A stretch of DNA of 64,000 nucleotides. Source: Candidatus Binatia bacterium (GTDB lineage: Bacteria; Desulfobacterota; Binatia; HRBIN30). The notes beneath the pieces were generated by a model. The model had not been told where the DNA came from, did no database searches, and saw nothing but the letters and a program-made list of their open reading frames with translations. Positions 1 to 64,000 of the stretch are shown here, one piece after another. The position numbers were made by a program, and so were the translations under genes. Where the stretch lies: positions 47 through 64,046 of the forward strand of contig JBIOJG010000030.1 in NCBI GenBank assembly GCA_044450645.1, written 5' to 3'. Within the stretch, counting starts at the first letter, position 1; each line of letters opens with the position of its first letter.

Positions 1-157
1 CAGCTTGTGGAGAACCGCTCCCCACAACCCCAACATACAAGTAGGTCCCATCGTCTCAGGGACCGTATCGAAGGGTGCCCGCCGGCTACCGGACTTCTTG
101 TGCAAAGCCGTCTTGAGTGCTGAGCCGGGACAACGAGATATTTTCACGACTCGGGAC

Positions 158-823
158 TCAGGAACTTCTTGTCCTGACACGGCGGCCGACGATTTCGAGT
201 CGGCCCTCGGTCCACAAGCGAATGGCCTCAGGGTAGAGTTCGTTTTCGAGCTGATGGACCCGTGCGGCCAACGTCTCGGGAGTATCGTCGTCCAGGACAG
301 GTACGGTGCCCTGCAGAATGATGGGCCCGGTGTCGTAATGGTCATCCGCGAAGTGGATCGTGCAGCCACTGACCTTGACCCCGGCTTCGAGAACGGCCCG
401 ATGCACTTTGTCGCCGTAGAAACCTTTGCCGCAGAAAGCTGGAATGAGGGCAGGGTGAACGTTGAGCACATGCCCGGCGTAGCGCCCGCGGAGTTGAAAC
501 GGGGAAAGGAAACCGGCCAGGATAATCAGATCGAATGCGTGGCGCTCCAGTTCGGCGTGCAGCGCATCGTTGAAGCCGTCAAGATCACTGAATTCCTTTC
601 GCGGCACCACCGCAACCGGAACGCCGGCATGGCGCGCCCGTTCTAAACCGCCAGCGTCAACCCGTGAGGAAATGACCACGGCGATCTTCGCGGACAAACG
701 GCCATCAGCGACGCGGTCGATGAGGTTCTGCAGTGTCGTGCCGCCGCCGGAAATCAAAACGGCAAGCCGCACCGGCGAAGCCGAGGAGTCCTGAGTCCTG
801 GGTCCTGAGTTCTGCGTGGTCAT
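158..823 (-). CDS. purN: phosphoribosylglycinamide formyltransferase
   Basis: 221 aa. N-terminal VRLAVLISGGGTTLQNL and HPALIPAFCG/DHYDTGPII motifs typical of GAR transformylase. Confidence 0.9.
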   Translation of the reverse strand: MTTQNSGPRTQDSSASPVRLAVLISGGGTTLQNLIDRVADGRLSAKIAVVISSRVDAGGLERARHAGVPVAVVPRKEFSDLDGFNDALHAELERHAFDLIILAGFLSPFQLRGRYAGHVLNVHPALIPAFCGKGFYGDKVHRAVLEAGVKVSGCTIHFADDHYDTGPIILQGTVPVLDDDTPETLAARVHQLENELYPEAIRLWTEGRLEIVGRRVRTRSS

Positions 824-867
824 TGCTGGTCTCTCCGCACCACCGGCCTTCTGTTCTTTTCCTTAGC

Positions 868-1680
868 TCAGGACTCAGCACTATTCCTTGCGAGGAAGCC
901 CACGATGGCGTCGAGGCAGTTCTGCCGGCGCTCGGTCAGGAAACCATGGCCGGCGTTGGCGTACATGACCAGATCGGCGTTGGGAATGCGGTGTGCCAGG
1001 AGAACCGAATTGGGCGCCGGGACCATGAGGTCCTCGCGGCCCACCATCACCAAGGTCCGATGACGGATTTCGGAGAGGCGGTCGTAGACGTTGAACTGTA
1101 CCGCCGCAGCGAAATGACGGGCCAACGCATACGGTGGTGTGGGGTACTCGATCTCAGCGACCAGCTTGGCTTCCAGGTAATCTTCATGTGCGGCGATGAA
1201 GCCGGGGGTGAAGGCGAAGCGCCGATTCTTGCGCGTTGCCTCGGCCGCTGAAAGGCCGTCCGTGTTGGCGATCGCTTCGAGCGTCTTGAGGCTCGGCGGC
1301 GTAATCTGTGGGCCGCCTGGAGTTGTGCAGCAGAGGACAAGGCCATCGATACAATCGGGGTGATCCAGCGCCAGCTGCAGCGCGATCATGCCGCCCATGG
1401 ACGCACCGACGATGTGGGCGCGTGGCATCCCCAGCGTGTTCAGGAGCGCCGCGGCATCGTTCGAGAAGGTGTGGATCGCATAGGGATGGTCCGGCTTATC
1501 GCTGCGGCCGGTGCCACGGTTCTCGAAGGCAAGCACGCGAAAATGCTGTGCCAGTCCGTCAATGAACTCCGGATCCCACATCGCCAGGTTGCCACCGAGT
1601 CCCATGAGTAAAACCAAGGGCGGCCCGCTGCCATGAATCTCGTAGTAAAGATTGACGTCATTGACGCGAGCGTGTGGCAT
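868..1680 (-). CDS. alpha/beta-fold hydrolase
   Basis: 270 aa. HGSGPPLVLLMGLGG oxyanion region and GASMGGMIALQ nucleophile elbow (GxSxG). Confidence 0.8.
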   Translation of the reverse strand: MPHARVNDVNLYYEIHGSGPPLVLLMGLGGNLAMWDPEFIDGLAQHFRVLAFENRGTGRSDKPDHPYAIHTFSNDAAALLNTLGMPRAHIVGASMGGMIALQLALDHPDCIDGLVLCCTTPGGPQITPPSLKTLEAIANTDGLSAAEATRKNRRFAFTPGFIAAHEDYLEAKLVAEIEYPTPPYALARHFAAAVQFNVYDRLSEIRHRTLVMVGREDLMVPAPNSVLLAHRIPNADLVMYANAGHGFLTERRQNCLDAIVGFLARNSAES

Positions 1681-1796
1681 GGGGCCGCAGGCTAGGGCGT
1701 TTTCTTTTCGGAATCAATCGGGGGGCGAGGACCGGGGCTGTCCGGAGAAGCGGCGGTCGACTCGAGTTGGTGCCTTCAACGCCAAACCTCCCAAGC

Positions 1797-2840
1797 CTAC
1801 TCCGCAGGCGCCGCGTTGATTCGGTCGATCAACTGACGGAGGCGCCCGAAGTGGATGCGGTTGAAGCAGAACACCAAGCGCGGCAGATGGAAGATGGCGG
1901 CATCGTCACGTTCCGTCGGAAAGGCCGGTCGTTGCTCCATGACGCCGTCGACGATGATGTCGTGAAACTCCTCGGTGAGCGCCTGTACGAACGGCTGCGG
2001 GAGCGGACGCATCAGCCGGATCACCAAGCGGTCGCCGACGTACCGCGAGGAGTGATAGACGCGGTAGAAGGTGACAATCTCGTCGACCGCGGTCTGGACA
2101 TTGTCGGTGACCTTGTAGAGCGCCAAATCGTCAGACGAGATCATCCCGCGCCGCAGGATGTGATCTTCAACATAGCGCTGCCAGGTCTTCCAGTAGGTGC
2201 CCCGCGGCCGGTCGAGCAGGACCAGCGGTATGGGTTTCGTTTTGCCCGTTTGCAGGAGCGTCAGGGTCTCAAAGCCTTCGTCGTGTGTGCCGAAGCCACC
2301 GGGGAAGAGGACGACCGCATCGGCTTCTTTGATGAAGAATAGCTTGCGGGTGAAGAAATACTTGAAGTTGATGAGCTTCGGATCGCCGTGGATGACCCGG
2401 TTCGGCTCCTGCTCGAACGGCAGTCGGATATTGATGCCGAAGCTGCGGTCGCGGCCAGCGCCACGCTGGCAGGCCTCCATGATGCCGGGGCCGGCTCCCG
2501 TGATGACCATGTAGCCGCAGTCGGCGATGCGTGCGGCAAACAGTTCGGCGAGCGTGAAAACGGGGTCCCCGGTCTCCGTGCGAGCCGAGCCGAACGTGCT
2601 CACCTTGCGGACGTGGCGGTACGGCGCGAAGAGCTTGAAGGCATGACGCATTTCCTTGAGAGCGCCGGTGGCGATCTTCAAGTCGCCGATCGAAGTGCCG
2701 TCCCTCGCCAATTCCTGTGCGCTGGCGATGAGCGCGTCGATGTATCGCTGTTGGGCCGCGCCGGTGGTTGCTTCGATCCCCGGGTCGACCGCGCCATCAG
2801 AAATAGGAAGCTTAGTGGACATAGCACATCTATAAACCAA
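1797..2840 (-). CDS. LOG-family (TIGR00730) Rossmann-fold nucleotide-binding protein, PpnN-like, with C-terminal extension
   Basis: 347 aa. LFPGGFGTHDE motif diagnostic of the LOG/PpnN family; MVITGAGPGIMEA. Confidence 0.75.
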   Translation of the reverse strand: MVYRCAMSTKLPISDGAVDPGIEATTGAAQQRYIDALIASAQELARDGTSIGDLKIATGALKEMRHAFKLFAPYRHVRKVSTFGSARTETGDPVFTLAELFAARIADCGYMVITGAGPGIMEACQRGAGRDRSFGINIRLPFEQEPNRVIHGDPKLINFKYFFTRKLFFIKEADAVVLFPGGFGTHDEGFETLTLLQTGKTKPIPLVLLDRPRGTYWKTWQRYVEDHILRRGMISSDDLALYKVTDNVQTAVDEIVTFYRVYHSSRYVGDRLVIRLMRPLPQPFVQALTEEFHDIIVDGVMEQRPAFPTERDDAAIFHLPRLVFCFNRIHFGRLRQLIDRINAAPAE

Positions 2841-2932
2841 GCCGGATCACTGATCTACGAAGGGGGCGCAGAACGGGAAGATCCCAAGCGGCGCAGGCGC
2901 ACCCCGGCCGGACGGCTAAAGACCGCCTCGGA

Positions 2933-4036
2933 TCAAAACGTGAACCGGCGCATGCTGATGTTCATTAGCATGCCGATGGCGATCATACTGGCGAGTAACG
3001 ATGAGCCGCCGTAACTGAAAAAGGGCAGGGTGATTCCCACCACCGGCAGCGACCCAGTGGCCATGCCGACGTTGACCAGCACCTGACTGAAGATCATTGC
3101 CGTCAGGCCGAACGCCAGCAGTACCCCGAAACCGTCGCGCGCGCGCGTCGCCACGATGAAGCAGCGCAGCAGCAGTGCCGAGTACAGGGCCAAAAGGAGG
3201 CAGCCACCGAGGAATCCCCACTCTTCGGCGAACACCGAGAAGATGAAATCGGTATGCTGCTCGGGCAGGAAGTTGAGTCGGTTCTGGGTGCCGTGCAGAT
3301 ACCCCTTGCCATCGATCATGCCCGAACCGATGGCGATCTTCGACTGGATGATGTGATAGCCCGCCCCCAGTGGATCCGCGTTCGGGTTGATGAAGGTCAC
3401 GACGCGCCGCTGCTGGTAGGGCTTCAGGTGATTCCAGACGTACGGCGCGGCCGGCACTAGCACCGCGGCCAGAATCAGCACCCAGCGCAGGCGGAATCCG
3501 GCCGCCAGCAAGAGGGTCGCCATCGTGACCGCTAGCACCACGACGGTTCCGAGGTCTGGTTGCCTGAGGATGAGCAGTGCCGGCGGCGCGAGTAACAAGG
3601 CCGAAATGACGACGCTGCGCAGTGGCAATGACTCATCGCCCACCTGTCGGTGCAGGTGCCGCGCCAGGGCTACCACCAAAGCCAGCTTGGCGAACTCGGA
3701 AGGTTGCAGCGATGCCGGTCCGAAGTTGATCCAGCGGCGTGCGCCACCACCCGAAGCCCCGAGCAGTGCGGTCACGAGCAGCAGGAGTACCGCGGCTGCG
3801 TACAAGAAATACGCGTAGCGTTCGAGCCAGTGATAATCGAAGCTGACGGCGAGGAGCAGGCCGATGAGGCCGAGGGCGGCCCAGATGACCTGGCGTGTAA
3901 AGAGCCCGCTCATCAAGCGGCCGGGCGTATGGGTGGCACTGAGCACCGTCAGCAGGCCGCAGCCGATCACCAGGAGCGCACAGATCAGCAAAGACCAATC
4001 GAAATGCAGGATCAGCCGGCGATCAATTTTGAGCAT
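2933..4036 (-). CDS. rodA: rod shape-determining SEDS peptidoglycan glycosyltransferase RodA
   Basis: 367 aa polytopic membrane protein with QPSEFAKL and PFFSYGGSS SEDS motifs. Last gene of the mre operon. Confidence 0.9.
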   Translation of the reverse strand: MLKIDRRLILHFDWSLLICALLVIGCGLLTVLSATHTPGRLMSGLFTRQVIWAALGLIGLLLAVSFDYHWLERYAYFLYAAAVLLLLVTALLGASGGGARRWINFGPASLQPSEFAKLALVVALARHLHRQVGDESLPLRSVVISALLLAPPALLILRQPDLGTVVVLAVTMATLLLAAGFRLRWVLILAAVLVPAAPYVWNHLKPYQQRRVVTFINPNADPLGAGYHIIQSKIAIGSGMIDGKGYLHGTQNRLNFLPEQHTDFIFSVFAEEWGFLGGCLLLALYSALLLRCFIVATRARDGFGVLLAFGLTAMIFSQVLVNVGMATGSLPVVGITLPFFSYGGSSLLASMIAIGMLMNISMRRFTF

Positions 4037-5867
4037 AGGTGGCCTCTTCGCGGGCCTTCTTCAGGTCGAAGTAGCTTTGCATGACCTGGCGGGCGATCGG
4101 CGCGGCGACCGCTCCGCCGCCCCCTTCGGCGTGTTCCACCAGCGCGACCACGGCGATTTCCGGCGCGTCCACCGGCGCGTAGGTGACGAACCAGGCGTGG
4201 TCGCGCTCTTGCCAGGGGAGCTGTGCCGACTTGACCCGCTCTTTCCCCATCTTCACTACCTGCGACGTTCCGGTCTTGCCTGCCGCCACGATGCCGTTCA
4301 AGCGGGCGAGCTTGCCGGTGCCGTTCGGCGCGTTGACGACGTCGCGCAGGCCGTCGCGCACTTGCATGAGCGTGGTTGCACGCACCTTCAGGGTGCCGAT
4401 GATTTCAGGTGTTTCCGTTTTGACGACACCGCCGTCCGGCGTGTCGATCTGCTTCACGTATTTGGGGCGGAACCGTTTGCCGACGGCAACCGTGCTGATC
4501 ATGTTGGCCATTTGCAGCGGCGTGGCGGTGACGTATCCCTGCCCGATGGCCACCGACAACGTCTCGCCGGCATACCATGGCTGATTGAAGCGCCGCCGCT
4601 TCCAAGCCGTGTCGGGAATCGTGCCCACCTTCTCGTGTTCCAGTTCAATCCCAGTCGGCAACCCCAGCCCATAGGCGCGAGCGTAACGAGCAATCGTATC
4701 GATGCCGAGACGCTGCGCTACCTGGTAGAAGAACACGTCACAGGATTGCACCAGTGCGTCGTGCAGGTTCATCGAGCCGTGCCCCCCCTTTTTCCAACAG
4801 CGGAAGTAGTGGTTGCCGAACTGCAGGCCGCCGGGGCAGTGGATGCGGGTAAACGGGTTGATCACACCTTCCTCGAGCGCGGCTGTTGCGACGATGATTT
4901 TGAAGGTCGAACCGGGCGGGTACTGCCCCTGGATCGCACGGTTGTTGAGCGGGCGGTGCTTGTCGGTCAGCAGCGCCCGCCATTCACCGCGATGGATACC
5001 ACGCGCAAAGACGTTGGGGTCGAACGAGGGCCGGCTGACGAGAGCCAAGATCTCCCCGGTGTTCGGGTCCAGCGCGACCACGCTACCGTCATGATCGCCC
5101 ATGGCTTGCCACGCGGCGTCCTGGAGGCCGCGGTCGATCGTCAGCTTCACCGTACTTCCGGGGACCTCTTCGACTTCTCGCAGCACGCGTAGCTTGCGGC
5201 CGACGGCGTCAACCTCCACTTGCTGGCCACCATCGACGCCGCGCAGGTAGTTTTCCAGGTGCTTCTCCAGGCCGACCTTGCCGATGAGATCGCCCATGCG
5301 ATTGCGCGGATCGGCCAGCATATCTTGCTGACTGCCCTCGCCCACGTACCCGAGCAGATGTGCTAGCTCTCCATTGAGGGGATAGCTCCGGCGTGAGGTA
5401 ATCTGGAGGCTCACACCGGGAAGGTCGAGCTGGTGCGTTTCGAGCGCAACCATGTCTTCCCAGTCCAAGTCGCGCTTGATGGTGATGCCCTCGAACGCCG
5501 GCCGGGCAGGCGTCTGAGTGAGCAGGGCGTGCACGTTGGCGGCGCTCTGGTGGAAGAATTGGGCCAGGTTCTCGACCGTCAAGCCCATGTTGTGGGCATC
5601 TTCCGGAACCAGGACCGCGTCAAAGGAGGGCCGGCTGTCGATCAGTACCCGACCGAAACGATCGAGCACCGTGCCACGAGTTGCCTGCACACGGTGCAGC
5701 CGGATGCGGTTGTTTTCAGACAGTGTCCGCATCTCGTCGCCGTGCAGAATCTGCAGATCCCACAGCCGGGCCAGGAGCAACAGAAAGCACAGGAGCCCAA
5801 TTCCAAGCGCGATCATGACGCGCTGGCGCAGGACTGCGGGGACCTCGCGTTGGCTGAGCGGGACCAC
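4023..5867 (-). CDS. mrdA: penicillin-binding protein 2 (peptidoglycan D,D-transpeptidase)
   Basis: 614 aa. N-terminal TM anchor, PBP dimerisation domain, transpeptidase motifs STFK, SCD, KTGT. 14-nt overlap with rodA. Confidence 0.9.
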   Translation of the reverse strand: MVPLSQREVPAVLRQRVMIALGIGLLCFLLLLARLWDLQILHGDEMRTLSENNRIRLHRVQATRGTVLDRFGRVLIDSRPSFDAVLVPEDAHNMGLTVENLAQFFHQSAANVHALLTQTPARPAFEGITIKRDLDWEDMVALETHQLDLPGVSLQITSRRSYPLNGELAHLLGYVGEGSQQDMLADPRNRMGDLIGKVGLEKHLENYLRGVDGGQQVEVDAVGRKLRVLREVEEVPGSTVKLTIDRGLQDAAWQAMGDHDGSVVALDPNTGEILALVSRPSFDPNVFARGIHRGEWRALLTDKHRPLNNRAIQGQYPPGSTFKIIVATAALEEGVINPFTRIHCPGGLQFGNHYFRCWKKGGHGSMNLHDALVQSCDVFFYQVAQRLGIDTIARYARAYGLGLPTGIELEHEKVGTIPDTAWKRRRFNQPWYAGETLSVAIGQGYVTATPLQMANMISTVAVGKRFRPKYVKQIDTPDGGVVKTETPEIIGTLKVRATTLMQVRDGLRDVVNAPNGTGKLARLNGIVAAGKTGTSQVVKMGKERVKSAQLPWQERDHAWFVTYAPVDAPEIAVVALVEHAEGGGGAVAAPIARQVMQSYFDLKKAREEATYAQN

Positions 5868-6365
5868 TTATTCTTCCTCGGCGACGGCCAACTGCTGGCT
5901 GTGAGCCAGCAGGGCGAACACTGCGGGGCTGACAACGGCGGCAAGGGCCGCTTCAAGAAACAAGTACCGGAGAACGCTCTGCCACAAGTTTCCGGCCGAC
6001 ATGAAAAAAGCGATGAGTGCAAACACCGCCGTGGTCTTCAGCACGGACGCGAGAAACACCAAGACAATCTTCGAAATGGCGTTGTCGACCCATAAGCGCC
6101 GCGACGTCAGGTATACCAGAATGAACACCAGGCACATCCCACAGGCATTCAGTCCGACCACGCTGCCCGAGAACGTATCCTGTAAGTAGCCAAGGAGAAA
6201 GGCGCCGACCGCCCCAGCGACGGAGTGCTGGTGCAGACCCAGGTAAACACAGACGATCAGCAGCAGATCCGGAGTGGCCTGACCGACGGTGAGGAACGGA
6301 AGGAGGGTCGTTTGCAACAACAGTGCCGCTACCGCAATGGTGGTCAACAAAACTGCCGCCCGCAC
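5868..6365 (-). CDS. mreD: rod shape-determining protein MreD
   Basis: 165 aa small polytopic membrane protein between mreC and mrdA. Call rests on position and hydrophobicity. Confidence 0.7.
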   Translation of the reverse strand: MRAAVLLTTIAVAALLLQTTLLPFLTVGQATPDLLLIVCVYLGLHQHSVAGAVGAFLLGYLQDTFSGSVVGLNACGMCLVFILVYLTSRRLWVDNAISKIVLVFLASVLKTTAVFALIAFFMSAGNLWQSVLRYLFLEAALAAVVSPAVFALLAHSQQLAVAEEE

Positions 6366-6433
6366 GGACTAAGCCCCCATTTCGGTATCCGTACGGACGG
6401 GTTGAGAGAGAGAGGGAAACTGCGCCACTGAGA

Positions 6434-7273
6434 TCACGGGGCCGTCTCCTTCAACTGGACGCTGCCGTGTGTGACCAGCACCTCCTCGATGCGATCCAAC
6501 GGCACGCTCGGCTTGATGTCGGCCACTTGGAGCAAACCCCGATTTCCACGTGTGACGCGGGTGACCTCGCCGATCATGATGCCTTTTGGGAAGAGTCCAT
6601 CCAGTCCTGAGGTGACGACGCGATCCCCAACTTCCACGTCCTCGTCGCGCTTAAGATACTTCATTACGCAGCCGCCATCCAGCGCGCCCTCGACAATACC
6701 GCGTGCCCGACTGCGCTGGACGACGGCATCGATGCCGCTGTTGTGGTCGGTGAGGAGCAAGACGCGGGCGGAATGGGTTCCTGTCGCCATCGTTTGGCCG
6801 ACGACCCCGAACGGCGAGAGCACCGCGGCATTCTTGTGCACGCCGTCGCCTTCCCCTTTATCGATCGTCAAAGTGCTGAACCATGGCAATGGGTCGCGGC
6901 CGATGATGGTGGCCGCCAGTATGTCGCCCTCGAGCGTCGAGCGCAAACTGAGGAGTTCTTCGAGCCGCTTGTCGGTCTGTTCGACTTCCCCGAGTCGCAC
7001 AGCCTCTTGCTCGAGCTCGAGAATGCGGCGGCGCAGCCGTTCGTTTTCCTGCCTGACACCGACCAGATCGAAGTACATGCGCCATGTTCCCACGACAACC
7101 TGAATCGCGCTGGTGGTCGCTCGTTGCAGGGGCCACATCCCGTCGAGCACTACGCCGGCAACAGGATCCATGCGCCGCCGCGTCCGAGAACCAACGGACA
7201 GCAAGAGCACCGAGATCAGCAACAACGATCCGGAGGTGAGGACGACGCGATTTCTCCGGACGAACTCCAGCAT
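6434..7273 (-). CDS. mreC: rod shape-determining protein MreC
   Basis: 279 aa. N-terminal TM, coiled coil (RLRRRILELEQEAVRL), C-terminal beta domains. Sits downstream of mreB. Confidence 0.85.
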   Translation of the reverse strand: MLEFVRRNRVVLTSGSLLLISVLLLSVGSRTRRRMDPVAGVVLDGMWPLQRATTSAIQVVVGTWRMYFDLVGVRQENERLRRRILELEQEAVRLGEVEQTDKRLEELLSLRSTLEGDILAATIIGRDPLPWFSTLTIDKGEGDGVHKNAAVLSPFGVVGQTMATGTHSARVLLLTDHNSGIDAVVQRSRARGIVEGALDGGCVMKYLKRDEDVEVGDRVVTSGLDGLFPKGIMIGEVTRVTRGNRGLLQVADIKPSVPLDRIEEVLVTHGSVQLKETAP

Positions 7274-7361
7274 GAATGGCGACGGATTACGGGTTCAGGG
7301 GCTCAGGACTCGGGGCGGCGAGACGGATGAAACGCTCCTCGAACGCTCCAACCAGAAGCCA

Positions 7362-8411
<1,050 letters not shown>

Positions 8412-8562
8412 TTATGAGTTCGTGTACAAGAATTCCGGCAGCAGGGCAAGGTAAAGTTCAGGATTCCTTCTCTAAAGATCGGAATTCCTTGTCACCTGTG
8501 GCGCGCCTCGATGAACACGGCGCGGACCGCTGACCTGGCAAGATATCAATTCGGGTGTATTT

Positions 8563-9483
8563 TTGCTTATAATTGCACTCGGTATCCCGGCTGGGAAAAC
8601 CGAGTGGCGAAGTGAGCCAGCGGCACAGTACGCGAATATGATTCGAACTCTTCTCTCGGTTGTGCTCTGCGCTGCGGCCGTCATCATTGGTGATGTCATC
8701 TTCCGCACCAGTCTACTGCACCAACTGCGCCCGATCATTCTGTCACCGTCGGATCAAGCGGTGGTCGATCCTCCCGTCCGAGTGGTTTGGGACGGTCCCC
8801 AACAGATGCGGGTGCTGCTCTCAATTGCGGGGGAGGCGCAACGTGATCTCGGTGTTCACGAGTCGCCACTCGAGATCCCGGGCGATCAGTTCCCCCGGGA
8901 GGGCGGCTACGGTCTGGAATTGCAGTCGCTCCGGTACGGCAACTGGATCCGGGCAACGCGTTGGTTCCAGGTCCATGCGGTGCAAGAGCGCCGTCCGGAA
9001 CCGGACCACAAAGAGCGAGGCTGGGAGGCCAAAGACCTGCTTCGTGCCTTGGAGGCGGCGCGTACGGCCCGTGACAAGGCGCAGGAACGGACGAAATTTC
9101 TGAGCGAAGAGAACGCCGCCCTCCGGGATGAAAGCGAGCGTTTGGCTAAGCAGTTGGAGGCGCTGTACAAAACGCAGGAAGAAGAGATGGAGCGCAGCAC
9201 TGAATTGGAGAAACATCTCGCCCAGCTGGGCGAAGAAAACCGGGCCTTGACGGAGGAGAACGCGGCCGTTCGGCTGCGCCTCAGCAACGTCATCCCGTGC
9301 ACCGTGTGGGGGTACTTCAGCTATCCGCATCCGCAGACCATCCCGCTCACCCGCCGCATTCTCATGGTGAGCGACACGCGTGGCCAAGTGTTCCGTGGCC
9401 AGCCCGACTGCGAACTCATGCGGCGCAGTGATCCCACCGCGGCCTCCATCTGCTTCTGTGTGGGCAACTCTTGGGGGGGGTAA
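8563..9483 (+). CDS. hypothetical membrane-anchored coiled-coil protein
   Basis: 306 aa. One N-terminal hydrophobic helix, then a long charged heptad-like segment (LSEENAALRDESERLAKQLEALYKTQEEEMERSTELEKHLAQL). True start may be the internal Met near 8638. Preferred over the antisense R/L-rich ORF 8821-9651. Confidence 0.4.
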   Translation: MLIIALGIPAGKTEWRSEPAAQYANMIRTLLSVVLCAAAVIIGDVIFRTSLLHQLRPIILSPSDQAVVDPPVRVVWDGPQQMRVLLSIAGEAQRDLGVHESPLEIPGDQFPREGGYGLELQSLRYGNWIRATRWFQVHAVQERRPEPDHKERGWEAKDLLRALEAARTARDKAQERTKFLSEENAALRDESERLAKQLEALYKTQEEEMERSTELEKHLAQLGEENRALTEENAAVRLRLSNVIPCTVWGYFSYPHPQTIPLTRRILMVSDTRGQVFRGQPDCELMRRSDPTAASICFCVGNSWGG

Positions 9484-9508
9484 GAGCGCCAGAATTCGGA
9501 ACGTCAGG

Positions 9509-10579
9509 CTATTCGCGGCGCCGTGCGTCGGCGGAGCCCGACGATTCGCCACTGGTTGGCCGGCGCTGGTCCGGAGAGCCCAAGACCTCGTCCTGAAGGT
9601 TGTCAACCCCGGTTTCGAGGGTGACGTCCATGGGGACGCCGGACTGCTCAAGGACGGCGCGCTTCACGCGTTCGAAATCAACACGCGAACGCAGGCCAAA
9701 CTTGTCGATCAAGCGTGCCGCCTCCCGGTACGGCCCAGGGGTCAGCTCGTAGATGTCTTTGTGCACTTCGACGTAGACATGCCCGTCGCGGATTCCCACC
9801 TTCACCGGCTGATAGACGAACTCGCCAGGCGCACCGACCGGCACCATCGGAAACAGCCGCTCGATGTCCTCGGGGTATAGTCGAATACATCCATGACTCA
9901 CCTGCATGCCCACGCCCCATGGAATGTCAGTCCCGTGGATGCCGTACAGCGGTAGGGTCAGTTCGAGCCGGTACTTGCCGAGAGGATTATCGGGCGCACC
10001 GCCGGCAATGAAGTCCGGGGCAGGTTTCCCGTCTCGTCGATGCTCGGCCTTTATGGATTCCGGCAGGACCCAAGTTGGGTTGACAGTCTTGCCACGAATA
10101 CGGAACGTGCCCTGCGGCGTGCGCCAGTCATCACGCCCAAGACCGACCGGAAAAGTGGTCACGATGACGGTGCCTTCCGCCCCGGGCCGGAACTGGTACA
10201 GGCGCATCTCCGGGATATTGACGACAAGACCCTTGTATTCCACATCCGGCAGAACCCATGCGGTGGGCAACAGGATGATTTGCCCTGGCTTGGGGATCCA
10301 CGGGTCAACGCCGGGATTAGCCTCGCTGATCTCGTTGTATCCAAGGTCGTAGTAGCGAGCCACGTCCAGGAACGTGTCGTTCTTCTGGCCCTGGTAAAAC
10401 CGCGTTGAACCGATAATGGTATGTGCGCGGTCCGGATCTCGGCTTGCGACCGCTACAAACGGACGCGCGAGGCTGACCTTCTCGTTGAAGAGTTCCTCGG
10501 TCCACTCGCGCGCCCAAGCGCTGCTTGTCAGCGCAGTTAGCAACGCGGCCAGCCCGAGCCAGCGCGCTCTCGAACTCAT
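9509..10579 (-). CDS. L,D-transpeptidase (YkuD/ErfK family) with LysM domain
   Basis: Signal peptide MSSRARWLGLAALLTALTSSAWA; LysM (YYDLGYNEISEANPGV...IILLP); YkuD catalytic motif GIHGT...SHGCIRL. Start taken at the internal Met (the ORF track extends to 10675). Confidence 0.8.
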   Translation of the reverse strand: MSSRARWLGLAALLTALTSSAWAREWTEELFNEKVSLARPFVAVASRDPDRAHTIIGSTRFYQGQKNDTFLDVARYYDLGYNEISEANPGVDPWIPKPGQIILLPTAWVLPDVEYKGLVVNIPEMRLYQFRPGAEGTVIVTTFPVGLGRDDWRTPQGTFRIRGKTVNPTWVLPESIKAEHRRDGKPAPDFIAGGAPDNPLGKYRLELTLPLYGIHGTDIPWGVGMQVSHGCIRLYPEDIERLFPMVPVGAPGEFVYQPVKVGIRDGHVYVEVHKDIYELTPGPYREAARLIDKFGLRSRVDFERVKRAVLEQSGVPMDVTLETGVDNLQDEVLGSPDQRRPTSGESSGSADARRRE

Positions 10580-10716
10580 CAAATTAGGAAAGAGTGCGCC
10601 AAGAGATTGACATCCACCACCGTCCGACCACCCCGCACCCAAAGAAGCTAGAGACGATATCTGCCATTGCTTCACTATGAAAGCACAATGAAGCGGTCAA
10701 ACCAAGCATTGATAAC

Positions 10717-10749
10717 GACTGTCGCCCCGAGGAGCCCAGGGCGACAGTC
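10717..10749 (-). terminator. perfect 11-bp stem hairpin (GACTGTCGCCC/GGGCGACAGTC, 11-nt loop) just 3' of hsp20
   Basis: Perfect inverted repeat read directly from the sequence, 18 nt downstream of the hsp20 stop on the minus strand. The downstream U-tract is weak (GTTATCAATGCTT). Confidence 0.3.
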
Positions 10750-10766
10750 AAACCGTACGGAGCAGA

Positions 10767-11228
10767 TCAGTGCACCGTGATGGGCACCTTCTTGGCCACC
10801 ATTTCCTTCGGCGCCTTCATCGTAATCTCCAAGACGCCATCATGGTAGGTCGCCTTGATGGTATCCGTGTCCACGCCCTCGGGTAGGTCCACGGCACGCT
10901 CAAAGCGCCCGTAGCCAACCTCCCTGTAGAAGTAGTCCTTCTCCTTACGCTCCTCCTTGGCCTTGCGTTCGCCGCGCAACATCAGCCGATGGCCTTCGAC
11001 GGCAAGCTCAACTTCCTTCGGATCAATTCCAGGCAGGTCGGCCCGGACGATCAACTCACCGTTGCGCACATAGCTTTCAACGGTTGGCATAGTCGGAAAG
11101 CCGGAACGCCAAGTGCTCGGAAGCCACTCTTCCTCTGTCGTTCCAAAGAAGCGATTGAACATTTCGTCGATGTCTCGGTGAAGTGTGGACAGCTCCCTGA
11201 AAGGCCTCCATGGCGCTAACGCTCTCAT
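10767..11228 (-). CDS. Hsp20/alpha-crystallin small heat-shock protein
   Basis: 153 aa. ELIVRADLPGIDPKEVELAVEGHRLMLRGER...YGRFERAVDLPEGVD matches the alpha-crystallin domain consensus. Confidence 0.85.
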   Translation of the reverse strand: MRALAPWRPFRELSTLHRDIDEMFNRFFGTTEEEWLPSTWRSGFPTMPTVESYVRNGELIVRADLPGIDPKEVELAVEGHRLMLRGERKAKEERKEKDYFYREVGYGRFERAVDLPEGVDTDTIKATYHDGVLEITMKAPKEMVAKKVPITVH

Positions 11229-11415
11229 TGGTATTCACCTCCTTCTGCGCCAAAATTAGTTACGAATCACGCCAGTTCAAGGGGTCGGAAGGATGCTCGT
11301 TTTCGCGGCAATTCGCGTGGATCCGCCCGATGTTCGAACGGGGCTTCAGGCGCGCGATTGGCGCCGGATGCCGACTGCCTTGTCTTTGCCCCCGTGGTTA
11401 TGAATACTCGCGGTA

Positions 11416-12375
11416 ATGGCCACGACCCAATTCACCGTTGCGGTTGCGCAGGTCAATCCGCGTTTGGGTGACCTCGAGGCGAATCTTGTCCTGTACGAAG
11501 AGCGTGCGAAGGCGGCACGCGGTCTCGGCGCGGATCTCGTCGTCTTCCCGGAGCTTTCGCTTACCGGATACTTTCTGAAAGACATGGTTTCGACGGTGGC
11601 GCTGCAACTCGACGCCCCGGAGGTGAAGCGACTTGCCGAGTTGAGCCGCAAGGGCGGCCTCATCGCCGGCCTCGTGGAGGAAACGAGCGACTATCGCTTT
11701 TACAATAGCGCCGTTTATTTTGAGGACGGCAAGATCGTGCATGTGCATCGCAAGGCGTACCTCCCAACCTACGGGCTTTTCGACGAAGGACGGTACTTGG
11801 CGCGCGGCGATCGCATCCGTAGCTTCGATTCGAGGTTCGGGCGGTGCGCGATACTGATTTGCGAGGACATGTGGCATCCATCGACACTCTACGTTGCGGC
11901 CCTGGACGGGGCGCTCACCGTCTTCTGCCCGTCCGCGAGTCCGTTGCGCGGCATCAGCGATCAGCGTGAACAGGACGACAATGCCCGTTACTGGGAGCTG
12001 ATCAACACCATGTACGCGCAAACGTTCGCGCTCTTCCTGGTGTACGCGAATCGCGTCGGCTTCGAGGACGGCATCGGTTTCTGGGGTGGCTCGGAGATTC
12101 TCGACCCGACCGGCGCGCGCTTGAGCAAAGGCCGGTACTACGAGGAGGACGTGATCGTTGGAGAGATCAACCTCAAGAGCGCTCGGCGCCAACGGGTGAT
12201 TTCGCCCCTGCTGCGCGATGAGAACATCGACCTCACGATTAACGAGTTGACGCGGATTCGCGGCCGAATGGCAGCGACATCATCGACAGGTGCGAAATCT
12301 CTTGCGGCGGCCTCAAGCAAAGAACGCCCTGCGTTGCGAACACGGCGCGTGTCACGCCTGGCCCGCAAGCGGTAG
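11416..12375 (+). CDS. carbon-nitrogen hydrolase (nitrilase superfamily), probable glutaminase subunit for NAD synthetase
   Basis: 319 aa. CN-hydrolase catalytic motifs (FPELSLTGY, HRKAYLP, AILICEDMWHP). Directly upstream of nadE. Confidence 0.8.
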   Translation: MATTQFTVAVAQVNPRLGDLEANLVLYEERAKAARGLGADLVVFPELSLTGYFLKDMVSTVALQLDAPEVKRLAELSRKGGLIAGLVEETSDYRFYNSAVYFEDGKIVHVHRKAYLPTYGLFDEGRYLARGDRIRSFDSRFGRCAILICEDMWHPSTLYVAALDGALTVFCPSASPLRGISDQREQDDNARYWELINTMYAQTFALFLVYANRVGFEDGIGFWGGSEILDPTGARLSKGRYYEEDVIVGEINLKSARRQRVISPLLRDENIDLTINELTRIRGRMAATSSTGAKSLAAASSKERPALRTRRVSRLARKR

Positions 12376-12384
12376 GGGAGCAGA

Positions 12385-13257
12385 GTGATGAGGGCAGTGT
12401 CCCCAAAGCCTACTCCGGAGGGCCCGCGGCTGGTGCGTCCAGCCATTCCGACGAACCCGCCGTTGCTGCGCCGCATCCTGACGAAGTTCATCTGCAACGA
12501 GGTCCGGAAGGTCGGTGCTGAGCGCGTTGTTGTCGGCCTTTCCGGCGGTGTCGATTCCAGCGTCAGTGCCATGCTGGCGGCGGAAGCGCTCGGAGCCGCC
12601 AATGTCCTGGCGATCAAAATGCCGTACCGCACGTCGAGTCAAGAAAGCCTGCTGCACGCCGACCAGGTCGTTGCTTGCACCGGAATGGCATGCTTGCAGG
12701 TGGACATCAGCCCGCAAATCGACGTCTATTTCGAGCGTTTTCCGGATGCTGACGCGCTGCGGCGAGGCAACAAGATGGCGCGCGAGCGTATGACCATTCT
12801 GTACGATCATTCAGCGCGCTGGAAAGGACTCGTGCTCGGCACTAGCAATAAGACGGAACTCTTGCTGGGGTACGGTACGCTGTACGGTGATATGGCCTCG
12901 GCCGTGAACCCGCTCGGTGATTTGTACAAGACGCAAGTGTGGGCCTTGGCCCATGAGATCGGTGTTCCCGAAGACATCATCCGCAAACAGCCGTCGGCCG
13001 ATCTGTGGGCGGGGCAGACAGATGAGGCGGAGTTGGGCTTCGGCTACCACGAGGTGGATCAGCTCCTCTACATGATGGTCGACTTACGCTACTCGCGGGG
13101 CGAGTTGTACGCCGCGGGCTTCGCTGAATCGTTCGTGCGGCGGGTGAGCGACATGGTGCAGCACTCGCAGTTCAAGCGACGCTTGCCGGTTATCGCCAAA
13201 GTCTCGAACCGGACCATCGACCGAGATTTTCGCTACGCCCGCGATTGGGGCCGGTGA
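12385..13257 (+). CDS. nadE: NAD+ synthetase
   Basis: 290 aa. PP-loop [12 protein letters not shown] and the NadE C-terminal region. The stand-alone ATP-pyrophosphatase domain lacks a fused Nit domain. Confidence 0.85.
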
Positions 13258-13303
13258 GCACAGTTGTGAGCGTTGAGGCGCAGGAGCTCGCCGGTGTAAG
13301 GCC

Positions 13304-14155
13304 ATGCTAACTCCTGGCACGCTCTACGTTGTGGCGACGCCGCTGGGCAATCTAGAAGACATTACGGTGCGTGCGCTGCGCGTTCTGAAAGAGGTGAATC
13401 TGATTGCGGCGGAGGACACGCGCCACAGCCGCAAGCTGCTGATGCATTATGGTATCAGCACGCCGCTGACCAGCTATCACGACTGGAGCGAGCGGCAGAA
13501 GGCTCCGCAGCTGGTGGAGGAACTGAAGCGGGGCAAGAGCATCGCTCTGATTTCCGATGCCGGGACGCCGGGGATCGCCGACCCAGGATATCACCTGGTG
13601 CAGGCGGCGATTGCTGCGGGCCTGCGCATCGAGGCAGTCCCCGGCCCCTCAGCAGTAGCTGCGGCGCTGAGCGTGGCGGGGCTGCCCACCGACCGTTTTG
13701 CCTTCGAGGGCTTCGTGCCCGCGCGCCAGAGCGCGCGCCGCACGTTCTTTACCGCTCTGGCGCATGAGCCCCGGACGGTTGTGGTCTACGAGGCGGCACG
13801 GCGCCTGCCTGCGTGTCTGCACGATCTGCATGACGTTTTCGGCCCCCGGCAGATCGTGGCCGTGCGCGAACTCACGAAGATGTTCGAGGAGATCCTGCGC
13901 GGCACCGCAGGCGACCTCCTGGCGCAGCTGAACCGGCGCTTGGGGGAGCGGACGCTGCAAGGAGAGGTGACGCTGCTGATTGCCGGCGGTGAAGCCGCCG
14001 CGGTGCCGGTACCGGCTGAGGATCTGGCCACTGCGATCGCGCGCTTGCGCGGCGAAGGCATGAGCTTGAAAGACGTCGCACGTGTCCTGTCGCGCGAGCG
14101 GGGAGTGTCGCGACGCGAGGTGTATCAAGCCGGCATAGACCTTGGGCATCACTGA
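13304..14155 (+). CDS. rsmI: 16S rRNA (cytidine1402-2'-O)-methyltransferase
   Basis: 283 aa. TLYVVATPLGNLEDIT.RA...L..V.LIAAEDTRHS is the canonical RsmI/tetrapyrrole-methylase-like N-terminus. Confidence 0.85.
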   Translation: MLTPGTLYVVATPLGNLEDITVRALRVLKEVNLIAAEDTRHSRKLLMHYGISTPLTSYHDWSERQKAPQLVEELKRGKSIALISDAGTPGIADPGYHLVQAAIAAGLRIEAVPGPSAVAAALSVAGLPTDRFAFEGFVPARQSARRTFFTALAHEPRTVVVYEAARRLPACLHDLHDVFGPRQIVAVRELTKMFEEILRGTAGDLLAQLNRRLGERTLQGEVTLLIAGGEAAAVPVPAEDLATAIARLRGEGMSLKDVARVLSRERGVSRREVYQAGIDLGHH

Positions 14156-14173
14156 AGATCTGGAATCCTCCTG

Positions 14174-17100
14174 TCACCCTGCGGGGCACGCGAACAATTG
14201 TGAGTCAAGACAGCTGTCGTACGACTCGTCGATGGTACCGTTGTCGCCCACGTCGATGGTCACGCCACCGGACGTGTAGGTGATGCGGTCGGTCTTGCCA
14301 CCGGCGGTCACCCGGATCGCCCCAAGGGTGGGGCAAACGTTTCCGGGTGGAATCGAAAGCGGCGTTACGGTCTGGAAGATGACATCATCGCCACCGAGGC
14401 AGGCCGAATTAGCGGTCCCATTCACCGTGCCTACGTCGTTTCCGGATGTCCGGTCATCGGCGAAAACGAAACTGGTGAACGTGGCGCTGAACGTGCCACC
14501 TTCTGCGTCGGCCAGCGTTACGGGACCGTTGAGAGTGATACGGTAGATCTGCGGTACACAGTCGGTGTTGAACTGATCGATATCAACGCGCACGTCCGTG
14601 CTGTCAAAGCCGAGCGTTTCGTTGAGCATAGAGGTCTGAACAACGAGGGTGCCCGTAAGCATCATGTCGGCAGCCGCGATCTTGCATGCGGAGAAGAGGT
14701 CCGGCGTGACGTTGAGAGACCCTGTCAAGTTCACGGTTGCGGTGAGAGTGGTCATCCCCGCGTTGACTGCCGTGATGTGCATGTTGTTCACGGCGAAAGA
14801 GGAGAGGGACAGAGGCGGAAAGCCGCAGGTGGCCAGGAGTCCGGTCTCGGTTGACTGGGCGGTGATAGTGCCTTCGATCGTGACGGTCGCGCCGGTGGTG
14901 GTGTTGAGCGTGCAGTTGGTGAGCGTGACTACGTAGTCGCGCACGCCCGGAACGGCCTGGGTGCAGGTGAAATTGTAGGTGCCGCCACCGTTGCAGCTGT
15001 GGTCGGCAGCCGCGGTTCCTTCGAAGGCTCCAGCCGCTCCGCCCTTAGCGAGCGGGGCGAGTGACGAGATCAACGCGGGTAAGCCCTGCAAGCCTTGCAC
15101 CAGGGTGACAGTTGTCGCTGCCGCCCGCCGCGGCACGGTGCCTTGAGTGGTGGTGGGTGCTGGGGTGGGAGGGGATGCCGTTGGTGTAGGCGTGGCGGTT
15201 CGCGTAACGGTTGGCGGCAGCACTCCGGTAGCCGTCGGAGTCCTCGTCGGGGTGAGGATCGGGGCCACACAGCCGGTCAAGGCGTTGTTGACCGCCGTGA
15301 GTATCTCGTCGACTGTGATGACATTGTCCAGATTGGCGTCGCCAGGTAGGCACGCCACTATGCCTGTATTCCCGAGCGCGATATTCACCATTGTCAAGAT
15401 CTCATCCACGGTGACCTGATTGTCGCAGTTGCAATCGCCAACACAGGAGGAGCACAGGCCAGGGCTCGCGGTGGCCGTCGGGCTGCTGCTTGGCGAGCGT
15501 GAACCGGTTGCGGTTGGTGTCGCCGTCGCCGGCGAACCGGTGCGCGTGGCGGTTGGAGTGGGGGTCGGGGTCGCGGTCGCCGGTGAGGCCGTGGGTGTTG
15601 CCGAAGGTGTCGGCGTCCCCGTCGGTGGCCGTGAGCCGGTCGGCGTCGCTGAGGCGGTAGGAGTCGCTGTCGGTGTGGTCGTTGGCGTGAAGGTGATTTT
15701 CGGCGGTCGCGTCTGGGTCGGCGTCTGTGTGCGCGTCGGTGTTGATGTCGGTGAGCCTATCGGCGGCGTCAGGCTTGGGGTGGCTGAGGGCGTCAGCGTA
15801 CGCGTCGGCGTTGAGGTCGGAGAGGGGGGTCCCGGGGTTGCAGGTGTGGTTGAGGGTGTTGGGGAACGCGTTGGCGTCAAGGTTGCCGGCGGCACCGCAG
15901 TCGCAGTTGGCGTCGGGGTTGGGGTTGTTGACGGGGTTATTGTTGGCGTGAAGGTGATCTTCGGTGGCCGCGTCTGTGTCGGGGTCAGGGTTGGCGTCAG
16001 TGACATGGTTGCTGTCGGTGTCAGGCTGGGTGTTCGTGTCGCGGTCGGTGTCAATGAAGGCGACACGGTCTGCGTCGGGGTGGAAGTCGGTGGCCGCGTG
16101 CCGGTCGGCGTAAGCGACGGCGTGAAGGTGCGTGTGGGTGTGAAGGATGGCGGAGGCGTCTCGGTTGGCGTGTTGGGTGGAGTCTCAGTATACGTCGGCG
16201 TGAAGATCGGCGACTGTGTCTGCGTCGGCGAGGCAGTCCGCGTACGCGTGGGTGTCCAGGTGGGCGGCGTGCCTGTCCTTGTCGGAGGCGGCGTGCCGCC
16301 GATGCAGATTCGTAGCCCCCAGCTATCGAGAGTGCCCGTGTCGAACAGCTGTCGGTCATAGATTTCCAACAGCCAGACGCCAGCGGCATCCTCGCCAGTA
16401 AACAGCCCAAGCGGTTCACTGGGCAGATGTGGCAGGCCGTCAGTCGGTGGACAGACCATCGGGCTGCCGAGATCGTCGAGAATGAGGTTGAAGCCGTAGT
16501 TGTTCCCACAGACCCGGTTCAAGATGGTCACATCGGTGCCCAACGGACTGATGAGATGGAATTCGAGGTCTTGCATGAACGTGTGCGTGCCGGTGAGCGG
16601 TCGGACGCTTACGGAGGTGATGGTCCCTCCCGAGGGCACGACCAAGAATGAGGCCGTCGACCCGAGATCGGGAATCGATTGGGGAACATCATTAGAAGAA
16701 TAATCATGACAGTTCGGTGGTATCGTGGCAGTAGGGGTCGGCGGCGGTGTACCGAAGCACACTTTCAGTCCCCAGCCTTGAAGGGTACCGGTGTCCCCGG
16801 CTTCGCGGTCGAAAATCTGCAACTTCCAGGTGCCGGCCGCGGTCTGTCCGTGGAAGGTGGAGAGCGGATTATCGGGGACGCGGGGCAAGCCATCGGTCAT
16901 CGGACAGGTGAACGGGCCTCCCAAATCGCTCACGTCGAGGTGGAAATCCTGAGAGCTTCCGCACTTGCGATTGATGATGGTTACGTCGGTACTCGCCGGA
17001 CTGATCAGGTGAAACTCCAGATCTTGCACGAACGTGTGTGTGCCGGTGAGGGAGAGCACACTGACCGAGGTGAGCGCGCCGCCGCTGGGAACGTTGAGCG

Positions 17101-18841
17101 TGGAGATTGTGAAACCGAGATCCGGAATCGCTTTGGGCACGTCGGTCGAGAAGTAGTTCTGGCAGCCGGGCTCTGCTGTCGGTGTGGGCGTTGGCGTACC
17201 ACCGCCGAAGCAGACCTGTAGCCCCCAGCCTTGAAGGGTGCCGGTGTCCCCGGCTTCGCGGTCGAAAATCTGCAACTTCCAGGTGCCGGCCGCGGTCTGT
17301 CCGTTGAAGGTGGAGAGCGGATTATCAGGGACGCGGGGCAAGCCATCGGTCATCGGGCAGGTGAACGGGCCTCCGAGATCGCTCACGTCGAGGTGGAAAT
17401 CCTGAGAGCTTCCACACTTGCGATTGATGATGGTTACGTCGGTACTCGCCGGACTGATCAGGTGAAACTCCAGATCTTGCACGAACGTGTGTGTGCCGGT
17501 GAGTGAAAGCACACTGACCGAGGTGAGCGCGCCGCCGCTGGGAACGTTGAGCGTGGAGATTGCGGAACCGAGATCCGGAATCGCTTTGGGCACGTCGGTC
17601 GAGAAGTAGTTCTGGCAGCCGGGTGGAGGTGTTGCCGTCGGCGCTGGGGTATTGGTCGGGGTGGTGGTGACTTCGATAGTCCAACTCTTGAGTGCTGTGA
17701 CCTGAGGCTCTCCTACGTCAGGAGTGCCGTTGCCGTTGCTGTCTGCGAACGCCAGTATCGAGTCGTCTCCAGCGCCACCGGCATCCGTATAGGTGAAGGT
17801 CACCTTCCCGTCTGCGTCGCTATGACAATCCGCTGGCACGCAACTCCCAGTGGCCCCCAAGTTTGGTCCTGCCGTGATCTTGAAGCCGATGAGGCTGCCG
17901 GGTACCGGAGCGCCCGTCGCGTCGCGGAGTTGGGCCGTGACGGTGTGCGTTGTGCCGACGGGGTTTGATGCCGAACCCGGTGTGAGCGACAAGCCTACGG
18001 AAATGAGTTGCTCACCGCGCGCCAGGATGTATGGTGTCCCGACCGTTCCATCCGGGGCAGTAAATGAGGACCCAAAGTTCCGTGCGATGGCCAACACCAG
18101 GAAATTGGCTGGCCACTTATCGAACGCTTCGTGTACCGAACAACTCCAGTTCGAGATGTCCACGTCGGTGAGGCCGGCCAGGGCCGGATGGGAGGCGACG
18201 ATGTGTGCGTCATTGTAGCAGTTTAGATTTCCGGTTACGGTAAACCCGCCGGCGAAGAAAGCGTCCAAGAGCGGCACCGGTGTGCCCGCACTCGCATAGT
18301 TGTAGTAGCAGCTTAGAGTGATGTAGGCGCCGGTCTTGTTTGGCTCGGCTGCGGCAAAGGCGATGCCTTTTTCAGTAAGTGTAGCAGCACCCGCTACACC
18401 TATTGCGGCATGATAGGCGGGGTCGGCCCCGATGAGGATCACGTTGCCGCTGACCGCCGGTCCCCACACTCCGGTGTTTGCCTGGGCCGCAGAAACTGGG
18501 CCAGTGCTGGTAGTGTTACACGTAGGGTCTCCGAGGATTATCGCCTTGTAGGTGGCAAAGTCGGCCGTGCTCTTGGCGGCCCATCCCGCGTCGTCCACGA
18601 TTTCGACGCCGAACCCCAACGCCGTTGCCTTCGTGGCTTCAACGCTGGAGGTTCCGCCGCTCACCGTGTTAGCAAGAATGAGCACCGTGTTAGAGTCAGC
18701 CGCGCCGGTTGCTAGTGCGGGATGGCGACCGCCACCGAGTACCAATAGTCCCAAGACAATGATTAGCAGCGACGTGACGAATGGCCTGCGCGAGCGCCTG
18801 CCGGCATCGCACCGCTCTTGCGTAACGGTTGCAGAGTTCAT
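14174..18841 (-). CDS. giant secreted multidomain protein: N-terminal unknown domain, Big-like Ig domain, 3 tandem proprotein-convertase-type P-domains, about 250-aa Pro/Thr linker, dockerin-like module, C-terminal unknown domain
   Basis: The ORF track gives 14174-19051; a signal-peptide-like start (MNSATVTQERCDAGRRSRRPFVTSLLIIVLGLLVLGG) lies at about 18841. Three about 150-aa repeats have the P-domain pattern (GTWKLQIFDREAGDTGTLQGWGLQVC). Dockerin-like CVGDCNCDNQVTVDEIL...PGDANLDNVITVDEIL. No subtilase domain was recognised. Confidence 0.8.
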   Translation of the reverse strand: MNSATVTQERCDAGRRSRRPFVTSLLIIVLGLLVLGGGRHPALATGAADSNTVLILANTVSGGTSSVEATKATALGFGVEIVDDAGWAAKSTADFATYKAIILGDPTCNTTSTGPVSAAQANTGVWGPAVSGNVILIGADPAYHAAIGVAGAATLTEKGIAFAAAEPNKTGAYITLSCYYNYASAGTPVPLLDAFFAGGFTVTGNLNCYNDAHIVASHPALAGLTDVDISNWSCSVHEAFDKWPANFLVLAIARNFGSSFTAPDGTVGTPYILARGEQLISVGLSLTPGSASNPVGTTHTVTAQLRDATGAPVPGSLIGFKITAGPNLGATGSCVPADCHSDADGKVTFTYTDAGGAGDDSILAFADSNGNGTPDVGEPQVTALKSWTIEVTTTPTNTPAPTATPPPGCQNYFSTDVPKAIPDLGSAISTLNVPSGGALTSVSVLSLTGTHTFVQDLEFHLISPASTDVTIINRKCGSSQDFHLDVSDLGGPFTCPMTDGLPRVPDNPLSTFNGQTAAGTWKLQIFDREAGDTGTLQGWGLQVCFGGGTPTPTPTAEPGCQNYFSTDVPKAIPDLGFTISTLNVPSGGALTSVSVLSLTGTHTFVQDLEFHLISPASTDVTIINRKCGSSQDFHLDVSDLGGPFTCPMTDGLPRVPDNPLSTFHGQTAAGTWKLQIFDREAGDTGTLQGWGLKVCFGTPPPTPTATIPPNCHDYSSNDVPQSIPDLGSTASFLVVPSGGTITSVSVRPLTGTHTFMQDLEFHLISPLGTDVTILNRVCGNNYGFNLILDDLGSPMVCPPTDGLPHLPSEPLGLFTGEDAAGVWLLEIYDRQLFDTGTLDSWGLRICIGGTPPPTRTGTPPTWTPTRTRTASPTQTQSPIFTPTYTETPPNTPTETPPPSFTPTRTFTPSLTPTGTRPPTSTPTQTVSPSLTPTATRTPSLTPTATMSLTPTLTPTQTRPPKITFTPTITPSTTPTPTPTATAVPPATLTPTRSPTPSTTPATPGPPSPTSTPTRTLTPSATPSLTPPIGSPTSTPTRTQTPTQTRPPKITFTPTTTPTATPTASATPTGSRPPTGTPTPSATPTASPATATPTPTPTATRTGSPATATPTATGSRSPSSSPTATASPGLCSSCVGDCNCDNQVTVDEILTMVNIALGNTGIVACLPGDANLDNVITVDEILTAVNNALTGCVAPILTPTRTPTATGVLPPTVTRTATPTPTASPPTPAPTTTQGTVPRRAAATTVTLVQGLQGLPALISSLAPLAKGGAAGAFEGTAAADHSCNGGGTYNFTCTQAVPGVRDYVVTLTNCTLNTTTGATVTIEGTITAQSTETGLLATCGFPPLSLSSFAVNNMHITAVNAGMTTLTATVNLTGSLNVTPDLFSACKIAAADMMLTGTLVVQTSMLNETLGFDSTDVRVDIDQFNTDCVPQIYRITLNGPVTLADAEGGTFSATFTSFVFADDRTSGNDVGTVNGTANSACLGGDDVIFQTVTPLSIPPGNVCPTLGAIRVTAGGKTDRITYTSGGVTIDVGDNGTIDESYDSCLDSQLFACPAG
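16292..17650. repeat. intragenic tandem repeat, period 453 bp, 3 copies; copies 2 and 3 (16745-17650) are about 97% identical
   Basis: Seen as duplicated antisense ORFs 16679-17221 and 17231-17506, whose translations differ at 5 of 90 residues. They correspond to P-domain repeats 1 and 2 of the giant protein; the third copy is divergent. Confidence 0.7.
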
Positions 18842-19190
18842 AACGACTGCCGCCAAGCAAGGTGGTCCCCCACCCACGACTTCCCTGCGTATCGCTATCA
18901 TTTGTGTCGCCCCCGTTACGTCGTGCTGTCGTGCTGCGCCAGATCGTGACCTAATTGCCCTGGAGGGCGGTAGGCAATACGCGTGCCAGCGTGGACGGCG
19001 AGGCGGCCCTCGCGACCTACGAACGAACAGACCCGTGGTCTTCCGAGTCATGGGAAAACTCTTCTTGTGCGCCGGGGCAACCGCTGGAGTAGTACGAGCG
19101 AAAAGAGGCTAGAATTCCGCAAGACCGCCCGGTTGACTCGCCTGGTATCAGCCAGAGGGGGAGACGCGGATTCCGATTCCTAGTGCTTTT

Positions 19191-19475
19191 TCAGTGGCGC
19201 ACGTGAAAGACGTCGAACTCGCCGGTGTACGGCAGCCAGTGCTCTTCGACATCGGTTACGAGCGCAGCGCGTGGACCGACGTGGCCCCAGGCTGCCAGAA
19301 GCTGCAGCCGCTCCTTCGAACCCTCGGCAACGAGTTCGACGTCGCCATCGGAGGCGTTGCGTACCCACCCCGTGAGTGCAAGGCGGCGGGCCTCAGCCAC
19401 TGCGGAGAAACGAAACCCGACTCCCTGCACGCGCCCCTTGATGCGGAGCCATAGGCGCGCCCGTTCTTCGGCCAT
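19191..19475 (-). CDS. acyP: acylphosphatase
   Basis: 94 aa. RVQGVGFRFSAVAEARRLALTGWVRNASDGDVELVAEG is the acylphosphatase signature. Confidence 0.85.
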   Translation of the reverse strand: MAEERARLWLRIKGRVQGVGFRFSAVAEARRLALTGWVRNASDGDVELVAEGSKERLQLLAAWGHVGPRAALVTDVEEHWLPYTGEFDVFHVRH

Positions 19476-19502
19476 AGCGTGACGTGTCCTGGTTTTGGCG
19501 TG

Positions 19503-24549
<5,047 letters not shown>

Positions 24550-24553
<4 letters not shown>

Positions 24554-26136
24554 GCTGGTCACAAGGATCTTCGATGAGGGAAGCGGCTGTGCGGGTTCCT
24601 GGTAGAAATGCTGTTGGGGTTGTCTGCCTCATCTTCGCAAGTGTCCTTATGCTGTGGAGTGTGCCGGCACGAGGCAATGTGCGCTCTCAGGCGCTGTACG
24701 CGCGCGGCTTGATCGCCTTCAATGATGCTCAGTGGGCCCAAGCCACCCGGCTGTTCGGCGAAGCTGTGCAGGCGGATCCCAGTGATGCGCTGGCACTGTA
24801 CTATCGTGGTTTGGCGCAAGGGCACGAGGGGCATTTTGCGGCAGCGATCCAGGATATCGAGCAGGCACTGAAACTGAGTCCAGCGCTTCCGCACGCCGCC
24901 TTGGACCTCGGCATCGCCTGCTTCAACAGTGGGCAATACGCGCCTGCCAGAACTTGGCTTGAGCGGGCCTATGAGCAAGGGACAGAACGCTTCACGGCGG
25001 CGTACTTCTTGGGATTGACGCTCTATCGTTCAGGTGAGGATGCGGCGGCTGGGGCGTACCTGAAAGAAGCCGAAGCCGATCCGGAGCTTCGGCCGTCGGC
25101 GCACTACTATGCGGGTCTGGCGCTGCTGCGGCAAGGCAAGCCAGCTGCGGCGCGCGGCGAACTGGTTGAGACCGCCCGCGAACAGCCGCAGTCCGAGATC
25201 GGTAAGGCTGCCCAGGCGTATGCCGGCGGCGCGGGGGTGCGCCAACCACCGGCACGACTGGCACAGGAGCACAAGAAGCCTTGGTCGTTGTATGCGGCGC
25301 TTGATTTTCAATACGACAGCAATGTGGTGATTGCGCCGTCGGACTCGGAGGTGAAGGCGGCGGAGGGCATCAGCCGCCAAGCCGATGGCCGCAGCGTCAT
25401 TGCCGCCGGAGGCAGTTACTTCCTGCTCGACGGCGACGCGGGATCTGTGCGGGCGCAGTACGACTTGTACCAAAGCGTACATTTCCGTCTCACCAAGTTT
25501 GATCTGCAGGGGCACCGCGTGCGCTTGGACGTCGCTTCCAAGCCCGCCGCGTTGCGCTACGGTCTGGCGTGCACGTACGATTTCTATGCGCTCGACTACC
25601 AGTCGTTTTTTCAAGAGGGCTTGGCCACCCCGTGGGTAGCATTGGCAGAAAGCCCAGCCGCTGTGACGCAAGCATACTACACGCTTCGCGGCCGAGACTT
25701 CTTCCGCAAACCGTTCAGTCCGGCGCGTGACGGCATCGACAACGCGGCGGGCCTGCGACAGTATATTGACCTAGGGAGTGCGGAACGGGTCTTGAGTTTC
25801 GGCTATCAATTCGATTCCGATGACACGACCGGGCACGATTTCAAATACGACGCACACCAAGTCGACGTCGGGGTCACTCTTCCGCTCCTCGATCTGGCCA
25901 ATGCCCGGCTCGGCTATCTGTTTCGTCTCGAAGACTATCAGTCGCCCAACAGCCGCGCCGGGTTCCGATTTCGCCGACATGATAGCGAGCATCAGTTCGC
26001 CGTAGCGCTATCACATGATCTAACACCGACGGTGGCGCTCACGCTGGCTTATGTGGGAGTCCTGAATAACTCCAATTTGACTGCCTTCGAATATGATCGC
26101 GATATCGTGTCGGGCGGCGTGCAGGTGACATTCTGA
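24550..26136 (+). CDS. outer-membrane protein: N-terminal TPR domain plus C-terminal predicted beta-barrel (Slam/DUF560-like or PgaA/BcsC-like porin architecture)
   Basis: 528 aa. Signal peptide; TPR repeats ([43 protein letters not shown]...); C-terminal half of alternating amphipathic strands ending in the OMP signature ...GGVQVTF. Confidence 0.6.
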
Positions 26137-26161
26137 GGCGTGCCGGATGATCCCCCAGACG

Positions 26162-27031
26162 ATGAAGAGAACCGTGTGCGTGCTAGCCATCGCCCTCGGT
26201 TTGGCTGCGAGTGCTCAGGCGCAGTCGGAAACCGGAACAGTGGCGGCCATGGTGGGAGCGCTGCAGATTCAGCGCGGTGGGGCCTGGCAGGCGGGTAGTA
26301 TTGGGGCGCCTGTGTTCACTGGCGACCGGCTGCGTACCGGGGCGAACGATCAAGCCAAGATCGTCTTTCGAGAGGAATCGGTTCTCGACATGGCGCCAAA
26401 CACGGAGATCCTGTTGGATACACAGGTGTTCGACCGGCCTCCACGACTGCAATCGCTCTTACGTTTGAGCGGAGGGAAAATTCGAGCTTGGGTGAGCGAG
26501 TCCTACCATGAAGCGCGGTCGCGCTACGAGGTAGAAACTCCCACCGCCGTCGTTCGTGCCCGCGGGACCGAGTTCATAGCGCTCTACGATCCCGGGCCTG
26601 AACTCACCGATGTGGTGTGCCTCGCTGGGGAAGTGGAGGTCGTTGGCACACTGGGAGTGATCGGCAACAACGTGCAAGTGGGCCCGCAACTTCACTCTCA
26701 GGTTGCAAAGGGTCGCTTTCCAACGACAGCGCAACCCGTCGATACGACGCAGATGCCGCAATATGCCGCGGGTCTGGAAATCATCGGTACCGGCCACCGG
26801 GACGGTTTGAACATCCAGCACCCCGCTGTGGCAGGGCGCCTGATCGCGGCGCAGGACCTACCTGTCGGTGCCGCACCGACCGGCGCAGAGGAGATCACCG
26901 TCGGAGCTCCGCAGGAGTTTCTGGTTGACCGGCTATCCCCCGACGTTCGCACCAACACCCAACCGCTGCTCGATTTCGAGCGCACCCCACCGGGCCAGGT
27001 GCCAACCGGGAGTGTCAAAGTTCAGTTTTAG
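26162..27031 (+). CDS. FecR-domain periplasmic protein
   Basis: Signal peptide MKRTVCVLAIALGLAASAQA. GDRLRTGANDQAKIVFREESVLDMAPNTEILLD...GGKIRAWV...VVRARGTEF matches the FecR fold pattern. Confidence 0.65.
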   Translation: MKRTVCVLAIALGLAASAQAQSETGTVAAMVGALQIQRGGAWQAGSIGAPVFTGDRLRTGANDQAKIVFREESVLDMAPNTEILLDTQVFDRPPRLQSLLRLSGGKIRAWVSESYHEARSRYEVETPTAVVRARGTEFIALYDPGPELTDVVCLAGEVEVVGTLGVIGNNVQVGPQLHSQVAKGRFPTTAQPVDTTQMPQYAAGLEIIGTGHRDGLNIQHPAVAGRLIAAQDLPVGAAPTGAEEITVGAPQEFLVDRLSPDVRTNTQPLLDFERTPPGQVPTGSVKVQF

Positions 27032-27084
27032 TGTGGCGTGAATCGGAGCCGTAACGGTCTGTAGTGCTAGAGCTTGTTTTGGTG

Positions 27085-27090
27085 TATAAG
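27085..27090 (+). promoter_or_regulatory. possible extended -10 element (TGTATAAG) upstream of the Lpp-like gene
   Basis: gtgTATAAG about 80 nt upstream of the start. No convincing -35 hexamer. Coordinates +/-2. Confidence 0.25.
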
Positions 27091-27171
27091 GCGGAGACCT
27101 TGCGGCGTGTGGCATTTTGTGCAATAAACTGAAGGGATGTTCGATCCCAGTGGTTGGAAGGAGGTGACACG

Positions 27172-27429
27172 ATGCGGTTCGGAATGAAGACTCAGGTGGC
27201 GGCAAGTTTTGTCGGCTTGGTGTTACTGGCTGGCGTGACCGCTGGCTGCGCCAAGAAAAGTGGCGCGGAGGATGCTATGGCCGCGCGCGTCGAGGCGGCG
27301 GCGAGCAAGGCGGAGGCTGCGGCTAACAAGGCCGAGGCGGCGGCGAAGGGCGCGGCTGACGCTGCGCAGCGCGCTGAGGCTGCAGCACAGAAGGCCGAGG
27401 CAATCTTCCATAAGCACATGAAAAAGTAG
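27172..27429 (+). CDS. small alanine-rich coiled-coil lipoprotein, Braun-lipoprotein (Lpp)-like, C-terminal Lys
   Basis: SD aaggagg 7 nt upstream. Lipobox LLAGVTAGC. Heptad Ala/Glu/Lys repeats (AARVEAAASKAEAAANKAEAAAKGAADAAQRAEAAAQKAEA). Ends ...HMKK. Followed by a strong terminator. Confidence 0.55.
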   Translation: MRFGMKTQVAASFVGLVLLAGVTAGCAKKSGAEDAMAARVEAAASKAEAAANKAEAAAKGAADAAQRAEAAAQKAEAIFHKHMKK

Positions 27430-27456
27430 CAATTGGGATAGTCAGAACCTGCAAAA

Positions 27457-27484
27457 GGGCGATCCTTCGTGGTCGCCTTTTTTG
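27457..27484 (+). terminator. rho-independent terminator (7-bp GC stem GGCGATC/GGTCGCC, 6-nt loop, TTTTTT)
   Basis: Read directly from the sequence 28 nt after the Lpp-like stop codon. Confidence 0.55.
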
Positions 27485-27536
27485 CGTGTGCAGTGTGTGT
27501 CGAGCCGTGCGTTCGCGCAGCCGAACGCGGTTGTGC

Positions 27537-28574
27537 TTAGGGGTTGACGGCGTCAAAGGTGACGAGCGTTTTTAGCGCAGTTTTATCTTGAGCCGCCAAG
27601 CGATAAGCCTCCGGCGCCGCCGCCAGTGGAAACCGATGCGTCACGACCTGATGCGCCGACACGATCCCGCTGGCGATATAACGGAGCGCTTCGCGAGTAT
27701 CGAGCGGCCCGCACGAGTAGCTGGGAATCAACCGGATCTCTCGGAAGTACAAATCGTTCGTCGAGAGCGACAGGCGCGCTTCCGGCGGGGTGCCCATGAA
27801 TTGGACCACTGTGCCGCCGGACGCAACGCACGCGAATCCGGTCTCCAGCGCCTCGACAGTTGCCGGCCCAACAATGACGATTTCTGTTCCTTCGCCGCCA
27901 GTGGCGTCGGCAACTCGTTGCGGCAGGCTGCCAGCCGCAGCATCGAGAACGACATCGGCGCCGAGCCCGCGCGCCCACTCGCAGCGGGTGCTGACGAGGT
28001 CGGTGGCGATGACGACACGCGCACCCAGGTGTTTCGCCAACACCACGTGTAACTGTCCCATCACGCCAAGGCCGATGATGAGAATCGACGCCTCCGCCAC
28101 GCGACCAGCGCGGTTCAATGACTTGACGACGCATGCCGTCGGTTCCACCAACGCTCCATCTTCGTCGCTGACCGTGTCGGGCAACAGCAGCGTGTCGCCG
28201 AACAGGTTGGTTTCGGGAACGCAGAAGTACTCCGCCATCCCGCCGGGCACGATGCGCGACGCGCGCCACGTCGGGCACTGCGCAAACTCGCCGCGCCGGC
28301 AGGCGCGACACTTCAGACACGGTGCATGGTGATGGACGAACACCCGCATGCCGCGTTCCAGGTGCGTCACCTCGGCGCCGACTTCCACGATTTCGCCGAC
28401 CGGTTCATGACCGAAAACCAGGGGGGCCTTCTTGCGGATGTACCAGGGCACGACGTCACCCGAACAAATGCCGCAGGCGCGCGTGCGGACCAGTGCCTCT
28501 CGTGGGCCGGGGCGTGGCACGGGATCCTCCTCGACGCGGACGTCGAGGTAATCGTAGATTCGGGCGACCTTCAT
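27537..28574 (-). CDS. zinc-dependent medium-chain alcohol/threonine dehydrogenase family oxidoreductase
   Basis: 345 aa. CGICSGD...GHEPVGEIVEVG catalytic-Zn motif, structural-Zn Cys cluster (CLKCRACRRG), GLGVMGQ Rossmann motif. Confidence 0.8.
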   Translation of the reverse strand: MKVARIYDYLDVRVEEDPVPRPGPREALVRTRACGICSGDVVPWYIRKKAPLVFGHEPVGEIVEVGAEVTHLERGMRVFVHHHAPCLKCRACRRGEFAQCPTWRASRIVPGGMAEYFCVPETNLFGDTLLLPDTVSDEDGALVEPTACVVKSLNRAGRVAEASILIIGLGVMGQLHVVLAKHLGARVVIATDLVSTRCEWARGLGADVVLDAAAGSLPQRVADATGGEGTEIVIVGPATVEALETGFACVASGGTVVQFMGTPPEARLSLSTNDLYFREIRLIPSYSCGPLDTREALRYIASGIVSAHQVVTHRFPLAAAPEAYRLAAQDKTALKTLVTFDAVNP

Positions 28575-28578
28575 CGCC

Positions 28579-29694
28579 TCACGGAACGACGGCGAATTTT
28601 ATCCCGTCTCCGCGATGGTGTTCGTGTAAGGCTTGCTCGAGGCTCTGGAGCGGATAGGCGCCGGTGATCAACGCCTGCCCGTTGAAACTGTCTTGGGTGA
28701 GCATCTCGTAGGCCCGGCGGACAGCCCGCGGGGTGAAATGAAAGGGACTGATGATGCGCAACTGGTCATAGTGCAACCGTTGCGTGTCGAAACGGCTATG
28801 CGATCCACTTGGGCAGCCGCCGAACAGCACAACCTGGCCACCACGGCGCGCCAGCCCGGGCGCCGCTTCCCACACCGCGACTTGCCCGGTACATTCGATC
28901 ACCACGTCGGCCCCGCGTCCGTGCGTGTAGCTGAGCACCTGCTCGCGGCCGTCTGGCAGTCCGCCGATGAACACCTGGTCGGCCCCGAGTCGGCGCGCGT
29001 GTTGGGCGCGCTTTGGCCGGCGTCCAAGGACGGCGATGCGCTCGATTCCCATCGCCCGCAGCACCAGCAGATGGAGTAGGCTGATAGCGCCGGCGCCGAC
29101 GAGGACCACGGTGTCGTCCGGACGCAGGGTGACGAATTCAAGGCCGTGGAGCACGCAGGCGAGCGGCTCGAGCAAGGCCGCCACCGGAAAGGCCACGTTG
29201 TCCGGCTTGCGATAGAGATTCACCTTGACGATCCGTGCCGGCAACTTGATGTACTCGGCGTAGGCGCCGAGGACCATGGTCTCCATCACCGTTTCACAGA
29301 GATTTTCCTGGTCACGCTGGCAGTAGTAGCACTGGCCGCACGGGGCCGTGGGTACCGCCATGACCGGATCGCCTTCGCGAAACCCGCGCACCCGCGTGCC
29401 GAGATCCGCGATCTCGCCAGCAAACTCATGCCCGAACGGAGTGGGCATGGGAAACTTGGGATGGCCCCGCAAGAAGGCCTTCAGATCGGTGCCGCAGGTA
29501 AGGGCGGCGCGAATGCGAATCACCACGTCTTCGGGGCCAGGAAGCGGCCGCGGTACTTCACAGAGCGAGATTTCTCCTGGGCGCACCAGGACGTGGGCCC
29601 GCATGAACGCATAGCGGTCCGCCCGCGTCGCTAATGCGGATGCTTCTTGCTGCATGCCGTACCCGTATATGCGGGCCTCCGCCTTGTCAATCAA
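28579..29694 (-). CDS. zinc-dependent MDR-family dehydrogenase (second paralog)
   Basis: 371 aa; true start probably the internal Met near 29601. CGTDLKAF...GHEFAGEIADLG, CGQCYYCQRD, GAGAISLL. Confidence 0.8.
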   Translation of the reverse strand: MIDKAEARIYGYGMQQEASALATRADRYAFMRAHVLVRPGEISLCEVPRPLPGPEDVVIRIRAALTCGTDLKAFLRGHPKFPMPTPFGHEFAGEIADLGTRVRGFREGDPVMAVPTAPCGQCYYCQRDQENLCETVMETMVLGAYAEYIKLPARIVKVNLYRKPDNVAFPVAALLEPLACVLHGLEFVTLRPDDTVVLVGAGAISLLHLLVLRAMGIERIAVLGRRPKRAQHARRLGADQVFIGGLPDGREQVLSYTHGRGADVVIECTGQVAVWEAAPGLARRGGQVVLFGGCPSGSHSRFDTQRLHYDQLRIISPFHFTPRAVRRAYEMLTQDSFNGQALITGAYPLQSLEQALHEHHRGDGIKFAVVP

Positions 29695-29749
29695 GTTCGC
29701 AAAACGCCGTTACGATGGCAGGGATTGTTCTCCCGTCGGCGAGGCGGTG

Positions 29750-31201
29750 ATGACCTCTCCCGCGGTGACTTCCCGTCGCCGGCGCGCTATACGCTATCGT
29801 TCAATGCCGGAGCCTTTGGCAGTGGAACAACGACATCCCGAGTTTGCTACGCTGCTGCGTGCCGCTGCGGCTGGACAGCAGAAGCCGGTATATCTGTTCG
29901 TCGGTGAACCGTTTGAAACCAGGGCGCCGGCGGATGCGCTGCTCGATGCGCTCGTGCCGGAACCTCGCCGCATCTTCAACCTGGAAACCTACGATGGCCG
30001 GACCACTTCCCTGAGCCGAGTGATCGACAGCCTGCGCACACCCGGTTTCTTCCCGGGCGTGAAGGTCGTATGGGTGCGTGAGAGCACGTTGTTCCTGTCG
30101 GGCGAGAAGCGGCCCGATGTTGCGACCGCGCTCTTCCGTGCATGGAGTGAGGGGCGTGAGCACGACGCGGCGGACAAGCTGCTCACGCTGGTTGCGCTAG
30201 CGGGATGGTCGGACGAGCAATTCCGCGACACCCGCTGGTCCAAAAGCCGCGTGCGCGAGGTGTTCGGTGGGGATCTGGAGGCGGAACAGATGGCGCAACT
30301 CGACGCGCTGCAGGCTGCCTGTCTGGCACGCGACCTCGGTGTGAGTGCGTACCGCGACGACAGCGCGGTGTTGGTGGAGTTTCTCGACGCCGGCATGCCG
30401 CCGCAAGCCGTCCTGTTGTTCACCGCTTCGGCCGTCGATGGCCGCAAGCGCGTATGCAAGCGGCTGCGCGAGATTGGTGGGGTGGCCGATTTCAGCGCGG
30501 CCCGCGAGCGCAGCGGTGCGTTGAGCCGCGACACCGTGCAGGATCTGGTGCGCCAGATCGCGGCGCAATGTGGCAAACGGCTGGCGCCCGGATCTCAGGA
30601 CCTCATCCTGCGGCGGGCTGGTACTGATCTCGCCATGTTGGCGATGGAGCTGGAGAAAGTGTGCTTGTACGTCGGTGAGCGGCTGGTGATCACCGCGGAC
30701 GATGTCGGCGCGGTGTTCCGCGACATGGGCGAGTCGTGGATCTTCGATTTTACTGCCGCCTTGGCGAGTCGCCAGTTGGCGGCGGCTCTGCCACTGCTAC
30801 GGGGGCTGATCCGGCAGGGCGAGCCACCCTTGCGGCTGCTCGCCATGGTGGCACGCGAGGTGCGCCTATTGTTAGTTGCCCGCGAGTGTCTGGATGAGGA
30901 GCTGGACGGCAAGTGGCGCCCAGACACGTCGTTCAACGTCTTTCAAACGCGCATCCTTCCGCACCTCGACGCCGGTAGCCGCCAGGTCTTCGGAAACGCG
31001 CACCCTTTTGTCCTGTACCGCCGCTTCCAGGATGCGGTCCGCATCAGCGCTCGCACCTTGCGGAATGCCCTGGTGCAATTGTCGGAGCTCGACACTCGGC
31101 TGAAGTCCTCGCGTGGCGATCCGGCTATCTTGCTCGAGAGCTTCGTCATTGATTGGTGCCGCACTGGCAGTGCGGCACCTCAACGGACACGGGTCGCATG
31201 A
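29750..31201 (+). CDS. holA: DNA polymerase III subunit delta
   Basis: The ORF track starts at 29654 but overlaps the upstream minus-strand gene; the internal Met at 29750 is preferred. VYLFVGEP...LETYDG, LEKVCLYVGE..ITADDV, and C-terminal helical domain pattern of HolA. Confidence 0.7.
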   Translation: MTSPAVTSRRRRAIRYRSMPEPLAVEQRHPEFATLLRAAAAGQQKPVYLFVGEPFETRAPADALLDALVPEPRRIFNLETYDGRTTSLSRVIDSLRTPGFFPGVKVVWVRESTLFLSGEKRPDVATALFRAWSEGREHDAADKLLTLVALAGWSDEQFRDTRWSKSRVREVFGGDLEAEQMAQLDALQAACLARDLGVSAYRDDSAVLVEFLDAGMPPQAVLLFTASAVDGRKRVCKRLREIGGVADFSAARERSGALSRDTVQDLVRQIAAQCGKRLAPGSQDLILRRAGTDLAMLAMELEKVCLYVGERLVITADDVGAVFRDMGESWIFDFTAALASRQLAAALPLLRGLIRQGEPPLRLLAMVAREVRLLLVARECLDEELDGKWRPDTSFNVFQTRILPHLDAGSRQVFGNAHPFVLYRRFQDAVRISARTLRNALVQLSELDTRLKSSRGDPAILLESFVIDWCRTGSAAPQRTRVA

Positions 31202-32187
31202 GAAAAATGTTCCGCCCCCCAGTCGCCCGCTTCGTGCCTGGTGCCTGGGCTTCGACCAAGGTCCAGGCCGCCGGCGTCATCAGGGCAACCCGCCACCTTG
31301 CCACGGGGAACTTCCTCGCGGACCTGGTCGGTCTCCTGTTGCTGGTCCCGGTGGCGGTGATGAGTTTTGTGCGCGACCGGTGCATCCAGTGGGCGGCGGC
31401 GCTGGCGTACTACACGCTCATTGGTCTGGTGCCGTTGCTGATTGTCCTCTTCTCCTTGATCAAGTGGCTCGGGCTGCACCGCCGGCTCACGCCGTTCATC
31501 GTCAGCACCATCGGTGCCGGCTCGCCGGAAGTGTCGATACAGATCGTCCGCTTCATCGACCGCACGAACATGAATGCGGTGGGTATCCTCAGCATACTCG
31601 GAGCGCTGCTCGCGGTTCTTGGGATCTTGGGAAACGCTGAGCTCTGCTTCAACACCATTTGGGGTGGTCTTCCCGGCAGGCCGTGGTGGGGGAAGGTGCG
31701 CGCTTTCATCGGCGTGGCGGTGGCCGCGCCCGTCATGCTGCTGCTGGCTTTGGCCGCCACGACGTTCTTCCGCCGCGGCACCACGGCCTGGGCGTTTTTC
31801 GAGGAGTTCTATCTGGGGGACGCGGTGCTCTTCGTATTGGGGATCTCGCCGTATGCGCTGCTCTGGGTCAGCTTTACGATGCTGTACACCGTGCTGCCGA
31901 ATCGGATCGTCCGGCTACGCTCGGCCCTTGTCGGGGCCGTGGTCGCCGGCTCGCTCTGGCAGTTTGCGCAGTGGGGCTACGTCACGTTCGTGATCAAAAT
32001 GGTGCGCTTCAGCGCCTTCTACGGCGCCCTGTGGCAACTGCCGATCTTGCTGGCCTGGGTTTACGTCGCGTGGTCGATCATCCTCTTTGGCGCCGAGGTT
32101 TGTCGCGCCCACCAGCAACGGCATGAAGCCCGGGTCACTTCGCGCCGCGTCGTACCACAAACACCGGACACGGTGCGTGTCGAATAA
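31198..32187 (+). CDS. YihY/BrkB-family inner-membrane protein
   Basis: AALAYYTLIGLVPLLIVLFSL and six TM segments typical of YihY. The ATG overlaps the holA stop (ATGA). Confidence 0.8.
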   Translation: MRKMFRPPVARFVPGAWASTKVQAAGVIRATRHLATGNFLADLVGLLLLVPVAVMSFVRDRCIQWAAALAYYTLIGLVPLLIVLFSLIKWLGLHRRLTPFIVSTIGAGSPEVSIQIVRFIDRTNMNAVGILSILGALLAVLGILGNAELCFNTIWGGLPGRPWWGKVRAFIGVAVAAPVMLLLALAATTFFRRGTTAWAFFEEFYLGDAVLFVLGISPYALLWVSFTMLYTVLPNRIVRLRSALVGAVVAGSLWQFAQWGYVTFVIKMVRFSAFYGALWQLPILLAWVYVAWSIILFGAEVCRAHQQRHEARVTSRRVVPQTPDTVRVE

Positions 32188-32575
32188 TCTTCTCTGCGAC
32201 GCTCCCCATGACGAGATGTTCGAGGCCGCTGCGGCCGTGCGTCGCCGTGACAATCAGATCCACGCTGCGCTGCGTGGTGATTGCGAGCAGCTGTTCGTAG
32301 GGGTCGCCGATATCCACCACGAACTCGCACTTCGAGTATCCCCCCGTCCATTTCTGATGGATGTCTTCCAGCAGCGAGCGGGCGCGGTTGCGGGCTTCGT
32401 CGAATGTGAGGGTCGGCCGTTCATGCTGGTACAGCTCCCCGCTGGGGACGTGAATGATGTGCGCCAGAAGGAGGGTTCCATCGGAAGCCCGTGCGAAACG
32501 CCCCCCGTATTCGATGGCGCGATACGAAGCGTCGGAGAAATCCGTCGGGCAGAGAATAGTCTTGAATTCACGCAT
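32135..32575 (-). CDS. universal stress protein (UspA family)
   Basis: MREFKTILCPTDFSDAS...HGRSGLEHLVMGSVAEKIIRHAPCPVFVV is the full UspA signature. Confidence 0.85.
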   Translation of the reverse strand: MREFKTILCPTDFSDASYRAIEYGGRFARASDGTLLLAHIIHVPSGELYQHERPTLTFDEARNRARSLLEDIHQKWTGGYSKCEFVVDIGDPYEQLLAITTQRSVDLIVTATHGRSGLEHLVMGSVAEKIIRHAPCPVFVVRRGAK

Positions 32576-32591
32576 GCTTGCTCTCCTCTTC

Positions 32592-35072
32592 TCAGACGAC
32601 AACTTCGGCGGCCCGCAGCTTTGCGACCTCCGCCGCACTCATTCCGAGAACGCTCTGCAGGATCGAGTCCGTGTGCTCACCAAGTAACGGCCCCGGGCCA
32701 CGTACTTGGCCCGGCGTCTCGGACATTTTGAACGGCACGCCATCGAATTCCACGGTCTCGCCTTCCGGCGTGGCAATCCTTGCCCAGTAACCGCGGGCTT
32801 GCAAGTGCCGATCTCGTTGACAGAGGTCTTCGGCATTCGCAACTATGCCGGCGGCCAGCCCGGCGCTTTGCAGATGCGTCATGACTTCTTCCGCAGCGCG
32901 GTTTCTGGTCCATGACTCGACGTGAGCATCGAGCGCGGCGCGGCTGGCGATGCGCCCGCGCTCGGTTGCGAAGCGTTGGTCGCCCGCCCACGGCGGATTC
33001 CCGAGGGCGCGCCGGAAGCGCGCCCAGTCGTCCTCGCCGAAGACGGCGATCGCGCACCAGCGATCGCCGGCTGGCCCAACACTGGGCAAATCGGCGCAGC
33101 GATACACACCGTGCGGTGCCGCCGGCATTTCCTGAGAAGCGTTGCCGACCGGCGTTGCGAAACTGCGATGCACCAGGATATCGAGCAGTCCGGGGCCAAG
33201 TAGGGCGGTCAGGTTTTCGAATTGCGACAAATCGATGCGCTGGCCTGCGCCTGTCCGGTGCCGATGCCAGAGGGCCATCAGAACGGCCAGCGCGCCGCTG
33301 TAGCCTGCGGCCATGTCGGAGTACGAAAATCCCCAGCCGCTGGGCTCGCCGTCCACATGGCGCATCAGTAGCGTGTATCCAGCCAGCGCCTGCAAAGTGG
33401 GGCCGTACGCGACGTAGTCCCGGTACGGACCGGTGTGACCGAACCCAGACATACTGAGGGCGATGATCTCCGGCTTCAAACGGCGGAGGCTCTCGTAATC
33501 CAGTTGCCAGTTCCGCATCACGCGTGGGCTGAAGTTGTCAACCACCACGTCCGCCGTCGCGACGAGTTGTTTCGCCAGCTCAACTCCCCGCTGGGTGTTC
33601 ATGTTGATCACGATGCTCTGCTTCCCGCGGTTGAGATTGCCGGTCAGCCCGCCGCGGCGCGAGCCGAAGTCGAGGGCGTCACGCCGCTCGATCTTGATGA
33701 CCTCGGCGCCGTGATCCGCGAGGATGCGTGTCGCTACCGGGCCGGCCACGACCCACGTAAAGTCGATGATTCGCACGCCCTCGATCGTGCTGAGAGGAAA
33801 GGGCTGAGCGTTGAGCGCTGAGTCCTGAGTCCTGAGTCCCGAATCTGCGTTCTGTGCTTCGATCTCCGCCAACACTTCGTTGGTGTGCTCGCCGACCAAC
33901 GGTGGCCGGCGGCGGATACGCCAAGGCGTGCTGCTGAACACGTAGGGAGCGCCGGGGTACGCGAGAGTGGCGTTCAACTCCTCGTGGCGGACCGGCACGA
34001 AGAAGCCGCGGTCGAGTAGCTGCGGATTGTGCGGCAGCGTTTCTGGTGGGAGCACCGGGGCGTAGGGGATGCGCCGGAGTTGCGCGCCCTCGACCAAGTC
34101 GGCGACGGCGTAGTCTTTGGCCCACTGATCGAGCACGTCGAAAAGATGATTGCAGTGGTCGCGCCGGTGGTTGAAATCTTCCCACGCCGGCTCGACCAGG
34201 TCCTGCGCTTTGCCGTCCGCCTTCACCCACTCGATCAATGAAGTCCAGTCGCACAACGCACAGTGCATGATGTAGCCATCTTTGCAGCGGCCCACCCGGA
34301 AGTAGCGTGTCCAGTGCAAGCTGCCGTGACGTTCGGCGATCGTGCCGTTGTGATGGAAAAAGCTGCTGGCGTGCTCCAGCGAACCGGCAACGCATTCCTG
34401 CAGGCTGACGTCGATCCACTGCCCGTGCCCGCTGCGCTCGCGCGCCAGCAGCGCCAGCAGCGCGCCGATGGCGGCATACGTGGAGGCGCTGTGATACGCC
34501 TGCAATCCCAATCCTTGCAGCGGGGGCTCGTGCTCGAAGCCGTTCACATAGACCATGCCCCCGAGTGCCTGTGCGATCAGATCGGAGCTGCGGAAGTCGC
34601 GGTGCGGGCCGGTTTGCCCGCCCGGCGTGATGGAGACTAACGTGAGCCGCGGGTTGCGTTTGGCCAACGCTCCATAACCAAGACCAAGTGTATCAAGACC
34701 GCCCGGCGTGCCGGTTTCCACGACCACATCGGCGGTCGCGGCGAGCCGCATGAAGCGCTCGCGGTCTCGCGACGTGCCGAGATCGAGGGCCACGCTGCGC
34801 TTGTTGGTATTGTAGTGCCAGAAAAAGAGCGAGCCAGCCGGTGCTTCCTTTTTTCCGTCCGGGAGAGGATCGAGGTGAGAAGATGAGATGACCGACGTGC
34901 CAGCGTCACCTCTGAAGAACGGCCCGATGCGTCGCATCGCCACACCGCCGGGTGGCTCGATCTTGATGACGTCCGCACCCATGTCGGCCAAAAGTTTGGC
35001 GCAGTACACACCAGACTCGTCCGCCAGGTCGAGCACGCGCACGCCATGGAGGGCGCCCGGAGACCCGATCAT
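32592..35072 (-). CDS. tandem-duplicated family III CoA-transferase (two CaiB/BaiF domains in one polypeptide)
   Basis: 826 aa. Domain 1 GVRVLDLADESGVYCAKLLADMGADVIKIEPPGG; domain 2 GVRIIDFTWVVAGPVATRILADHGAEVIKIERRD. Confidence 0.8.
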   Translation of the reverse strand: MIGSPGALHGVRVLDLADESGVYCAKLLADMGADVIKIEPPGGVAMRRIGPFFRGDAGTSVISSSHLDPLPDGKKEAPAGSLFFWHYNTNKRSVALDLGTSRDRERFMRLAATADVVVETGTPGGLDTLGLGYGALAKRNPRLTLVSITPGGQTGPHRDFRSSDLIAQALGGMVYVNGFEHEPPLQGLGLQAYHSASTYAAIGALLALLARERSGHGQWIDVSLQECVAGSLEHASSFFHHNGTIAERHGSLHWTRYFRVGRCKDGYIMHCALCDWTSLIEWVKADGKAQDLVEPAWEDFNHRRDHCNHLFDVLDQWAKDYAVADLVEGAQLRRIPYAPVLPPETLPHNPQLLDRGFFVPVRHEELNATLAYPGAPYVFSSTPWRIRRRPPLVGEHTNEVLAEIEAQNADSGLRTQDSALNAQPFPLSTIEGVRIIDFTWVVAGPVATRILADHGAEVIKIERRDALDFGSRRGGLTGNLNRGKQSIVINMNTQRGVELAKQLVATADVVVDNFSPRVMRNWQLDYESLRRLKPEIIALSMSGFGHTGPYRDYVAYGPTLQALAGYTLLMRHVDGEPSGWGFSYSDMAAGYSGALAVLMALWHRHRTGAGQRIDLSQFENLTALLGPGLLDILVHRSFATPVGNASQEMPAAPHGVYRCADLPSVGPAGDRWCAIAVFGEDDWARFRRALGNPPWAGDQRFATERGRIASRAALDAHVESWTRNRAAEEVMTHLQSAGLAAGIVANAEDLCQRDRHLQARGYWARIATPEGETVEFDGVPFKMSETPGQVRGPGPLLGEHTDSILQSVLGMSAAEVAKLRAAEVVV

Positions 35073-35295
35073 GCGTTGCCCGGATAGAAGAGGCCCTGCC
35101 CGAAGTCAACGCGCCATGGGCTCATTGGCCTGCTTGCCCGACCTTGGTGAGCCAGGCGTCCCCCGCGTGTGCAGGTTCGTTCAGCGCTGCAGCCATTTGT
35201 TGTTGATGGTCTTTTGCAGGTTGTGATAGCGATGGGTCCCATCCATGGAAGCCTGGGACAGAGCAGGCGCCGAGGCTCCTCACACATATGATCAT

Positions 35296-37833
35296 ATGAT
35301 CAATACGGGGCTCAGATTGGAGGGGGCCGACCCTCGGCATCGTCCACTCACGCGCGCCGGTACCACCGTCGCTGCCTGGGCGCTTGCCTTGGTTGCGCTG
35401 GGTTCGCCTTGGCGCGCAACCGCGCAAGGCATCGAGGGCACGACCTACGAGATGGAAAAGGTCACGCCGCAGGAGTTTCGCGGTAACGTGCGCAACCTGC
35501 CCAGGCTACCTCCCAGCCCCAAGATGTATCGACCCCTGCTGCGGGGACCACGTAGCACCAAAATATTTCCGAGCCGACCAACCACTTTTGAGTCAATCCC
35601 TGTCCCATTTTCCCTCCCGTTGGCGCAGATGCCCGGCCCGGTGGAAGACTTTGCCGGTCTGAGTTTCATCGACAGCTGCACCGGTGGACAGTGTGGCGCG
35701 GGCTGGCCTCCCGACCCGAACGGGGACGTGGGTTCGAACCATTATGTCCAAGCGGTCAACGATGCCTATGCCATCTACAGCAAAACCGGCACCCTGCTTG
35801 CCTCGTTCACGGAGGATCAGTTGTGGAGCGGTAGTGGAGCGAATCCCTGCAACGGTGATTCTCAGGGCGACACCGTTGTTGTGTACGATCAGCTGGCGGA
35901 CCGGTGGATTCTCACGCACTTTGCCTTCGCCACCGCTGGAAGCACCCCGGTCTCGCCGTTCTACGAGTGCATCGCGGTGTCGAAGACGAGCGACCCGGTT
36001 ACGGGCGGGTGGTGGCTGTATGCCCTGCGCATGGACCCAGGCGGCGCGGGCAAGCCTTCCATCAGTACAATGAACGATTATCCCAAATTTGGCTTGTGGC
36101 CCGATTGCCTGTACATGGCGGCCAATGGCTTCAGAGAACCGGGCGACACTTTCGTCGGGGTGGAGTATGCCTCATTCAGCCGCGGTGATCTGGAAAGTGG
36201 CGCCGCGCTGACATGGTCGCTGGGTGTTGTCAACAATGCGACGGACCCCTTCACCATGATTCCCAGCAACCTGTTGGGCAGCTCACCGGGCACGCTGCCC
36301 CCACCCGGTACGCTGAACTACTTCGTCTCCGAATCGCAAACCACGTCGGCCTTCGAGGTGAGAACATTTGCGCCGGGCGGCAACTGTGGTGCTGGCGGTA
36401 CGCTCAGCTCCGCGACGAATGTGAGCCAGACGACCTATTTGGGCACGCCCGGCATGAACGTGCCTCAGCCCAATACGACGAACCGGATCGATGCGATCGA
36501 CGACCGCCTGATGCAAAAGGTGCAATATCGCAAAGTCGGGAGCGCCGAATCGCTGTGGGTTGTTCATTCGGTCCAAACCTCATTCAGCGCTGCGGTGGCA
36601 CCGCAGTGGGCCCAGATCGATGTCACTGGGGGCACGATTGCTACAACACCGGTTCAGCAACAAATCTATGCACCCGATACGACCCTCTATCGCTGGATGG
36701 GTAGCATAGCTGCCGACAGCGAGGGCAACGCGGCGCTCGGCTACAGCACCTCGAATGGTACCGCGCCGAACTACCCCAGCATCGCCTACTCCGGGCGCCT
36801 CGTGGGCGATCCGCTCAATCAGCTGCCGCAAAGCGAAGTCAAACTGATCGACGGGGAAGGCTCGCAAACTAATAGTTGCAGTGGCATCCCATGCGGCCGC
36901 TGGGGCGATTACAGTGCAATGAGTGTCGATCCAGCCGACGACTGCACCTTCTGGTACACCAACGAGTACTACAGCAGCCAAGCGAACGGCAATAGTGGGA
37001 ACTGGCAGACACGCATCGGCTCGTTCAAGTTCCCGTCTTGCGGCAGCGCCGCGCCGACCAGCACCCCGACAAACGTACCCACGGACACCCCGACCGATAC
37101 GCCGACTCAGACGCCGACAGTCACGCCAACGAGTACTCTGACCGCAACGGAAACCGCGACACCGACCAATACGCCGACGGAAGCCGCGACGGCAACACCA
37201 ACAAACACGGCAACCGTGGCTCCGACCGACACGGCGACGCCGACAGCAACCGCAAGCGTGACGAATACCGCGACGGACACGCCGACTAATACCCCAACGA
37301 GCACAGCAACAGCGACTGTGACGAATACGCCGACAACAACCCCGACGAGCACCCCGTCGGACACGCCGACCAATACCCCGACTGACAGTCCGACCGTCAC
37401 CACCACCCCAACAGTTACGCCGACGAGTTCGCCTACCGATACACCGACCACTACCCCAACTCACACACCGACCGTAACGTCGACACAGACGTCCACTCAG
37501 ACACCAACCGCCACAGCAAGCGCGACGCCAACGCTAACGGCAACAGCGACCGGGATGCCGACGCCTACTTCCACAGCCACGGCGAGATCGACTCCGACTG
37601 GCGTCGCTACTCCAACCGCGACACCTACGGCCACGGCGACATTGGTCGCGTGCGTCGGCGACTGCAATGGAAGAAGGACGGTGACTGTGGACGAGATCCT
37701 TATCATGGTGGATATTGCGCTCGGCAACGCGCCGCTTCACTTGTGCAATTCCGGCGATGCGAACGGAGACGGACGGATAACGGTCGACGAGATTCTGAGC
37801 GCGGTGAACAATGCCCTGAACGGATGCCCTTGA
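35296..37833 (+). CDS. secreted protein: about 600-aa unknown domain, Pro/Thr linker, C-terminal dockerin-like module
   Basis: Signal peptide [22 protein letters not shown]. The unknown domain is Cys- and Trp-rich ([25 protein letters not shown]). TPT-repeat linker of about 190 aa. C-terminal [25 protein letters not shown]...[29 protein letters not shown]. Confidence 0.7.
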
Positions 37834-37890
37834 CTCGAATCCTGAATGACCATCCTTTGATTTCGCCTGGCAATCGGGTAGGGAACATCC

Positions 37891-38694
37891 ATGCCGTGGG
37901 TACGTGTCGGAGATGCGTCGCTCAACTACGAGCAGGCAGGCGAGGGTACGGACCTCGTTCTGATTCACGGTCTGGGCGGTGACCTACACATCTGGGATGC
38001 CGACGCACCGGTTTTCGCGCGGCACCACCGCGTGCTGCGCTACGATGTCCGTGGCTGTGGGGCATCCGAGAAGCCGCCGGGGCCGTACTCACTCTCGCTA
38101 TTTGCGCGTGACCTGGACGCGCTACTCGCGGCCTGTGGCGTGCGTGCTGCTCACATTCTTGGCGTATCGATGGGTGGCGTGATCGCCCAGCGCCTCGCGT
38201 TCGATGATCCGGATCGCGTGCGGTCACTGGTGTTGGTGAGCACCTCGAGCGAGGTGGGCGCAAGATCGATCGCTGCCTGGCAGCGGTTGGCCGACCTGAT
38301 CGAACGCGAAGGCTTCGATGCCCGTAGCGCAGACGCGTCACGTGCCTTCTCGCCGGCGTTTGCCACCCGTCATCCCGAGGTGGTGGCCGAGCTTGGCCGC
38401 CGGAATGCCACGAACGATCCGCGCGCCTATGCCGCGACGGCGCGCGCGGTGAGCGACTACAACTGGACCGCCGAGTTGCCGCACCTGACGGCACCAACCC
38501 TCATTCTGCAGGGCCTCGATGACCAGCTGACGCCGCCGGGCGGCTCGGTGAAGATGAGTCGGGCGCTGGCGCATGCACGGCTGCTGATGATTGCCGAGGC
38601 GGGACACAACCTGGCGCTTGAACAGCCGGCGGTCTTTCACCATGCCGTCCTTGCGTTCACTGCCGGCGTAGACTTCGCGCGTCCCGCTTTTTGA
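37891..38694 (+). CDS. alpha/beta-fold hydrolase (enol-lactonase-like)
   Basis: DLVLIHGLGGDLHIWD, GVSMGGVIAQ (GxSxG), conserved C-terminal His region. Confidence 0.8.
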   Translation: MPWVRVGDASLNYEQAGEGTDLVLIHGLGGDLHIWDADAPVFARHHRVLRYDVRGCGASEKPPGPYSLSLFARDLDALLAACGVRAAHILGVSMGGVIAQRLAFDDPDRVRSLVLVSTSSEVGARSIAAWQRLADLIEREGFDARSADASRAFSPAFATRHPEVVAELGRRNATNDPRAYAATARAVSDYNWTAELPHLTAPTLILQGLDDQLTPPGGSVKMSRALAHARLLMIAEAGHNLALEQPAVFHHAVLAFTAGVDFARPAF

Positions 38695-38728
38695 CACCAT
38701 CCCTCGGTTTCACTACGGGTGTACGCAC

Positions 38729-39745
38729 ATGCGGCGGTTTTCGTATCGGGCCTTCTTATGGGTGTTTGCTGCCGGCAACGCCATCGTCTGGTTTCTGATC
38801 TTGTACGGCCTCGGATTGTTCCTGCACGCCCATCTGGCTCGGGATGGCTGGTTGACACGCCAGAGCGCGGCACGGATGGTATGCTTCGGGTTACTCATCC
38901 CTAGTGTGCTCTCGCTTCAGGGAGCCATAGTGAACTTGCGCGTGCAGTTCTTGCTTGGTCGTTTTCTGTCACCGGCTGACGTATCGGCTTCACCCAGGGT
39001 GGTGCGCAGTCCGTGGTACGTGGCGGTGATGACGGCCGCGATATTCTGGGCGGCAGGGCTGCCGGTCTTCTTTGGCATGCTGTATTGGCGGCTACCCGAG
39101 GGGCTGGGAGCTCGAGGAATGGCGCTGCTGATGGGTGGCGTCGGCGCGCTGTCTATCTTGATGCTGGCAGCCTTTGCTGGTGACCGCGAGTTGCGTAGCT
39201 ACCTCCGTGTGATGGACGAGCCGACGGCGATGCCGATCTCGGCGGCACGCTACGCCGTGTGCCGCATCGCGATCCCTTGGGGAGTGGTGAACGCGGTCAT
39301 TAATGCCGTCTTGGCCTGGATTACGTATAGTGTGGGCACAGGAGGCGCGCCGGCGGTGCTCCTTGACGACTTGCGCGCCGATCTCGCCGTCATGGCGTTT
39401 CTCATCAGTGTGTTCATGGCGCTGTCGGCGTTACCGGAGGTGGAGACAGATTTTCGGCGAAACGTGGTGCAGGTGCCGGCCTGGTTGCCGTCGATGCCAC
39501 GGCTGTGGGTGCGGTACGGTTATGCGCTCGGTGTGGGGCTGGCGACGTATGCCGCCGTGACCGCAGCGGCGGCATCCGGCGTCTCCAGCGTATCGTTGGC
39601 GACTGCCGTTGTGGCCAAGAGCCTCATCAGCGGCGCTGTTGCGGCAGGTGCTGCCGGCGCCTGTGCCCTGTGGGGACTCGGTCGCTGCGCTCGCAGACGG
39701 GCTCCCCGAGACGTCGATGTCCTGGCGCCGGCAACGGCGCTTTGA
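38729..39745 (+). CDS. hypothetical polytopic membrane protein
   Basis: 338 aa. About 8 hydrophobic helices. No recognisable motifs. Confidence 0.45.
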   Translation: MRRFSYRAFLWVFAAGNAIVWFLILYGLGLFLHAHLARDGWLTRQSAARMVCFGLLIPSVLSLQGAIVNLRVQFLLGRFLSPADVSASPRVVRSPWYVAVMTAAIFWAAGLPVFFGMLYWRLPEGLGARGMALLMGGVGALSILMLAAFAGDRELRSYLRVMDEPTAMPISAARYAVCRIAIPWGVVNAVINAVLAWITYSVGTGGAPAVLLDDLRADLAVMAFLISVFMALSALPEVETDFRRNVVQVPAWLPSMPRLWVRYGYALGVGLATYAAVTAAAASGVSSVSLATAVVAKSLISGAVAAGAAGACALWGLGRCARRRAPRDVDVLAPATAL

Positions 39746-39776
39746 ATGAATCAGCAGAGCAGAAGGGAACGCGAAG

Positions 39777-40238
39777 ATGAAGCGACGGAACCAGATTCAC
39801 ATGACGCCAGACGAAATGCGGCAATTCCTGAAACGTTCGAAGACGATCGTTCTCTCCACCATTGACCACCACGGGTATCCGCACTCGGTCGCCATGTGGT
39901 ACGAGATGGAGGGGGATGATTTCGTCATGACGACCTATGCCAAATCACAGAAGGCGATGAACATCCGCCGCAATCCGAAGGTTGCGTTGATGGCGGAATC
40001 GGGGGAGACCTACGAGTCGCTCAAGGGGGTGCTGGTGCGCGGCCGGGCGGAACTCATCACGGATGCCGAGCGGTGCGTCGGGATCTTGCTGCGCGTACAC
40101 GAGAAGATGAGCGGTGCCGCGCTGCCGCCCGGGGCCGAGGGCGTGTTGCGCGAGCAGGCACGCAAGCGCGTCCTGATCAAGGTCACGCCCGAGCGCACGA
40201 GTAGTTGGGACCACAGCAAGCTGGGCGGCGTGTACTGA
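39777..40238 (+). CDS. pyridoxamine 5'-phosphate oxidase-family (PPOX class, possibly F420/FMN-binding) protein
   Basis: 153 aa. SKTIVLSTIDHHGYPHSVAMWYEMEGDDFVMTTYAKSQKAMNIRRNPKVAL split-barrel FMN-binding pattern. Confidence 0.7.
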   Translation: MKRRNQIHMTPDEMRQFLKRSKTIVLSTIDHHGYPHSVAMWYEMEGDDFVMTTYAKSQKAMNIRRNPKVALMAESGETYESLKGVLVRGRAELITDAERCVGILLRVHEKMSGAALPPGAEGVLREQARKRVLIKVTPERTSSWDHSKLGGVY

Positions 40239-40344
40239 GGATAAGCCGAAACCGGAACGCCCGACACCGCCTGCGGTGTGCTGGTCGACCGTGTTCCATA
40301 GCCAGGCACATAGCCTGGCGAGCTTCTAACAGTGCGGCGCCTTA

Positions 40345-42174
40345 TTGCAAATGGACGGACGGAAGCGCATGAGAGGTCGAGTCAGCTTTTGCATGATGTC
40401 TAGGGATCAACGCTTTCGGCATCGCGCACGGGGCATCCTCCTTGTGTCCGTGGTATTCCTGTCATGCATGAATATGGCGGTTGCAGCAGAAGTGCTCCCC
40501 GGCGACGCGGACTGCGACGGCGGAGGAATCGGCGCCGCTGACCTTGTTGCCCTCGAGGACGCCATCTTCTCCGGCAGCGACTGCGCCGGCGCGGACGTGA
40601 ACCATGACGGCGCAGTGACGGCAGCTGACCTGGTGGCGGAAATGGTGTTGCTGGTTCCGCCAACGTCGACCCCAACGCTGACACCGGCACCGTCGGTCAC
40701 CCTGACGCCAGTCCCTTCAGTCACGAACATCCCATCTCCCACGCCGTTTCCTACTGCCACCGTCTCGGCGACGCCGACGATCACGTTGAGCCCTACGATC
40801 ACTGGTACGCCTACGGTGAAAGGGTCACCGACCCGCACGTTCACGCCATCGCGGACGGCGACCCCATCTGCGACACCCACGCGTACGCTCCGGCCCACGC
40901 CCACGATCACCTCAACCTGGACCATTCCGCCGTCACCTACTCGCACAGCGACGCTCACGCCAACACCAACCCGTACGCCAACCTCAACCCGCACGCCGAC
41001 GGTGACACCTACGTCTACTCCGAGCCCCACACCAACTTCCACGCCGACGCTCACTGGGACGCCGACGCCGACGAAAACGGCCACTGCGACCGCCACGTCC
41101 ACCGCCACGCCAACGGTCACGCCGACTTCCACCGCGACCCTAACGTTCACGCCGACGCCGACTTTCACCGTGACCCCGACGTGGACCGCCACCCGAACGT
41201 CGACCGCGACGCGGACCCCGACCGAGACTGCGACAAACACCGCGACGCCGACGCCGACGCCGTCTCAGACCGCAACCGGTACGGCGACCGGGACGCCGAC
41301 GCTCACGGCCACGCGGACATTCACCGCGGTGCCGACGGCGACGGGGACCTACTCGCCGACGTTGACACCGAGCGTGAGCCCGACGCGAACATCGAGCCCA
41401 ACGGTGACCTCTTCCCCCACGACCAGTGCGACGCGGACTTTCACCCCGAGCTTTACAGCGACGGTCACGGCAACAGCGACGGCCACGGCAACACTGACGC
41501 CGACGGGGCAGGGTCCGATCATCACGTTTTTCGGAGTCCTGACGAGAGCGGATGGCTGTATTTCCTGCTGTGACGTCAGTTGCGCCAACACACCGACGCC
41601 CACGCCGTTCTTTGATGACCAGGGCCGCCGCATTTTTCAGGTCGACGGCGGTATCCTGAATATCGTCGTCGAGGGCGGCAAGGGGCTGAGTACAGCGGAT
41701 GTAGCGACATCACTGCAACCGAGCCCCCCGGACAATCGACCCGACCTTCAGATCGAGGCCACGCAAAGCCTCGGCGACGGCAGCCCTGCAGTATGCGACA
41801 TCGGTCCCACCTCAGCGGGAGGCGGCGGTGTTCCCGGGATAGTGCCGCCCGATTTTACACTTGAACCGAACCCGGGGCCGACGCCGGGGACGATCTCCGG
41901 GGCGCTGGCCGATTTCGCCTGCCGCTTCAGCTACCAAGCACCAGGTTTCCAATGCACCTACTGGGACCTGGCGACGCCGGGGTATGCCGGCCCGGGAAGT
42001 TCCGCTCAGTTCTGCGACCAGACGGATGCGAACGCCGCGTTCAATCCGGGAGACTCGATTTTGACGGTGCGGTTGCGTGACGTCAACGGCAACACCGGGC
42101 CGACGGCGCAGATTGTGGTCCGAGTGAACACGCCAAGGCCGACGCGAACGCCGACGCAAACGCCGACGCCGTGA
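40345..42174 (+). CDS. secreted protein: N-terminal dockerin-like module, about 250-aa Pro/Thr linker, C-terminal unknown domain (paralog A)
   Basis: Signal peptide ([20 protein letters not shown]; start likely an internal Met near 40393). [25 protein letters not shown]...[23 protein letters not shown]-terminal domain with [10 protein letters not shown] and [14 protein letters not shown]. Confidence 0.7.
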
Positions 42175-42282
42175 AACGGCTGGGAAATTCCCGCGGCCGC
42201 GCCGGGACGCTCCTGGATCGTCCACGGTTCGATCTTCTCATATTGCAAACGGCGTGCATTCCAGGCATGACCAGAGCACTGT

Positions 42283-44568
42283 ATGCTGCGTTCTGGTGTC
42301 TCGCGCGCGAGCGGTCTTCGTTATCACGGTGCGAGCCTGGTGGTCGTGGCCTTCCTGTGCATGTGGGCGTGCGGCTCAATCGCCGCGGCCACGACCTTGC
42401 CGGGGGATGCGGATTGCGATGGCGATGCCTTGGTCGATGCGACTGATGTCGCCGCTGTTGTTGCCGCGATCTTCGAGGGCAGTTCGTGCGCCGGTGCGGA
42501 CGTCAACGGTGACGGGGTGCTCTCGGCTGCGGACCTTCCCGCCGAGGTGATGGCGTTCGCTGCTCCGCCATCTGAGACGCCGACAGTTACGCCCAGCCCC
42601 GGCCTGACGCCCTCGCTGACGGCGACCGCAACCGTAACGCCGTCGCCCACGCTTTCACCTTCGCCTGTCACGCCGCCGTCTACCGCGACATGGACTGTCA
42701 CCCCATCAATCACGCCAACCTTCTCCGTGACCTCAACGCCGTCCAATACGGCGACGCACGGGCCGAGCCAGACACCGTCGTTGACTGCCACCGCGTCGCG
42801 GACACCGACCTTCACAACGTCGCCCTCGCCGAGCACCACTCCAACGTCAACCGCAACTGCGACCCGGACACCCAGCCCGACGCGGACGCCGACAGCAACG
42901 CCATCGCCGACCCCGACGCGCACGCCGACGGCAACTTTATCGCCGACCCCGTCCCGGACACCAACGTTCACCTTTACGTCGTCGCCAAGTGTGACACCGA
43001 CACCAACCCCAACCGCGACGCTGACGCCGAGGCCGACGCGCACGCCTACGGCGACGGCGTCGCCGACTATGTCCTGGACACCAACGTTCACTTTCACGTC
43101 CTCGCCAACTGCAACACCGACACCGACCCCAACCGCGACGCCGACGCCGAGCCCGACGCGCACGCCTACGGCGACGCCGACGCCAACGCCCTCACGAACG
43201 CCGACTTTTACGGCCACGCCCTCGCTGAGCCCGACTCCCACACCATCGCCAACCGACACCGGCACGCCAACGCCGACGCCAACACTCACGTCGACACCGA
43301 CGCCGACACCCTCCCGGACGCCGAGTTTCACGTCTACGCCGTTCCCCACACTGAGCCCGACACCGACGTTCACGGTGACATTGACGCCAACGTCAACGGG
43401 AACTCCGACCGTCACGGCGACGCCGTCGCTGACCCCGACGCCGACGCTATCGCCCACCAGCACTCAGACGTTGAGCCCAACGCCGACTAAAACGCCTACG
43501 GCAACTCGGACAGCGACCTGGACACCGACACAGACGCCGACACCAACACCGACGTCATCGAACCCGGGGCCGCAGGTGCTCTTCTTTGGCATTACGAGCC
43601 CAGATGGGTGTCTGGCTTGCCCAGCCCCTGGATGCGACTGTGTCAGTTGGCCGACACCGACGCCGTTTGTCGGCCCGGGTCCTCAGATCTTTTCGGTTCC
43701 CGGGCAGTTCATGATTGTCATCGAGGCGACGCCAGGCACAAACGGTGTGCCGGTCTCGAAAGTCCCGTACGTACAGCCGGGATGCGGTCCGGGCGTTGGG
43801 CGTCCGGATCTGCAAATTGAGACCACCCGAAACATGGGAACCGCCAGCACCCCATTGTGCAGTCTGGACGGGAGCATCACTCAGCTCGGATACATCCCGG
43901 GCATTCCGACGCCCAGCTTCGGCCCGGATACAGGCCCGACCCCCACGATCACGAACGCGCTGCAAAACTTCTCCCTGACGTTCACGTACCATGACCCTCT
44001 CACCGGTCCATGCACCAAGGATGCCGGAGGCAACGACGCGTATTTCCACGCAGGCGCGACGCAATTCTGCAGCGACCAAATCACTGGGGCTCAGAGCTTC
44101 CCTCAGGGCGAGTCGTTGCTCACTCTCCAGGTGCTCGATGCGAACCATAACCCCGGGCCAACGGCACAGATCATCGTGCGGGTACCAACCTGGACGCCAA
44201 CTCCGACCATAACGCCCACACAGCCCACGTCTACAGCCACGGCAACGCAACCGTCCGCAACTCCTACCGTTACCTTTACGCCGACGATGACAGGGACCCC
44301 GACCGGCACGCCAACTGCGACGCTGGCGTCAACGCTCACCGCGACGTCGACGGCGGCGTCTACGCTTACTCCCAGCGTGACGCCGACGCAGACACCAACT
44401 AGCACGCCAACTGCAACGTCATCACCAACGCTCACCGCGACAGGGGTGGCGACGCCGACGCCTACCGTGACGCCTACACCGTCAGCAACCCCGACGGCCA
44501 CGGAAACCCCAACGCCGTTTCCCACGGAGACGTTCACTCCTGGCCCGACGCCGACCAACACGCCTTAG
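42283..44568 (+). CDS. secreted protein: N-terminal dockerin-like module, Pro/Thr linker, unknown domain, second Pro/Thr tail (paralog B of 40345)
   Basis: Signal peptide. [26 protein letters not shown]...[22 protein letters not shown]. Shares [10 protein letters not shown] and [14 protein letters not shown] with paralog A. Confidence 0.7.
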
Positions 44569-44746
44569 CACGGCAAGAAGCCGCCGGATGCCGTCAAGGA
44601 GCCGAAAAAGGTGGTTTTTTCAAATAATTTGGGGTTTACTATTGACTAGTTTTGGCGAATACGGCATACGAGAAAGCGGTTTAGTCCGGGACCGAAGACC
44701 GGTCTCGTTAACAGTAGACGCTGGAATTGCCGAAAGGAGGCGTGCG

Positions 44747-46183
44747 ATGCGTGGATCAAAGCGGAGTCCTTGGCTGTTTGGCCTTGGGGTACTGCTCGCT
44801 GTCCTGGTGGTGTATGGAGGGCATGCCCGAGCCGACGTGACCACCGATCGATCTGGTTCAATCATTGTGTTTCCCAAAGTGGTGGCGGATGGCACACGGG
44901 ATACCATCATCCAAATGGCAAACACCTCTAACACGCAGACCACCGTGCACTGCACGTACGTCAACGCAGCCGGGTTCTGCAGTGTGACGACCACAACCCC
45001 GTGCGATCTCGATTCCGACTGCAGCACGGGCGAACTGTGCGTTCACCAATGTCTCGATCATAACTTTGAGATTTTTCTAACGGCGCAGCAGCCGACGTCA
45101 TGGAGGGTCAGTGCCGGCCGTGACTCCTTCCCGTTTGGGGGTCTGTCGGTGCCGCCGATGTTTGGCGGCACGAGCCCGAGCCCGTTTGTGGGCGAACTGA
45201 AGTGCGTCCAGGTTGACGGCTCGGGTGCGCCTGTCGGCCAGAACTCGCTCAAGGGCGAAGCGACCCTCTTCAGCGTCGCAGCTGGCCAGAAGTTTGGGCA
45301 GGTCAGCGAATACAATGCAATCGCCATTCTGGGGAACGGAGCCGGGTTGTCTGCACATAGCAACGTGCTCAACCTCAACCTCGCTGGCACCTGTCTGGCC
45401 GGTCCGAACATCGGACTGGCTTGCTCGGTCGACACGCAAGCGTCTGACTGTCCCGGTAGCACCTGCACCTTCAATGCTTTGGGTGAGTTCAATGCGTGTC
45501 CGAACAGCCTGGTGGTGAATCACTACGGTGATGGTGCCACCGATAGTTTCACCGGTGCGGACGTGAATACCGAACTGACGCTGGTTCCGTGCACGGAGCT
45601 TCTGGAGCTGGTGCCGACACACGCCCTGGCGCAATTCCAGATTTTCAATGAGTTCGAAAACAAGCTGAGCGCCAGCATAGACTTTGACTGCCTTTTGAAT
45701 CGGCGGTTGAGTAACATTAGCAGCCAGTTCACTGCTGGTACGATCGGCTCCGACTTTGCCAAGACGCGTATTTCACCGGCGGCCGGCAGCATCTGCTACA
45801 CTGGCGACAATCGGTGCCATCTCTGTACGCTTGGCGACACCGACCTTCAGTGTAACCCGGTGGGTGGGACGCCGCTGCCGGTAGGGGCGCTCGTGGGTAA
45901 CTGTGACTGCAACGCCGGCAACCCGTGCGTGAACCCGATCGGCGTCGGAACATGCGCCATAAGCGGGGCCAACTGTCAGAATGCTGGAGACTGCCCCGGT
46001 GCCGGAGACTCCTGCACCATCACGAACACCTTCGGGTGTATGCCTTGGTCCGGGCTACTTGGCGTAGCGGAGGAATTCCAGCAGCCTGTCGGTACGGGGT
46101 CCGTACCCGGTACGGCAGCGGTGAATGTGTATGTGGAAGGCAGTCGCCCAGGCGACGTCATTGTCCTGCCGCCGGTGCAGTAA
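44747..46183 (+). CDS. secreted Cys-rich protein, unknown family (paralog 1 of 4)
   Basis: SD aaaggagg 6 nt upstream. Signal peptide ends ARA|DVTTDRSGSIIVFPKVV. Shared family motifs: GELKCVQVD...LKGEATLF, TELTLVPC, QFQIFNEFENKLSASIDFDC, KTRISP. Confidence 0.75.
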   Translation: MRGSKRSPWLFGLGVLLAVLVVYGGHARADVTTDRSGSIIVFPKVVADGTRDTIIQMANTSNTQTTVHCTYVNAAGFCSVTTTTPCDLDSDCSTGELCVHQCLDHNFEIFLTAQQPTSWRVSAGRDSFPFGGLSVPPMFGGTSPSPFVGELKCVQVDGSGAPVGQNSLKGEATLFSVAAGQKFGQVSEYNAIAILGNGAGLSAHSNVLNLNLAGTCLAGPNIGLACSVDTQASDCPGSTCTFNALGEFNACPNSLVVNHYGDGATDSFTGADVNTELTLVPCTELLELVPTHALAQFQIFNEFENKLSASIDFDCLLNRRLSNISSQFTAGTIGSDFAKTRISPAAGSICYTGDNRCHLCTLGDTDLQCNPVGGTPLPVGALVGNCDCNAGNPCVNPIGVGTCAISGANCQNAGDCPGAGDSCTITNTFGCMPWSGLLGVAEEFQQPVGTGSVPGTAAVNVYVEGSRPGDVIVLPPVQ

Positions 46184-46273
46184 GTAAGGGTGGCGCGAGG
46201 TGGATCGATGAAGTCGAATGTGTCTCGCAGGAAACCCTGGGTCGCCCGCGAGTGGGACGAAAGGAGATGGGCA

Positions 46274-47515
46274 ATGGTGAAGATGACACGAGTTGCCTCG
46301 GTGACGACGCTGGCCGGACTCGCGCTGGGCATGTGGATGCTTGCGGCGCAGTCACCAGCAGAGGCCAAGACCACGTCGGATCAGGCCGCGGCCATACTCT
46401 ACTGGCCTAAGGTCGTCGTGGACAGCGCCAATCATACCGACACTTTGATTCGCTTGAGCAATACCAACACGAGCCTGCAGAAACAGGCGCACTGCTATTA
46501 TATCGATGCCAACAGTCACTGCTCCAATAACCCTAGTCAGGTATGCAACGGAAGCTGCTCTGGCGCGGGCGTGTGCCTCCAAGGCTGGGGCGAAATCGAC
46601 TTTGACATCGTCATCACCAGAGATCAGCCGCTGGCGTGGCACGCCAGTTCTGGGATGCATCACGGGCAGTTTCCGCTCGAGGTTCCTGGTGTGTGCAAAT
46701 TGGGACCTCCTTTCCCTTGCTCAGCCGACTTCCAGTGCCCTGCGGGCCCGGGGGGTGGCTGCCTGCTCCTGCCGAATAACATCGGCAGCGGGATCCCTCC
46801 CGTTGCGGAAGACCCGTTTGTGGGTGCACTGATTTGTGTGCAGTACGACCCGAGCGCAAATCCGCCAGCTCCGGACCAGAGCCTGACCACCGGCAATGCC
46901 CTGATCGGGGAGGCAACAATCGAGCGCGCGATCCCGGCGGCCGCTCCTGCTCCCGCGGGTGTGGACCTCGCGTCTTACAACGCGGTCGGCGTGAGGTATA
47001 AGGGTGGCGTCGAAACGGTGCCCCCTGGCGAGTTGCACCTCGACGGCGTGCAGTACGAGAGCTGCCCAACGACCCTGATTCTTGACCACCAATTCGACGT
47101 GGTTACAGGAACCGAGCAACAGGTGACCGATCTGACGCTGGTTCCCTGCGGTAATAATTTCCTCACGCAGACCCCAGGGTCAGTGACGGCGCAGTTCGTC
47201 ATCTTCAACGAGTTCGAGCAACGTTTCTCAACCAGCAATGGGGTGGACTGCTTCTTTGACAAGCAGCTCTCCAGGATCGATACCGTAGACCCGTCACGCT
47301 CGATATTCACGAGTTCGCAGGCTGGGACCGCTGTGGGCCAGACGCGTATCCGGCCCGTCAGCAGCGCCGCCACGGGTCGAGGGGTACTGGGGGTGGCGGT
47401 GTACAGGCAGCTCGGACCCACCGGCCTTGTTGGCGATGCGGCGTATGATCTGCACCAGAGTGGCAGTCTCGCTCCTGGTTCAGGAACACAGCCCGACGTC
47501 ATTACCATCCCGTAG
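46274..47515 (+). CDS. secreted Cys-rich protein, unknown family (paralog 2 of 4)
   Basis: SD aaggag 7 nt upstream. Signal peptide ...AEA. ILYWPKVVVDSANHTDTLIRLSNTNTS, GALICVQYD...LIGEATI, TDLTLVPC, AQFVIFNEFEQRFSTSNGVDCF, GQTRIRP. Confidence 0.75.
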   Translation: MVKMTRVASVTTLAGLALGMWMLAAQSPAEAKTTSDQAAAILYWPKVVVDSANHTDTLIRLSNTNTSLQKQAHCYYIDANSHCSNNPSQVCNGSCSGAGVCLQGWGEIDFDIVITRDQPLAWHASSGMHHGQFPLEVPGVCKLGPPFPCSADFQCPAGPGGGCLLLPNNIGSGIPPVAEDPFVGALICVQYDPSANPPAPDQSLTTGNALIGEATIERAIPAAAPAPAGVDLASYNAVGVRYKGGVETVPPGELHLDGVQYESCPTTLILDHQFDVVTGTEQQVTDLTLVPCGNNFLTQTPGSVTAQFVIFNEFEQRFSTSNGVDCFFDKQLSRIDTVDPSRSIFTSSQAGTAVGQTRIRPVSSAATGRGVLGVAVYRQLGPTGLVGDAAYDLHQSGSLAPGSGTQPDVITIP

Positions 47516-47577
47516 TCATTGGTGCCTGAGTGACGGGGGAGAGAGTTCAGGCCGGAATCCTAATAAGGAGGAAGCTC

Positions 47578-48978
47578 ATGAGGACGACCCAATGTGTGCG
47601 CGCCGGCTGGGTGATGGGTGCACTGGGAGCGTGCATGCTCGTGGCGGGTGCCGCGCGAGCGGACGTGACCACACAGCGTCCTGGCTCCATTCTGATTTTC
47701 CCGAAGGTTGTGAACGACGGGACGCGTGACACTGTTATCCAAATTACCAATACAAGCAACAGCTTGGACACGGCTCGATGCTTCTATCTTGCGGGCCAAC
47801 TGGGGGCGAACGGGCTGCCGCTTTGCTCTGAGACGGACTTCTTCATCAACCTCACGCGACAGCAGCCGACGATCTGGCGGGCGAGCACCGGCAGAGGCCA
47901 ATTTAGCTCGGATGGACTGTCGCCAGGTCAAGTTCCGCCCGTGCCGCTCGGCTTTACGGGCGCCTTGATCTGTGCCGAGGTCGATTCCAGCCTTGAGGCG
48001 CCGGTGGCGAAAAATGCCCTCAAGGGCGAGGCCACTCTGCTGTCGGCTACCAGCGATGACCAGAGTAAGTACAATGGCATCGCCTTCCTAGGCGGCGCAG
48101 CGAATGATGGCGATAACGTTCTCAATCTCGACAGCAGCGAGTATAACGCCTGCCCGGCCGGGTCGCGCGTAGATTTCATCGCGTCCGATGCCGAGGACCC
48201 GGTGATTGACAGCCTCGGGAACGCCGGCAGATGCAGCCTCGCGGGTGTCCTGACGGCTACGCCCTGCAACACCACCGCCAACTGCACCGGCGGCCAGATC
48301 TGCTCTACTGGCCAATGTAGCAACGGCGCGGCATGCAACGTTGATGCGGATTGCACGACTGGCACTTGTGCGCCGCTAACCGGGGTGACGACTAACGTAA
48401 CGGTCCTTCCGTGCAATCTCGATCTCAATGCGCTTGTGCCGACGGCTGTGTCGCTCGTGCTGAGCGGTAAGGACACCGAGCAGAGCACACTGAGCGGCTC
48501 GAAGACGATGTCCTGCTGGGAAAGCTTCGCGATCGATACCAGTGCAAGCTGCGCCGGAGGTTACGGACGGGTGTGCCTCACGCGGCCGAATACGACGTTT
48601 GCGAGTGTTGACATTACCTCCGGACGGGGCGGACCAGTGATTGCCGTGGCTGAGGCGTTTCACACGGACAGCGTAGGGCACACTTCCACGGCAGCTGTGA
48701 ACCTGCACGTCGAAGGCCAGTGCGTCGGTGCCTGCACGGCCCCGAGCCTGGGGGTTCCTTGCCTGACGTCTGCGGTATGCGGTGCGGGAACCTGCACCGG
48801 GGTAACCAGCATAGGCAGCGAGTGCAACAGCAACGCCGATTGCGGCGGTGGCCTGTGTTCCGGGCCACGGTTCTGCAGCGGCGGAACGGACGCTGGACAA
48901 GCGTGCACCGCTGATGCCAACTGTACCGGTGGCACGTGTCCGTTGCCAAGCGCACGAATTCATCTGCCTGGCGCATGA
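47578..48978 (+). CDS. secreted Cys-rich protein, unknown family (paralog 3 of 4)
   Basis: SD aaggagg. Signal peptide ARA|DVTTQRPGSILIFPKVVNDGTRDTVIQITNTSNS. GALICAEVDSS...LKGEATLL, TVLPCNLDL. Extra Cys-rich C-terminal repeats (CTG.TC). Confidence 0.75.
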   Translation: MRTTQCVRAGWVMGALGACMLVAGAARADVTTQRPGSILIFPKVVNDGTRDTVIQITNTSNSLDTARCFYLAGQLGANGLPLCSETDFFINLTRQQPTIWRASTGRGQFSSDGLSPGQVPPVPLGFTGALICAEVDSSLEAPVAKNALKGEATLLSATSDDQSKYNGIAFLGGAANDGDNVLNLDSSEYNACPAGSRVDFIASDAEDPVIDSLGNAGRCSLAGVLTATPCNTTANCTGGQICSTGQCSNGAACNVDADCTTGTCAPLTGVTTNVTVLPCNLDLNALVPTAVSLVLSGKDTEQSTLSGSKTMSCWESFAIDTSASCAGGYGRVCLTRPNTTFASVDITSGRGGPVIAVAEAFHTDSVGHTSTAAVNLHVEGQCVGACTAPSLGVPCLTSAVCGAGTCTGVTSIGSECNSNADCGGGLCSGPRFCSGGTDAGQACTADANCTGGTCPLPSARIHLPGA

Positions 48979-49047
48979 TGAGGTGCTGACATGGTGATGC
49001 GCGAGGGTGCGGTGGGTAGACGTTCATTGATTGAAAGGAGACGGGCG

Positions 49048-50370
49048 ATGGCGAACCGGGTACGGTCGAGTGCTCTCATCGGTGGTGTCGCGGTGGTTGC
49101 CGTCCTCCTGCTGATGGCCCAGCGTGGTCAGGCGCAGACGGTCGCGTCGGACCGAGCGGCTGGCTACGTTGTATTTCCGAAGGTCCTCGTGGACTCCACG
49201 GACATATTCACGCAGGGACGCAAGGTCGACACATTGATTCAGTTAACCAACACGGCGGAAGCTGCCGGCAGTGATACGGGATGCCGGGTGGTGGAATGCG
49301 TGTACGTGGACGCAACGATGCACTGCACAAACGACGTTACGCGACAGTGTCGGACCAGTGTGGATTGCGCTACGGGAGGAACGTGTGGACGGACCGATGA
49401 CTGGCAGGAGCGGAACTTTTTTATCACCCTGAGTGCCGGACAAGCGATCGGGTGGAGCGCAGATTCGGGGGCAACCCTGCCTGCCGACGCCGCCTGCGGA
49501 ACGACGTCGCAGACGATTCCCTTTGTGCCTGAGAAGTTCTTCATCGGCGAGCTGAAGTGCGTCGAGCTTCAGGCGCAGGACGGTCCACCGCTGAACGCGA
49601 ACGACCTCAAGGGTGAGGCGACGATTTACGAGGTGGCGACTGGAGTGACGCCCACAGGGGGCGTTGATGTACGGTCGTACAACGGTGTGGGTTTACAGGC
49701 GATCAAGACCGACCTGAGCACGCAAAGTGCGAGGTGCGTAGGTGGGACAAATCAAGGCACGGCCTGCACGGCGGACGCACAATGCCTGCCTACGGGGGTG
49801 GGTGTCTGTCTGCCGGTTTTGTGCCTGGGCTCGAATCCAGCGACGGGTGCTGTATGCGGCAGCTCGGCGCAGGCGTATGCCGGATGCCCAAGTACGCTGA
49901 TTCTGAATCACTGGTTTGATGGGGCGCTCAACCCGAAAACCGAGAATCCGATTACTACGGATCTGACGTTAGTGCCGTGTACCGAGGACTTGAGGAAGGT
50001 TGGCGCCGCCGCAACACCCGCAACGACGGTTCAGTTTCTAGTGTACAACGAGTTCGAGCAGCGGTTTTCCGCGAGTACTTCGGTCCGCTGCTTTAAGGAG
50101 ACGCAGCTTTCACGGATTGACACCCTGCCTGGGAATGACAGCGTATCGATTTTCAATTTCAGCGTTCAAGGTACGCTCACCGGGCAGACAAGAATTCGAC
50201 CGATCAACGGCACCGAGCTCGATAAGGGTCATGGCCTGCTCGGCGTTGCCGAGGAGTTTTCCAGGGGCAGTGGCCTCTTCCCGAGGGGCTCCGCGGCGTT
50301 CGATCTAGACTTCACAGGCACGCCGACCGGGAAGGCTGACGTCGTAACGCTTCACGTAAGTACGCCATAG
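49048..50370 (+). CDS. secreted Cys-rich protein, unknown family (paralog 4 of 4)
   Basis: SD aaaggag. Signal peptide. GYVVFPKVLVDS...DTLIQLTNTAEA, GELKCVELQ...LKGEATIYEV, TDLTLVPCTEDL, VQFLVYNEFEQRFSASTSVRCF, GQTRIRP, LLGVAEEF. Confidence 0.75.
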   Translation: MANRVRSSALIGGVAVVAVLLLMAQRGQAQTVASDRAAGYVVFPKVLVDSTDIFTQGRKVDTLIQLTNTAEAAGSDTGCRVVECVYVDATMHCTNDVTRQCRTSVDCATGGTCGRTDDWQERNFFITLSAGQAIGWSADSGATLPADAACGTTSQTIPFVPEKFFIGELKCVELQAQDGPPLNANDLKGEATIYEVATGVTPTGGVDVRSYNGVGLQAIKTDLSTQSARCVGGTNQGTACTADAQCLPTGVGVCLPVLCLGSNPATGAVCGSSAQAYAGCPSTLILNHWFDGALNPKTENPITTDLTLVPCTEDLRKVGAAATPATTVQFLVYNEFEQRFSASTSVRCFKETQLSRIDTLPGNDSVSIFNFSVQGTLTGQTRIRPINGTELDKGHGLLGVAEEFSRGSGLFPRGSAAFDLDFTGTPTGKADVVTLHVSTP

Positions 50371-50403
50371 GGATGAGTTAATTCGGGTTTGCTTGCCAGG
50401 AGA

Positions 50404-50438
50404 GGGGCCGGCCGCGCTTGCGACCGGCCCTTTCTTTT
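50404..50438 (+). terminator. rho-independent terminator after the paralog array (GGGCCGGCCGC/GCGACCGGCCC stem, TTTCTTTT)
   Basis: Stem of 7+3 bp with one mismatch, 4-nt loop, U-rich tail. Lies 34 nt after the paralog-4 stop. Confidence 0.45.
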
Positions 50439-50601
50439 GCGTAGGGCGCCGGCATTCGGCGCTCGCGGCGTTCATGGCAGACCGCGTGCGCTCGGTGCTG
50501 CGCAGCCCGGCAGGCGCTGTGTCGCAAGGGGAGGGGAGCGGCGCTGCGCTTCATGGGGCTAGGAATTAGAAGGTCGCTGTGTGCAAGCAGAGGCGCACGT
50601 G

Positions 50602-51000
50602 ATGGCACGGAAGAAGATCCTGGTCGTTGAGGATAATCTCGATAATCGCAGGATCCTCGTCTATCGGCTTCGTCGAATTGGAGATTTCGAGATTCTGGAA
50701 GCTGGGAACGGCATAGAGGCGTTGAGGTTGGTAGAGGGAGAAGTGCCTGACCTGATCTTTATGGATCTTAAGATGCCAGTTATGGACGGGTGGGAAGCAA
50801 CGAGGCGTATTCGTGCGGGTGGGGATGCGCGCCGGATTCCCATTATTGCGCTGACGGCTCAGGCGATGGCAGGGGATGAGCAGAAGGCGTTAGCGGCAGG
50901 CTGTGATGATTACGTTGCAAAGCCAATCGTTGACCCGGACCTGATCCGTGAGAAGCTTGAGCGTCTGTTGAACTGGGACGCTGCACTCCTGAAGGGGTAG
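50602..51000 (+). CDS. single-domain response regulator (CheY-like receiver)
   Basis: KILVVEDN...D, DLIFMDLKMPVMDGWE, ALTA...KPI receiver motifs. No output domain. Confidence 0.8.
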   Translation: MARKKILVVEDNLDNRRILVYRLRRIGDFEILEAGNGIEALRLVEGEVPDLIFMDLKMPVMDGWEATRRIRAGGDARRIPIIALTAQAMAGDEQKALAAGCDDYVAKPIVDPDLIREKLERLLNWDAALLKG

Positions 51001-51206
51001 AGTCGGTTACGGTCTGGATTCCTCTCGACAGACTTCCGACTGGTCTTAGCAGGCCACCGGCGATGGAATACGCACACACCATCAGCGGGCGGCAATGCCG
51101 ATGGGAATGCCGCGAGTGTGTTGCTGCCGCGGAGACACGTACCATCGATTCGCTGGCAACCCTCTCCCAGGAGGTAAACGGAGCGTGAGGTGGCGCACTC
51201 TGTGAC

Positions 51207-51449
51207 TCAGACTTGGGGTACGGGTGCTTCGCTGTTGCCGTTCTTTCGAGCAAAGCCAGCCGTATGGTGGCCGTGCCGCTCGGCAAACTCAATTAGTGTC
51301 GCTCTTGCGAGTTTGCTCGGGCGAAAACGCCCGTTTTCCCAGCGGTTCACCGTGCCGACCGTGATGCCCAATTCATGGGCGAACTCCTCTTGGGTCATCT
51401 TGAGTTCACGGCGCAGGGCGCGAACGAATTCTCCTGCTTCTTCCAACAT
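51207..51449 (-). CDS. XRE-family helix-turn-helix transcriptional regulator
   Basis: LRRELKMTQEEFAHELGITVGTVNRWENGRFRPS is the canonical HTH_XRE. Confidence 0.75.
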   Translation of the reverse strand: MLEEAGEFVRALRRELKMTQEEFAHELGITVGTVNRWENGRFRPSKLARATLIEFAERHGHHTAGFARKNGNSEAPVPQV

Positions 51450-51653
51450 GGCAGAGTTCCTCCGGTATTCTTGCAGCGCTCGCTGCAGGTATTCTCATGC
51501 AAGTGGAAAGAGCAAGTCAGGTGCCACGGTAGATTCACCTTCAGGTGGTGCTCAAAATACAGAGAGCATCTGTCACGCCTATGGCGTCGCCTCGATTACC
51601 GGTCCTTTTCGTGACGAGTGGAACAGCGGGCAACGCCGCGAGCCTTCAGAGGG

Positions 51654-52787
51654 CTAGCTGCCGAAAAATCGGCGTTTGTCAGCTGGGAGGGCAACGCGGT
51701 ACTTCTCCTCGAGTAGCGCGGAGGGCAGGTAAGTGCGGTCAAGCGCCAGCCGGAGCCGCCACACTTGGTCGCATGCGCGTACGAGGGAAGTGAGCTGCTC
51801 GGGGAACAGACCCTGAAAACCATCCGATTTGGCGATCAGGGGGTTGGGATGTACCTCGACGAGCACGACCGAGGCGCCGGCCACAATACCCGCCAAGGTC
51901 ATCGGATGAACCAGGTCTCGAATCCCGGTTCCGTGCGAGGCGTCGACGGCAACCGGGAGCCCTGAGAGCTGGTAGTGGAAGGCGGCGACGCTGCCGAGAT
52001 CGAGTGTGTTTCGCGTGTAGCGATTGCAGGTCGTTATACCACGTTCGCACAGAATGACGTTTTCCTTCCCGCCGGACATGATGCGTTCAACCCAGAGGAG
52101 GTACGCTTCCGTGTCGAGGGAATTGCCGCGCTTGTGTATCACCGGCAATGGAGTGCTGCGCAGGCGGTTGAGCAGTGCCTGGTTCTTCGAATTGGGCTCC
52201 CCTACCTGCAGACAGTCGATGCCCGCATCCTCGTACAGCGGTACATCAGCGGGATCGAGGATCTCCACTACCGTGGGAAGTCCGTACTCCCGGCCAGCCT
52301 TGACGACCAGGTCTAGTCCTTTGCGGAGCGATTCGTGGTCGGCACCCACAAGTCCTTCCCACCCGCTGTACGGACTGGAGCGGTATTTGAGCACTCCGCC
52401 GCGCAGGGCTCTGCAACCGGCGGTCTTCACGATGCGAGCAGCCTCGATGATTTGGGCTTCACTCTCGACCGAACACGGTCCCCCAATCACTACAAGGTCC
52501 TGTCCCCCACATACCACCTGTCCGATAGCGACCCGCTGGTGCACCAAGTGGCCGGGAGAGCCTTTCTGGGCTGCCCGTTTGTAGGCTCTGGAGATCGGGA
52601 TCAGTACTTCGACCCCCGCCATCTCTTCGATTTCCCCACTCGGGAGTCGGCTGATGTCTCCGTAGACGCCGATCAGGGTGATCTCTTCGCCCACGAGGAT
52701 GCCAGTTTTGAAGCCAAGATCAGCCAAGCGATCCTCGATGGCGCGCACCTCATCGGTGCTACTGCCAGGTCGCATTTTGACTAGCAT
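51654..52787 (-). CDS. 3-deoxy-7-phosphoheptulonate (DAHP) synthase, class I-beta, with N-terminal ferredoxin-like regulatory domain
   Basis: 377 aa. Catalytic barrel motifs GPCSVES, KYRSSPYS, HKRGNS, CERGI, DASHG. About 90-aa N-terminal extension as in the Thermotoga-type enzyme. Confidence 0.85.
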   Translation of the reverse strand: MLVKMRPGSSTDEVRAIEDRLADLGFKTGILVGEEITLIGVYGDISRLPSGEIEEMAGVEVLIPISRAYKRAAQKGSPGHLVHQRVAIGQVVCGGQDLVVIGGPCSVESEAQIIEAARIVKTAGCRALRGGVLKYRSSPYSGWEGLVGADHESLRKGLDLVVKAGREYGLPTVVEILDPADVPLYEDAGIDCLQVGEPNSKNQALLNRLRSTPLPVIHKRGNSLDTEAYLLWVERIMSGGKENVILCERGITTCNRYTRNTLDLGSVAAFHYQLSGLPVAVDASHGTGIRDLVHPMTLAGIVAGASVVLVEVHPNPLIAKSDGFQGLFPEQLTSLVRACDQVWRLRLALDRTYLPSALLEEKYRVALPADKRRFFGS

Positions 52788-52835
52788 CTTGCGTAACCCA
52801 ACGGACGCCGAGCGCGTAGCGCTTGAGTCCGGTTC

Positions 52836-53276
52836 CTAGGCTGCCGGTGGCGCTCCGACGGCAATCCGCTGCGGCAGGTTAGCTGCTTCGTTGCCTTGCG
52901 GTCGAATGTCTTTCGTCCGCAAGTTGACGCGCCACAGCGCAACTTTTCGCTCGGAACGCTCGGTCCACAGAAGAGTCACCTCGTATTCCGGCCCCTCGCG
53001 CTGAGTTGCGTCCCAGCTGAATTCACCAACGTAGACGTCCTGCGCCTTCGCCTTGAGGGAGTACGCACGGATCATGTCGTACAGGGTGTCGTTTCCCAGC
53101 GGCTTATAGTTTCTCACCAGCTCGATGGCATCGTTCTTTTTGTCCGCCCACCGTTCGCCCATGATGAGTGGCGCGCCGACGTACCAGGCGAAGGCGATTG
53201 AGAACACTGCCAGGCTTCCCCATCCCAAGATGGTCCCCCGTGTGCTCTCATGCTTCCCGTCCGCATTCTGCGTCAT
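52836..53276 (-). CDS. hypothetical N-terminally membrane-anchored protein
   Basis: 146 aa. One TM (ILGWGSLAVFSIAFAWYVGAPLI). No recognised motifs. Confidence 0.4.
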   Translation of the reverse strand: MTQNADGKHESTRGTILGWGSLAVFSIAFAWYVGAPLIMGERWADKKNDAIELVRNYKPLGNDTLYDMIRAYSLKAKAQDVYVGEFSWDATQREGPEYEVTLLWTERSERKVALWRVNLRTKDIRPQGNEAANLPQRIAVGAPPAA

Positions 53277-53582
53277 ACCATCATCCCTCCTACGATCTCG
53301 CTGCAGCGTGGTACGTCAGGTGTGTGGAGCAGCCCGGATCAAACTCAAGCCCGTCATCCCGTCAACTGAGGCCAGTTTTGCCGCAATTAGCTGACCAGGA
53401 GTGCGAACGCAAGCGCCGACCAAGGTCGCCCGCCGCCGTCCAAAAACGCACCAGCGTCAAATACTTTCCGTCAGCTGAGCCGCCCCAAAAGGATAACGAA
53501 GACAGCCGGGCGAATTCCTTCTCTGGCACACTGCTTGCCATGTCAAATGCTCCGTGCGGCCCGAAATTGGAGGAATGTCGTG

Positions 53583-54059
53583 ATGGATGGACGTAAGCCG
53601 GTTGTCATTCTCTTGGTGGAAGACGATGACGGTCACGCACGTTTGCTCGAGAAGAACCTGCGCCGGGCCGGTGTGGTGAACCGCCTGATGCGGGTGGCCG
53701 ACGGTCAGGAGGCCGTCGATTACTTCTCACGCGCCAGCTCATTTCAGGACAACAACGCCTACCCCCTTCCGAGCATTGTTCTCCTCGATGTGCGCATGCC
53801 GCGTCTTGACGGCTTCGAGGTGCTGGCCCATCTGAAAGGCGATCCGCAGTTGTTGAATATCCCTGTGATCATGCTGACGTCCACAGACAACCAAGCTGAG
53901 ATCAACAAGGCCTATCAGATGGGGGCCAACGGTTATGTCGTCAAGCCGGTGGGTGTCGAAGCCTTTATCGATCGCGTAGGGAAGCTGGGTATGTTCATCG
54001 AGGTCATCGAGTTCCCGGAAAATCATGGAAAGCAAAGTAGCGCAGCAGTCAGCGGGTGA
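53583..54059 (+). CDS. single-domain response regulator (receiver)
   Basis: VVILLVEDDDGHARLLEKNL, LLDVRMPRLDGFEV, MLTS...K receiver motifs. 3' end overlaps the next gene. Confidence 0.8.
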   Translation: MDGRKPVVILLVEDDDGHARLLEKNLRRAGVVNRLMRVADGQEAVDYFSRASSFQDNNAYPLPSIVLLDVRMPRLDGFEVLAHLKGDPQLLNIPVIMLTSTDNQAEINKAYQMGANGYVVKPVGVEAFIDRVGKLGMFIEVIEFPENHGKQSSAAVSG

Positions 54060-55500
54060 TATTCTCCTCGTCGAGGACGATCCCGGTCAGGCCCGTCTTG
54101 TCGAGAAGACGCTTACACGGGCTGGCTTACGGGTGAGCCACGTGCCGGACGGGAGTGCGTGTCTCGAACGGGTGCGGCGGCAGCCCCCGGACTTTTTACT
54201 GCTGGACCGTGGCTTGCCCGACGGAGACGGACTCGACGTGTTGCGGACGCTCCACGCGGAGTTTCCACAGGTGTGTGTCATCATGCTGACCGGCGCGGAT
54301 GACGCTACGGTTGCTGTCGACGCGATGCGCCTCGGTGCGTGGGATTACGTCGTGAAACGGCCCGACCTTTCCCACTTGAACGATCTGCGGCTGGTGCTGG
54401 ATCGCAATCGAGAGCGGCGGCGCCTGTTGCAGGAGCACGAGGCCCTCAATCAAGCCGTTCGCACCTCGGAAGAGCGATTCCGCGAATTGTTCAATAACGC
54501 CTCCGACGCGATCTTCGTGTGCGGCGACACCGGCGTGCTGCAGCAGGTCAACCAAGCCTTCGTCGACATCATCGGCCTCGACCGCGCGGAGATCGAGGGC
54601 AAGCATCTGGACAATTACCTCGCGCCCACCACGCTGACCCGGACGCAAGATCTACGGGAAGGCAGCCTGCGGGCGGAACGGCAGCCAGCCACGGAGGTGC
54701 ACTTGGTTTCGAAAAGCGGCCGCACGACGGTTCTGGAAGTGACCACGCGACCGATGTCTGAAAAAGGGCAGGTGACCGGTTTCCAGGGGATTGGGCGTGA
54801 CGTGACCGAGCAACGCCAGATCGAGCAGATGAAGGCGGATTTTCTGGCGATGGTTACCCACGACATGAAAAACCCCGTCAGCATCATCGTTGGCTACGCC
54901 GAGATCCTGCTGAACGACAGCGCCCTCCATCCGGACTGGCACGAGATGCTGGTGAGCATCGACTCCAGCGCACGCGGCTTGCTGCACCTGATCACGAACT
55001 TCTTGGACCTTTCGAAGATCGAGGCTGGAGCCCTGCGATTACACCAGGTTGAGATCAGTATCAATGAAGTCTTGCACCACATCGTTCAGTTCGAGCATCC
55101 TCTGGCCCGCGCCAAGAATATCGAGGTCGTCGAGAATTTCCAGCCGGTGCCAATCGTGCACGTGGATCGCTCGCAGATGGACCGTGTCTTCATCAATCTT
55201 ATCGGCAACGCCATCAAGTTCACCCCTCGCGGCGGTCAGGTTCGCGTCGACACCTGCAGTCACAATGGCACGGTTGAAATTCACATTAGCGACACCGGGC
55301 CGGGTATTCCTCCGGAGCAGGTACCGCAGCTGTTTCGGAAGTATCAGCGCCTCTCGTCGACCAGTGGAGCTGACGGCACGGGGCTCGGCCTCTTCATCGC
55401 AAAATCAATGATTGAGGCGCACGGTGGGAGCGTGGCAGTAAAGAGCGTGCCGAATGCGGGTGCGACCTTCATTGTTGCGCTGCCGGCCACACGCCGCTAG
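54025..55500 (+). CDS. hybrid sensor: receiver domain - PAS - histidine kinase (HisKA + HATPase_c)
   Basis: DILLVEDD...LLLDRGLPDGDG receiver. PAS (EERFRELFNNASDAIFVCGD). H-box THDMKNPVSII. N/G1/G2 boxes (NLIGNAIKFT, DTGPGIP, GTGLGL). Confidence 0.85.
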   Translation: MESKVAQQSAGDILLVEDDPGQARLVEKTLTRAGLRVSHVPDGSACLERVRRQPPDFLLLDRGLPDGDGLDVLRTLHAEFPQVCVIMLTGADDATVAVDAMRLGAWDYVVKRPDLSHLNDLRLVLDRNRERRRLLQEHEALNQAVRTSEERFRELFNNASDAIFVCGDTGVLQQVNQAFVDIIGLDRAEIEGKHLDNYLAPTTLTRTQDLREGSLRAERQPATEVHLVSKSGRTTVLEVTTRPMSEKGQVTGFQGIGRDVTEQRQIEQMKADFLAMVTHDMKNPVSIIVGYAEILLNDSALHPDWHEMLVSIDSSARGLLHLITNFLDLSKIEAGALRLHQVEISINEVLHHIVQFEHPLARAKNIEVVENFQPVPIVHVDRSQMDRVFINLIGNAIKFTPRGGQVRVDTCSHNGTVEIHISDTGPGIPPEQVPQLFRKYQRLSSTSGADGTGLGLFIAKSMIEAHGGSVAVKSVPNAGATFIVALPATRR

Positions 55501-56144
55501 TCGCGGAGAGGTCGGTACAGTCGGTACTCCAACGGTTGATCGGGTGGCTGGGTGGCGCTATGTCTGGCGATGTCGTCGAAGTGCACGCGCGCCCTCTCGA
55601 AAGCGTCAGCATCGACCCAGTGGGAGAACGACCCCACCAGCAAGGGCTCTTCAAACCCGCGAAACATAATGTTGGCGAGATGGCCGCTTTGGCCGGAAAG
55701 TGTACGCCACAACTTCTCCTCCTGCCCATGCCACTTGTCACTGTTGCTGGCCAGGTGGATGAGGACGCTGGCGGCTATGGCACCATCCGGCAGATCGAGC
55801 CCCTTGGTGGAGGTGACGGGTCCTCCGATCTCCACGATCAGTCGGTGTGGCCCGGTGCTGAGCACCGCACGGGCGCGTCGCATTAGTGGCGTCCCCTGCA
55901 GGTGCTGGCGGGCGCCGTCGAGAGCCTTTTTGCTTTCCCATTCCGAGTAAACCAAGCGCTGCAGTGGTTCCCTGAGGTTCTGATAGATACGGTGGGTGAC
56001 GTAGCCTTGTTTGCGGCGGAGGATTTGCCAGGTTTCGCGCTCGTACTGCGCCAGCGCCGGCTCGGTGCCGGCGCGTATCGTCATCGTCAGCAATTCAGCG
56101 ATCGGTCTCTTCATGGGCCCACGATTGCCCTTTTTGCCGTCCAA
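55497..56144 (-). CDS. hypothetical protein, possibly tandem ABM (antibiotic-biosynthesis-monooxygenase-like) ferredoxin-fold domains
   Basis: 215 aa. Two similar halves each with the Y..E.W.S......H pattern. Weak call. Confidence 0.35.
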   Translation of the reverse strand: MDGKKGNRGPMKRPIAELLTMTIRAGTEPALAQYERETWQILRRKQGYVTHRIYQNLREPLQRLVYSEWESKKALDGARQHLQGTPLMRRARAVLSTGPHRLIVEIGGPVTSTKGLDLPDGAIAASVLIHLASNSDKWHGQEEKLWRTLSGQSGHLANIMFRGFEEPLLVGSFSHWVDADAFERARVHFDDIARHSATQPPDQPLEYRLYRPLRD

Positions 56145-56236
56145 CTCAAGTCGCTTCGCACAGCCGGCGTGCGTGTTGGAATCATGCGGTCAGGAAGGTA
56201 GAGATGCGACGCGTGCGCCGCAGTCGACGGGACGCC

Positions 56237-56974
56237 TCAGAGCTGACGCGGAGCGGGCGTGCTCCGCACTGCGCGCCTGCCCTTGCGCAACAGAGGAATC
56301 GAGAGGATCTTCTCCTCTTGCAGAATCTCCCAGATGACACCACGCGGTCGCGGATGCAGACTCGGCGCCGCGATCACCTGATCCGGAGTGATGACGAAAT
56401 CGACCGGGATGTCGTGCCCGCGCATGGGGAGTCGATCGTCGATGATTTGCGCCGGATGGATGGTGGTGAGGATCGGGGTGTACTCCCGGATCTTCCCTTC
56501 ACTGCGCAAGAGCGCATACTCCAGGTCGCCGTAGCCGCCGCCCCGGCCGAGGCGTGCACCTTGGCGGTTCACGGCTACGGATCCGCAGACGACCAGGTCG
56601 ACGGGGCGTATCTCGTGCGGTGCAATCAAGCGCCCAAACTGCATGGCGCCAGTGATGCTGCCCACTCGAGCGATCTTCGCGCCGAGTCTATCCGGGTCCA
56701 GCTCGATGAAGCAACGTTCGCTGCGCAGCCGCGGCATTGCCAGGTAGACGATCTTGCCTTCGCGCAACGCCGCGCGCCGGATGGGAAGCTGTGGCGCATC
56801 CAAGTTGATTTTGACGGCTCTGGCGCGCTTCCACATGGGTAGCTCGCATAGCAGTCGTGCGGCGCGATCGGAGCCAACGAAGTTGGGGATGCGCGCATCA
56901 ACCCCTGGAAAGCGTGCCACGCCCGCGAGCATGAGCCGCGTGCGCACCCTCTGGCGAATGTCATCTTTCGTCAT
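56237..56974 (-). CDS. 5-formyltetrahydrofolate cyclo-ligase family protein
   Basis: VDLVVCGSVAVNRQGARLGRGGGYGDLEY matches the 5-FCL GxGxGYYD-type motif region. Confidence 0.65.
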   Translation of the reverse strand: MTKDDIRQRVRTRLMLAGVARFPGVDARIPNFVGSDRAARLLCELPMWKRARAVKINLDAPQLPIRRAALREGKIVYLAMPRLRSERCFIELDPDRLGAKIARVGSITGAMQFGRLIAPHEIRPVDLVVCGSVAVNRQGARLGRGGGYGDLEYALLRSEGKIREYTPILTTIHPAQIIDDRLPMRGHDIPVDFVITPDQVIAAPSLHPRPRGVIWEILQEEKILSIPLLRKGRRAVRSTPAPRQL

Positions 56975-57007
56975 GGAAGACGGTTGCGAGATGCACAAAA
57001 ATCGGTA

Positions 57008-57838
57008 CTACAAGCTCGCCTGTGAGTCAACGCGTTTTTGCATGGAGGACTCGCATACGCGCCGCGCCACGACGATGAAGCCGGTGTGACCGATCATGCG
57101 GTGCTCGGGGCGAACGCTGAGGTTCTTGACGTGCCAGAAGCGGACCATGGTCTCGAATGATTGGATCGCTGCAAAACCGCCGTGATCTCGGAGGCCATCC
57201 ACAAACTGTTTGACCTGCATGACGGTCGGTACATAGCCCACGATGAGCCCTCCGCTGCGCAGCGCCTCCGCTGCCGCGGGCAGGAGCCGCCAGGGTTCGG
57301 CGAGGTCCACGGTCATGCGGTCGACCCCGCGTTCCTCGATGCCGGCGAAGGCGTCAGCTACCTTTACGGTCCAATTGGGGGCCGTACCGTAGAACTGCTG
57401 CACATTGTTCCGCGCCATTTCTGCGAAGTCAGGGCGCGTCTCGTAGGAGATGACGCGCCCCTCCAGGCCGACCGCACGCAGCAATGCCATGCTCAGCGCC
57501 CCCGGACCGGCGCCGATCTCGATCACCGTCGCCCCCGGATAGATGTCACCCCAGAGCAGGATCGGGCCGATGTCCTTCGGATAGATCACTTGCGCGCGGC
57601 GCGGCAAGTTGGGAATGAGCTGCGCAAAGCTTGGGCGCAGCATGAGAAACGGTTCTCTCGCTGTGGTGTAGACGATGCAGCCTTCTTCGAGTCCAATCAG
57701 ATGGTCCGCCTGCATCGTCCCACCGCGGATATGCACGCGGGCGCCGGCGCGCAGCACGCGTAAGTACTCGCGTTCTTTTGAGTCGATGAACAGGACGCTA
57801 TCGCCGGCTCGTAGCTGGCCGCTTTCCGGTCGCTCCAT
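57008..57838 (-). CDS. trmI: tRNA (adenine58-N1)-methyltransferase
   Basis: 276 aa. GCD14/TrmI N-terminal beta domain plus SAM-binding VIEIGAGPGALS, DLAEPW motif. Confidence 0.85.
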   Translation of the reverse strand: MERPESGQLRAGDSVLFIDSKEREYLRVLRAGARVHIRGGTMQADHLIGLEEGCIVYTTAREPFLMLRPSFAQLIPNLPRRAQVIYPKDIGPILLWGDIYPGATVIEIGAGPGALSMALLRAVGLEGRVISYETRPDFAEMARNNVQQFYGTAPNWTVKVADAFAGIEERGVDRMTVDLAEPWRLLPAAAEALRSGGLIVGYVPTVMQVKQFVDGLRDHGGFAAIQSFETMVRFWHVKNLSVRPEHRMIGHTGFIVVARRVCESSMQKRVDSQASL

Positions 57839-57871
57839 TGCAGGACCTCTCTGACGTGTTGTCGGATGTAC

Positions 57872-58810
57872 TCAGTGGTTTTCGCTTGCGGTGTAAGCGG
57901 TGGGGCGCCGCTGCCGCTTGGCTTCGACCTCGCGGATCAGCCCGCAGAAGGCGCACGAGGAACCGAATGCCGGCATCCCGCATCGCTCGCACGAACCCGG
58001 CGCCCCGTCAACGTGCCCTGAGAATGCCGGCCTTCCGACGCGCAGGAATTCCTGCACGAAGCTGAGCTTCGTCCCCGGCATCATCGCCTCCAGACGATTC
58101 AACGCCTCCTTGTAAAGCAGCGGCGTTGCCCCGACGCTGTTCGGGCACTCCTCGACGACGTAGTCGATGCCGCGAAAGAATGCGTACACCGCCGATTCAT
58201 ATTCGCTCAGCCGAAACAGCGGCTTGACTTTACGGACAAAGCGCTCGTGCGTCGATTCCAGCACGGGACGCTGCTTGCCGAGATGGTGTACCTGCCAGTG
58301 GAGTACGTTGCCCAGCAGTCGGGCGGCCTCGTCGTCGAGGTTGTGTCCAGTTGCGAGCACCGGGAAGCCATGTTCGAAAGCGAGACGGTCGAAGTAGTGG
58401 CGCTTGATGGTGCCGCAGGCGGCGCATGCCGGGCGGTGCGTGTAGGCCGTCACCGTTGGGATCGCCAGCCCGTCTTCCTCCAGACGCACGGTGATCAAAC
58501 GCAACCCTCGGTCGCGGGCAAAGGCCTCCGTTTTCTCGGTCGAGGTGTGCGAGTAGGATCCGATCCCAAGTGCCAGGTGCATCCCCGTGGTGCGATAGCC
58601 GAGCTCGTTCAGCGCATCCCAGAGGGCGAGACTGTCCTTGCCTCCGGAAACGGCCACCAACACTTCCTCGTCGCGAGTGAACATCTTCTCTTTTTCGACG
58701 GCGCGCTGAACCTGCCGTTGGAAACAAAAGATGAAACAGCCGCGGCAGAAGGCGGAGTTGCCCTGCCGGATCCGCACTTCGGCCTTAGACCGGCAGCGTT
58801 TGCATTTCAT
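57872..58810 (-). CDS. ttuA: tRNA 2-thiolation PP-loop ATPase of the TtuA/TtcA/NcsA family
   Basis: 312 aa. N-terminal Zn ribbon CKRCRSKA...CRGC. PP-loop VAVSGGKDS. Fe-S cysteines (PACAACGTIKR...ECPNS). C-terminal Zn ribbon CERCGMPA...CAFCG. Confidence 0.8.
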   Translation of the reverse strand: MKCKRCRSKAEVRIRQGNSAFCRGCFIFCFQRQVQRAVEKEKMFTRDEEVLVAVSGGKDSLALWDALNELGYRTTGMHLALGIGSYSHTSTEKTEAFARDRGLRLITVRLEEDGLAIPTVTAYTHRPACAACGTIKRHYFDRLAFEHGFPVLATGHNLDDEAARLLGNVLHWQVHHLGKQRPVLESTHERFVRKVKPLFRLSEYESAVYAFFRGIDYVVEECPNSVGATPLLYKEALNRLEAMMPGTKLSFVQEFLRVGRPAFSGHVDGAPGSCERCGMPAFGSSCAFCGLIREVEAKRQRRPTAYTASENH

Positions 58811-58825
58811 ATGGCTGCCCTGCGT

Positions 58826-59020
58826 TTACCCGCCAGAGATGACGTTCCGAATCTCTATGGCGTCGTTCGCCTCGATGAACTCGTTGTCGCACACCAGCTC
58901 ATTGCCGCGGATGACCATGACGGTTCCAGGCAGAAGCCCCAAATCCCGCAGAACGTCCGCGACGCGACGGCGTCCGTCCAGCTCAATCTGCTTGTGCTGG
59001 GGCAATAGCGTGATTTGCAT
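58826..59020 (-). CDS. ttuB: ubiquitin-like sulfur-carrier protein (ThiS/MoaD/TtuB family) ending in Gly-Gly
   Basis: 64 aa from MQITLLPQHKQIELDG...; terminates ...IRNVISGG-stop. Lies 15 nt upstream of ttuA. Confidence 0.65.
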   Translation of the reverse strand: MQITLLPQHKQIELDGRRRVADVLRDLGLLPGTVMVIRGNELVCDNEFIEANDAIEIRNVISGG

Positions 59021-59094
59021 GTAAGGGCTCACAGACAATAGGAAAAGCCAGATTGGGAGTCAACGCAACGGCTGACGGGTCGGGGCGGGAAGAT

Positions 59095-59700
59095 TCAAAG
59101 CACCCCCAACAATCCCGTCAGAATCCGGTAGGTCAAGCCCCAGATCGTGTGCCCCTGATACAGAAAAGCATTCTGCTCCAGTTCCTGACCGCCGAGACTA
59201 AACCGGATACTCCCTTGAGCCTCGCGGTGTCGCAGGAATGACAGTGGGACCCAGAGCGCGCGGTCGACCTCGTGATGGTTCAGGACCAGTTGCACGGGAT
59301 CGCTCACCGCGAAAACGAAGGGAGTGATGACCAACTCGAGGGGCCGGCCTCCGGCAAAGGCGGGCAGCTCGTCCAGACGTCCGAGCAGTTGGCCCTGTCC
59401 GAGTAGATCGATGCCAACCTCTTCGCGGGTTTCGCGCGCTGCCGTCATGAGGAGGTCGTCGTCTGACGGATGCTGCCGCCCACCCGGCAGCGCCATATGT
59501 CCTGACCATGGGTCACCTGTACGTTCGGAACGGCGGATCGCTACGAACTCAGCCCCACCGTCGGCTTCACGCAGCACTACCGCAACGGCCGCGCGCGAAT
59601 AACCATTGCCCTCCAATACGGAAGGCTGATGCGTAAGGAGGCGTTCTCGGATCCGCTCAATCTTCATCGAGGTGTCCACTGCAAGATATCGCCCTGTCAA
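59095..59700 (-). CDS. NUDIX hydrolase, CoA pyrophosphatase (NudL-like) subfamily
   Basis: NUDIX box GGRQHPSDDDLLMTAARETREEVGIDL. Upstream AVVLRE...FVAIRRSER...GHMALPGG CoAse-type motif. Confidence 0.8.
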   Translation of the reverse strand: MTGRYLAVDTSMKIERIRERLLTHQPSVLEGNGYSRAAVAVVLREADGGAEFVAIRRSERTGDPWSGHMALPGGRQHPSDDDLLMTAARETREEVGIDLLGQGQLLGRLDELPAFAGGRPLELVITPFVFAVSDPVQLVLNHHEVDRALWVPLSFLRHREAQGSIRFSLGGQELEQNAFLYQGHTIWGLTYRILTGLLGVL

Positions 59701-59869
59701 TTACGACTCTAGAGCTTCAACGACTTCCACGCCAGTGGTGACCGCCCCCGATTCGTGTCGGTGCTAAGACGAATCGGAACCGCGCCAAGTGGATCGCGAT
59801 GAGCCTATTGCCAATGGCCCGTCGCGCTCAGCTGGTGCTGTCCGACGGTACGCCATAAGCCAAGGCCGT

Positions 59870-60349
59870 CTAATCTAGGGCCTGAGGATCGGCGCGGGCG
59901 ACTAGGGAGCGCAGGTCTTCGCAATGGAGGACCTCCTCCCGGCGTAGCTCGTCGAAAAGCCCAGCCGTTTGCGGGAATGTTTCGGCAAACCGTATCGCCA
60001 GCTCGCGCAGGCGCTGCGTCGAAGAACGATGAGCCTCGAGGTCCTGGAGGAGACGAGTCCAATGGTTCAACGCGCCGCGCGGCGGTGGTCCGGAGGAGAC
60101 AGACGGAATACCGGCTCCCGCAGCATCGAGCGCTTGACGCAGGCGTTCACGTTGCTTCCCCTCGCCCGACGCCAGGTGCCTCAACGCGTCGGCGCTGTAA
60201 CGTTGAGGGGCAAGTTCGGCGTGTTGCTCCAGCTGCGCTGTGCGCCGGGCGCAGTCGATGTACGACTGGACCAATGCTGCAATGGCCTCGCTTGGGGTAC
60301 CGGCGTCTCCGCCGATGGCCAGACGAGACAGTTTTTGCATGATACCCAT
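59870..60349 (-). CDS. hypothetical protein, possibly ferritin-like four-helix bundle (DUF2383/PA2169-like)
   Basis: Start taken at the internal Met (MGIMQKLSRL...). Helical, with periodic Glu/Arg/His. Low-confidence assignment. Confidence 0.3.
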   Translation of the reverse strand: MGIMQKLSRLAIGGDAGTPSEAIAALVQSYIDCARRTAQLEQHAELAPQRYSADALRHLASGEGKQRERLRQALDAAGAGIPSVSSGPPPRGALNHWTRLLQDLEAHRSSTQRLRELAIRFAETFPQTAGLFDELRREEVLHCEDLRSLVARADPQALD

Positions 60350-60529
60350 AGTGCCGGCCGAACCGTAGTGGTCCGACCGATGTCTGTCAAGCACCAGGCG
60401 TAGCTGGTCGTCACATGGCGAGACCTTGGGGCTTCCGGGTGGTGCTGGGTGTAACCCAGTACCTTCCGGGTGGCAGGGTTTCGCTACCGCTGGATTTTCG
60501 CTATATAGAAACATTCCAAAGGAGACGAA

Positions 60530-60733
60530 ATGGCGCGGATTACCGTCGAAGATTGCCTGGAGAAGGTGCCCAACCGATTTCAACTGGTACTGCTGGCGGC
60601 CCGGCGGGCGAAACAGTTGTTAAAAGGAGCCCGGCCGTTGGTGGATAGCGACAACAAAGAAGTGGTTGCAGCCTTGCGCGAGATCGCCGAAGGTAAGGTG
60701 ACGATGAAGTACCTGGACACGGAGGAGTCCTGA
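60530..60733 (+). CDS. rpoZ: DNA-directed RNA polymerase subunit omega
   Basis: 67 aa. [29 protein letters not shown] is the RpoZ signature. Confidence 0.85.
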
Positions 60734-60827
60734 GTCCCAGCGTCCTCAGTCCGGAGATCCGCATCAGCCCTGAGGCTCACGACTCAGCATCCACGGCCGA
60801 GAACGGCGGTTGAGGGCTGTTCCTCCC

Positions 60828-61970
60828 ATGACAGCGAAAGATCTCTACCGCGTGCTGGGAGTTGAACGTAACGCCAGTGCCGGGGACCTCAAGAAAGCTT
60901 ACCGCAAGCTTGCTCGTCGCCACCATCCCGACGTCAATCCCGGCAACAAAGAAGCCGAGGAACGTTTCAAAGAGATCTCGCAAGCGCACGACATCCTGAG
61001 CGATCCCGAAAAACGGAAACTGTATGACGAATTCGGCCTGGAAGGGGTTCAGACGGGTTTTGACGCGGCACGCACGCGTGCACAAAGCGAATGGAACGCG
61101 CGCCAGCAGGCGAGGGGTGCCAGTCCGTTTGAGGGAGGTGGATTCGGCCGCTTCGGGGCGGGCGACCGTTACGAGAACCTCGAAGACGTTTTTGGCGACG
61201 TCTTCGGAGAGGCCGCCCGGCCAGGACCGCGGCCCGGGCAAGATGCCGAGGCCTCCTTGGATATTGGTCTGCTTGATGCGGTGCGAGGTGTCTCCACACA
61301 GATCACCCTCGAACGAGCCGATGCGTGCGCGACCTGCCATGGTTCCGGTAGTGAACCGTCATCCGAAACTGTATGCCCCGAATGCCAAGGGCGCGGTCGT
61401 GTTCAGCTCGGCCGCGGGCCGATTGCCTTCGGACGAACATGTCCGCGCTGCCGCGGTGCAGGCCGGGTCGGGATGCGAGCATGCTCCACATGCAAGGGAC
61501 GGGGACAGAGTTCACACTCGGAGCGCCTTACCGTGCATATTCCGGCGGGCGTGGACACTGGGTCGCGAGTCCGGGTTGCCGGCAAGGGCGCACCCGGCAG
61601 CGGCGGTGGCCCGCCCGGAGATTTGTACATTGTCGTCCGCGTCCGCCCACATCCGCTGCTCGAACGGCGTGGCTCGGACCTGTATCTCGACGTGCCCGTG
61701 ACTGTTGGTGAGGCGGCCTTGGGCGGGGCGATCTCCGTGCCGACGCCGGATGGCGAGGTCCGTGTGAAAGTTCCTCCGGGCAGTCAAAGCGGTAAACTAC
61801 TCCGTATCCGCAGTCACGGGGTGCCCGCTCTCAAGGGTGGAGAGCGCGGGGATCTGTATGTTCGCTTGATGGTCCAGGTGCCGGTAGACGGCAATGAGAA
61901 AGTTCGAGAAGCCATCCGGACGGTGGAATCGGCGTATGGCGGAGATCTGCGCAGCGGATTGCGCCTGTAG
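60828..61970 (+). CDS. dnaJ: molecular chaperone DnaJ (type I, with Zn-finger domain)
   Basis: J domain [31 protein letters not shown]. Gly/Phe region. Four CxxCxGxG repeats ([32 protein letters not shown]). C-terminal peptide-binding domains. Confidence 0.9.
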
Positions 61971-62007
61971 AGCGAACCTGACGTCGTTGGCGTCGAGGTG
62001 ACGTGTC

Positions 62008-62319
62008 GTGGCCATGCACCGCTACTTGAAGGTTTCCGAGGTTGTGTCACAACTCCATGTGGACGCCGACTTTTTGCGCGCCTTGGAGGCGGAGGATCTC
62101 ATCCGCCTCAAACGCACTTCCGAAGAGGATCTGGTGATTTCCTCCGAGGATGTTGAGCGCGTGAGGCTGGTACTGGTGCTTACGGGCGAACTGGATGTGA
62201 ATCTGGCCGGCGCCGAGGTGATCATGCATATGCGGGAATCGATGCTGGCCATGCAGCGCCAATTCTCGGAGATTCTGGACGCTTTGGTTGCGGAAATGCG
62301 GCGTCAGTTGGGACGTTGA
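62008..62319 (+). CDS. MerR-family heat-shock-type regulator (HspR/CbpM-like)
   Basis: 103 aa. N-terminal MerR-type HTH (YLKVSEVVSQLHVDADFLRALEAEDLI). Sits immediately downstream of dnaJ. Confidence 0.55.
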   Translation: MAMHRYLKVSEVVSQLHVDADFLRALEAEDLIRLKRTSEEDLVISSEDVERVRLVLVLTGELDVNLAGAEVIMHMRESMLAMQRQFSEILDALVAEMRRQLGR

Positions 62320-62390
62320 GCCGCTTGCATCAGCCGTGCAACTTGCCGGCACCAAGGAATGAGTTTACATTTTCACTGACGCCGGACCAA

Positions 62391-63350
62391 ATGAGCGACG
62401 AACTCGACGAAAAAGACAGGCAGGAACCCGCCGGGGAGCTCCGGCCGGAGAATGAAGAGGATGCTGAGGAACGGCCGGACGGGGGCGCGCTTGTCCGGTA
62501 CGATCCTCTGCAGCGCTACCTGTCAGAGATCCGCCGCTACGCACTGCTGTCCCGCGAAGAAGAGCACCGCGTCGCCGTGCAATATCAGGAAAACAAGGAC
62601 ATCGAGGCCGCATACCGCTTGGTGACCGCGAACCTGCGACTCGTGGTGATGATCGCGCGTGAGTATCAGCACGCGGTTCGCACTCTGCTGGATCTGATTC
62701 AGGAGGGGAACATCGGCCTGATGGAGGCGGTGAAAAACTTCGACCCCTATCGCGGCATCCGCTTCCCATCGTACGCCGTGTGGTGGATTCGCGCCTATAT
62801 CATCCGCTACGTGATGAACAACTGGCGCATGGTCAAGATCGGCACCACGCAAGCGCAGCGGAAGCTCTTCTTCAATTTGCAGAAGGAAAAGGATCGCCTG
62901 GAAGCGGAAGGGTTTGTTCCCGGGCCCAAGCTCTTGGCCCAACGCCTCGACGTCAAAGAATCGGAAGTCGTGGAAATGGAGCAGCGGCTCTCCGCCCGCG
63001 ATCTCTCCGTGGATACACCGGTGGAAGCGGGGGAGAACGCCACCATGCTCGACTTCCTGCCGAGCAAAGATGCCACGGTGGAGGATGAGGTCGCTTCCGC
63101 CGAATCGCGCGAGCTGATTTCGCAGAAGGTCAAAGAATTCGGGCAGACGCTCACCGGCAAGGAGCAGGTCATCTTCGAGGGGCGGCTGATGGCGGACGAG
63201 CCCCTGACCTTGCAGGATATTGGCGACCGGTACGGCATCAGTCGTGAACGTGTGCGCCAGATCGAAGAACGGGTGAAGAAGAAGCTCAAGGCGTACCTCT
63301 TGGCTGAATGCAAGGACGTCGAGGACGCCGTCATCGATATCATCCGGTAG
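62391..63350 (+). CDS. rpoH: RNA polymerase sigma-32 (heat-shock sigma factor)
   Basis: RpoH box QRKLFFNLQKEKDRL. Region 2 (YLSEI..YALLSREEE, NLRLVVMIAREY, GNIGLMEAVKNFDP) and region 4 HTH (LQDIGDRYGISRERVRQIE). Confidence 0.9.
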   Translation: MSDELDEKDRQEPAGELRPENEEDAEERPDGGALVRYDPLQRYLSEIRRYALLSREEEHRVAVQYQENKDIEAAYRLVTANLRLVVMIAREYQHAVRTLLDLIQEGNIGLMEAVKNFDPYRGIRFPSYAVWWIRAYIIRYVMNNWRMVKIGTTQAQRKLFFNLQKEKDRLEAEGFVPGPKLLAQRLDVKESEVVEMEQRLSARDLSVDTPVEAGENATMLDFLPSKDATVEDEVASAESRELISQKVKEFGQTLTGKEQVIFEGRLMADEPLTLQDIGDRYGISRERVRQIEERVKKKLKAYLLAECKDVEDAVIDIIR

Positions 63351-63462
63351 GCGACGCGCGTCGCTGATCGCTCGTGCTGTCCTTTGCGAATCGCGCCACT
63401 AGCGGTTGCGGCAGTAGGATCGCAATTGTATAGTCTCGCCCGTCAAGAGGATCAAGAAAAGC

Positions 63463-63999
63463 ATGGCGCAAATACACGGTGGCCGGGTGGTGGCGAAAGC
63501 ACTGAAGGCGGAAGATGTTCCCTACGTGTTTACGCTGTGCGGTGGGCACGTGATGCCGATCTACGACGGGTGTCTCGATGAAGGCATCCGGGTCATCGAT
63601 GTCCGTCACGAGCAGACGGCGGCCCATGCCGCCGATGGGTGGGCACGGGTCACGGGACGGCCGGGGGTGGCGGTGGTCACCGCCGGTCCGGGACTGACCG
63701 ACGCGGTTACCGGTGTCGCCAGCGCGCAGCGCGCGAACATCCCGATGCTGATCTTCGGCGGACAAGGTCCGCGGCCCTTTGCCGACATGGGCTCGTTGCA
63801 GGACATGAACCACGTGGAGCTGATGCGGCCGATCACGAAATGGGCGGTCTCGGTGCCCGAAGGACGCCGTCTGGCCGATTACGTCAGCACGGCCTTCCGT
63901 ATCGCGACCACCAACGTGCCGGGACCGGTGTATCTGGAAATGCCCATCGACCAGCTGTTCAACGTCTACGACGAAGAACAAGTCGTCTTCCGTAGTCAA
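63463..63999 (+). CDS. thiamine-diphosphate-dependent enzyme (acetolactate-synthase-like), N-terminal fragment; continues beyond the window
   Basis: TPP-enzyme N-domain VAKALKAEDVPYVFTLCGGHVMPIYDG...RHEQTAAHAADGWARVTGRPGVAVVTAGPGLTDAVTGVASA. No stop codon before the window end. Confidence 0.8.
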   Translation, partial: MAQIHGGRVVAKALKAEDVPYVFTLCGGHVMPIYDGCLDEGIRVIDVRHEQTAAHAADGWARVTGRPGVAVVTAGPGLTDAVTGVASAQRANIPMLIFGGQGPRPFADMGSLQDMNHVELMRPITKWAVSVPEGRRLADYVSTAFRIATTNVPGPVYLEMPIDQLFNVYDEEQVVFRSQ

Positions 64000-64000
64000 T

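What the first reader, a model, noticed from the sequence alone, without database searches (positions are those of the whole stretch)
14174..44568. Dockerin-like Ca-binding modules on four large secreted proteins in a non-cellulosomal context
Four proteins carry a duplicated EF-hand-like segment matching the dockerin pattern D-x-N-x-D-G-x-(V/I)-(T/N)-x-x-D-(L/E)-(L/I/V). The clearest instances are [14 protein letters not shown] (40345 protein) and [14 protein letters not shown] (42283 protein), each preceded by a second D-A-D-C-D-G loop. At the C-terminus of 35296-37833 the form is [17 protein letters not shown]...[15 protein letters not shown]. The giant protein has an internal copy (GDCNCDNQVTVDEIL...GDANLDNVITVDEIL). 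The module is N-terminal in two proteins, C-terminal in one and internal in one, and is always separated from the other domains by 150-250-aa Pro/Thr linkers. That is the organisation of cellulosome components, but none of the attached domains looks like a glycoside hydrolase. I recognised no cohesin in the window. The partner could be elsewhere in the genome, or could be the novel paralog family at 44747-50370.
Basis: partly seen in the sequence, partly recalled or inferred. Interest (0 to 1): 0.75.

Follow-up and report, generated by a model that had tools for sequence, protein, structure and literature searches.

The report
Two dockerin classes in a Binatia bacterium
Four secreted proteins of an uncultured Binatia bacterium each carry a small calcium-binding "dockerin" plug on a very long flexible tether, which suggests a protein-docking system like the one in cellulose-degrading bacteria but used here for unrelated cargo; dockerins outside cellulose degraders are already known, so this is a solid but only moderately surprising finding.

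Summary

The window comes from a Candidatus Binatia MAG and contains no cohesin. Another Binatia genome encodes a six-cohesin scaffoldin that ends in a class B module, so a non-cellulosomal cohesin-dockerin system with partners elsewhere in the genome is the best reading. The paralog array is not cohesin-like. It does form a conserved, order-preserved four-gene operon directly downstream of class A proteins in more than 20 loci, which is an uncharacterised system.

Non-cellulosomal dockerins are already known, so this is a new variant of a known kind. Interest is moderate.

The parts
42391..42561 (+). Class A dockerin module of the 42283-44568 protein. It sits directly after the signal-peptide-like segment. 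Loop 1 is DADCDG with a 2-residue insertion, loop 2 is [12 protein letters not shown], and there is a Cys in loop 1 and a Cys 4 residues before loop 2.
   Evidence: Pfam Dockerin_1 scores 28.3 bits on the isolated module (GA 22.9) and 22.7 on the whole protein.
40489..40656 (+). Class A dockerin module of the 40345-42174 protein.
   Evidence: Dockerin_1 is the best Pfam hit at 18.6 bits, below GA. It is 57% identical to the 42283 module, and syntenic orthologs pass GA.
37651..37830 (+). Class B dockerin-fold module at the C-terminus of the 35245-37833 protein ([17 protein letters not shown]...[15 protein letters not shown]...NGCP).
15269..15454 (-). Class B module inside the 1,625-aa protein, flanked by a 280-aa and a 41-aa Pro/Thr linker.
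   Evidence: The class B HMM scores 94 bits. It is 62% identical to the 37651 module.
14174..19051 (-). Giant secreted protein. Order: signal peptide (probable start near 18841), unknown N-domain with an Ig-like domain (17660-18709), three P_proprotein domains (16295-17629), linker, class B module, linker, unknown C-domain (14177-15145).
   Evidence: Pfam P_proprotein 2e-35 with 3 stretches, and Big_1-like 22 bits below GA. No Pfam, NCBIfam or PDB hit for the end domains.
35245..37833 (+). Secreted protein. Order: signal peptide, 540-aa domain of unknown function (35431-37050), 200-aa Thr/Pro/Ala linker (37051-37650), class B module.
   Evidence: No Pfam, NCBIfam or PDB sequence hit for the N-domain.
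40345..42174 (+). Class A protein 1. Order: signal peptide, class A module, 285-aa Pro/Thr linker (40657-41511), conserved ~210-aa C-domain (41512-42135).
   Evidence: 43% identical to the 42283 protein over the C-domain. The architecture recurs in 50 of 60 N-complete homologs.
42283..44568 (+). Class A protein 2. Order: signal peptide, class A module, 335-aa linker (42562-43566), C-domain (43567-44193), 124-aa Pro/Thr tail.
44747..50370 (+). Four ordered paralog genes (44747-46183, 46190-47515, 47530-48978, 48991-50370). They encode secreted Cys-rich beta-sandwich proteins that form a conserved operon with the class A genes. They are not cohesin-like.

Best explanation
The four ORFs encode secreted modular proteins of a Candidatus Binatia bacterium. 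Each carries one dockerin module, made of two tandem Ca2+-binding loop-plus-exit-helix repeats ('F-hands') joined by a short helix. Each module is tethered to its cargo by a 200-335-aa Pro/Thr linker that is probably extended. There are two homologous classes. Class A is an ordinary Dockerin_1-type module with Asp at loop position 12. Class B is a divergent, very abundant subfamily with Glu at position 12, as in canonical EF-hands, and four conserved Cys that probably form two disulfides. The most likely function is Ca2+-dependent plugging of diverse non-cellulolytic cargo into cohesin domains of scaffold or anchor proteins encoded elsewhere in the genome, that is, a non-cellulosomal cohesin-dockerin assembly. 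What is shown: the module sequences, the predicted fold, class A family membership, A/B homology, cohesins in the lineage, and the absence of a cohesin in the window. What is inferred: Ca2+ binding, disulfides, secretion, cohesin binding, and cohesins in this particular genome.
Against: No cohesin is in the 64-kb window, in 80 metagenome loci around class A genes, or in four class B neighbourhoods. I could not search the rest of this MAG, so a cognate cohesin in this genome is unproven. Most cohesin hits of the type used as query came from Chloroflexota, and only one came from Binatia. The window's class B copies fail PF00404 and score only sub-threshold EF-hand hits. Loop 1 of the 35245 module lacks the position-5 ligand and Gly6. 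Many organisms have dockerins without known cohesins (established knowledge, Peer et al. 2009, cited in PMC9012536).
Confidence: 0.6

Rival explanations
1. The class A dockerins do not bind a cohesin. They dock onto a complex formed by the four paralogous beta-sandwich proteins encoded immediately downstream, which would be a new non-cohesin receptor.
For: One to four class A-linker-C-domain genes are followed 9-340 bp later, on the same strand, by the paralogs in the window, in Binatia genome GCA_023150935.1 (L012) and in 20 of 80 metagenome loci. Twelve of those loci have the full set of four. Gene order is conserved: 12/12, 12/12, 12/12 and 11/12. No cohesin lies near any class A gene.
Confidence: 0.15
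2. The modules are Ca2+-dependent structural or stabilising elements, or bind a non-protein ligand such as cell-surface polysaccharide or mineral. They have no dedicated protein partner, i.e. they are orphan dockerin-like domains.
For: No partner is present in the window or in the neighbourhoods examined. Class B has canonical EF-hand Glu12 and scores against EF-hand models (PDB phmmer hits are EF-hand CaBPs). Dockerins without cohesins are common (established knowledge).
Against: The fold matches dockerins and not EF-hand pairs, and there is no entering helix. Class B sits at the end of a six-cohesin protein and on a two-cohesin protein. The two repeats are near-duplicates, as in partner-binding type I dockerins. 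The terminal position on long tethers, with swapping between cargoes, fits a docking role.
Confidence: 0.2
3. The segments are generic thrombospondin type 3, RTX or FG-GAP calcium-binding repeats, or chance matches in low-complexity sequence.
For: The best PDB sequence hit for class A is a TSP3-like OmpA protein, 5wtl, at E 0.003. D/N/G-rich loops are common.
Against: No TSP_3, RTX or FG-GAP Pfam hit falls on the modules at E<=10; the only FG-GAP_3 hit (E 0.92) is in the giant protein's N-domain, not in the module. There are exactly two loops, each followed by a helix, at dockerin spacing. Shuffles give 0.03 hits. The fold searches are specific for dockerins.
Confidence: 0.03

Closest known systems
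Type I dockerins of cellulosomal enzymes (Pfam PF00404; e.g. C. thermocellum Xyn10B dockerin 2ccl_B, C. acetobutylicum CaDoc0917 6kg9)
   Same: About 60 aa. Two duplicated 12-residue Ca-binding loops, each followed by a helix, with a short linking helix. Terminal position on a Pro/Thr linker. Predicted structure superposes at 2.4-2.9 A over 54-62 residues. Class A passes the Pfam threshold.
   Different: The cargo is not glycoside hydrolases. The host is an uncultured Binatia bacterium rather than a cellulolytic Firmicute. Class B has Glu rather than Asp at loop position 12 and four conserved Cys. Linkers are 200-335 aa, far longer than typical. Class A is N-terminal. No scaffoldin is in the window.
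Non-cellulosomal cohesin-dockerin systems (C. perfringens NagH/NagJ 2ozn; Archaeoglobus fulgidus; ANME archaea; surveyed by Peer et al. 2009, as cited in PMC9012536)
   Different: Nothing has been described for Binatia/Binatota (0 papers). The class B sequence signature is different. A six-cohesin scaffoldin-like protein (L005) is more elaborate than most non-cellulosomal cases, which according to PMC9012536 generally lack multi-cohesin scaffoldins in archaea.
Canonical EF-hand pairs (Pfam PF13499; calmodulin, troponin C, Entamoeba CaBP)
   Same: The class B loops fit the 12-residue EF-hand consensus, including Glu12. The best sequence hits in PDB are EF-hand proteins.
   Different: There is no entering (E) helix before either loop. 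Scores are below the gathering thresholds. Structural superposition is poor, with TM about 0.3 and rmsd about 10 A.

Membership tests
Dockerin (Pfam PF00404 Dockerin_1) | Sequence score at or above the curated gathering score (22.9 bits) | tested here: inconclusive
   Class A: the 42283 module scores 28.3 (isolated) and 22.7 (whole protein), and the 40345 module 18.6. Three syntenic orthologs score 21.2, 35.8 and 23.4, so the class is a member. Class B in the window has no PF00404 hit. A homolog about 75% identical passes at 26.1/35.5, so the class straddles the threshold.
Dockerin (Pfam PF00404 Dockerin_1) | Two tandem repeats, each a 12-residue Ca-binding loop followed by a helix, with no entering helix (F-hand) | tested here: met
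   This can be read directly from the sequences. The class B AF2 secondary structure is loop, H19-29, H35-41, loop, H51-63. Class A loop 1 in the two window proteins carries a 1-2 residue insertion, while the orthologs are canonical.
Dockerin (Pfam PF00404 Dockerin_1) | Three-helix dockerin fold | tested here: met
Dockerin (Pfam PF00404 Dockerin_1) | Ca2+-dependent binding to a cognate cohesin | not testable with these tools
   This needs biochemistry or complex prediction. Indirect evidence: class B terminates a six-cohesin protein in a Binatia genome and a two-cohesin protein, P0243.
Cohesin-dockerin system (cellulosome-like) | Cohesin-bearing scaffoldin in the same genome | not testable with these tools
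   There is none in the 64-kb window. The rest of the MAG could not be searched. One is present in another Binatia genome (L005).
Cellulosome proper | Dockerin-borne carbohydrate-active enzymes | tested here: not met
   No glycoside hydrolase or CBM Pfam hit was found on any of the four proteins. The cargo is P_proprotein x3, one Ig-like domain and unknown domains. Homologs carry M28/M64 peptidases, beta-propellers, beta-helix and DUF7453.
EF-hand pair (PF13499) | Helix-loop-helix with an entering helix, and a score at or above GA 30 | tested here: not met
   The best score is 25.9 bits. No helix precedes loop 1. TM to EF-hand structures is about 0.3.
Cohesin (PF00963), tested for the paralog array 44747-50370 | Cohesin sequence profile or cohesin beta-sandwich fold | tested here: not met
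Thrombospondin type 3 / RTX / FG-GAP Ca-binding repeats | Match to PF02412 or the RTX/FG-GAP models on the modules | tested here: not met
   No such hit falls on the isolated modules at E<=10. The only FG-GAP_3 hit (E 0.92) lies in the giant protein's N-domain, not in the module.

The most novel reading that the evidence does not exclude
The conserved operon, made of one to four 'class A dockerin - long Pro/Thr tether - C-domain' genes followed by four order-conserved secreted beta-sandwich paralogs, encodes a previously undescribed extracellular assembly of Binatia and relatives. In this reading the dockerin plugs into a non-cohesin receptor formed by the four paralogs. That would be a new dockerin partner class and a new surface machine unrelated to polysaccharide degradation.
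Probability: 0.12. Interest if true: 0.75.

Novelty: new variant of a known kind. Interest (0 to 1): 0.45.

Why it matters
Binatia (phylum Binatota) is an abundant, uncultured soil and sediment lineage, and its cell-surface biology is undescribed. No paper in the library links it to dockerins or cohesins. There are three practical gains.

First, class B is a dockerin-fold family of at least 11,600 sequence clusters that current Pfam and NCBIfam models miss or mislabel as weak EF-hands. A dedicated model would re-annotate thousands of 'hypothetical' secreted proteins.

Second, a six-cohesin scaffoldin ending in a class B module shows that multi-enzyme docking scaffolds exist outside polysaccharide degraders. 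Here they display peptidases, beta-propellers and unknown domains.

Third, the class A genes plus the four-paralog operon form a defined, widely conserved, completely uncharacterised gene set that can now be tested directly.

The disulfide-containing, Glu12-type dockerin could also be a useful orthogonal pair for synthetic scaffolds.

Tried and rejected
1. Exact-sequence contig look-ups for window proteins and same-MAG proteins (MreB, the 42283 protein, P0102, P0125) all returned nothing. I therefore could not reach the rest of the MAG to look for cohesins.
2. A word-indexed homolog search with the class A module found nothing. Class A relatives were recovered later through synteny and the metagenome scan.
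3. PDB sequence searches for the cargo domains (the N-domain of the 35245 protein and the N-domain of the giant protein) found nothing. Pfam and NCBIfam on isolated cargo pieces also found nothing.
4. afdb50 fold search of the paralog model: the library was unavailable.
5. Peer et al. 2009 (PMC3035643) is not held. It is cited only through PMC9012536.
6. Paralogs as cohesins: rejected on fold and profile. C-domain as cohesin: rejected.
7. EF-hand pair, TSP3, RTX and FG-GAP readings: rejected.
8. The 40-116-aa 'proteins' returned for class B are mostly gene-calling or contig-end fragments, not free-standing modules.
Full report
OBSERVATION. A six-frame regex scan for the loop pattern D-x-[ND]-x-[DN]-[GNRQ]-x-x-[TSVIN]-x-x-[DE] gives five hits, and the 'TVDEIL..VN.AL' helix pattern gives four. 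All hits are inside these four ORFs. Thirty shuffles of the window give 0.03 and 0 hits. All four proteins begin with a basic segment followed by a hydrophobic segment typical of Sec signal peptides. I read this from the sequence and ran no predictor. Domain maps:
- Giant protein 14174-19051(-): signal peptide, unknown N-domain with an Ig-like domain, three P_proprotein domains, 280-aa Pro/Thr linker, module, 41-aa linker, unknown 323-aa C-domain.
- 35245-37833: signal peptide, unknown 540-aa domain, 200-aa linker, module.
- 40345-42174 and 42283-44568: signal peptide, module, 285-aa or 335-aa linker, shared ~210-aa C-domain (43% identical). The second protein also has a 124-aa Pro/Thr tail.

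TWO CLASSES. Class A is the pair of N-terminal modules. Loop 2 is D-V-N-x-D-G-x-[LV]-[ST]-A-A-D-L, with Asp at position 12 as in dockerins. Class A has a Cys inside loop 1 and another four residues before loop 2. Class B is the C-terminal and internal modules. Its family consensus is C-V-G-D-C-N-G-D-G-x-V-T-V-D-E-I-L-T-M-V-N-I-A-L-G-N-x5[28 protein letters not shown]. It has Glu at position 12 of both loops (55/60 and 54/60) and four conserved Cys (53/57, 58/60, 60/60, 60/60). Pfam gives Dockerin_1 as the only meaningful hit for class A: 28.3 bits for the isolated 42283 module against a gathering score of 22.9, and 18.6 for the 40345 module. Class B gets only sub-threshold EF-hand hits, the best being EF-hand_7 at 25.9 against 30. 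NCBIfam has no model for either class. The PDB sequence search returns EF-hand proteins for class B, and a TSP3-like OmpA plus weak dockerins for class A.

SOURCE AND SPREAD. The first paralog is 100% identical to MFI5397149.1, 'MAG: hypothetical protein ACHQ9S_16550 [Candidatus Binatia bacterium]'. The window is ordinary chromosome: mreBCD, PBP2, rodA, ligA, nadE, holA, dnaJ and a sigma-70 factor. A full HMMER scan of 1.84 billion cluster representatives with the class B profile finds 11,616 proteins at E<=1e-3 and 9,096 at E<=1e-10. The caveat is that the profile includes some Pro/Thr flank columns. Among the top hits of at least 200 aa, 58 modules are C-terminal, 14 N-terminal and 36 internal, and 28 proteins have more than one matched stretch. 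Cargo in ten long hits includes M28 and M64 peptidases, PD40 and sortilin/BNR propellers, beta-helix, TSP3 and DUF7453, plus one protein with two Pfam cohesins. Named sources are Binatia, 'Deltaproteobacteria' and Acidoferrales MAGs. The short 'proteins' first returned are fragments created by gene callers or contig ends at the Pro/Thr linkers.

COHESINS. None is in the window. This rests on Pfam scans of about 50 ORFs and on a cohesin HMM built from P0243, run on all 733 six-frame ORFs with filters off, which gave a best E of 0.5. The single genome-collection scan, seeded with the P0243 cohesins, returned ten loci. Most are Chloroflexota and one is a Binatia genome (L005, CAZGEJ010000001.1). 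In L005, one 1,075-aa stop-to-stop ORF (1,072-aa from its first start codon) has six tandem cohesins (Pfam Cohesin 75 bits, E 9e-21; own HMM 68-111 bits each), followed by a class B module (71 bits). The upstream gene has a Pro/Thr linker, Dockerin_1 (25.6 bits), Cohesin (28.3 bits) and a C-terminal hydrophobic segment followed by Arg residues, which looks like a membrane or sorting anchor. The downstream gene has a Pro/Thr linker, TSP3 and a Dockerin_1-like module. This is the scaffoldin / anchoring-protein / dockerin-cargo logic of cellulosomes in a Binatia genome. It makes 'partner elsewhere in the genome' the most economical reading for the window.

They are, however, tightly linked to the class A genes. 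In Binatia genome GCA_023150935.1 (L012) the whole neighbourhood is syntenic: holA, Usp, hydrolase, PNPOx, three class A-linker-C-domain genes, four paralogs, then 5-FTHF cyclo-ligase, TrmI, TtuA and NUDIX. A metagenome scan with the C-domain gave 80 loci. Fifty of the 60 N-complete C-domain ORFs carry a class A module, with a median linker of 338 aa that is 76% P/T/S/A. Two carry class B instead. Twenty loci have paralogs starting 9-340 bp downstream on the same strand; 12 of them have exactly four, and in the other eight the contigs look too short to hold the full array. Positions 1 to 4 match window paralogs 1 to 4 in 12/12, 12/12, 12/12 and 11/12 cases. This is an ancient ordered operon of unknown function.

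MECHANISM. The best-supported reading, at about 0.6, has the following steps.
- Sec export of the proteins.
- Oxidative folding of the module, with Ca2+ bound in each loop. This is inferred from ligand conservation. Loop 1 of the 35245 module may be defective because it has Arg at positions 5 and 6.
- Two disulfides in class B and one in class A. This is inferred from Cys conservation and position and has not been verified.
- Long Pro/Thr tethers that give reach.
- Docking of the helix 1/helix 3 face into cohesins of scaffold or anchor proteins encoded elsewhere.
The near-duplicate repeats of class B resemble the symmetric repeats that give type I dockerins their dual binding mode. This is an analogy and was not tested.

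The rivals are: a non-cohesin partner formed by the four paralogs (0.15); orphan structural or ligand-binding Ca modules (0.2); and generic TSP3/RTX/FG-GAP repeats or chance (0.03).

COMPARISON AND NOVELTY. Cohesins and dockerins outside cellulosomes are established in bacteria and archaea, and their roles are mostly unknown (PMC9012536, summarising Peer et al. 2009 and others). No paper in the library mentions dockerins together with Binatia or Binatota. The new elements are:
- the Glu12, four-Cys class B subfamily, together with its size and its lack of a curated model;
- a six-cohesin scaffoldin in Binatia;
- the conserved class A / four-paralog operon.
I rate this as a new variant of a known kind, with interest 0.45. 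It is a useful annotation and a clear lead, but a cellulosome specialist would not find the principle surprising.

Noticed in passing
window 40345-50370; L012 3307-15143; L015, L025, L027, L028, L038, L041, L044, L056, L059, L068, L072, L089: Conserved operon. One to four 'class A dockerin - Pro/Thr linker - C-domain' genes are followed on the same strand by exactly four secreted beta-sandwich paralogs in fixed order. No member has a Pfam or NCBIfam model, and the function is unknown.
   Followed up: yes
L005 3074-9608 (Binatia genome CAZGEJ010000001.1): Cohesin-dockerin gene cluster. It holds an anchor-like protein (Dockerin_1 + Cohesin + C-terminal hydrophobic/Arg tail), a six-cohesin scaffoldin ending in a class B module, and a TSP3 + dockerin-like protein. 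Between cohesin 6 and the class B module there is another, weaker dockerin-like pair (FLDVDGSGG...LLDVDADGV; Dockerin_1 only 10.9 bits).
   Followed up: partly
window 16752-17623 (-): The first two of the three P_proprotein (proprotein-convertase P-domain) repeats of the giant protein form a 453-bp tandem duplication that is 96% identical at the DNA level, so the duplication is recent.
   Followed up: partly
window 21623-24553 (+): This is a fifth protein with a Thr/Pro/Ala linker of about 280 aa. It has a lipoprotein-like LFLGC motif, an unknown N-domain and a YNCE/lactonase-type beta-propeller, but no dockerin module. Long Pro/Thr tethers are therefore a general feature of this genome's exported proteins.
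   Followed up: partly
L095 7422-10243; L096 and L097 9971-10135: Truncated or frameshifted class B half-modules lie as tiny ORFs among PIN/MazE toxin-antitoxin genes in metagenome contigs. They may be gene remnants or recombination debris. Unexplained.
   Followed up: partly
P0232 (1,554 aa) and P0222 (1,378 aa), hits: Some proteins carry four or five class B-like modules, including divergent copies (e.g. CVGDCDGDGGVDYEEAALC...). P0222 also appears to have cohesin-like segments ('...DVAFDPAV...', '...DIVFDPTLV...') that Pfam did not call. It may be a combined cohesin and multi-dockerin adaptor.
   Followed up: no
window 37672-37695 (loop 1 of the 35245 module): Loop 1 reads [12 protein letters not shown]. 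Arg replaces the position-5 ligand and the Gly6 hinge. P0001 has a similar G-G-R version. There may be a subclade with only one functional Ca site.
   Followed up: partly
window 44588-46183 and 47530-48978: Paralogs 1 and 3 carry extra Cys-rich insertions and C-terminal extensions (weak DUF7107-like hit, 18 bits) that are absent from paralogs 2 and 4.
   Followed up: no
L012 3300-9700 and window 40345-44568, both strands: The Pro/Thr linker DNA keeps long ORFs open on the opposite strand and in other frames. Public gene calls for the same sequence disagree on strand (L011 versus L012) and split off the modules as 40-116-aa 'proteins'. This is a systematic annotation artefact for this protein class.
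   Followed up: partly

Follow-up and report, generated by a model that had tools for sequence, protein, structure and literature searches.

The gene at 14174..18841 on the minus strand of the analysed window, a stretch of 64,000 nucleotides from a Binatia bacterium, raises the question of what three P-domains of the proprotein-convertase type are used for in a giant protein without a protease domain, and whether the near-identity of two of them marks a recent event. The source ORF is open on the minus strand from 14174 to 19051. The ATG at 18841 gives a protein of 1555 aa, followed by the stop codon at 14174-14176, and this start is supported by the closest relative (P0001), which begins at the equivalent position. 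The upstream extension to 19051 would add 70 codons, which are Arg-rich and look non-coding. Read off the translation, residues 1-44 (18710..18841) resemble a signal peptide with an RRSRRPF n-region, a hydrophobic core and an ALA/TG boundary (RRSRRPFVTSLLIIVLGLLVLGGGRHPALA/TG). The whole protein contains 35 Cys residues. The order of modules given in a preliminary description of this DNA was essentially right according to our domain map, whereas the unknown N-terminal domain of roughly 400 aa in that description is indeed unknown but comprises a conserved domain of only 236 aa; the 407 residues upstream of the first repeat consist of signal peptide, this domain (N-dom hereafter), an Ig-like domain and a short linker. 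A search against NCBIfam found no family in the protein, and searches of PDB sequences with the whole protein, with an N-dom profile and with a profile of the EF-hand pair plus C-terminal domain (C-dom) described below found no relatives, the sole match being a flavodoxin at E 1.4. Nor does the neighbourhood hint at a function: its genes (rsmI-like and nadE-like ORFs, acylphosphatase, ligA) are of housekeeping type.

The first point to settle is whether the repeats are P-domains at all. Pfam P_proprotein (PF01483) matches the protein in three stretches with 121.3 bits and E 1.9e-35, and all of them exceed the gathering threshold of 21 bits; scanned alone, repeat 1 scores 47.6 bits and repeat 3 scores 44.7 bits. 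A better score to PKD or CARDB had been named beforehand as the outcome that would speak against this identity. On repeats 1 and 3 scanned alone P_proprotein is the sole family at E<=10, hence PKD, CARDB or another beta-sandwich identity can be ruled out and the repeats are true P-domains, as the preliminary description had proposed. Each repeat is 151 aa long including its linker, and the three follow each other in tandem: repeat 1 with a 13-aa linker at 17168..17620 (minus strand, aa 408-558, core 17204-17620), repeat 2 with its linker at 16715..17167 (minus strand, aa 559-709), and repeat 3, the older copy, with its linker at 16262..16714 (minus strand, aa 710-860). With a domain length of about 140-150 aa they are as long as the P-domains of kexin and furin (MEROPS subfamily S8B) usually are, and they also share with these the conserved C-terminal strands of the pattern GxWxLxIxDxxxxDxGxLxxWxL. 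In contrast to these enzymes, three tandem copies are present instead of one, every copy has four conserved Cys, and the array is placed centrally in a modular, probably secreted protein without a subtilisin-like catalytic domain.

Does the lack of a protease make the protein exceptional? Neither Pfam nor NCBIfam scans of the 1555 residues revealed Peptidase_S8 or any other peptidase family, which bears out the earlier statement that a subtilisin/kexin domain is absent. Repeat 1 is preceded by N-dom and the Ig-like domain, not by an S8 domain as in a proprotein convertase (S8B), and the zinc metallopeptidase with an accessory P-domain does not apply either, as the 1555 residues hold no HExxH motif and no match to a metallopeptidase Pfam family. 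In eukaryotic convertases, a P-domain beside the subtilisin/kexin domain is the rule. The preliminary description had generalised this association, yet it does not extend to the bacterial subfamily found here. A single P-domain repeat used as query gave no matches in a word-indexed homologue search, and an exhaustive profile search was needed, which returned 10,980 cluster representatives, 255 of them below 1e-30. Its top matches are proteins with 2-18 P-domain stretches, many of them giant. When 43 of the best-scoring representatives were scanned with Pfam, P_proprotein was present in all 43, while Peptidase_S8 can be present in at most one of them. Other peptidases comprised five reprolysin-like and two M4 domains, and most of the sampled relatives have no peptidase of any kind; further domains in this sample were a T9SS tail (10 proteins), fn3 (7), lysyl oxidase (5) and VWA/DUF1194 (3). 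Hence, tandem P-domains without a protease are widespread in environmental bacteria, and the protein is a genuine but rather ordinary case. As far as the domain content of these relatives tells, the absence of a protease is the normal state of this bacterial P-domain subfamily. The literature on P-domains that was found concerns those linked to S8 domains. In kexin-type enzymes, the adjacent S8 domain depends on the P-domain for its folding and its Ca/pH behaviour (PMC2605481), a supporting role that cannot apply to the present protein.

Among the closest counterparts are uncharacterised bacterial multi-P-domain proteins from genomes and metagenomes (for example P0241, P0242, P0243, L019), which likewise combine tandem arrays of the same subtype with Pro/Thr linkers and have no S8 domain. 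P0241 and P0242 additionally have the EF-hand pair and the C-dom in common with our protein, and P0241 includes near-identical internal P-domain pairs (89%). However, the heads of these relatives are VWA/DUF1194 or missing, while here N-dom and an Ig-like domain take this place; their extra Cys-rich repeats are absent from our protein, and their P-domains are at most 57% identical to its repeats. P0241 and P0242 consist of a VWA/DUF1194 head, three to four P-domains, a PT linker, Cys-rich repeats, the EF-hand pair and the same C-dom, and in L019 three P-domains stand directly behind the signal peptide.

The nearest neighbours of each P-domain are the other two of the same protein, which leads to the question of how and when the array arose. 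TRF reports a period of 453 with 1.9 copies and 96% matches at 16752-17623, and repeats 1 and 2 are accordingly products of an intragenic duplication, as had been claimed. The identity of about 97 percent at the DNA level over 16745-17650 given at that time was slightly generous: it amounts to 96.1% over the 414-nt core and 91.8% over the full 453-nt unit, with 97% protein identity in the core. The term "very recent" was too strong. The two cores differ in frame at 16 sites in 414 nt, of which 11 are synonymous, with a dS of 0.12 and a dN/dS of 0.13; this combination indicates two selected copies and not a brand-new duplication. Judged by the substitution pattern, both copies are diverging under purifying selection. 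Repeat 3 is far more distant from both (about 61-63% nt and 62% aa identity, dS >2), and repeats 1 and 2 are equidistant from it.

The same numbers bear on the suspicion, raised together with the duplication, that the assembly is likely to have collapsed here. Short-read metagenome assemblers are known to struggle with tandem repeats that are 96% identical, and no independent assembly of the same genome was found as a cross-check. Nevertheless, it is very unlikely that the repeat structure is an artefact, be it a spurious duplication or a larger near-identical array collapsed to two copies. Sixteen in-frame and mostly synonymous differences under a low dN/dS are the signature of real selected copies, the longest exact run of 89 nt is shorter than an ordinary read, the linkers are unrelated in sequence, and relatives from independent assemblies show similar near-identical internal pairs. 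These differences together with the short exact run make a collapse improbable and the earlier warning weak, although a third near-identical copy may be hidden in the array.

A different course of events deserves more weight, namely that the two repeats are older, that gene conversion keeps their cores alike, and that no recent duplication of a 453-bp unit took place. Of the 453-nt period, only about 419 nt are covered by the near-identity of repeats 1 and 2. The 13-aa linkers that follow these repeats are equal in length but just 46% identical at the nucleotide level, no more than each of them is to the linkers that precede repeat 1 and follow repeat 3 (46-51%). Homogenisation of the cores is therefore as plausible as the duplication of an entire unit. 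Moreover, the differences concentrate towards the 3' end of this near-identical stretch (codons 133-136), and internal pairs at 80-93% identity recur among relatives: a pair with at least 80% aa identity occurs in 9 of 41 multi-P-domain relatives. On the other hand, low-complexity PT-coding linkers may just evolve much faster by slippage, and the equal distance of both repeats from repeat 3 is what a plain younger duplication predicts. There is also no orthologue by which the events could be dated. A genome scan with the single protein found no close full-length orthologue for a comparison of copy number, a metagenome scan returned N-dom relatives only (<=60% identity), and neither the giant protein nor the rsmI-like ORF nor the acylphosphatase gave a hit when looked up by exact match. 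We regard conversion as a serious candidate with somewhat less than an even chance of being correct.

In front of the array lies N-dom (18002..18709, minus strand, aa 45-280, 236 aa), a conserved, unannotated alpha/beta domain delimited from homologues, an AF2 model and Foldseek. It has no Pfam match but 243 homologues at 47-77% identity, which occur in Chloroflexota, Actinomycetota, Acidobacteriota, Pseudomonadota and Binatia-like sequences. The structure prediction proposed for the N-terminal part gave an AF2 model of N-dom with a pLDDT of 94. Foldseek against the PDB retrieved 1wl8 as best hit (E 5.9e-3, TM 0.39-0.47), so the fold may be distantly related to class I glutamine amidotransferases, that is, flavodoxin-like, a weak similarity. 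N-dom shares with the class I amidotransferase and ThuA-like folds (1wl8, 8rp2 chain B, 4jqs) a flavodoxin-like parallel sheet and the placement of conserved residues on loops after strands. It differs from them in that the sequence identity is just 9-16%, no sequence relation exists to any PDB chain or Pfam family, the catalytic triad is not conserved, and the domain is probably extracellular. Seven residues are invariant, D104, D139, H143, T169, S234, H236 and D263, corresponding in N-dom numbering to D61, D96, H100, T126, S191, H193 and D220, and H169 of the latter numbering is kept in 43 of 44 sequences. Two disulfides, C107-C177 and C207-C233, are probable, because the Cys pairs are lost together in the same sequences; for example, C134 (domain numbering) disappears together with C64. 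The amidotransferase Cys-His-Glu triad was considered for N-dom and rejected, since the Cys covaries as a disulfide partner and the Glu beside the invariant His is variable, being kept in 31 of 44 sequences.

Could the protein be an enzyme after all, with N-dom as a new extracellular, possibly metal-dependent hydrolase and the P-domains as its folding or stabilising partners in the manner of kexin and furin? The conservation of N-dom across several phyla and its invariant Asp/His/Thr/Ser set together with the almost invariant H169 fit an enzyme, the best fold matches belong to hydrolase or transferase-type proteins like the class I amidotransferases, and the kexin-type P-domain is needed by its catalytic partner (PMC2605481). 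In addition, the closest N-dom relative (L001) joins N-dom, an Ig domain and one P-domain to an HExxH-bearing region (GHELGH) and a C-terminal EF-hand pair. However, the amidotransferase triad is absent and the similarity in fold is weak. N-dom and the P-domain are not coupled, since in the majority of the relatives of each the other is missing, and in the present protein N-dom does not adjoin the first P-domain but is set apart from it by an Ig domain and a linker. We consider this reading quite unlikely as a whole. The features of N-dom nonetheless mean that "not catalytic" refers to the P-domains and to recognisable peptidases only. Concerning the location of such proteins, N-dom relatives end in LPXTG, IPTL-CTERM, PEP-CTERM or C-terminal TM anchors. 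Three stand-alone N-dom genes have no conserved neighbours; transposases adjoin two of the three.

N-dom is followed by the Ig-like domain (17669..18001, minus strand, aa 281-391), which resembles Big_1 (PF02369) with 27.1 bits and E 4.6e-6 and stays below the gathering cutoff of 34.9. Big_1 follows N-dom in 8 of 44 relatives (best E 1.2e-7) and is also found in the tandem N-dom units of L085 and L087. Behind the P-domains extends a Pro/Thr/Ser-rich linker of 272 aa (15446..16261, minus strand, aa 861-1132; T 35%, P 25%, S 11%), whose DNA holds degenerate short repeats. A second, short Pro/Thr linker, read from the sequence, is located further downstream (15155..15268, minus strand, aa 1192-1229).

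Between the two linkers lies the module that had been called dockerin-like, a Cys-stapled EF-hand pair (15269..15445, minus strand, aa 1133-1191) with two DxNxDxxxTVDE loops, a helix after each loop and four invariant Cys. The duplicated unit of a Ca-binding-type loop plus helix comprises about 22 residues (DCNCDNQVTVDEILTMVNIALG and DANLDNVITVDEILTAVNNALTG), and its pattern is conserved in 32 aligned modules. The duplicated loop-helix architecture of type I dockerins is thus present, but Pfam gives no Dockerin_1 (PF00404) match for this module and only EF-hand_1/6/7 at E 0.03-0.1. A profile of the module against the PDB finds KChIP4 as best hit at E 7e-4 and then, between E 1e-3 and 1e-1, many other EF-hand proteins, with single stretches matching weakly, whereas dockerins follow at E 0.04-0.07. 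The module is hence closer to canonical EF-hand pairs than to type I dockerins. Like type I dockerins it places two 12-residue loops (D-x-N-x-D-x-x-x-T-x-D-E), with a helix behind each, in a span of about 60 aa, and in most of the Binatia proteins that carry it its position is C-terminal; some relatives score to Dockerin_1. Among relatives sharing the C-dom, EF-hand_1 was detected in 35 of 41 (best E 2.7e-6) and a weak Dockerin_1 match in 8 of 41 (best E 0.0037). The only hint of a cohesin partner comes from one relative (P0237) that combines the EF-hand pair with a Cohesin domain. Unlike in type I dockerins, loop position 12 is occupied by Glu, the residue of canonical EF-hands, the module is stapled by four invariant Cys, and in our protein it is internal with 364 residues following. 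The 127 matching stretches come mostly from Binatia MAGs. Dozens of proteins in a Binatia MAG carry the pair, usually as their very last module. No paper linking "Binatia" and "dockerin" was found.

The protein terminates with the C-dom (14177..15154, minus strand, aa 1230-1555, 326 aa), a Cys-rich domain defined by homologues and AF2. It has 10 Cys, eight of them invariant, and ends in CPAG. The structure prediction proposed for this part, too, yielded an AF2 model (pLDDT 93), in which three helices at the N-terminus lead into a series of about 15 long, antiparallel strands. Pfam gives no match to the domain, and a Foldseek search of PDB and BFVD no real fold match (TM <=0.23); OspA, considered as a possible fold, reached TM 0.14 and reflects the long beta-meander alone. 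About 50 full-length homologues exist, mostly from Binatia, and in all of them the EF-hand pair stands in front. This arrangement invites comparison with an outer-membrane beta-barrel translocator of the type V or autotransporter kind (a helix and about 12 long strands), which would export and anchor the N-terminal parts as a passenger. The C-dom keeps its C-terminal position behind variable N-terminal parts, the predicted helices precede a meander of strands of 10-18 residues, and several strands alternate hydrophobic and polar residues when read from the sequence. But the model finds no match among porins or autotransporter barrels (best TM 0.14-0.2), eight invariant Cys are untypical of membrane barrels, the C-terminus LFACPAG is without a terminal aromatic beta-signal, and Pfam detects no autotransporter in 41 members. 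Fold search, Cys content and Pfam thus leave the barrel unsupported, and we give it hardly any credence.

The relatives instead point to a modular construction. In P0241 and P0242 the EF-hand pair and the C-dom stand under a VWA/DUF1194 head, in P0137, P0138 and P0160 the heads of the C-dom proteins are Cys-rich, and in P0126 the head is CARDB. This base therefore represents the constant part, which is most likely involved in attachment or assembly. A headless relative (P0153) is composed of signal peptide, EF-hand pair, PT linker and C-dom only; this protein fits a functional C-dom equally well as an anchor.

Collectively, our data make us favour, with moderate confidence, the view that this gene of a Binatia-like bacterium (formerly "Deltaproteobacteria") encodes a modular protein that is secreted and resides outside the cell or on its surface. 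It would not be a protease, and its P-domains would serve as non-catalytic stalk or binding modules. The signal peptide would export the protein, and its extracellular location is likewise deduced from sequence features. The head would be formed by the putatively disulfide-bonded alpha/beta N-dom, whose activity is unassigned, and the Ig-like domain. The three P-domains and the 272-residue Pro/Thr linker would build the stalk, in which the P-domains might act as beta-sandwich spacers and/or ligand binders. The base would consist of the EF-hand pair, predicted to bind Ca2+, the short linker and the Cys-rich beta-domain, a cassette that would most likely function in attachment or assembly. The number of P-domains would have grown by intragenic tandem duplication, with repeat 3 splitting off long ago, while repeats 1 and 2 would derive from a more recent duplication or from homogenisation by gene conversion, both copies being kept under purifying selection.

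A bolder version of this scheme is rather unlikely. It would regard the EF-hand pair plus C-dom as an undescribed, Binatia-specific cassette for surface attachment or assembly, similar to the cohesin-dockerin system but with canonical EF-hand chemistry and carried by dozens of secreted proteins in each genome; the P-domain/PT stalk would display N-dom, which would represent a new extracellular, possibly metal-dependent enzyme family of several phyla.

The finding addresses no long-standing open question. It corrects, however, an expectation for bacterial P-domains that was drawn from the eukaryotic convertases: in bacteria, the P-domain appears as a widely reused and easily amplified extracellular module, which is found in thousands of protein clusters and in arrays of up to 18 copies. 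Furthermore, three well-defined modules have been delimited that are uncharacterised so far, the 236-aa N-dom from several phyla, the Binatia-wide EF-hand pair and the Cys-rich beta-domain. Together, they give an outline of the way in which surface or secreted proteins are built in an uncultured lineage from soil.

The ORF of the giant gene spans 19051 to 14174 on the minus strand, and its ATG at 18841 yields the 1555-aa protein as it had been described. The 70 codons 5' of this ATG are Arg-rich and non-coding in appearance, and P0001, the relative with the closest N-terminus, has an equivalent start point and a similar signal peptide, matching the chosen start. The signal-peptide n-region RRSRRPFVTS (aa 15-24; window 18770-18800, minus strand) resembles the twin-arginine S/T-R-R-x-F-L-K motif and is absent from P0001; Tat export of this disulfide-rich protein of 1555 aa seems unlikely. 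On the same strand, a 94-aa ORF (19191-19475), a putative acylphosphatase by its RVQGVGFR motif, sits between a ligA-like ORF (19503-21536) and the giant gene, with about 350 nt of non-coding DNA separating it from the giant-gene start. Further along, a plus-strand ORF of 976 aa (21623-24553) has a Pro/Thr/Ala linker of about 280 aa and, after it, a YVTN/lactonase-type beta-propeller (Lactonase, E 1.4e-14); its linker region at 23000-23499 has a GC content of 0.72 and an AT skew of 0.61, and ORFs at 24550-26136 and 26147-27031 lie downstream.

The identity of the three repeats as P-domains was borne out by Pfam. P_proprotein (PF01483) matches the giant protein in three stretches (E 1.9e-35, 121 bits versus a cutoff of 21), where repeat 1 covers aa 408-558 (17168-17620, minus strand), repeat 2 aa 559-709 (16715-17167, minus strand) and repeat 3 aa 710-860 (16262-16714, minus strand). 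Scanned alone, repeats 1 and 3 scored 47.6 and 44.7 bits, respectively, with no rival Pfam family up to E<=10, hence neither PKD nor CARDB outscores P_proprotein. The reported absence of a protease domain also stands, since neither a Pfam or NCBIfam peptidase family nor an HExxH motif was found in the giant protein. A word-indexed homologue search with one P-domain repeat gave no matches, and an exhaustive profile search over 1.84 billion cluster representatives retrieved 10,980 proteins at E<=1e-3, 255 of them at E<=1e-30; the top-ranked proteins are 600-5800 aa long and carry 2-18 P-domain stretches each. Among 43 of the best matches below 2000 aa, scanned with Pfam at E<=1e-5, all contained P_proprotein, and Peptidase_S8 was outside the 25 most frequent families and thus present in at most one protein, because the 25th-ranked family already has just one member. 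The partners identified by Pfam were a T9SS sorting domain (10/43), fn3 (7/43), reprolysin-like metallopeptidase domains and lysyl oxidase (5/43 each), VWA/DUF1194 (3/43) and M4 metallopeptidase (2/43). Hence, the expectation that P-domains normally accompany a subtilisin/kexin domain does not apply to these bacterial relatives, and a protease-less array is not unusual. In kexin and furin, the neighbouring S8 domain is supported by the P-domain in its folding and its Ca/pH behaviour (PMC2605481), a role that cannot be carried over to the giant protein. To judge from its domain partners, the P-domain subtype found here is a general extracellular module in bacteria, and sequence databases already contain many uncharacterised secreted proteins with multiple P-domains and no protease.

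The history of repeats 1 and 2 needs a more cautious reading than the "very recent" tandem duplication of the preliminary description. At 16752-17623, Tandem Repeats Finder detected 1.9 copies of period 453 with 96% matches. The domain cores of the two repeats (414 nt) are 96.1% identical, and of their 16 differences 11 are synonymous and 5 non-synonymous (dS 0.12, dN 0.016, dN/dS 0.13; Nei-Gojobori), indicating that both copies have been under purifying selection for some time, whereas dS against repeat 3 is saturated (>2). The suspected assembly collapse is likewise improbable, because the longest exact run common to both copies is 89 nt and can be separated by ordinary reads; that the repeat arrangement is an assembly artefact is very unlikely, since in-frame, mostly synonymous differences are not expected from assembler error. 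The high identity is limited to approximately 419 of the 453 nt, and the 13-aa linkers following repeats 1 and 2 are equal in length and share 46% nucleotide identity, no more than with other linkers. Divergent linkers beside near-identical cores point to either very fast PT-linker turnover or homogenisation of the cores by gene conversion; the latter, which would replace recent duplication and concerns the repeat history only, is a serious though tentative possibility. Genome and metagenome scans found no close orthologue of the giant protein. Its P-domains are each other's nearest neighbours (97% and 62% identity; no domain from elsewhere exceeds 57%), and an internal pair of at least 80% protein identity occurs in 9 of 41 multi-P-domain relatives; internal amplification is typical among them.

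The N-terminal domain (N-dom, aa 45-280) has no sequence relatives in Pfam, NCBIfam or PDB. Its 243 homologues (47-77% identity) carry source-given names from Chloroflexota, Actinomycetota, Acidobacteriota, Pseudomonadota, Kapabacteria and others, and most are 280-410 aa long, begin with a signal peptide and end in either an anchor or an Ig/Cys-rich tail (LPXTG, IPTL-CTERM, PEP-CTERM, TM helix, DUF4215, Big_1, CARDB). An AlphaFold model from 44 sequences was confident (pLDDT 94, pTM 0.92), and its top PDB matches were class I glutamine-amidotransferase-like proteins, including 1wl8, PabA, a ThuA-like protein and gamma-glutamyl peptidase, however, the likeness is weak (E 6e-3, TM 0.39-0.47). 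The four conserved Cys disappear pairwise (C64 with C134, C164 with C190; domain numbering, +43 for protein numbering), which implies two disulfides and a structural role for the Cys that sits where a nucleophile would be expected. As the Glu following the invariant His is also variable, the catalytic triad of these amidotransferases was rejected for N-dom. The invariant residues D61, D96, H100, T126, S191, H193 and D220 would be compatible with an enzymatic or metal-binding function. A reading of N-dom as a hidden enzyme that the P-domains serve is improbable. The following Ig-like domain (aa 281-391) is Big_1-like at sub-threshold level (27.1 versus 34.9 bits). In the metagenomic giants L085 (2674 aa, from locus position 1669) and L087/L088 (3406 aa, from 2236), the N-dom plus Big_1-like unit occurs in 3-4 tandem copies, hence N-dom can be amplified and is not always N-terminal. 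Three stand-alone N-dom genes share no conserved neighbours; IS110, IS1595 or rve-type transposase genes adjoin two of them (P0027, P0048; contexts L094, L096), which suggests horizontal transfer, in line with the domain's patchy occurrence across phyla and its high identity. The closest N-dom relative (77%; L001:2063-6604, Logan SRR13378642) comprises N-dom, Ig domain, one P-domain, a Cys-rich module, a GHELGH (HExxH) region and a C-terminal EF-hand pair. An in-frame TGA lies exactly at its N-dom/Ig border (…TAVGL*LTPSQ…), where the gene caller divided the sequence into genes for 282 and 1215 aa; the stop could be a sequencing error, pseudogene or read-through.

Behind the PT linker (aa 861-1132, 71% Thr/Pro/Ser), the "dockerin-like" module (aa 1133-1191) most resembles a canonical EF-hand pair, with two DxNxDxxxTVDE loops, a helix after each, and four invariant Cys. 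Pfam gave weak EF-hand matches and none to Dockerin_1. The best match of a 32-sequence profile was the canonical EF-hand protein KChIP4 (E 7e-4), whereas type I dockerins were reached at E 0.04-0.07, after canonical EF-hand proteins. Of 127 stretches matched in a scan of GTDB species representatives, almost all belong to Candidatus Binatia MAGs, where the module resides on dozens of different proteins per MAG (loci L002-L081; isolate SPRUCE 133 has about 25) and in most ORFs forms the extreme C-terminus (last ~65 residues). In relative P0237 the module is joined to Cohesin (Pfam), and this pairing together with its abundance suggests a cohesin-dockerin-like system throughout the lineage; none of the papers searched named both Binatia and dockerin. 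Cohesin- and dockerin-like modules outside cellulosomes have been described in many lineages, and the Binatia module is a variant of this theme and no new category. A second carrier in the window is an 862-aa Pro/Thr-rich protein (35245-37833, plus strand) without Pfam families, whose last ~70 residues form a Cys-stapled EF-hand pair (104 bits, module HMM). Two Pro/Thr-rich proteins, adjacent to each other, are encoded on the plus strand at 40345-42174 (609 aa, no Pfam match) and 42283-44568 (761 aa), the latter with a near-N-terminal Dockerin_1 match (aa 44-85) just below threshold (22.7 versus 22.9 bits). Given the Binatia bias and these further carriers, the window most likely belongs to a Binatia-like genome that encodes a large set of proteins with this module.

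The C-terminal domain (C-dom, aa 1230-1555) is covered by no Pfam family. In each of its approximately 50 full-length homologues, mostly from Binatia, it comes after the EF-hand pair, from which a short PT linker separates it, and the family has eight invariant Cys and ends in ...CPAG. The confident model (pLDDT 93, pTM 0.91) has three helices ahead of about 15 long antiparallel strands, with no real PDB match in Foldseek and none in BFVD; that these strands form an autotransporter-like barrel is hardly to be expected. Engineered OspA ranked first and was rejected, because a TM of 0.14 reflects a mere meander. EF-hand pair, PT linker and C-dom form a cassette that is the constant part across relatives: it directly follows the signal peptide in P0153, stands behind Cys-rich heads in P0137, P0138 and P0160, behind CARDB in P0126, behind VWA/DUF1194 and 3-4 P-domains in P0241 and P0242, and behind N-dom, Ig domain and three P-domains in the giant protein, while N-dom is elsewhere joined to other tails. 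This domain map and evolutionary pattern were observed directly. Localisation and module roles we infer from the exchangeable modules, signal peptide, disulfide pairs and PT linkers, and with modest confidence we favour a secreted surface or matrix protein. N-dom and the Ig-like domain would form its head, the P-domains and PT linker its stalk, and the EF-hand pair with C-dom a base for attachment or assembly; the P-domains would act as non-catalytic spacer or binding modules whose copy number shifts by intragenic duplication. The less ordinary parts of the giant protein are its two unannotated domain families, N-dom and C-dom, and the Binatia-wide EF-hand-pair module.

Follow-up and report, generated by a model that had tools for sequence, protein, structure and literature searches.

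Two adjacent paralogous genes in the Candidatus Binatia genome of a soil bacterium known only from uncultured material, analysed within a 64,000-nucleotide stretch of DNA (hereafter, the window), appear to encode secreted proteins that are built as an anchor, a spacer and a head. We propose that the head is an adhesion or capture module and not an enzyme, and that the second of the two, protein 2, works with an assembly of four neighboring paralogs, par1-par4. We give this reading about an even chance (roughly 0.5).

The features on which the proposal rests are collected in Table 1. As the first-pass annotation had proposed, the two ORFs are paralogs. In the pairwise comparison of their C-terminal regions, where a failure to align would have counted against paralogy, the sequences aligned over ~200 aa with 41% identity (BLASTP E=6e-31), and all four of the motif blocks quoted in that annotation were found in the C-terminal domains of both proteins. 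The probable start of protein 1 is the ATG at 40393, inside the longer ORF.

Table 1 Features of the two dockerin-spacer-domain genes and the adjoining par cluster (window coordinates).
Feature	Position	Strand	Details
Protein 1 ORF, "type A" dockerin-spacer-domain	40345..42174	+	609 aa; from the ORF list; architecture kept in orthologues
Signal peptide, protein 1	40393..40485	+	31 aa, then AE; read from sequence: charged n-region, hydrophobic core, AxA site
N-terminal dockerin-like module, protein 1	40498..40656	+	aa ~52-104; two Ca-loop/helix repeats
Pro/Thr-rich spacer, protein 1	40642..41505	+	288 aa; 40% T, 18% P
Head domain copy A, protein 1	41506..42135	+	~210 aa, beta-rich
Protein 2, "type B", par-adjacent dockerin-spacer-domain	42283..44568	+	761 aa
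N-terminal dockerin-like module, protein 2	42397..42561	+	aa ~39-93
Pro/Thr-rich spacer, protein 2	42553..43587	+	345 aa
Head domain copy B, protein 2	43573..44217	+	
C-terminal Pro/Thr tail, protein 2	44170..44565	+	132 aa
Promoter-like motif (TTGACT-N15-GGCATA), ~85-nt leader with hairpin, and RBS, upstream of par1	44642..44749	+	conserved
par1-par4, four paralogous secreted all-beta proteins	44747..50370	+	fixed order
par ORFs	44588-46183, 46190-47515, 47530-48978, 48991-50370	+	
Single-domain response regulator (CheY-like receiver)	50581..51000	+	69-84% identical across loci

Public annotations usually represent this family by "hypothetical proteins" of ~200 aa. Through inspection of the homologous loci, we rejected these entries as natural stand-alone domains; they are truncated calls of long ORFs, because gene callers choose antisense ORFs in the linkers. 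Conversely, the long ORFs might be chance open frames over low-complexity DNA, with the antisense or short ORFs of the public annotations as the real genes, and the public calls at homologous loci do put opposite-strand genes across the linkers and cut the domain to about 200 aa. However, many divergent genomes keep the dockerin and the domain in the same frame, within one unbroken ORF, whereas the antisense ORFs encode GV-repeat low-complexity peptides without conserved ends; we therefore give such an artefact virtually no chance. Because in many genomes the linker is flanked by the dockerin and the head domain in a common frame, the + strand ORFs, not the long GV-rich antisense ORFs, are the genes.

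Both proteins begin with a signal peptide, as the first-pass annotation had noted. The signal of protein 1 has a positively charged n-region followed by a hydrophobic core, with predicted cleavage after AVA (aa 47 of the ORF), and that of protein 2 is predicted to be cleaved after IAA (aa ~35); both sites, read from the sequence, are of the AxA type. A canonical lipobox ([LVI][ASTVI][GAS]C) at the signal-peptide end was absent from both window proteins. The MWAC of protein 2 is not a canonical lipobox, and its Cys is not conserved.

Dockerins are Ca-binding modules for protein-protein docking. The N-terminal modules of both proteins comprise two tandem segments of ~22 residues, each a Ca loop plus a helix, as in type I dockerins. 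In both, the second loop is canonical (12 residues, DxNxDGxxxxxD type), and the first is degenerate or one residue longer (13 and 14 letters). The orthologue consensus begins GDANCDGxvDxaDL, followed later by C, and two Cys are conserved, the first within loop 1 and the second ahead of loop 2. The two window modules scored 14.9 and 22.7 bits against Pfam Dockerin_1, both below its cut-off of 22.9; among orthologous modules, 25 of 26 match this family (best E=6e-10). A profile of the orthologous Binatia modules also matched solved type I dockerins over both repeats, including 4fl4_A (E=9e-7) and 2ccl_B (E=1e-5), with matches spanning E=9e-7 to 4e-4. On this evidence, the dockerin-like modules recognized at first reading are predicted to be type-I-like dockerins. 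Searches of the window and of the flanking and neighboring loci examined identified neither a cohesin nor any other receptor for a dockerin. The C-terminal region of one relative (P0346) matched Pfam Cohesin weakly; a PDB sequence search with it gave only a dockerin, and its cohesin status is unconfirmed. Literature searches returned nothing on Binatia dockerins or surface proteins.

The Pro/Thr linkers, given earlier as more than 230 aa, measured 288 and 345 aa, and the tail of protein 2, given as more than 130 aa, measured 132 aa. The spacer of protein 1 holds short imperfect tandem repeats, and that of protein 2 contains a 120-nt unit in ~3.7 copies (42898-43340). Spacer length among orthologues ranges from about 125 to more than 600 aa. 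The tail is lineage-specific and is missing in the L001 and L007 orthologues.

The head domain (~205 aa) is beta-rich and disulfide-containing. Structure prediction gave a confident AlphaFold2 model (pLDDT 94.7, pTM 0.91) with about 10 strands and one helix, in which the domain is compact and beta-sandwich-like, stapled by two conserved predicted disulfides. Four Cys are conserved in the family, and E56, D80, D98, D136, R140, Q168 and D192 are its invariant acidic or polar residues. Copy B lacks the near-invariant Cys of the DFACRF motif (NFSLTF in copy B), as well as the GNGS and GGG motifs. The first-pass annotation had failed to recognize the domain, and our searches bear this out: no match was found in Pfam, NCBIfam or PDB sequence and profile searches, and Foldseek returned no fold relative of the model in the PDB (best TM about 0.25-0.30, E>=5e-3) or in BFVD (E>=0.06). 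A relationship to the par family was rejected (profile-profile probability 0.3%).

The last ~30 residues of the head (FPxGDTxLTVRLRDxxGNxGP..QIVVRV) carry a terminal-hairpin motif of the HYR/PKD type. One family member passes the Pfam HYR cut-off, only over the last ~27 positions, and 44 HYR repeats of a eukaryote-like protein match head-profile positions 167-204. A full-length match to the ~81-residue HYR repeat (PF02494) was not found, and the window copies gave no HYR or PKD match at all. We accordingly rejected an assignment of the domain to HYR, the resemblance being a local motif of 25 columns (hhalign probability 4.6%).

To judge from sequence, the head domain is one of a large family, unannotated until now, whose members come mainly from Candidatus Binatia. 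The first homologue search returned 131 matches, every one "hypothetical". At a cluster identity of 50%, the family comprises 641 representatives at E<=1e-3 and 384 at E<=1e-30, and a genome scan located 29 loci; they lie in about 18 MAGs, most of which carry the label Binatia. Among the 109 family proteins with an interpretable N-terminus, 65 carry an N-terminal dockerin, 28 a lipobox-like lipoprotein signal, 14 another signal peptide and 2 a C-terminal dockerin. The lipobox-like signal of the 28 occupies the position held by the dockerin elsewhere in the family. Some relatives bear 2-5 tandem copies of the head behind a single anchor. Some lipoprotein-anchored single-copy relatives adjoin a PKD protein gene.

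A neighbor-joining tree resolved two ancient types of dockerin-spacer-domain protein, A and B. Protein 1 groups with a clade linked to a gene pair encoding an alpha/beta-hydrolase and a PNPOx, and at least four genomes have its type at a different locus. The suggested partnership with the four-paralog array is backed by conserved gene order for the type of protein 2; the type of protein 1 is not invariably linked to the array. The co-occurrence analysis proposed at first reading found a dockerin-spacer-domain gene immediately upstream of the ordered par1-par4 in 17 of the 17 arrays examined, 4 of which had been retrieved through par2 alone. All the loci come from one lineage, and common descent rather than selection could account for part of the synteny. 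In each of the 14 loci long enough to show it, the gene after par4 is the receiver gene. Further upstream of the dockerin-spacer-domain gene, at least three different contexts were observed. Since one dockerin-spacer-domain type always stands beside the same four par genes, a conserved, uncharacterised protein system is probably involved, and the gene order places protein 2 in a conserved cluster consisting of the dockerin-domain gene, par1-par2-par3-par4 and the receiver gene.

The four par proteins are all-beta with two sandwiches, and the true start of par1 is the ATG at 44747. As read from the sequence motifs, par1 has its own conserved promoter and leader, and the link between protein 2 and the par genes is therefore one of neighborhood; co-transcription is not supported. 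A sigma-70 and terminator consensus scan of 39700-51700 found nothing above shuffled expectation and missed the conserved par1 promoter. An Rfam scan of 35000-52000 detected no known RNA. RNAalifold gave the par1 leader a weak hairpin only (-2.2 kcal/mol, 3 pairs with compensatory changes), and we make no claim for this leader as a structured regulatory RNA.

The sequences, the searches and the model show that the genes are real, how they are built and to which family they belong, that the head has a confident fold model and no counterpart in the databases searched, and that the gene order is conserved. We infer the localisation of the proteins, their anchoring by the dockerin, the binding function of the head and a physical interaction of the proteins with the par proteins as follows. 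The Sec signal peptide would export proteins 1 and 2, and the dockerin would then tether their N-termini to an envelope partner. The Pro/Thr spacer of 288-345 aa, probably extended, would hold the head tens of nanometres off, where the domain at its end would bind a ligand or partner. Protein 2 would most likely act with the assembly made by the four par proteins; protein 1 would be an older paralog, from a clade that accompanies the gene pair for an alpha/beta-hydrolase and a PNPOx. The logic of anchor, spacer and head is suggested because relatives bear a lipoprotein signal where the window proteins bear a dockerin. The tandem copies (2-5) and the HYR/PKD-type hairpin are counted in favor of a module-like, non-enzymatic head. 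Against a binding head, a catalytic or metal site could equally well be built from the invariant acidic and polar residues, and the loss of a near-invariant Cys from copy B also counts against our explanation. So do the failure to identify a dockerin receptor, the sub-threshold dockerin scores of the window proteins, the separate par1 promoter and leader, and the restriction of the loci to one lineage. Because the organism is presumably diderm, export by the Sec signal alone would end in the periplasm, and it is only from the length of the spacer that we assume exposure at the surface. The Foldseek searches of PDB and BFVD gave no fold relative of the head that would indicate a ligand.

Three other functions were weighed against the binding head. 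The head could be an extracellular hydrolase, lyase or oxidoreductase, tethered in the manner of dockerin-borne cellulosomal enzymes. Dockerins in cellulosomes typically bear catalytic passengers, the domain has several invariant charged or polar residues (E56, D80, D98, D136, R140 and Q168), and the alpha/beta-hydrolase and PNPOx pair is associated with type A copies. We nevertheless consider an enzyme very unlikely: no enzyme family was matched by sequence or by fold, up to five tandem copies per protein would be unusual for a catalytic domain, copy B has been retained despite lacking several near-invariant positions, and the domain, small and rich in beta structure, has disulfide staples and an Ig-like hairpin at its end. 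The proteins could instead have a structural or matrix role in the periplasm or envelope, for example in a sheath, in a fibre associated with an S-layer or in a coat resembling mucin. The Pro/Thr region, which may be glycosylated, would then be the working part, and the domains at the ends would do no more than nucleate assembly. Pro/Thr sequence makes up half or more of each protein, protein 2 adds a free Pro/Thr tail, these regions vary strongly in length and hold internal repeats, and the four par proteins, with their all-beta two-sandwich build, are compatible with assembly building blocks. Such a role appears improbable to us, given that conservation is much stronger in the head than in the linkers, that relatives with a swapped anchor and short linkers retain the head, and that no component of the system matched an S-layer, pilin or sheath family.

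An arrangement akin to a scaffoldin is likewise unlikely in our view. The head would here be a non-canonical dockerin receptor, analogous to a cohesin, in a cellulosome-like surface complex of a diderm phylum; it would recruit the many Binatia secreted proteins whose dockerin is of another kind, C-terminal and with four Cys (the 862-aa protein at 35245-37833 is one), and the scaffold itself would be attached to the par1-4 assembly through its N-terminal dockerin. The architecture does mirror that of scaffoldins, with one dockerin and one to five beta-sandwich copies of ~200 aa separated by Pro/Thr linkers. Two distinct dockerin types coexist in Binatia genomes, the C-terminal type occurring nearby on unrelated passenger domains, and no canonical cohesin was detected near the dockerin-bearing genes. 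However, the family shows no sequence similarity to cohesins (0 of 22 members matched Pfam Cohesin, even at E<=5), the sole cohesin fold match of the head model is insignificant (2w1n, TM 0.21), and the lipoprotein-anchored single-copy relatives beside a PKD protein fit a binding head equally well. Extending this idea, we regard as decidedly doubtful a dockerin system that is independent of cohesins, with the four ordered par proteins as a beta-sandwich platform, protein 2 plugged into it by its two-Cys dockerin and the head, in 1-5 copies among relatives, as the receptor for the C-terminal four-Cys dockerins of many unrelated secreted proteins; if true, it would be a cellulosome analogue made from entirely different receptor folds at a diderm envelope. 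The neighboring 862-aa protein ends in a C-terminal four-Cys dockerin, and its N-terminal ~535 aa have no PDB sequence relative.

With a binding head as the preferred reading, the findings bear on several matters. A large, confidently folded domain family (at least 641 clusters at 50% identity), unannotated and without a detectable fold relative, sits in a globally distributed uncultured phylum. Public gene calls systematically break the dockerin-spacer-domain genes, and the antisense linker ORFs hide both the architecture and the dockerins. A conserved, lineage-specific six-gene cluster, consisting of a dockerin-domain gene, four ordered par paralogs and a receiver, has been delimited and offers a concrete target for the role of dockerins in bacteria without cellulosomes. 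Should the head or the par proteins prove to be dockerin receptors, they would represent a second, independent solution to modular extracellular protein assembly.

Among known systems, the N-terminal modules resemble type I dockerins (PF00404; C. thermocellum Xyn10B, 2ccl/1ohz, and CelS, 1daq) in their duplicated Ca loop and helix of about 55 aa, the Binatia profile matching those structures over both repeats, and cellulosomal proteins likewise have a Pro/Thr linker beside the dockerin. They differ in that cellulosomal type I dockerins are C-terminal, whereas the Binatia module is N-terminal and directly follows the signal peptide; in their two conserved Cys and, in the window proteins, the degenerate loop 1; and in their setting, since no cohesin partner, CAZyme passenger or carbohydrate-binding module (CBM) was found in the Binatia loci examined, and the host is presumably diderm and of a non-cellulolytic lineage. 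With respect to a cellulosomal scaffoldin, neither window protein matched the cohesin module (PF00963), and no CAZyme or CBM family was detected in the window genes scanned or recorded for genes at homologous loci. Dockerin-like modules outside cellulosomes are reportedly widespread in bacteria and archaea. As with those modules, for which a function is seldom known, the Binatia dockerins are borne by a range of secreted proteins in genomes that lack a recognisable cellulosome; by contrast, their architecture is fixed and pairs them with one specific unannotated domain, and a conserved six-gene cluster invariably includes one such gene. The Ig-like adhesion domains HYR and PKD (PF02494, PF00801) share the terminal-hairpin motif and are extracellular and often in tandem, although the similarity is confined to about 25 columns, and the head domain is 2.5 times larger, with four conserved Cys and a helix. 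Compared with fibrillar adhesins, the Binatia spacer is an unstructured Pro/Thr linker rather than a stalk of Ig repeats, and the anchor is N-terminal and non-covalent. The overall plan is nevertheless that of fibrillar adhesins and lipoprotein-tethered surface binding proteins, in which a long spacer separates a terminal anchor from the folded head at the opposite end; the anchor alternates between dockerin and lipobox among relatives.

Pairwise alignment of proteins 1 and 2, proposed in the first-pass annotation as a check of their paralogy, gave 41% identity over the C-terminal ~200 aa (E=6e-31), and all of the conserved motif blocks quoted there were found in both proteins. As read from the sequence without a predictor, both appear to carry a typical Sec-type signal peptide with an AxA-like site, and ATG 40393 is the probable start of protein 1. 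Both Pro/Thr linkers exceed the 230 aa originally claimed, and the C-terminal Pro/Thr tail of protein 2, put at more than 130 aa, measures 132 aa. The protein 2 spacer contains ~3.7 repeats of a 120-nt unit, and spacer length across orthologues ranges from about 125 to >600 aa. The two genes are firmly established as real, with the architecture first described. The 1625-aa ORF at 14174-19051 (-) also encodes a large secreted or surface protein; it matches the proprotein-convertase P-domain three times (PF01483, E=2e-35) and Big_1 weakly.

Coordinates of the paralogous genes, their parts and the adjoining array
Feature	Position	Description
Protein 1 ORF	40345-42174 (+)	609 aa; seen in window
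Protein 2 ORF	42283-44568 (+)	761 aa; seen in window
Pro/Thr-rich spacer, protein 1	aa 100-387	288 aa
Pro/Thr-rich spacer, protein 2	aa 91-435	345 aa
Head domain, copy B	43573-44217 (+)	GGGVPG and GNGS lost; Cys gained in QPGCGPG
Promoter-like motif, ~85-nt leader, hairpin, invariant RBS region	44642-44749	Upstream of par1
par1-par4	44588-50370 (+), as ORFs	All-beta two-sandwich; Cys-rich insertions of variable length
Antisense GV-rich long ORFs	40407-41240 (-), 42324-43463 (-), 36580-37464 (-)	Over Pro/Thr-linker DNA; also in loci L001 and L002

The C-terminal head domain, which the first reading could not recognise, remained without a name: all 131 relatives of copy A (the protein 1 copy) are unnamed and lack a Pfam domain, and they come from Candidatus Binatia MAGs, MAGs labelled "Deltaproteobacteria" and bacterium HR30. 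A trimmed family profile of 22 sequences, searched against 1.84 billion cluster representatives, retrieved 641 proteins at E<=1e-3, of which 384 reached E<=1e-30; many contain two to four domain copies. The sole link to a known family was the terminal hairpin FPxGDTxLTVRLRDxxGN..VRV, an HYR/PKD-type motif, and this resemblance is local (hhalign probability 4.6%). Four cysteine positions are fully or almost invariant (C97, C139, C150 and C170 in copy A numbering), implying two disulfides, and the Binatia copies have an extra N-terminal four-Cys cluster. Copy B, in protein 2, lacks C139 (DFACRF to NFSLTF) together with the GNGS and GGG motifs and has gained a Cys, changes that may reflect a re-wired disulfide or relaxed constraint. 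The head is firmly established as a new domain family, of fair size and with a confidently modelled fold.

Most database relatives of copy A are ~200 aa long, a length that is an artefact of annotation. In L001, a locus from another assembly, the real ORFs of 794, 868 and 993 aa each encode a signal peptide, dockerin, Pro/Thr spacer and head domain, and the public annotation has antisense genes over the spacers and retains just the final ~200 aa; L002 is likewise affected. Public MAG annotations call antisense or out-of-frame ORFs in place of the real genes, and owing to these miscalled linkers the family is listed mostly as ~200-aa 'hypothetical proteins' without dockerins.

The N-terminal module scored below the Pfam Dockerin_1 cut-off in both window proteins (14.9 and 22.7 versus 22.9 bits), and NCBIfam gave only a weak GC-type dockerin match. 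Its assignment as a dockerin-type module, as originally suggested, is supported by orthologues: it directly follows the signal peptide in dozens of them, with a consensus beginning GDANCDGxvDxaDL..aiF...C; Dockerin_1 matches 25 of 26 orthologous modules (best E=6e-10); and their profile matches solved type I dockerins over both repeats (4fl4_A, E=9e-7; 2ccl_B, E=1e-5; also 1daq, 2mte and 1ohz). A different, C-terminal four-Cys dockerin/EF-hand-like module (CVGDCNG...) ends an 862-aa secreted protein at 35245-37833 (+), following a 206-aa Pro/Thr linker and an N-terminal ~540 aa that is unannotated and had no Pfam or PDB sequence match. In L002, this C-terminal module also terminates a PMP/beta-helix protein, a protein with RCC1-like repeats and one of 272 aa.

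We classified the N-termini of 260 family proteins. Truncated calls or fragments beginning within the domain accounted for 129, and 22 more had a fragmentary or otherwise unclassified N-terminus. Among the 109 interpretable, 65 had an N-terminal dockerin, 28 a lipobox-like lipoprotein signal at the dockerin's position, 14 another signal peptide and two a C-terminal dockerin. It is mainly this interchange of two anchoring devices, and further the conservation of the head alongside a spacer of varying length, that suggests an arrangement in which the dockerin would anchor the protein, the spacer would project the head and the head would bind something; exposure at the surface of what is presumably a diderm cell is an assumption. 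Other arrangements include one dockerin ahead of five head domains in tandem (L025, L026, L031) and a lipoprotein-anchored single head domain that precedes a PKD protein, away from any par genes.

Downstream lie par1-par4, four paralogous genes for secreted proteins whose family has >600 relatives and is likewise unannotated. Window par2 is 100% identical to ACHQ9S_16555, identifying the source as a Candidatus Binatia MAG. A par protein was modelled confidently as an all-beta two-sandwich (pLDDT 89); no full-length fold relative was found, one subdomain resembles uncharacterised T. maritima TM1070 (1nc7, TM 0.73-0.76), and par3 has weak DUF7107 and Dickkopf-like matches. In the ~180-bp gap after protein 2, the motif CTTGACT-N15-GGCATA is present in 17/17 loci (the window and L001, L007-L009, L014, L015, L017, L019, L021-L023, L027 and L039-L042), followed by a short hairpin and the invariant GCTGGAGT..CCGAAAGGAGGCGTGCrATG. 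The motif occurs once in the window, the leader had no Rfam match and the hairpin has weak covariation support. This conservation suggests that the array has its own promoter-like element and leader, and places the start of par1 at ATG 44747, not 44588.

When window proteins were mapped onto 40 fetched loci, the array was found in 17 independent assemblies, all of one lineage. In each, par1-par2-par3-par4 order was fixed and a dockerin-spacer-domain gene lay directly upstream, including in four arrays fetched, as a reverse test, via par2 homologues only. A single-domain receiver gene (50581-51000 (+) in the window; 69-84% identical) followed par4 in 14/14 loci reaching that far. A few kb on are a second receiver, 53535-54059 (+), and a REC-PAS-HisKA-HATPase hybrid kinase, 54025-55500 (+), a pair also present in L041. 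Farther upstream the context varies: alpha/beta-hydrolase, PNPOx and type A (protein 1-type) genes, a phosphotriesterase gene (Pfam PTE), or methylamine dehydrogenase and a transposase. Between the window's hydrolase and PNPOx genes, a 338-aa multi-pass membrane protein, 38729-39745 (+), had no family match and no tblastn counterpart in the fetched loci. Four genomes (HR30, CALAMI, CAZHQG, KatS3mg077) have a split locus, with the hydrolase, PNPOx and two domain genes at one site and one dockerin-domain gene, par1-4 and the receiver elsewhere. In a neighbour-joining tree without bootstrap, PNPOx-linked copies including copy A formed one clade, and par-adjacent copies including copy B fell outside it. 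This placement indicates that proteins 1 and 2 are ancient paralogs that differ in linkage. The first reading, which had proposed both as candidate partners of the array, is upheld, with the protein 2 type alone obligately adjoining it. One head-domain copy is firmly placed in a conserved, lineage-specific Binatia cluster.

Protein 2 is proposed to cooperate physically with the par proteins. The window and the neighbouring loci yielded no dockerin receptor, and the head domain showed no cohesin similarity. Given the tandem copies, and the secreted proteins nearby that carry a second dockerin type at the C-terminus, it is attractive to consider that the head domain or the par proteins, perhaps both, might be dockerin receptors of a non-canonical kind within an assembly resembling a cellulosome. 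Proteins 1 and 2 are dockerin-bearing modular secreted proteins, a known kind, with an unannotated head domain; compared with other dockerins, their module is unusual in its N-terminal placement and its two conserved cysteines.

Follow-up and report, generated by a model that had tools for sequence, protein, structure and literature searches.

The genes ttuB, ttuA and trmI of an uncultured, soil-type member of the class Binatia most likely constitute a conserved Binatia operon, which has a σ70-type promoter of its own, probably includes a fourth, MTHFS-like gene, and encodes the machinery for a coupled pair of T-loop modifications in tRNA. The genes lie in a 64,000-nucleotide stretch of a Candidatus Binatia metagenome-assembled genome (MAG), the whole of which we refer to as the window. 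As the original prediction had described, the genes are co-directional and tightly spaced: all three are on the minus strand, separated by 15 nt (ttuB-ttuA) and 33 nt (ttuA-trmI), their order is conserved, and neither gap contains a terminator-like site. The open reading frames found here agree in position with those of that first reading, and the NCBI annotation of the source MAG, to which proteins MFI5397161-63 belong, has the same three genes, the 64-aa frame included. The proposed identities of the products, a TtuB-like carrier, a TtuA-clade enzyme and TrmI, are borne out by matches to solved structures (E values of 1e-10, 5e-86 and 8e-63, respectively). Measured against five relatives, dN/dS is 0.05 to 0.25 for each gene, the small ttuB frame among them, which indicates purifying selection on all three. 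This selection, together with catalytic residues that are all intact, a promoter that is kept in related loci and a gene order that persists in loci whose TtuA is as little as 58% identical, makes it hardly credible that the three genes are unexpressed remnants of a horizontal transfer.

Table 1. Features of the T-loop modification locus in window coordinates
Feature	Position	Strand	Description
σ70-like promoter	59035..59063	-	TTGACT, 17-nt spacer, TATTGT; ends 14 nt before the ttuB ATG
ttuB	58826..59020	-	64-aa ubiquitin-like (ThiS/MoaD-fold) sulfur carrier with C-terminal Gly-Gly
ttuA	57872..58810	-	312 aa; predicted [4Fe-4S]- and ATP-dependent tRNA 2-thiouridine synthetase, U54 (TtuA) clade
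trmI	57008..57838	-	276 aa; SAM-dependent tRNA m1A58 methyltransferase
MTHFS-like gene	56237..56974	-	245 aa from ATG; divergent protein of the 5-formyltetrahydrofolate cyclo-ligase family; probable fourth operon gene

The promoter is the only promoter-like match in the interval 55300-60900, where chance alone would give about one. In 14 related loci, GCGTTGACT-N17-TATTGT recurs as a motif 10 to 13 nt upstream of the ATG, while the remainder of the spacer has diverged. Its distance from the ttuB ATG implies a very short leader. A TTG at 59038, upstream of that ATG, is a possible alternative start that would give a ttuB product of 70 aa; it is disfavored because it falls within the promoter-like element and because the close homologues are all 64 aa long. 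In the window, an rpoH-dnaJ-hspR cluster adjoins the operon. A σ32-type promoter was considered in view of these neighboring heat-shock genes and was rejected because the conserved motif is σ70-like.

The MTHFS-like gene starts 33 nt downstream of trmI, and we regard it as the probable fourth gene of the operon. Its product matches PF01812 with 91 bits but reaches only 34 bits against the MTHFS equivalog model TIGR02727 (cut-off, 85), and its best solved match is Bacillus subtilis YqgN (2.8e-6). The gene follows trmI at 18 of 24 loci from Binatia genomes and at many metagenome loci, and it was not found in this place outside the Binatia. GC3-based gene calling chose wrong frames in loci of 70% GC and was left out of the neighbor analysis. 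Scans for Rfam families and tRNAs across the window and 32 related Binatia loci revealed no tRNA genes and no RNA families. At one Binatia locus (L024), a gene for a class-V aminotransferase is located 2.2 kb from the operon, an observation that is uninformative alone.

The PP-loop protein encoded by ttuA is the centerpiece of the predicted system. Over its full length, it shares 48.5% identity with Thermus thermophilus TtuA (292 bits; E value, 5e-86; residues 1-302), and it scores 234 bits against Pyrococcus horikoshii TtuA (residues 1-295). Scores for other members of the superfamily are lower: 89 bits (3e-24) for NcsA, 49 bits for the TtcA model, 40 for TilS and 17 for MnmA. The residues that the original prediction had noted, namely, SGGKDS, two zinc ribbons and the Fe-S cysteines, are all present in the alignment with the T. 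thermophilus enzyme. In the PP-loop, S55-G-G-K-D-S60 corresponds to residues 55-60 of the T. thermophilus protein, and the [4Fe-4S] ligands C129, C132 and C222 (T. thermophilus C130, C133 and C222) are invariant in the TtuA alignment. Relatives at about 92% identity also served for comparison. The N-terminal zinc finger is formed by C3, C6, C22 and C25 and the C-terminal one by C274, C277, C286 and C289. The first finger is thus of CCCC type, in contrast to the CCCH type of T. thermophilus (His at position 25), and K226 and K229 are not conserved, while K136 (T. thermophilus K137) is kept. Among Pfam models, TtuA_LIM_N (28.6 bits; cut-off, 27) and ATP_bind_3 are both above their cut-offs. The only TtuA equivalog in NCBIfam, NF049949, is of the Pyrococcus type, and against it the window TtuA reaches 254.7 bits, below the cut-off of 450; the model library contained no bacterial-type TtuA equivalog that matches the protein, which NCBI names simply "ATP-binding protein".

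These comparisons bear on the position in tRNA that the enzyme would modify. An NcsA/Ncs6-like thiolase of U34, or a TtcA-like thiolase of C32, would make the linkage to trmI incidental. TtuA and NcsA have a common domain architecture, the NcsA and TtcA profile models both match the window protein significantly (3e-30 and 5e-13), and we know of no characterized TtuA from a non-thermophile. We nevertheless consider such a specificity very unlikely. The bit scores to the two characterized TtuAs (292 and 234) stand far above those for NcsA (89) and TtcA (49), TtcA lacks the two zinc fingers found in the window protein, and the conserved linkage with the gene for an A58 methyltransferase points to the T-loop. 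The gaps in score are, in our judgment, decisive for placing the predicted protein in the TtuA clade and not with TtcA or NcsA, as had been anticipated. The archaeal NcsA/SAMP2/UbaA and eukaryotic Ncs6/Urm1/Uba4 systems resemble the window system in enzyme fold and in the logic of a ubiquitin-like thiocarboxylate sulfur donor but differ in targeting the wobble position U34, and their components are distant in sequence (NcsA, 89 bits; SAMP2, E value of 0.04). P. horikoshii TtuA (PH0300; PDB 3vrh and 5mko), with its 234 bits, is similar in architecture and, by analogy, probably in its [4Fe-4S] PP-loop chemistry; it differs in being an archaeal enzyme, and the window TtuA reaches only 255 bits against the cut-off of 450 for the Pyrococcus-type equivalog.

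The small protein encoded upstream ends in NVISGG, followed by a TAA stop; there are also TtuB homologues in which further residues follow the Gly-Gly. Its top match among solved structures is T. thermophilus TtuB (5ztb_E; 1e-10; residues 4-64), while its Pfam scores for SAMP2 (21 bits) and ThiS (18 bits) are both under the cut-offs. PGAP names it "thiamine biosynthesis protein ThiS", and this name and the weak SAMP2 and ThiS matches could be taken to mean that it functions mainly in thiamine synthesis or as a ubiquitin-like protein modifier rather than as a carrier dedicated to TtuA. Shigi (2012) is reported to have found that TtuB of T. thermophilus also becomes attached to proteins, with K137 of TtuA among the sites; the corresponding K136 is invariant in the TtuA alignment. 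The match to TtuB at 1e-10, against only 0.04 for SAMP2 among the solved structures, argues for a carrier, as do a ttuB-like frame that directly precedes ttuA at 100 of 103 loci and a window in which no thiamine genes are adjacent to ttuB. Conjugation would in any case supplement the carrier role and not replace it, and we think it improbable that the protein serves mainly one of the other purposes.

TrmI is recognized by the Pfam families GCD14 (PF08704; 4e-24) and TrmI-like_N (PF14801; 4e-12), both over their cut-offs. Its closest solved structure is Rv2118c (1i9g) of the mesophile Mycobacterium tuberculosis (8e-63; residues 7-264), followed by matches to the enzymes of Pyrococcus abyssi (about 1e-42) and T. 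thermophilus (8e-34). The motif GAGPGAL aligns with GAGSGAL of Rv2118c, and VDLAEPW, with its aspartate, aligns with LDMLAPW; from TrmI structures, we take the former to be the SAM-binding glycine motif and the aspartate of the latter to be a residue of the catalytic pocket. To our knowledge, no linkage to TtuA has been described for the mycobacterial TrmI.

The arrangement of the three genes is not confined to the window. The 100 loci with a ttuB-like frame upstream of ttuA include Thermus and Marinithermus. A trmI gene occurs no more than 300 nt downstream of ttuA in all 39 loci at which TtuA is at least 58% identical to that of the window and in 16 of 44 loci at 45 to 58% identity, and the order ttuB-ttuA-trmI is found also in an Armatimonadota MAG and in other uncultured lineages. 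In Thermus sp. and Marinithermus hydrothermalis, by contrast, no trmI gene is present within 5 kb of ttuB-ttuA. The three-gene order is therefore not of the Thermus type, since Thermus and Marinithermus carry ttuB-ttuA only, and its description as a thermophile-type arrangement in the original prediction does not hold.

The s2T54 reference system is that of T. thermophilus, which consists of TtuA and TtuB (along with TtuC, TtuD and IscS/SufS) and TrmI. The window system is like it in having an orthologous TtuA with all ligands (48.5% identity), a Gly-Gly end of TtuB, ttuB directly upstream of ttuA and a TrmI orthologue. It differs in that the Binatia trmI is in the same operon, in the appended MTHFS-like gene and in a host composition that is not thermophile-like. 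Orthology with the Thermus system is the basis on which we infer the reaction chemistry, U54 as the target, the participation of partner enzymes and the formation of s2T54 itself. An E1-like enzyme, encoded elsewhere, would adenylate the C-terminal Gly64 of TtuB, and sulfur derived from cysteine would turn this terminus into a thiocarboxylate. The PP-loop of TtuA (S55-S60) would bind ATP, and C129, C132 and C222 would carry a [4Fe-4S] cluster; the enzyme would adenylate C2 of (m5)U54, where TtuB-borne sulfur would replace the oxygen. TrmI would methylate A58, which forms a reverse-Hoogsteen pair with U54, at N1, and this methylation would speed thiolation, as in Thermus, while co-transcription may keep the activities of TtuA and TrmI in step. 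In Thermus, m1A58 accelerates thiolation by TtuA and is a positive determinant for it, so the original prediction was right on this point (PMC6418473, PMC7912444). Its assignment of TtuD as a cysteine desulfurase has to be amended, as TtuD is a rhodanese-like protein (PMC5372739). Among about 40 open reading frames of the window that were scanned, none encodes an E1-like enzyme, a rhodanese, a cysteine desulfurase or a JAMM peptidase.

A separate matter is whether the operon points to a host that is thermophilic, or moderately so. In the literature consulted, the modification m5s2U54 is reported from thermophiles only (PMC6313347, PMC13602947) and is described as thermophile-specific (PMC6313347), two Binatota orders are present at geothermal sites (PMC8262859), and the adjoining rpoH-dnaJ-hspR cluster could be read in the same direction. 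An IVYWREL value of 0.428 for 34 Pfam-confirmed proteins of the window is nominally high as well, but whole-window values are unreliable because they swing between 0.368 (all rough open reading frames) and 0.428 depending on the set of frames. As a proxy for growth temperature, we therefore replaced the whole-window value with an ortholog-controlled comparison. In orthologues of TtuA, IVYWREL is 0.382±0.015 for the Binatia versus 0.467±0.012 for the Thermaceae, and CvP is 0.075 versus 0.155; the window TrmI (0.446) is close in value to its counterpart from M. tuberculosis (0.423), a mesophile. For the relatives that bear the operon, the record names of their MAG sets point to soil and lakes as sources, and the phylum to which the Binatia belong occurs mainly in soil, freshwater and sponges (PMC8262859). 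Since the Binatia TtuAs are devoid of the thermophile amino acid signature, the earlier hint of a thermophilic lineage is not supported for this Binatia MAG, and we consider a thermophilic or moderately thermophilic host unlikely. To judge from composition, the host does not look thermophilic. If so, the module would stiffen the tRNA elbow for some reason other than life at high temperature, or would do so only under stress.

The TtuA/TtuB/TrmI system is already well known, and its conservation in an apparently non-thermophilic lineage is mildly unexpected. Reviews up to 2026 take m5s2U54 as a hallmark of thermophiles (PMC6313347, PMC13602947), and the Binatia operon is intact, under selection and conserved in its promoter. 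Our tentative proposal, to which we give somewhat less than even weight, is that 2-thiolation of T54 is not restricted to thermophiles, that the largely mesophilic Binatia and other uncultured lineages common in soil metagenomes make s2T54 and m1A58, and that the trmI-containing operon is a device for hardening the tRNA elbow under stress. If this is true, the module beside rpoH-dnaJ-hspR would serve during transient heat or desiccation and not for life at high temperature. The recurrent joining of trmI to the operon lends independent genomic support to the coupling of m1A58 and s2T54 that is biochemically established in Thermus. "ThiS" and "ATP-binding protein", as NCBI calls two of the products, are under-annotations that can be corrected. 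Relatives of TtuA were confirmed in at least 583 stretches of environmental metagenomes. Together with an intact, selected operon in a class that lives mostly in soil and freshwater, they suggest a distribution of the modification, or at any rate of the machinery for it, far wider than cultured organisms would indicate.

The genes ttuB, ttuA and trmI, encoding a Gly-Gly sulfur carrier, a predicted U54 tRNA thiolase and a tRNA m1A58 methyltransferase, lie on the minus strand exactly where the original prediction had placed them. They are separated by gaps of 15 nt (ttuB/ttuA) and 33 nt (ttuA/trmI), and no terminator-like hairpin was found between them. The smallest gene was also called by independent gene callers and in the NCBI annotation of the source MAG. 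The window holds no tRNA genes or Rfam families. The three proteins are identical to MFI5397161-63, from a MAG labelled "Candidatus Binatia bacterium"; there TrmI is named "tRNA (adenine-N1)-methyltransferase," and the public annotation under-names TtuA as "ATP-binding protein" and TtuB as "thiamine biosynthesis protein ThiS" (MFI5397162-63; window 57872-59020, minus strand).

Features of the window
Feature	Coordinates	Strand	Remarks
ttuB	58826..59020	-	64-aa ORF; 3' end ATC TCT GGC GGG TAA (ISGG-stop), read directly
ttuA	57872..58810	-	312-aa ORF
trmI	57008..57838	-	276-aa ORF
sigma70-like promoter	59063..59035	-	14 nt 5' of ttuB ATG
5-formyltetrahydrofolate cyclo-ligase-family gene, divergent	56237-56974	-	245 aa; starts 33 nt 3' of trmI
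Nudix hydrolase	59095-59700	-	CoA-pyrophosphatase-like, under equivalog cut-off; upstream of ttuB
conserved protein	59870-60583	-	no family match; upstream of ttuB
heat-shock cluster	60530-63350	+	rpoZ, dnaJ, HspR-like MerR regulator, rpoH
DAHP synthase	51654-52787	-	type I-beta class; N-terminal ferredoxin-like regulatory domain
NAD+ synthetase, glutamine dependent	11416-13257	+	split over two adjoining genes
Pfam-less ORFs	35245-50370	+	seven long ORFs of 338-862 aa, all without Pfam hits
P-domain ORF	14174-19051	-	1625 aa; three proprotein-convertase P-domains, no other recognised domain

The PP-loop protein aligned end to end (residues 1-302) with the solved TtuA of T. thermophilus (292 bits, E 5e-86) and scored 234 bits against P. 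horikoshii TtuA, versus only 89 bits against the U34 enzyme NcsA; the TtcA, TilS and MnmA models gave 49, 40 and 17 bits. These scores identify it as TtuA and separate it from TtcA, a grouping that the original prediction had weighed. At 48.5% identity to the Thermus enzyme it keeps every functional residue, including the PP-loop S55GGKDS60, the Fe-S ligands C129, C132 and C222, and both zinc fingers (the first has CCCC where Thermus has CCCH). As to a possible role of TtuB in protein conjugation, one of the Thermus target lysines, K137, is conserved as K136, whereas the other two are not conserved. The best solved match of TtuB was T. thermophilus TtuB (1e-10), with SAMP2 far behind (0.04), and its Pfam ThiS and SAMP2 scores fell under the cut-offs. 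TrmI carries GCD14 and TrmI-like N-terminal domains and matched TrmI of M. tuberculosis (8e-63), P. abyssi (~1e-42) and T. thermophilus (8e-34); its SAM-binding motif and pocket aspartate align with those of the M. tuberculosis protein. Judged by sequence, all tested defining features of TtuA, TtuB and TrmI are present, the curated score cut-offs excepted; the TtuA model was built on archaeal sequences, and the TtuB models lack sensitivity at a length of 64 aa.

If the system works like its Thermus orthologue (PMC5372739, PMC6225789), TtuB would be adenylated by an E1-like enzyme and then converted to a thiocarboxylate with cysteine-derived sulfur. TtuA, with a [4Fe-4S] cluster on three cysteines, would adenylate C2 of U54 and transfer the sulfur. 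Methylation by TrmI of A58, the pairing partner of U54, would enhance thiolation, and co-transcription of trmI would lock the two reactions together. A search of ~40 window ORFs turned up none of the partner enzymes (E1-like, rhodanese, desulfurase and JAMM).

Scanning a single genome for each species gave 24 bacterial loci, every one with the ttuB-ttuA-trmI order and with TtuA identity down to 58%; all belong to Binatia-type MAGs (some mislabelled), and several bear names pointing to soil or lake (CTSoil, SMAG, MFD, K_Offshore). Metagenomes contributed a further 80 loci among the matches listed, their TtuA being 45-73% identical. A ttuB-like ORF preceded ttuA in 100 of the 103 pooled loci with enough upstream sequence, and trmI lay at most 300 nt 3' of ttuA in 39/39 loci where TtuA identity was 58% or more and in 16/44 at 45-58%; these pooled counts include near-duplicate loci and are not fully independent. 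Among named genomes, Thermus sp., Marinithermus hydrothermalis and a Dehalococcoidia MAG have ttuB-ttuA without trmI within 5 kb, whereas an Armatimonadota MAG has ttuB-ttuA-trmI. By the locus survey and these genomes, the ttuB-ttuA pair is thus the general arrangement, to which Binatia and some other uncultured lineages have recurrently added trmI, a derived feature. The window's gene order extends the known pair, and its description as a thermophile-type arrangement is not supported, as Thermus and Marinithermus, members of the model thermophile's own family (Thermaceae), are arranged otherwise.

Many TtuB homologues outside the window do not stop at Gly-Gly (e.g., loci L005-L013, L022-L024, L049, L060-L064 and L115). 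Exactly two residues follow GG (GGAA, GGSR, GGAR and others) in 41 of ~108, and in these the ttuB stop and the ttuA start codon overlap as ATGA. Five residues follow in 10, Marinithermus (GGHGALP) among them, and one in 9; a GG-stop end occurs in only 32, which include Thermus and the window's own clade. Adenylation of the longer forms would first require their C-terminus to be trimmed.

The dN/dS values against five relatives were 0.05-0.25 for ttuB, 0.10-0.16 for ttuA and 0.10-0.13 for trmI. The sigma70-like promoter was the only match in a 5.6-kb scan, which alone is no better than chance. The element GCGTTGACT-N17-TATTGT, however, recurs in 14 related loci at 10-13 nt 5' of the ATG, amid spacer sequence that has diverged; this argues for a dedicated promoter with a very short leader, and for translation from the ATG (64 aa) instead of from the upstream TTG. 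This conserved promoter cuts ttuB off from the Nudix and family-less genes, which are syntenic in the closest relatives only. The cyclo-ligase-family gene, conserved after trmI across Binatia only and well under the MTHFS equivalog cut-off, is probably a fourth operon gene in Binatia; a connection with the folate-dependent synthesis of m5U54 by TrmFO could be imagined but is pure speculation. The heat-shock cluster lies ~1.5 kb from the operon and is divergent from it; its rpoH (sigma-32) scored 286 bits (cut-off 241). In the closest relatives rpoZ and dnaJ are still neighbours; in more distant Binatia loci, lon is found downstream instead.

The m5s2U54 modification, the synthesis of which is accelerated by m1A58 (PMC6418473, PMC7912444), is reported from thermophiles "but not from mesophiles" (PMC6313347, PMC13602947). 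Binatota come mostly from soil, freshwater and sponges, with only two orders enriched in geothermal sites (PMC8262859). Whole-window IVYWREL, an amino-acid composition proxy for thermophily, was dropped as unstable between ORF sets (0.368 for all rough ORFs versus 0.428 for 34 Pfam-confirmed proteins). The Pfam-less ORFs, markedly unlike housekeeping genes in composition, lowered it to 0.37. We used the cleaner ortholog-controlled comparison of IVYWREL and a second proxy, CvP, instead. Binatia-type TtuA (n=118) gave an IVYWREL of 0.382±0.015 and a CvP of 0.075, versus 0.467±0.012 and 0.155 for Thermaceae TtuA (n=13); the single TrmI of the window gave 0.446 and 0.085, and that of the mesophile M. 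tuberculosis 0.423 and 0.031. On this basis, the suggested thermophilic lineage is unsupported, although there is a small chance that this particular MAG is moderately thermophilic. Two further genes had been read as thermophilic hints. The NAD+ synthetase is indeed split, into a nitrilase-type amidase, which corresponds to PRK13981's N-terminal half, and a separate NadE (PRK13980, 337 bits), but the split is no thermophily marker in itself. Likewise, the DAHP synthase has the regulatory-domain architecture but no tie to thermophily here; its PF18152 domain was matched in the near-identical locus L026, and it falls under the NCBIfam subfamily cut-off.

The operon belongs to a known system and is ordinary in mechanism. 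What makes it moderately interesting is that supposedly thermophile-specific machinery is found intact and under selection in a mostly mesophilic phylum, and also, among the matches listed, on many soil metagenome contigs.
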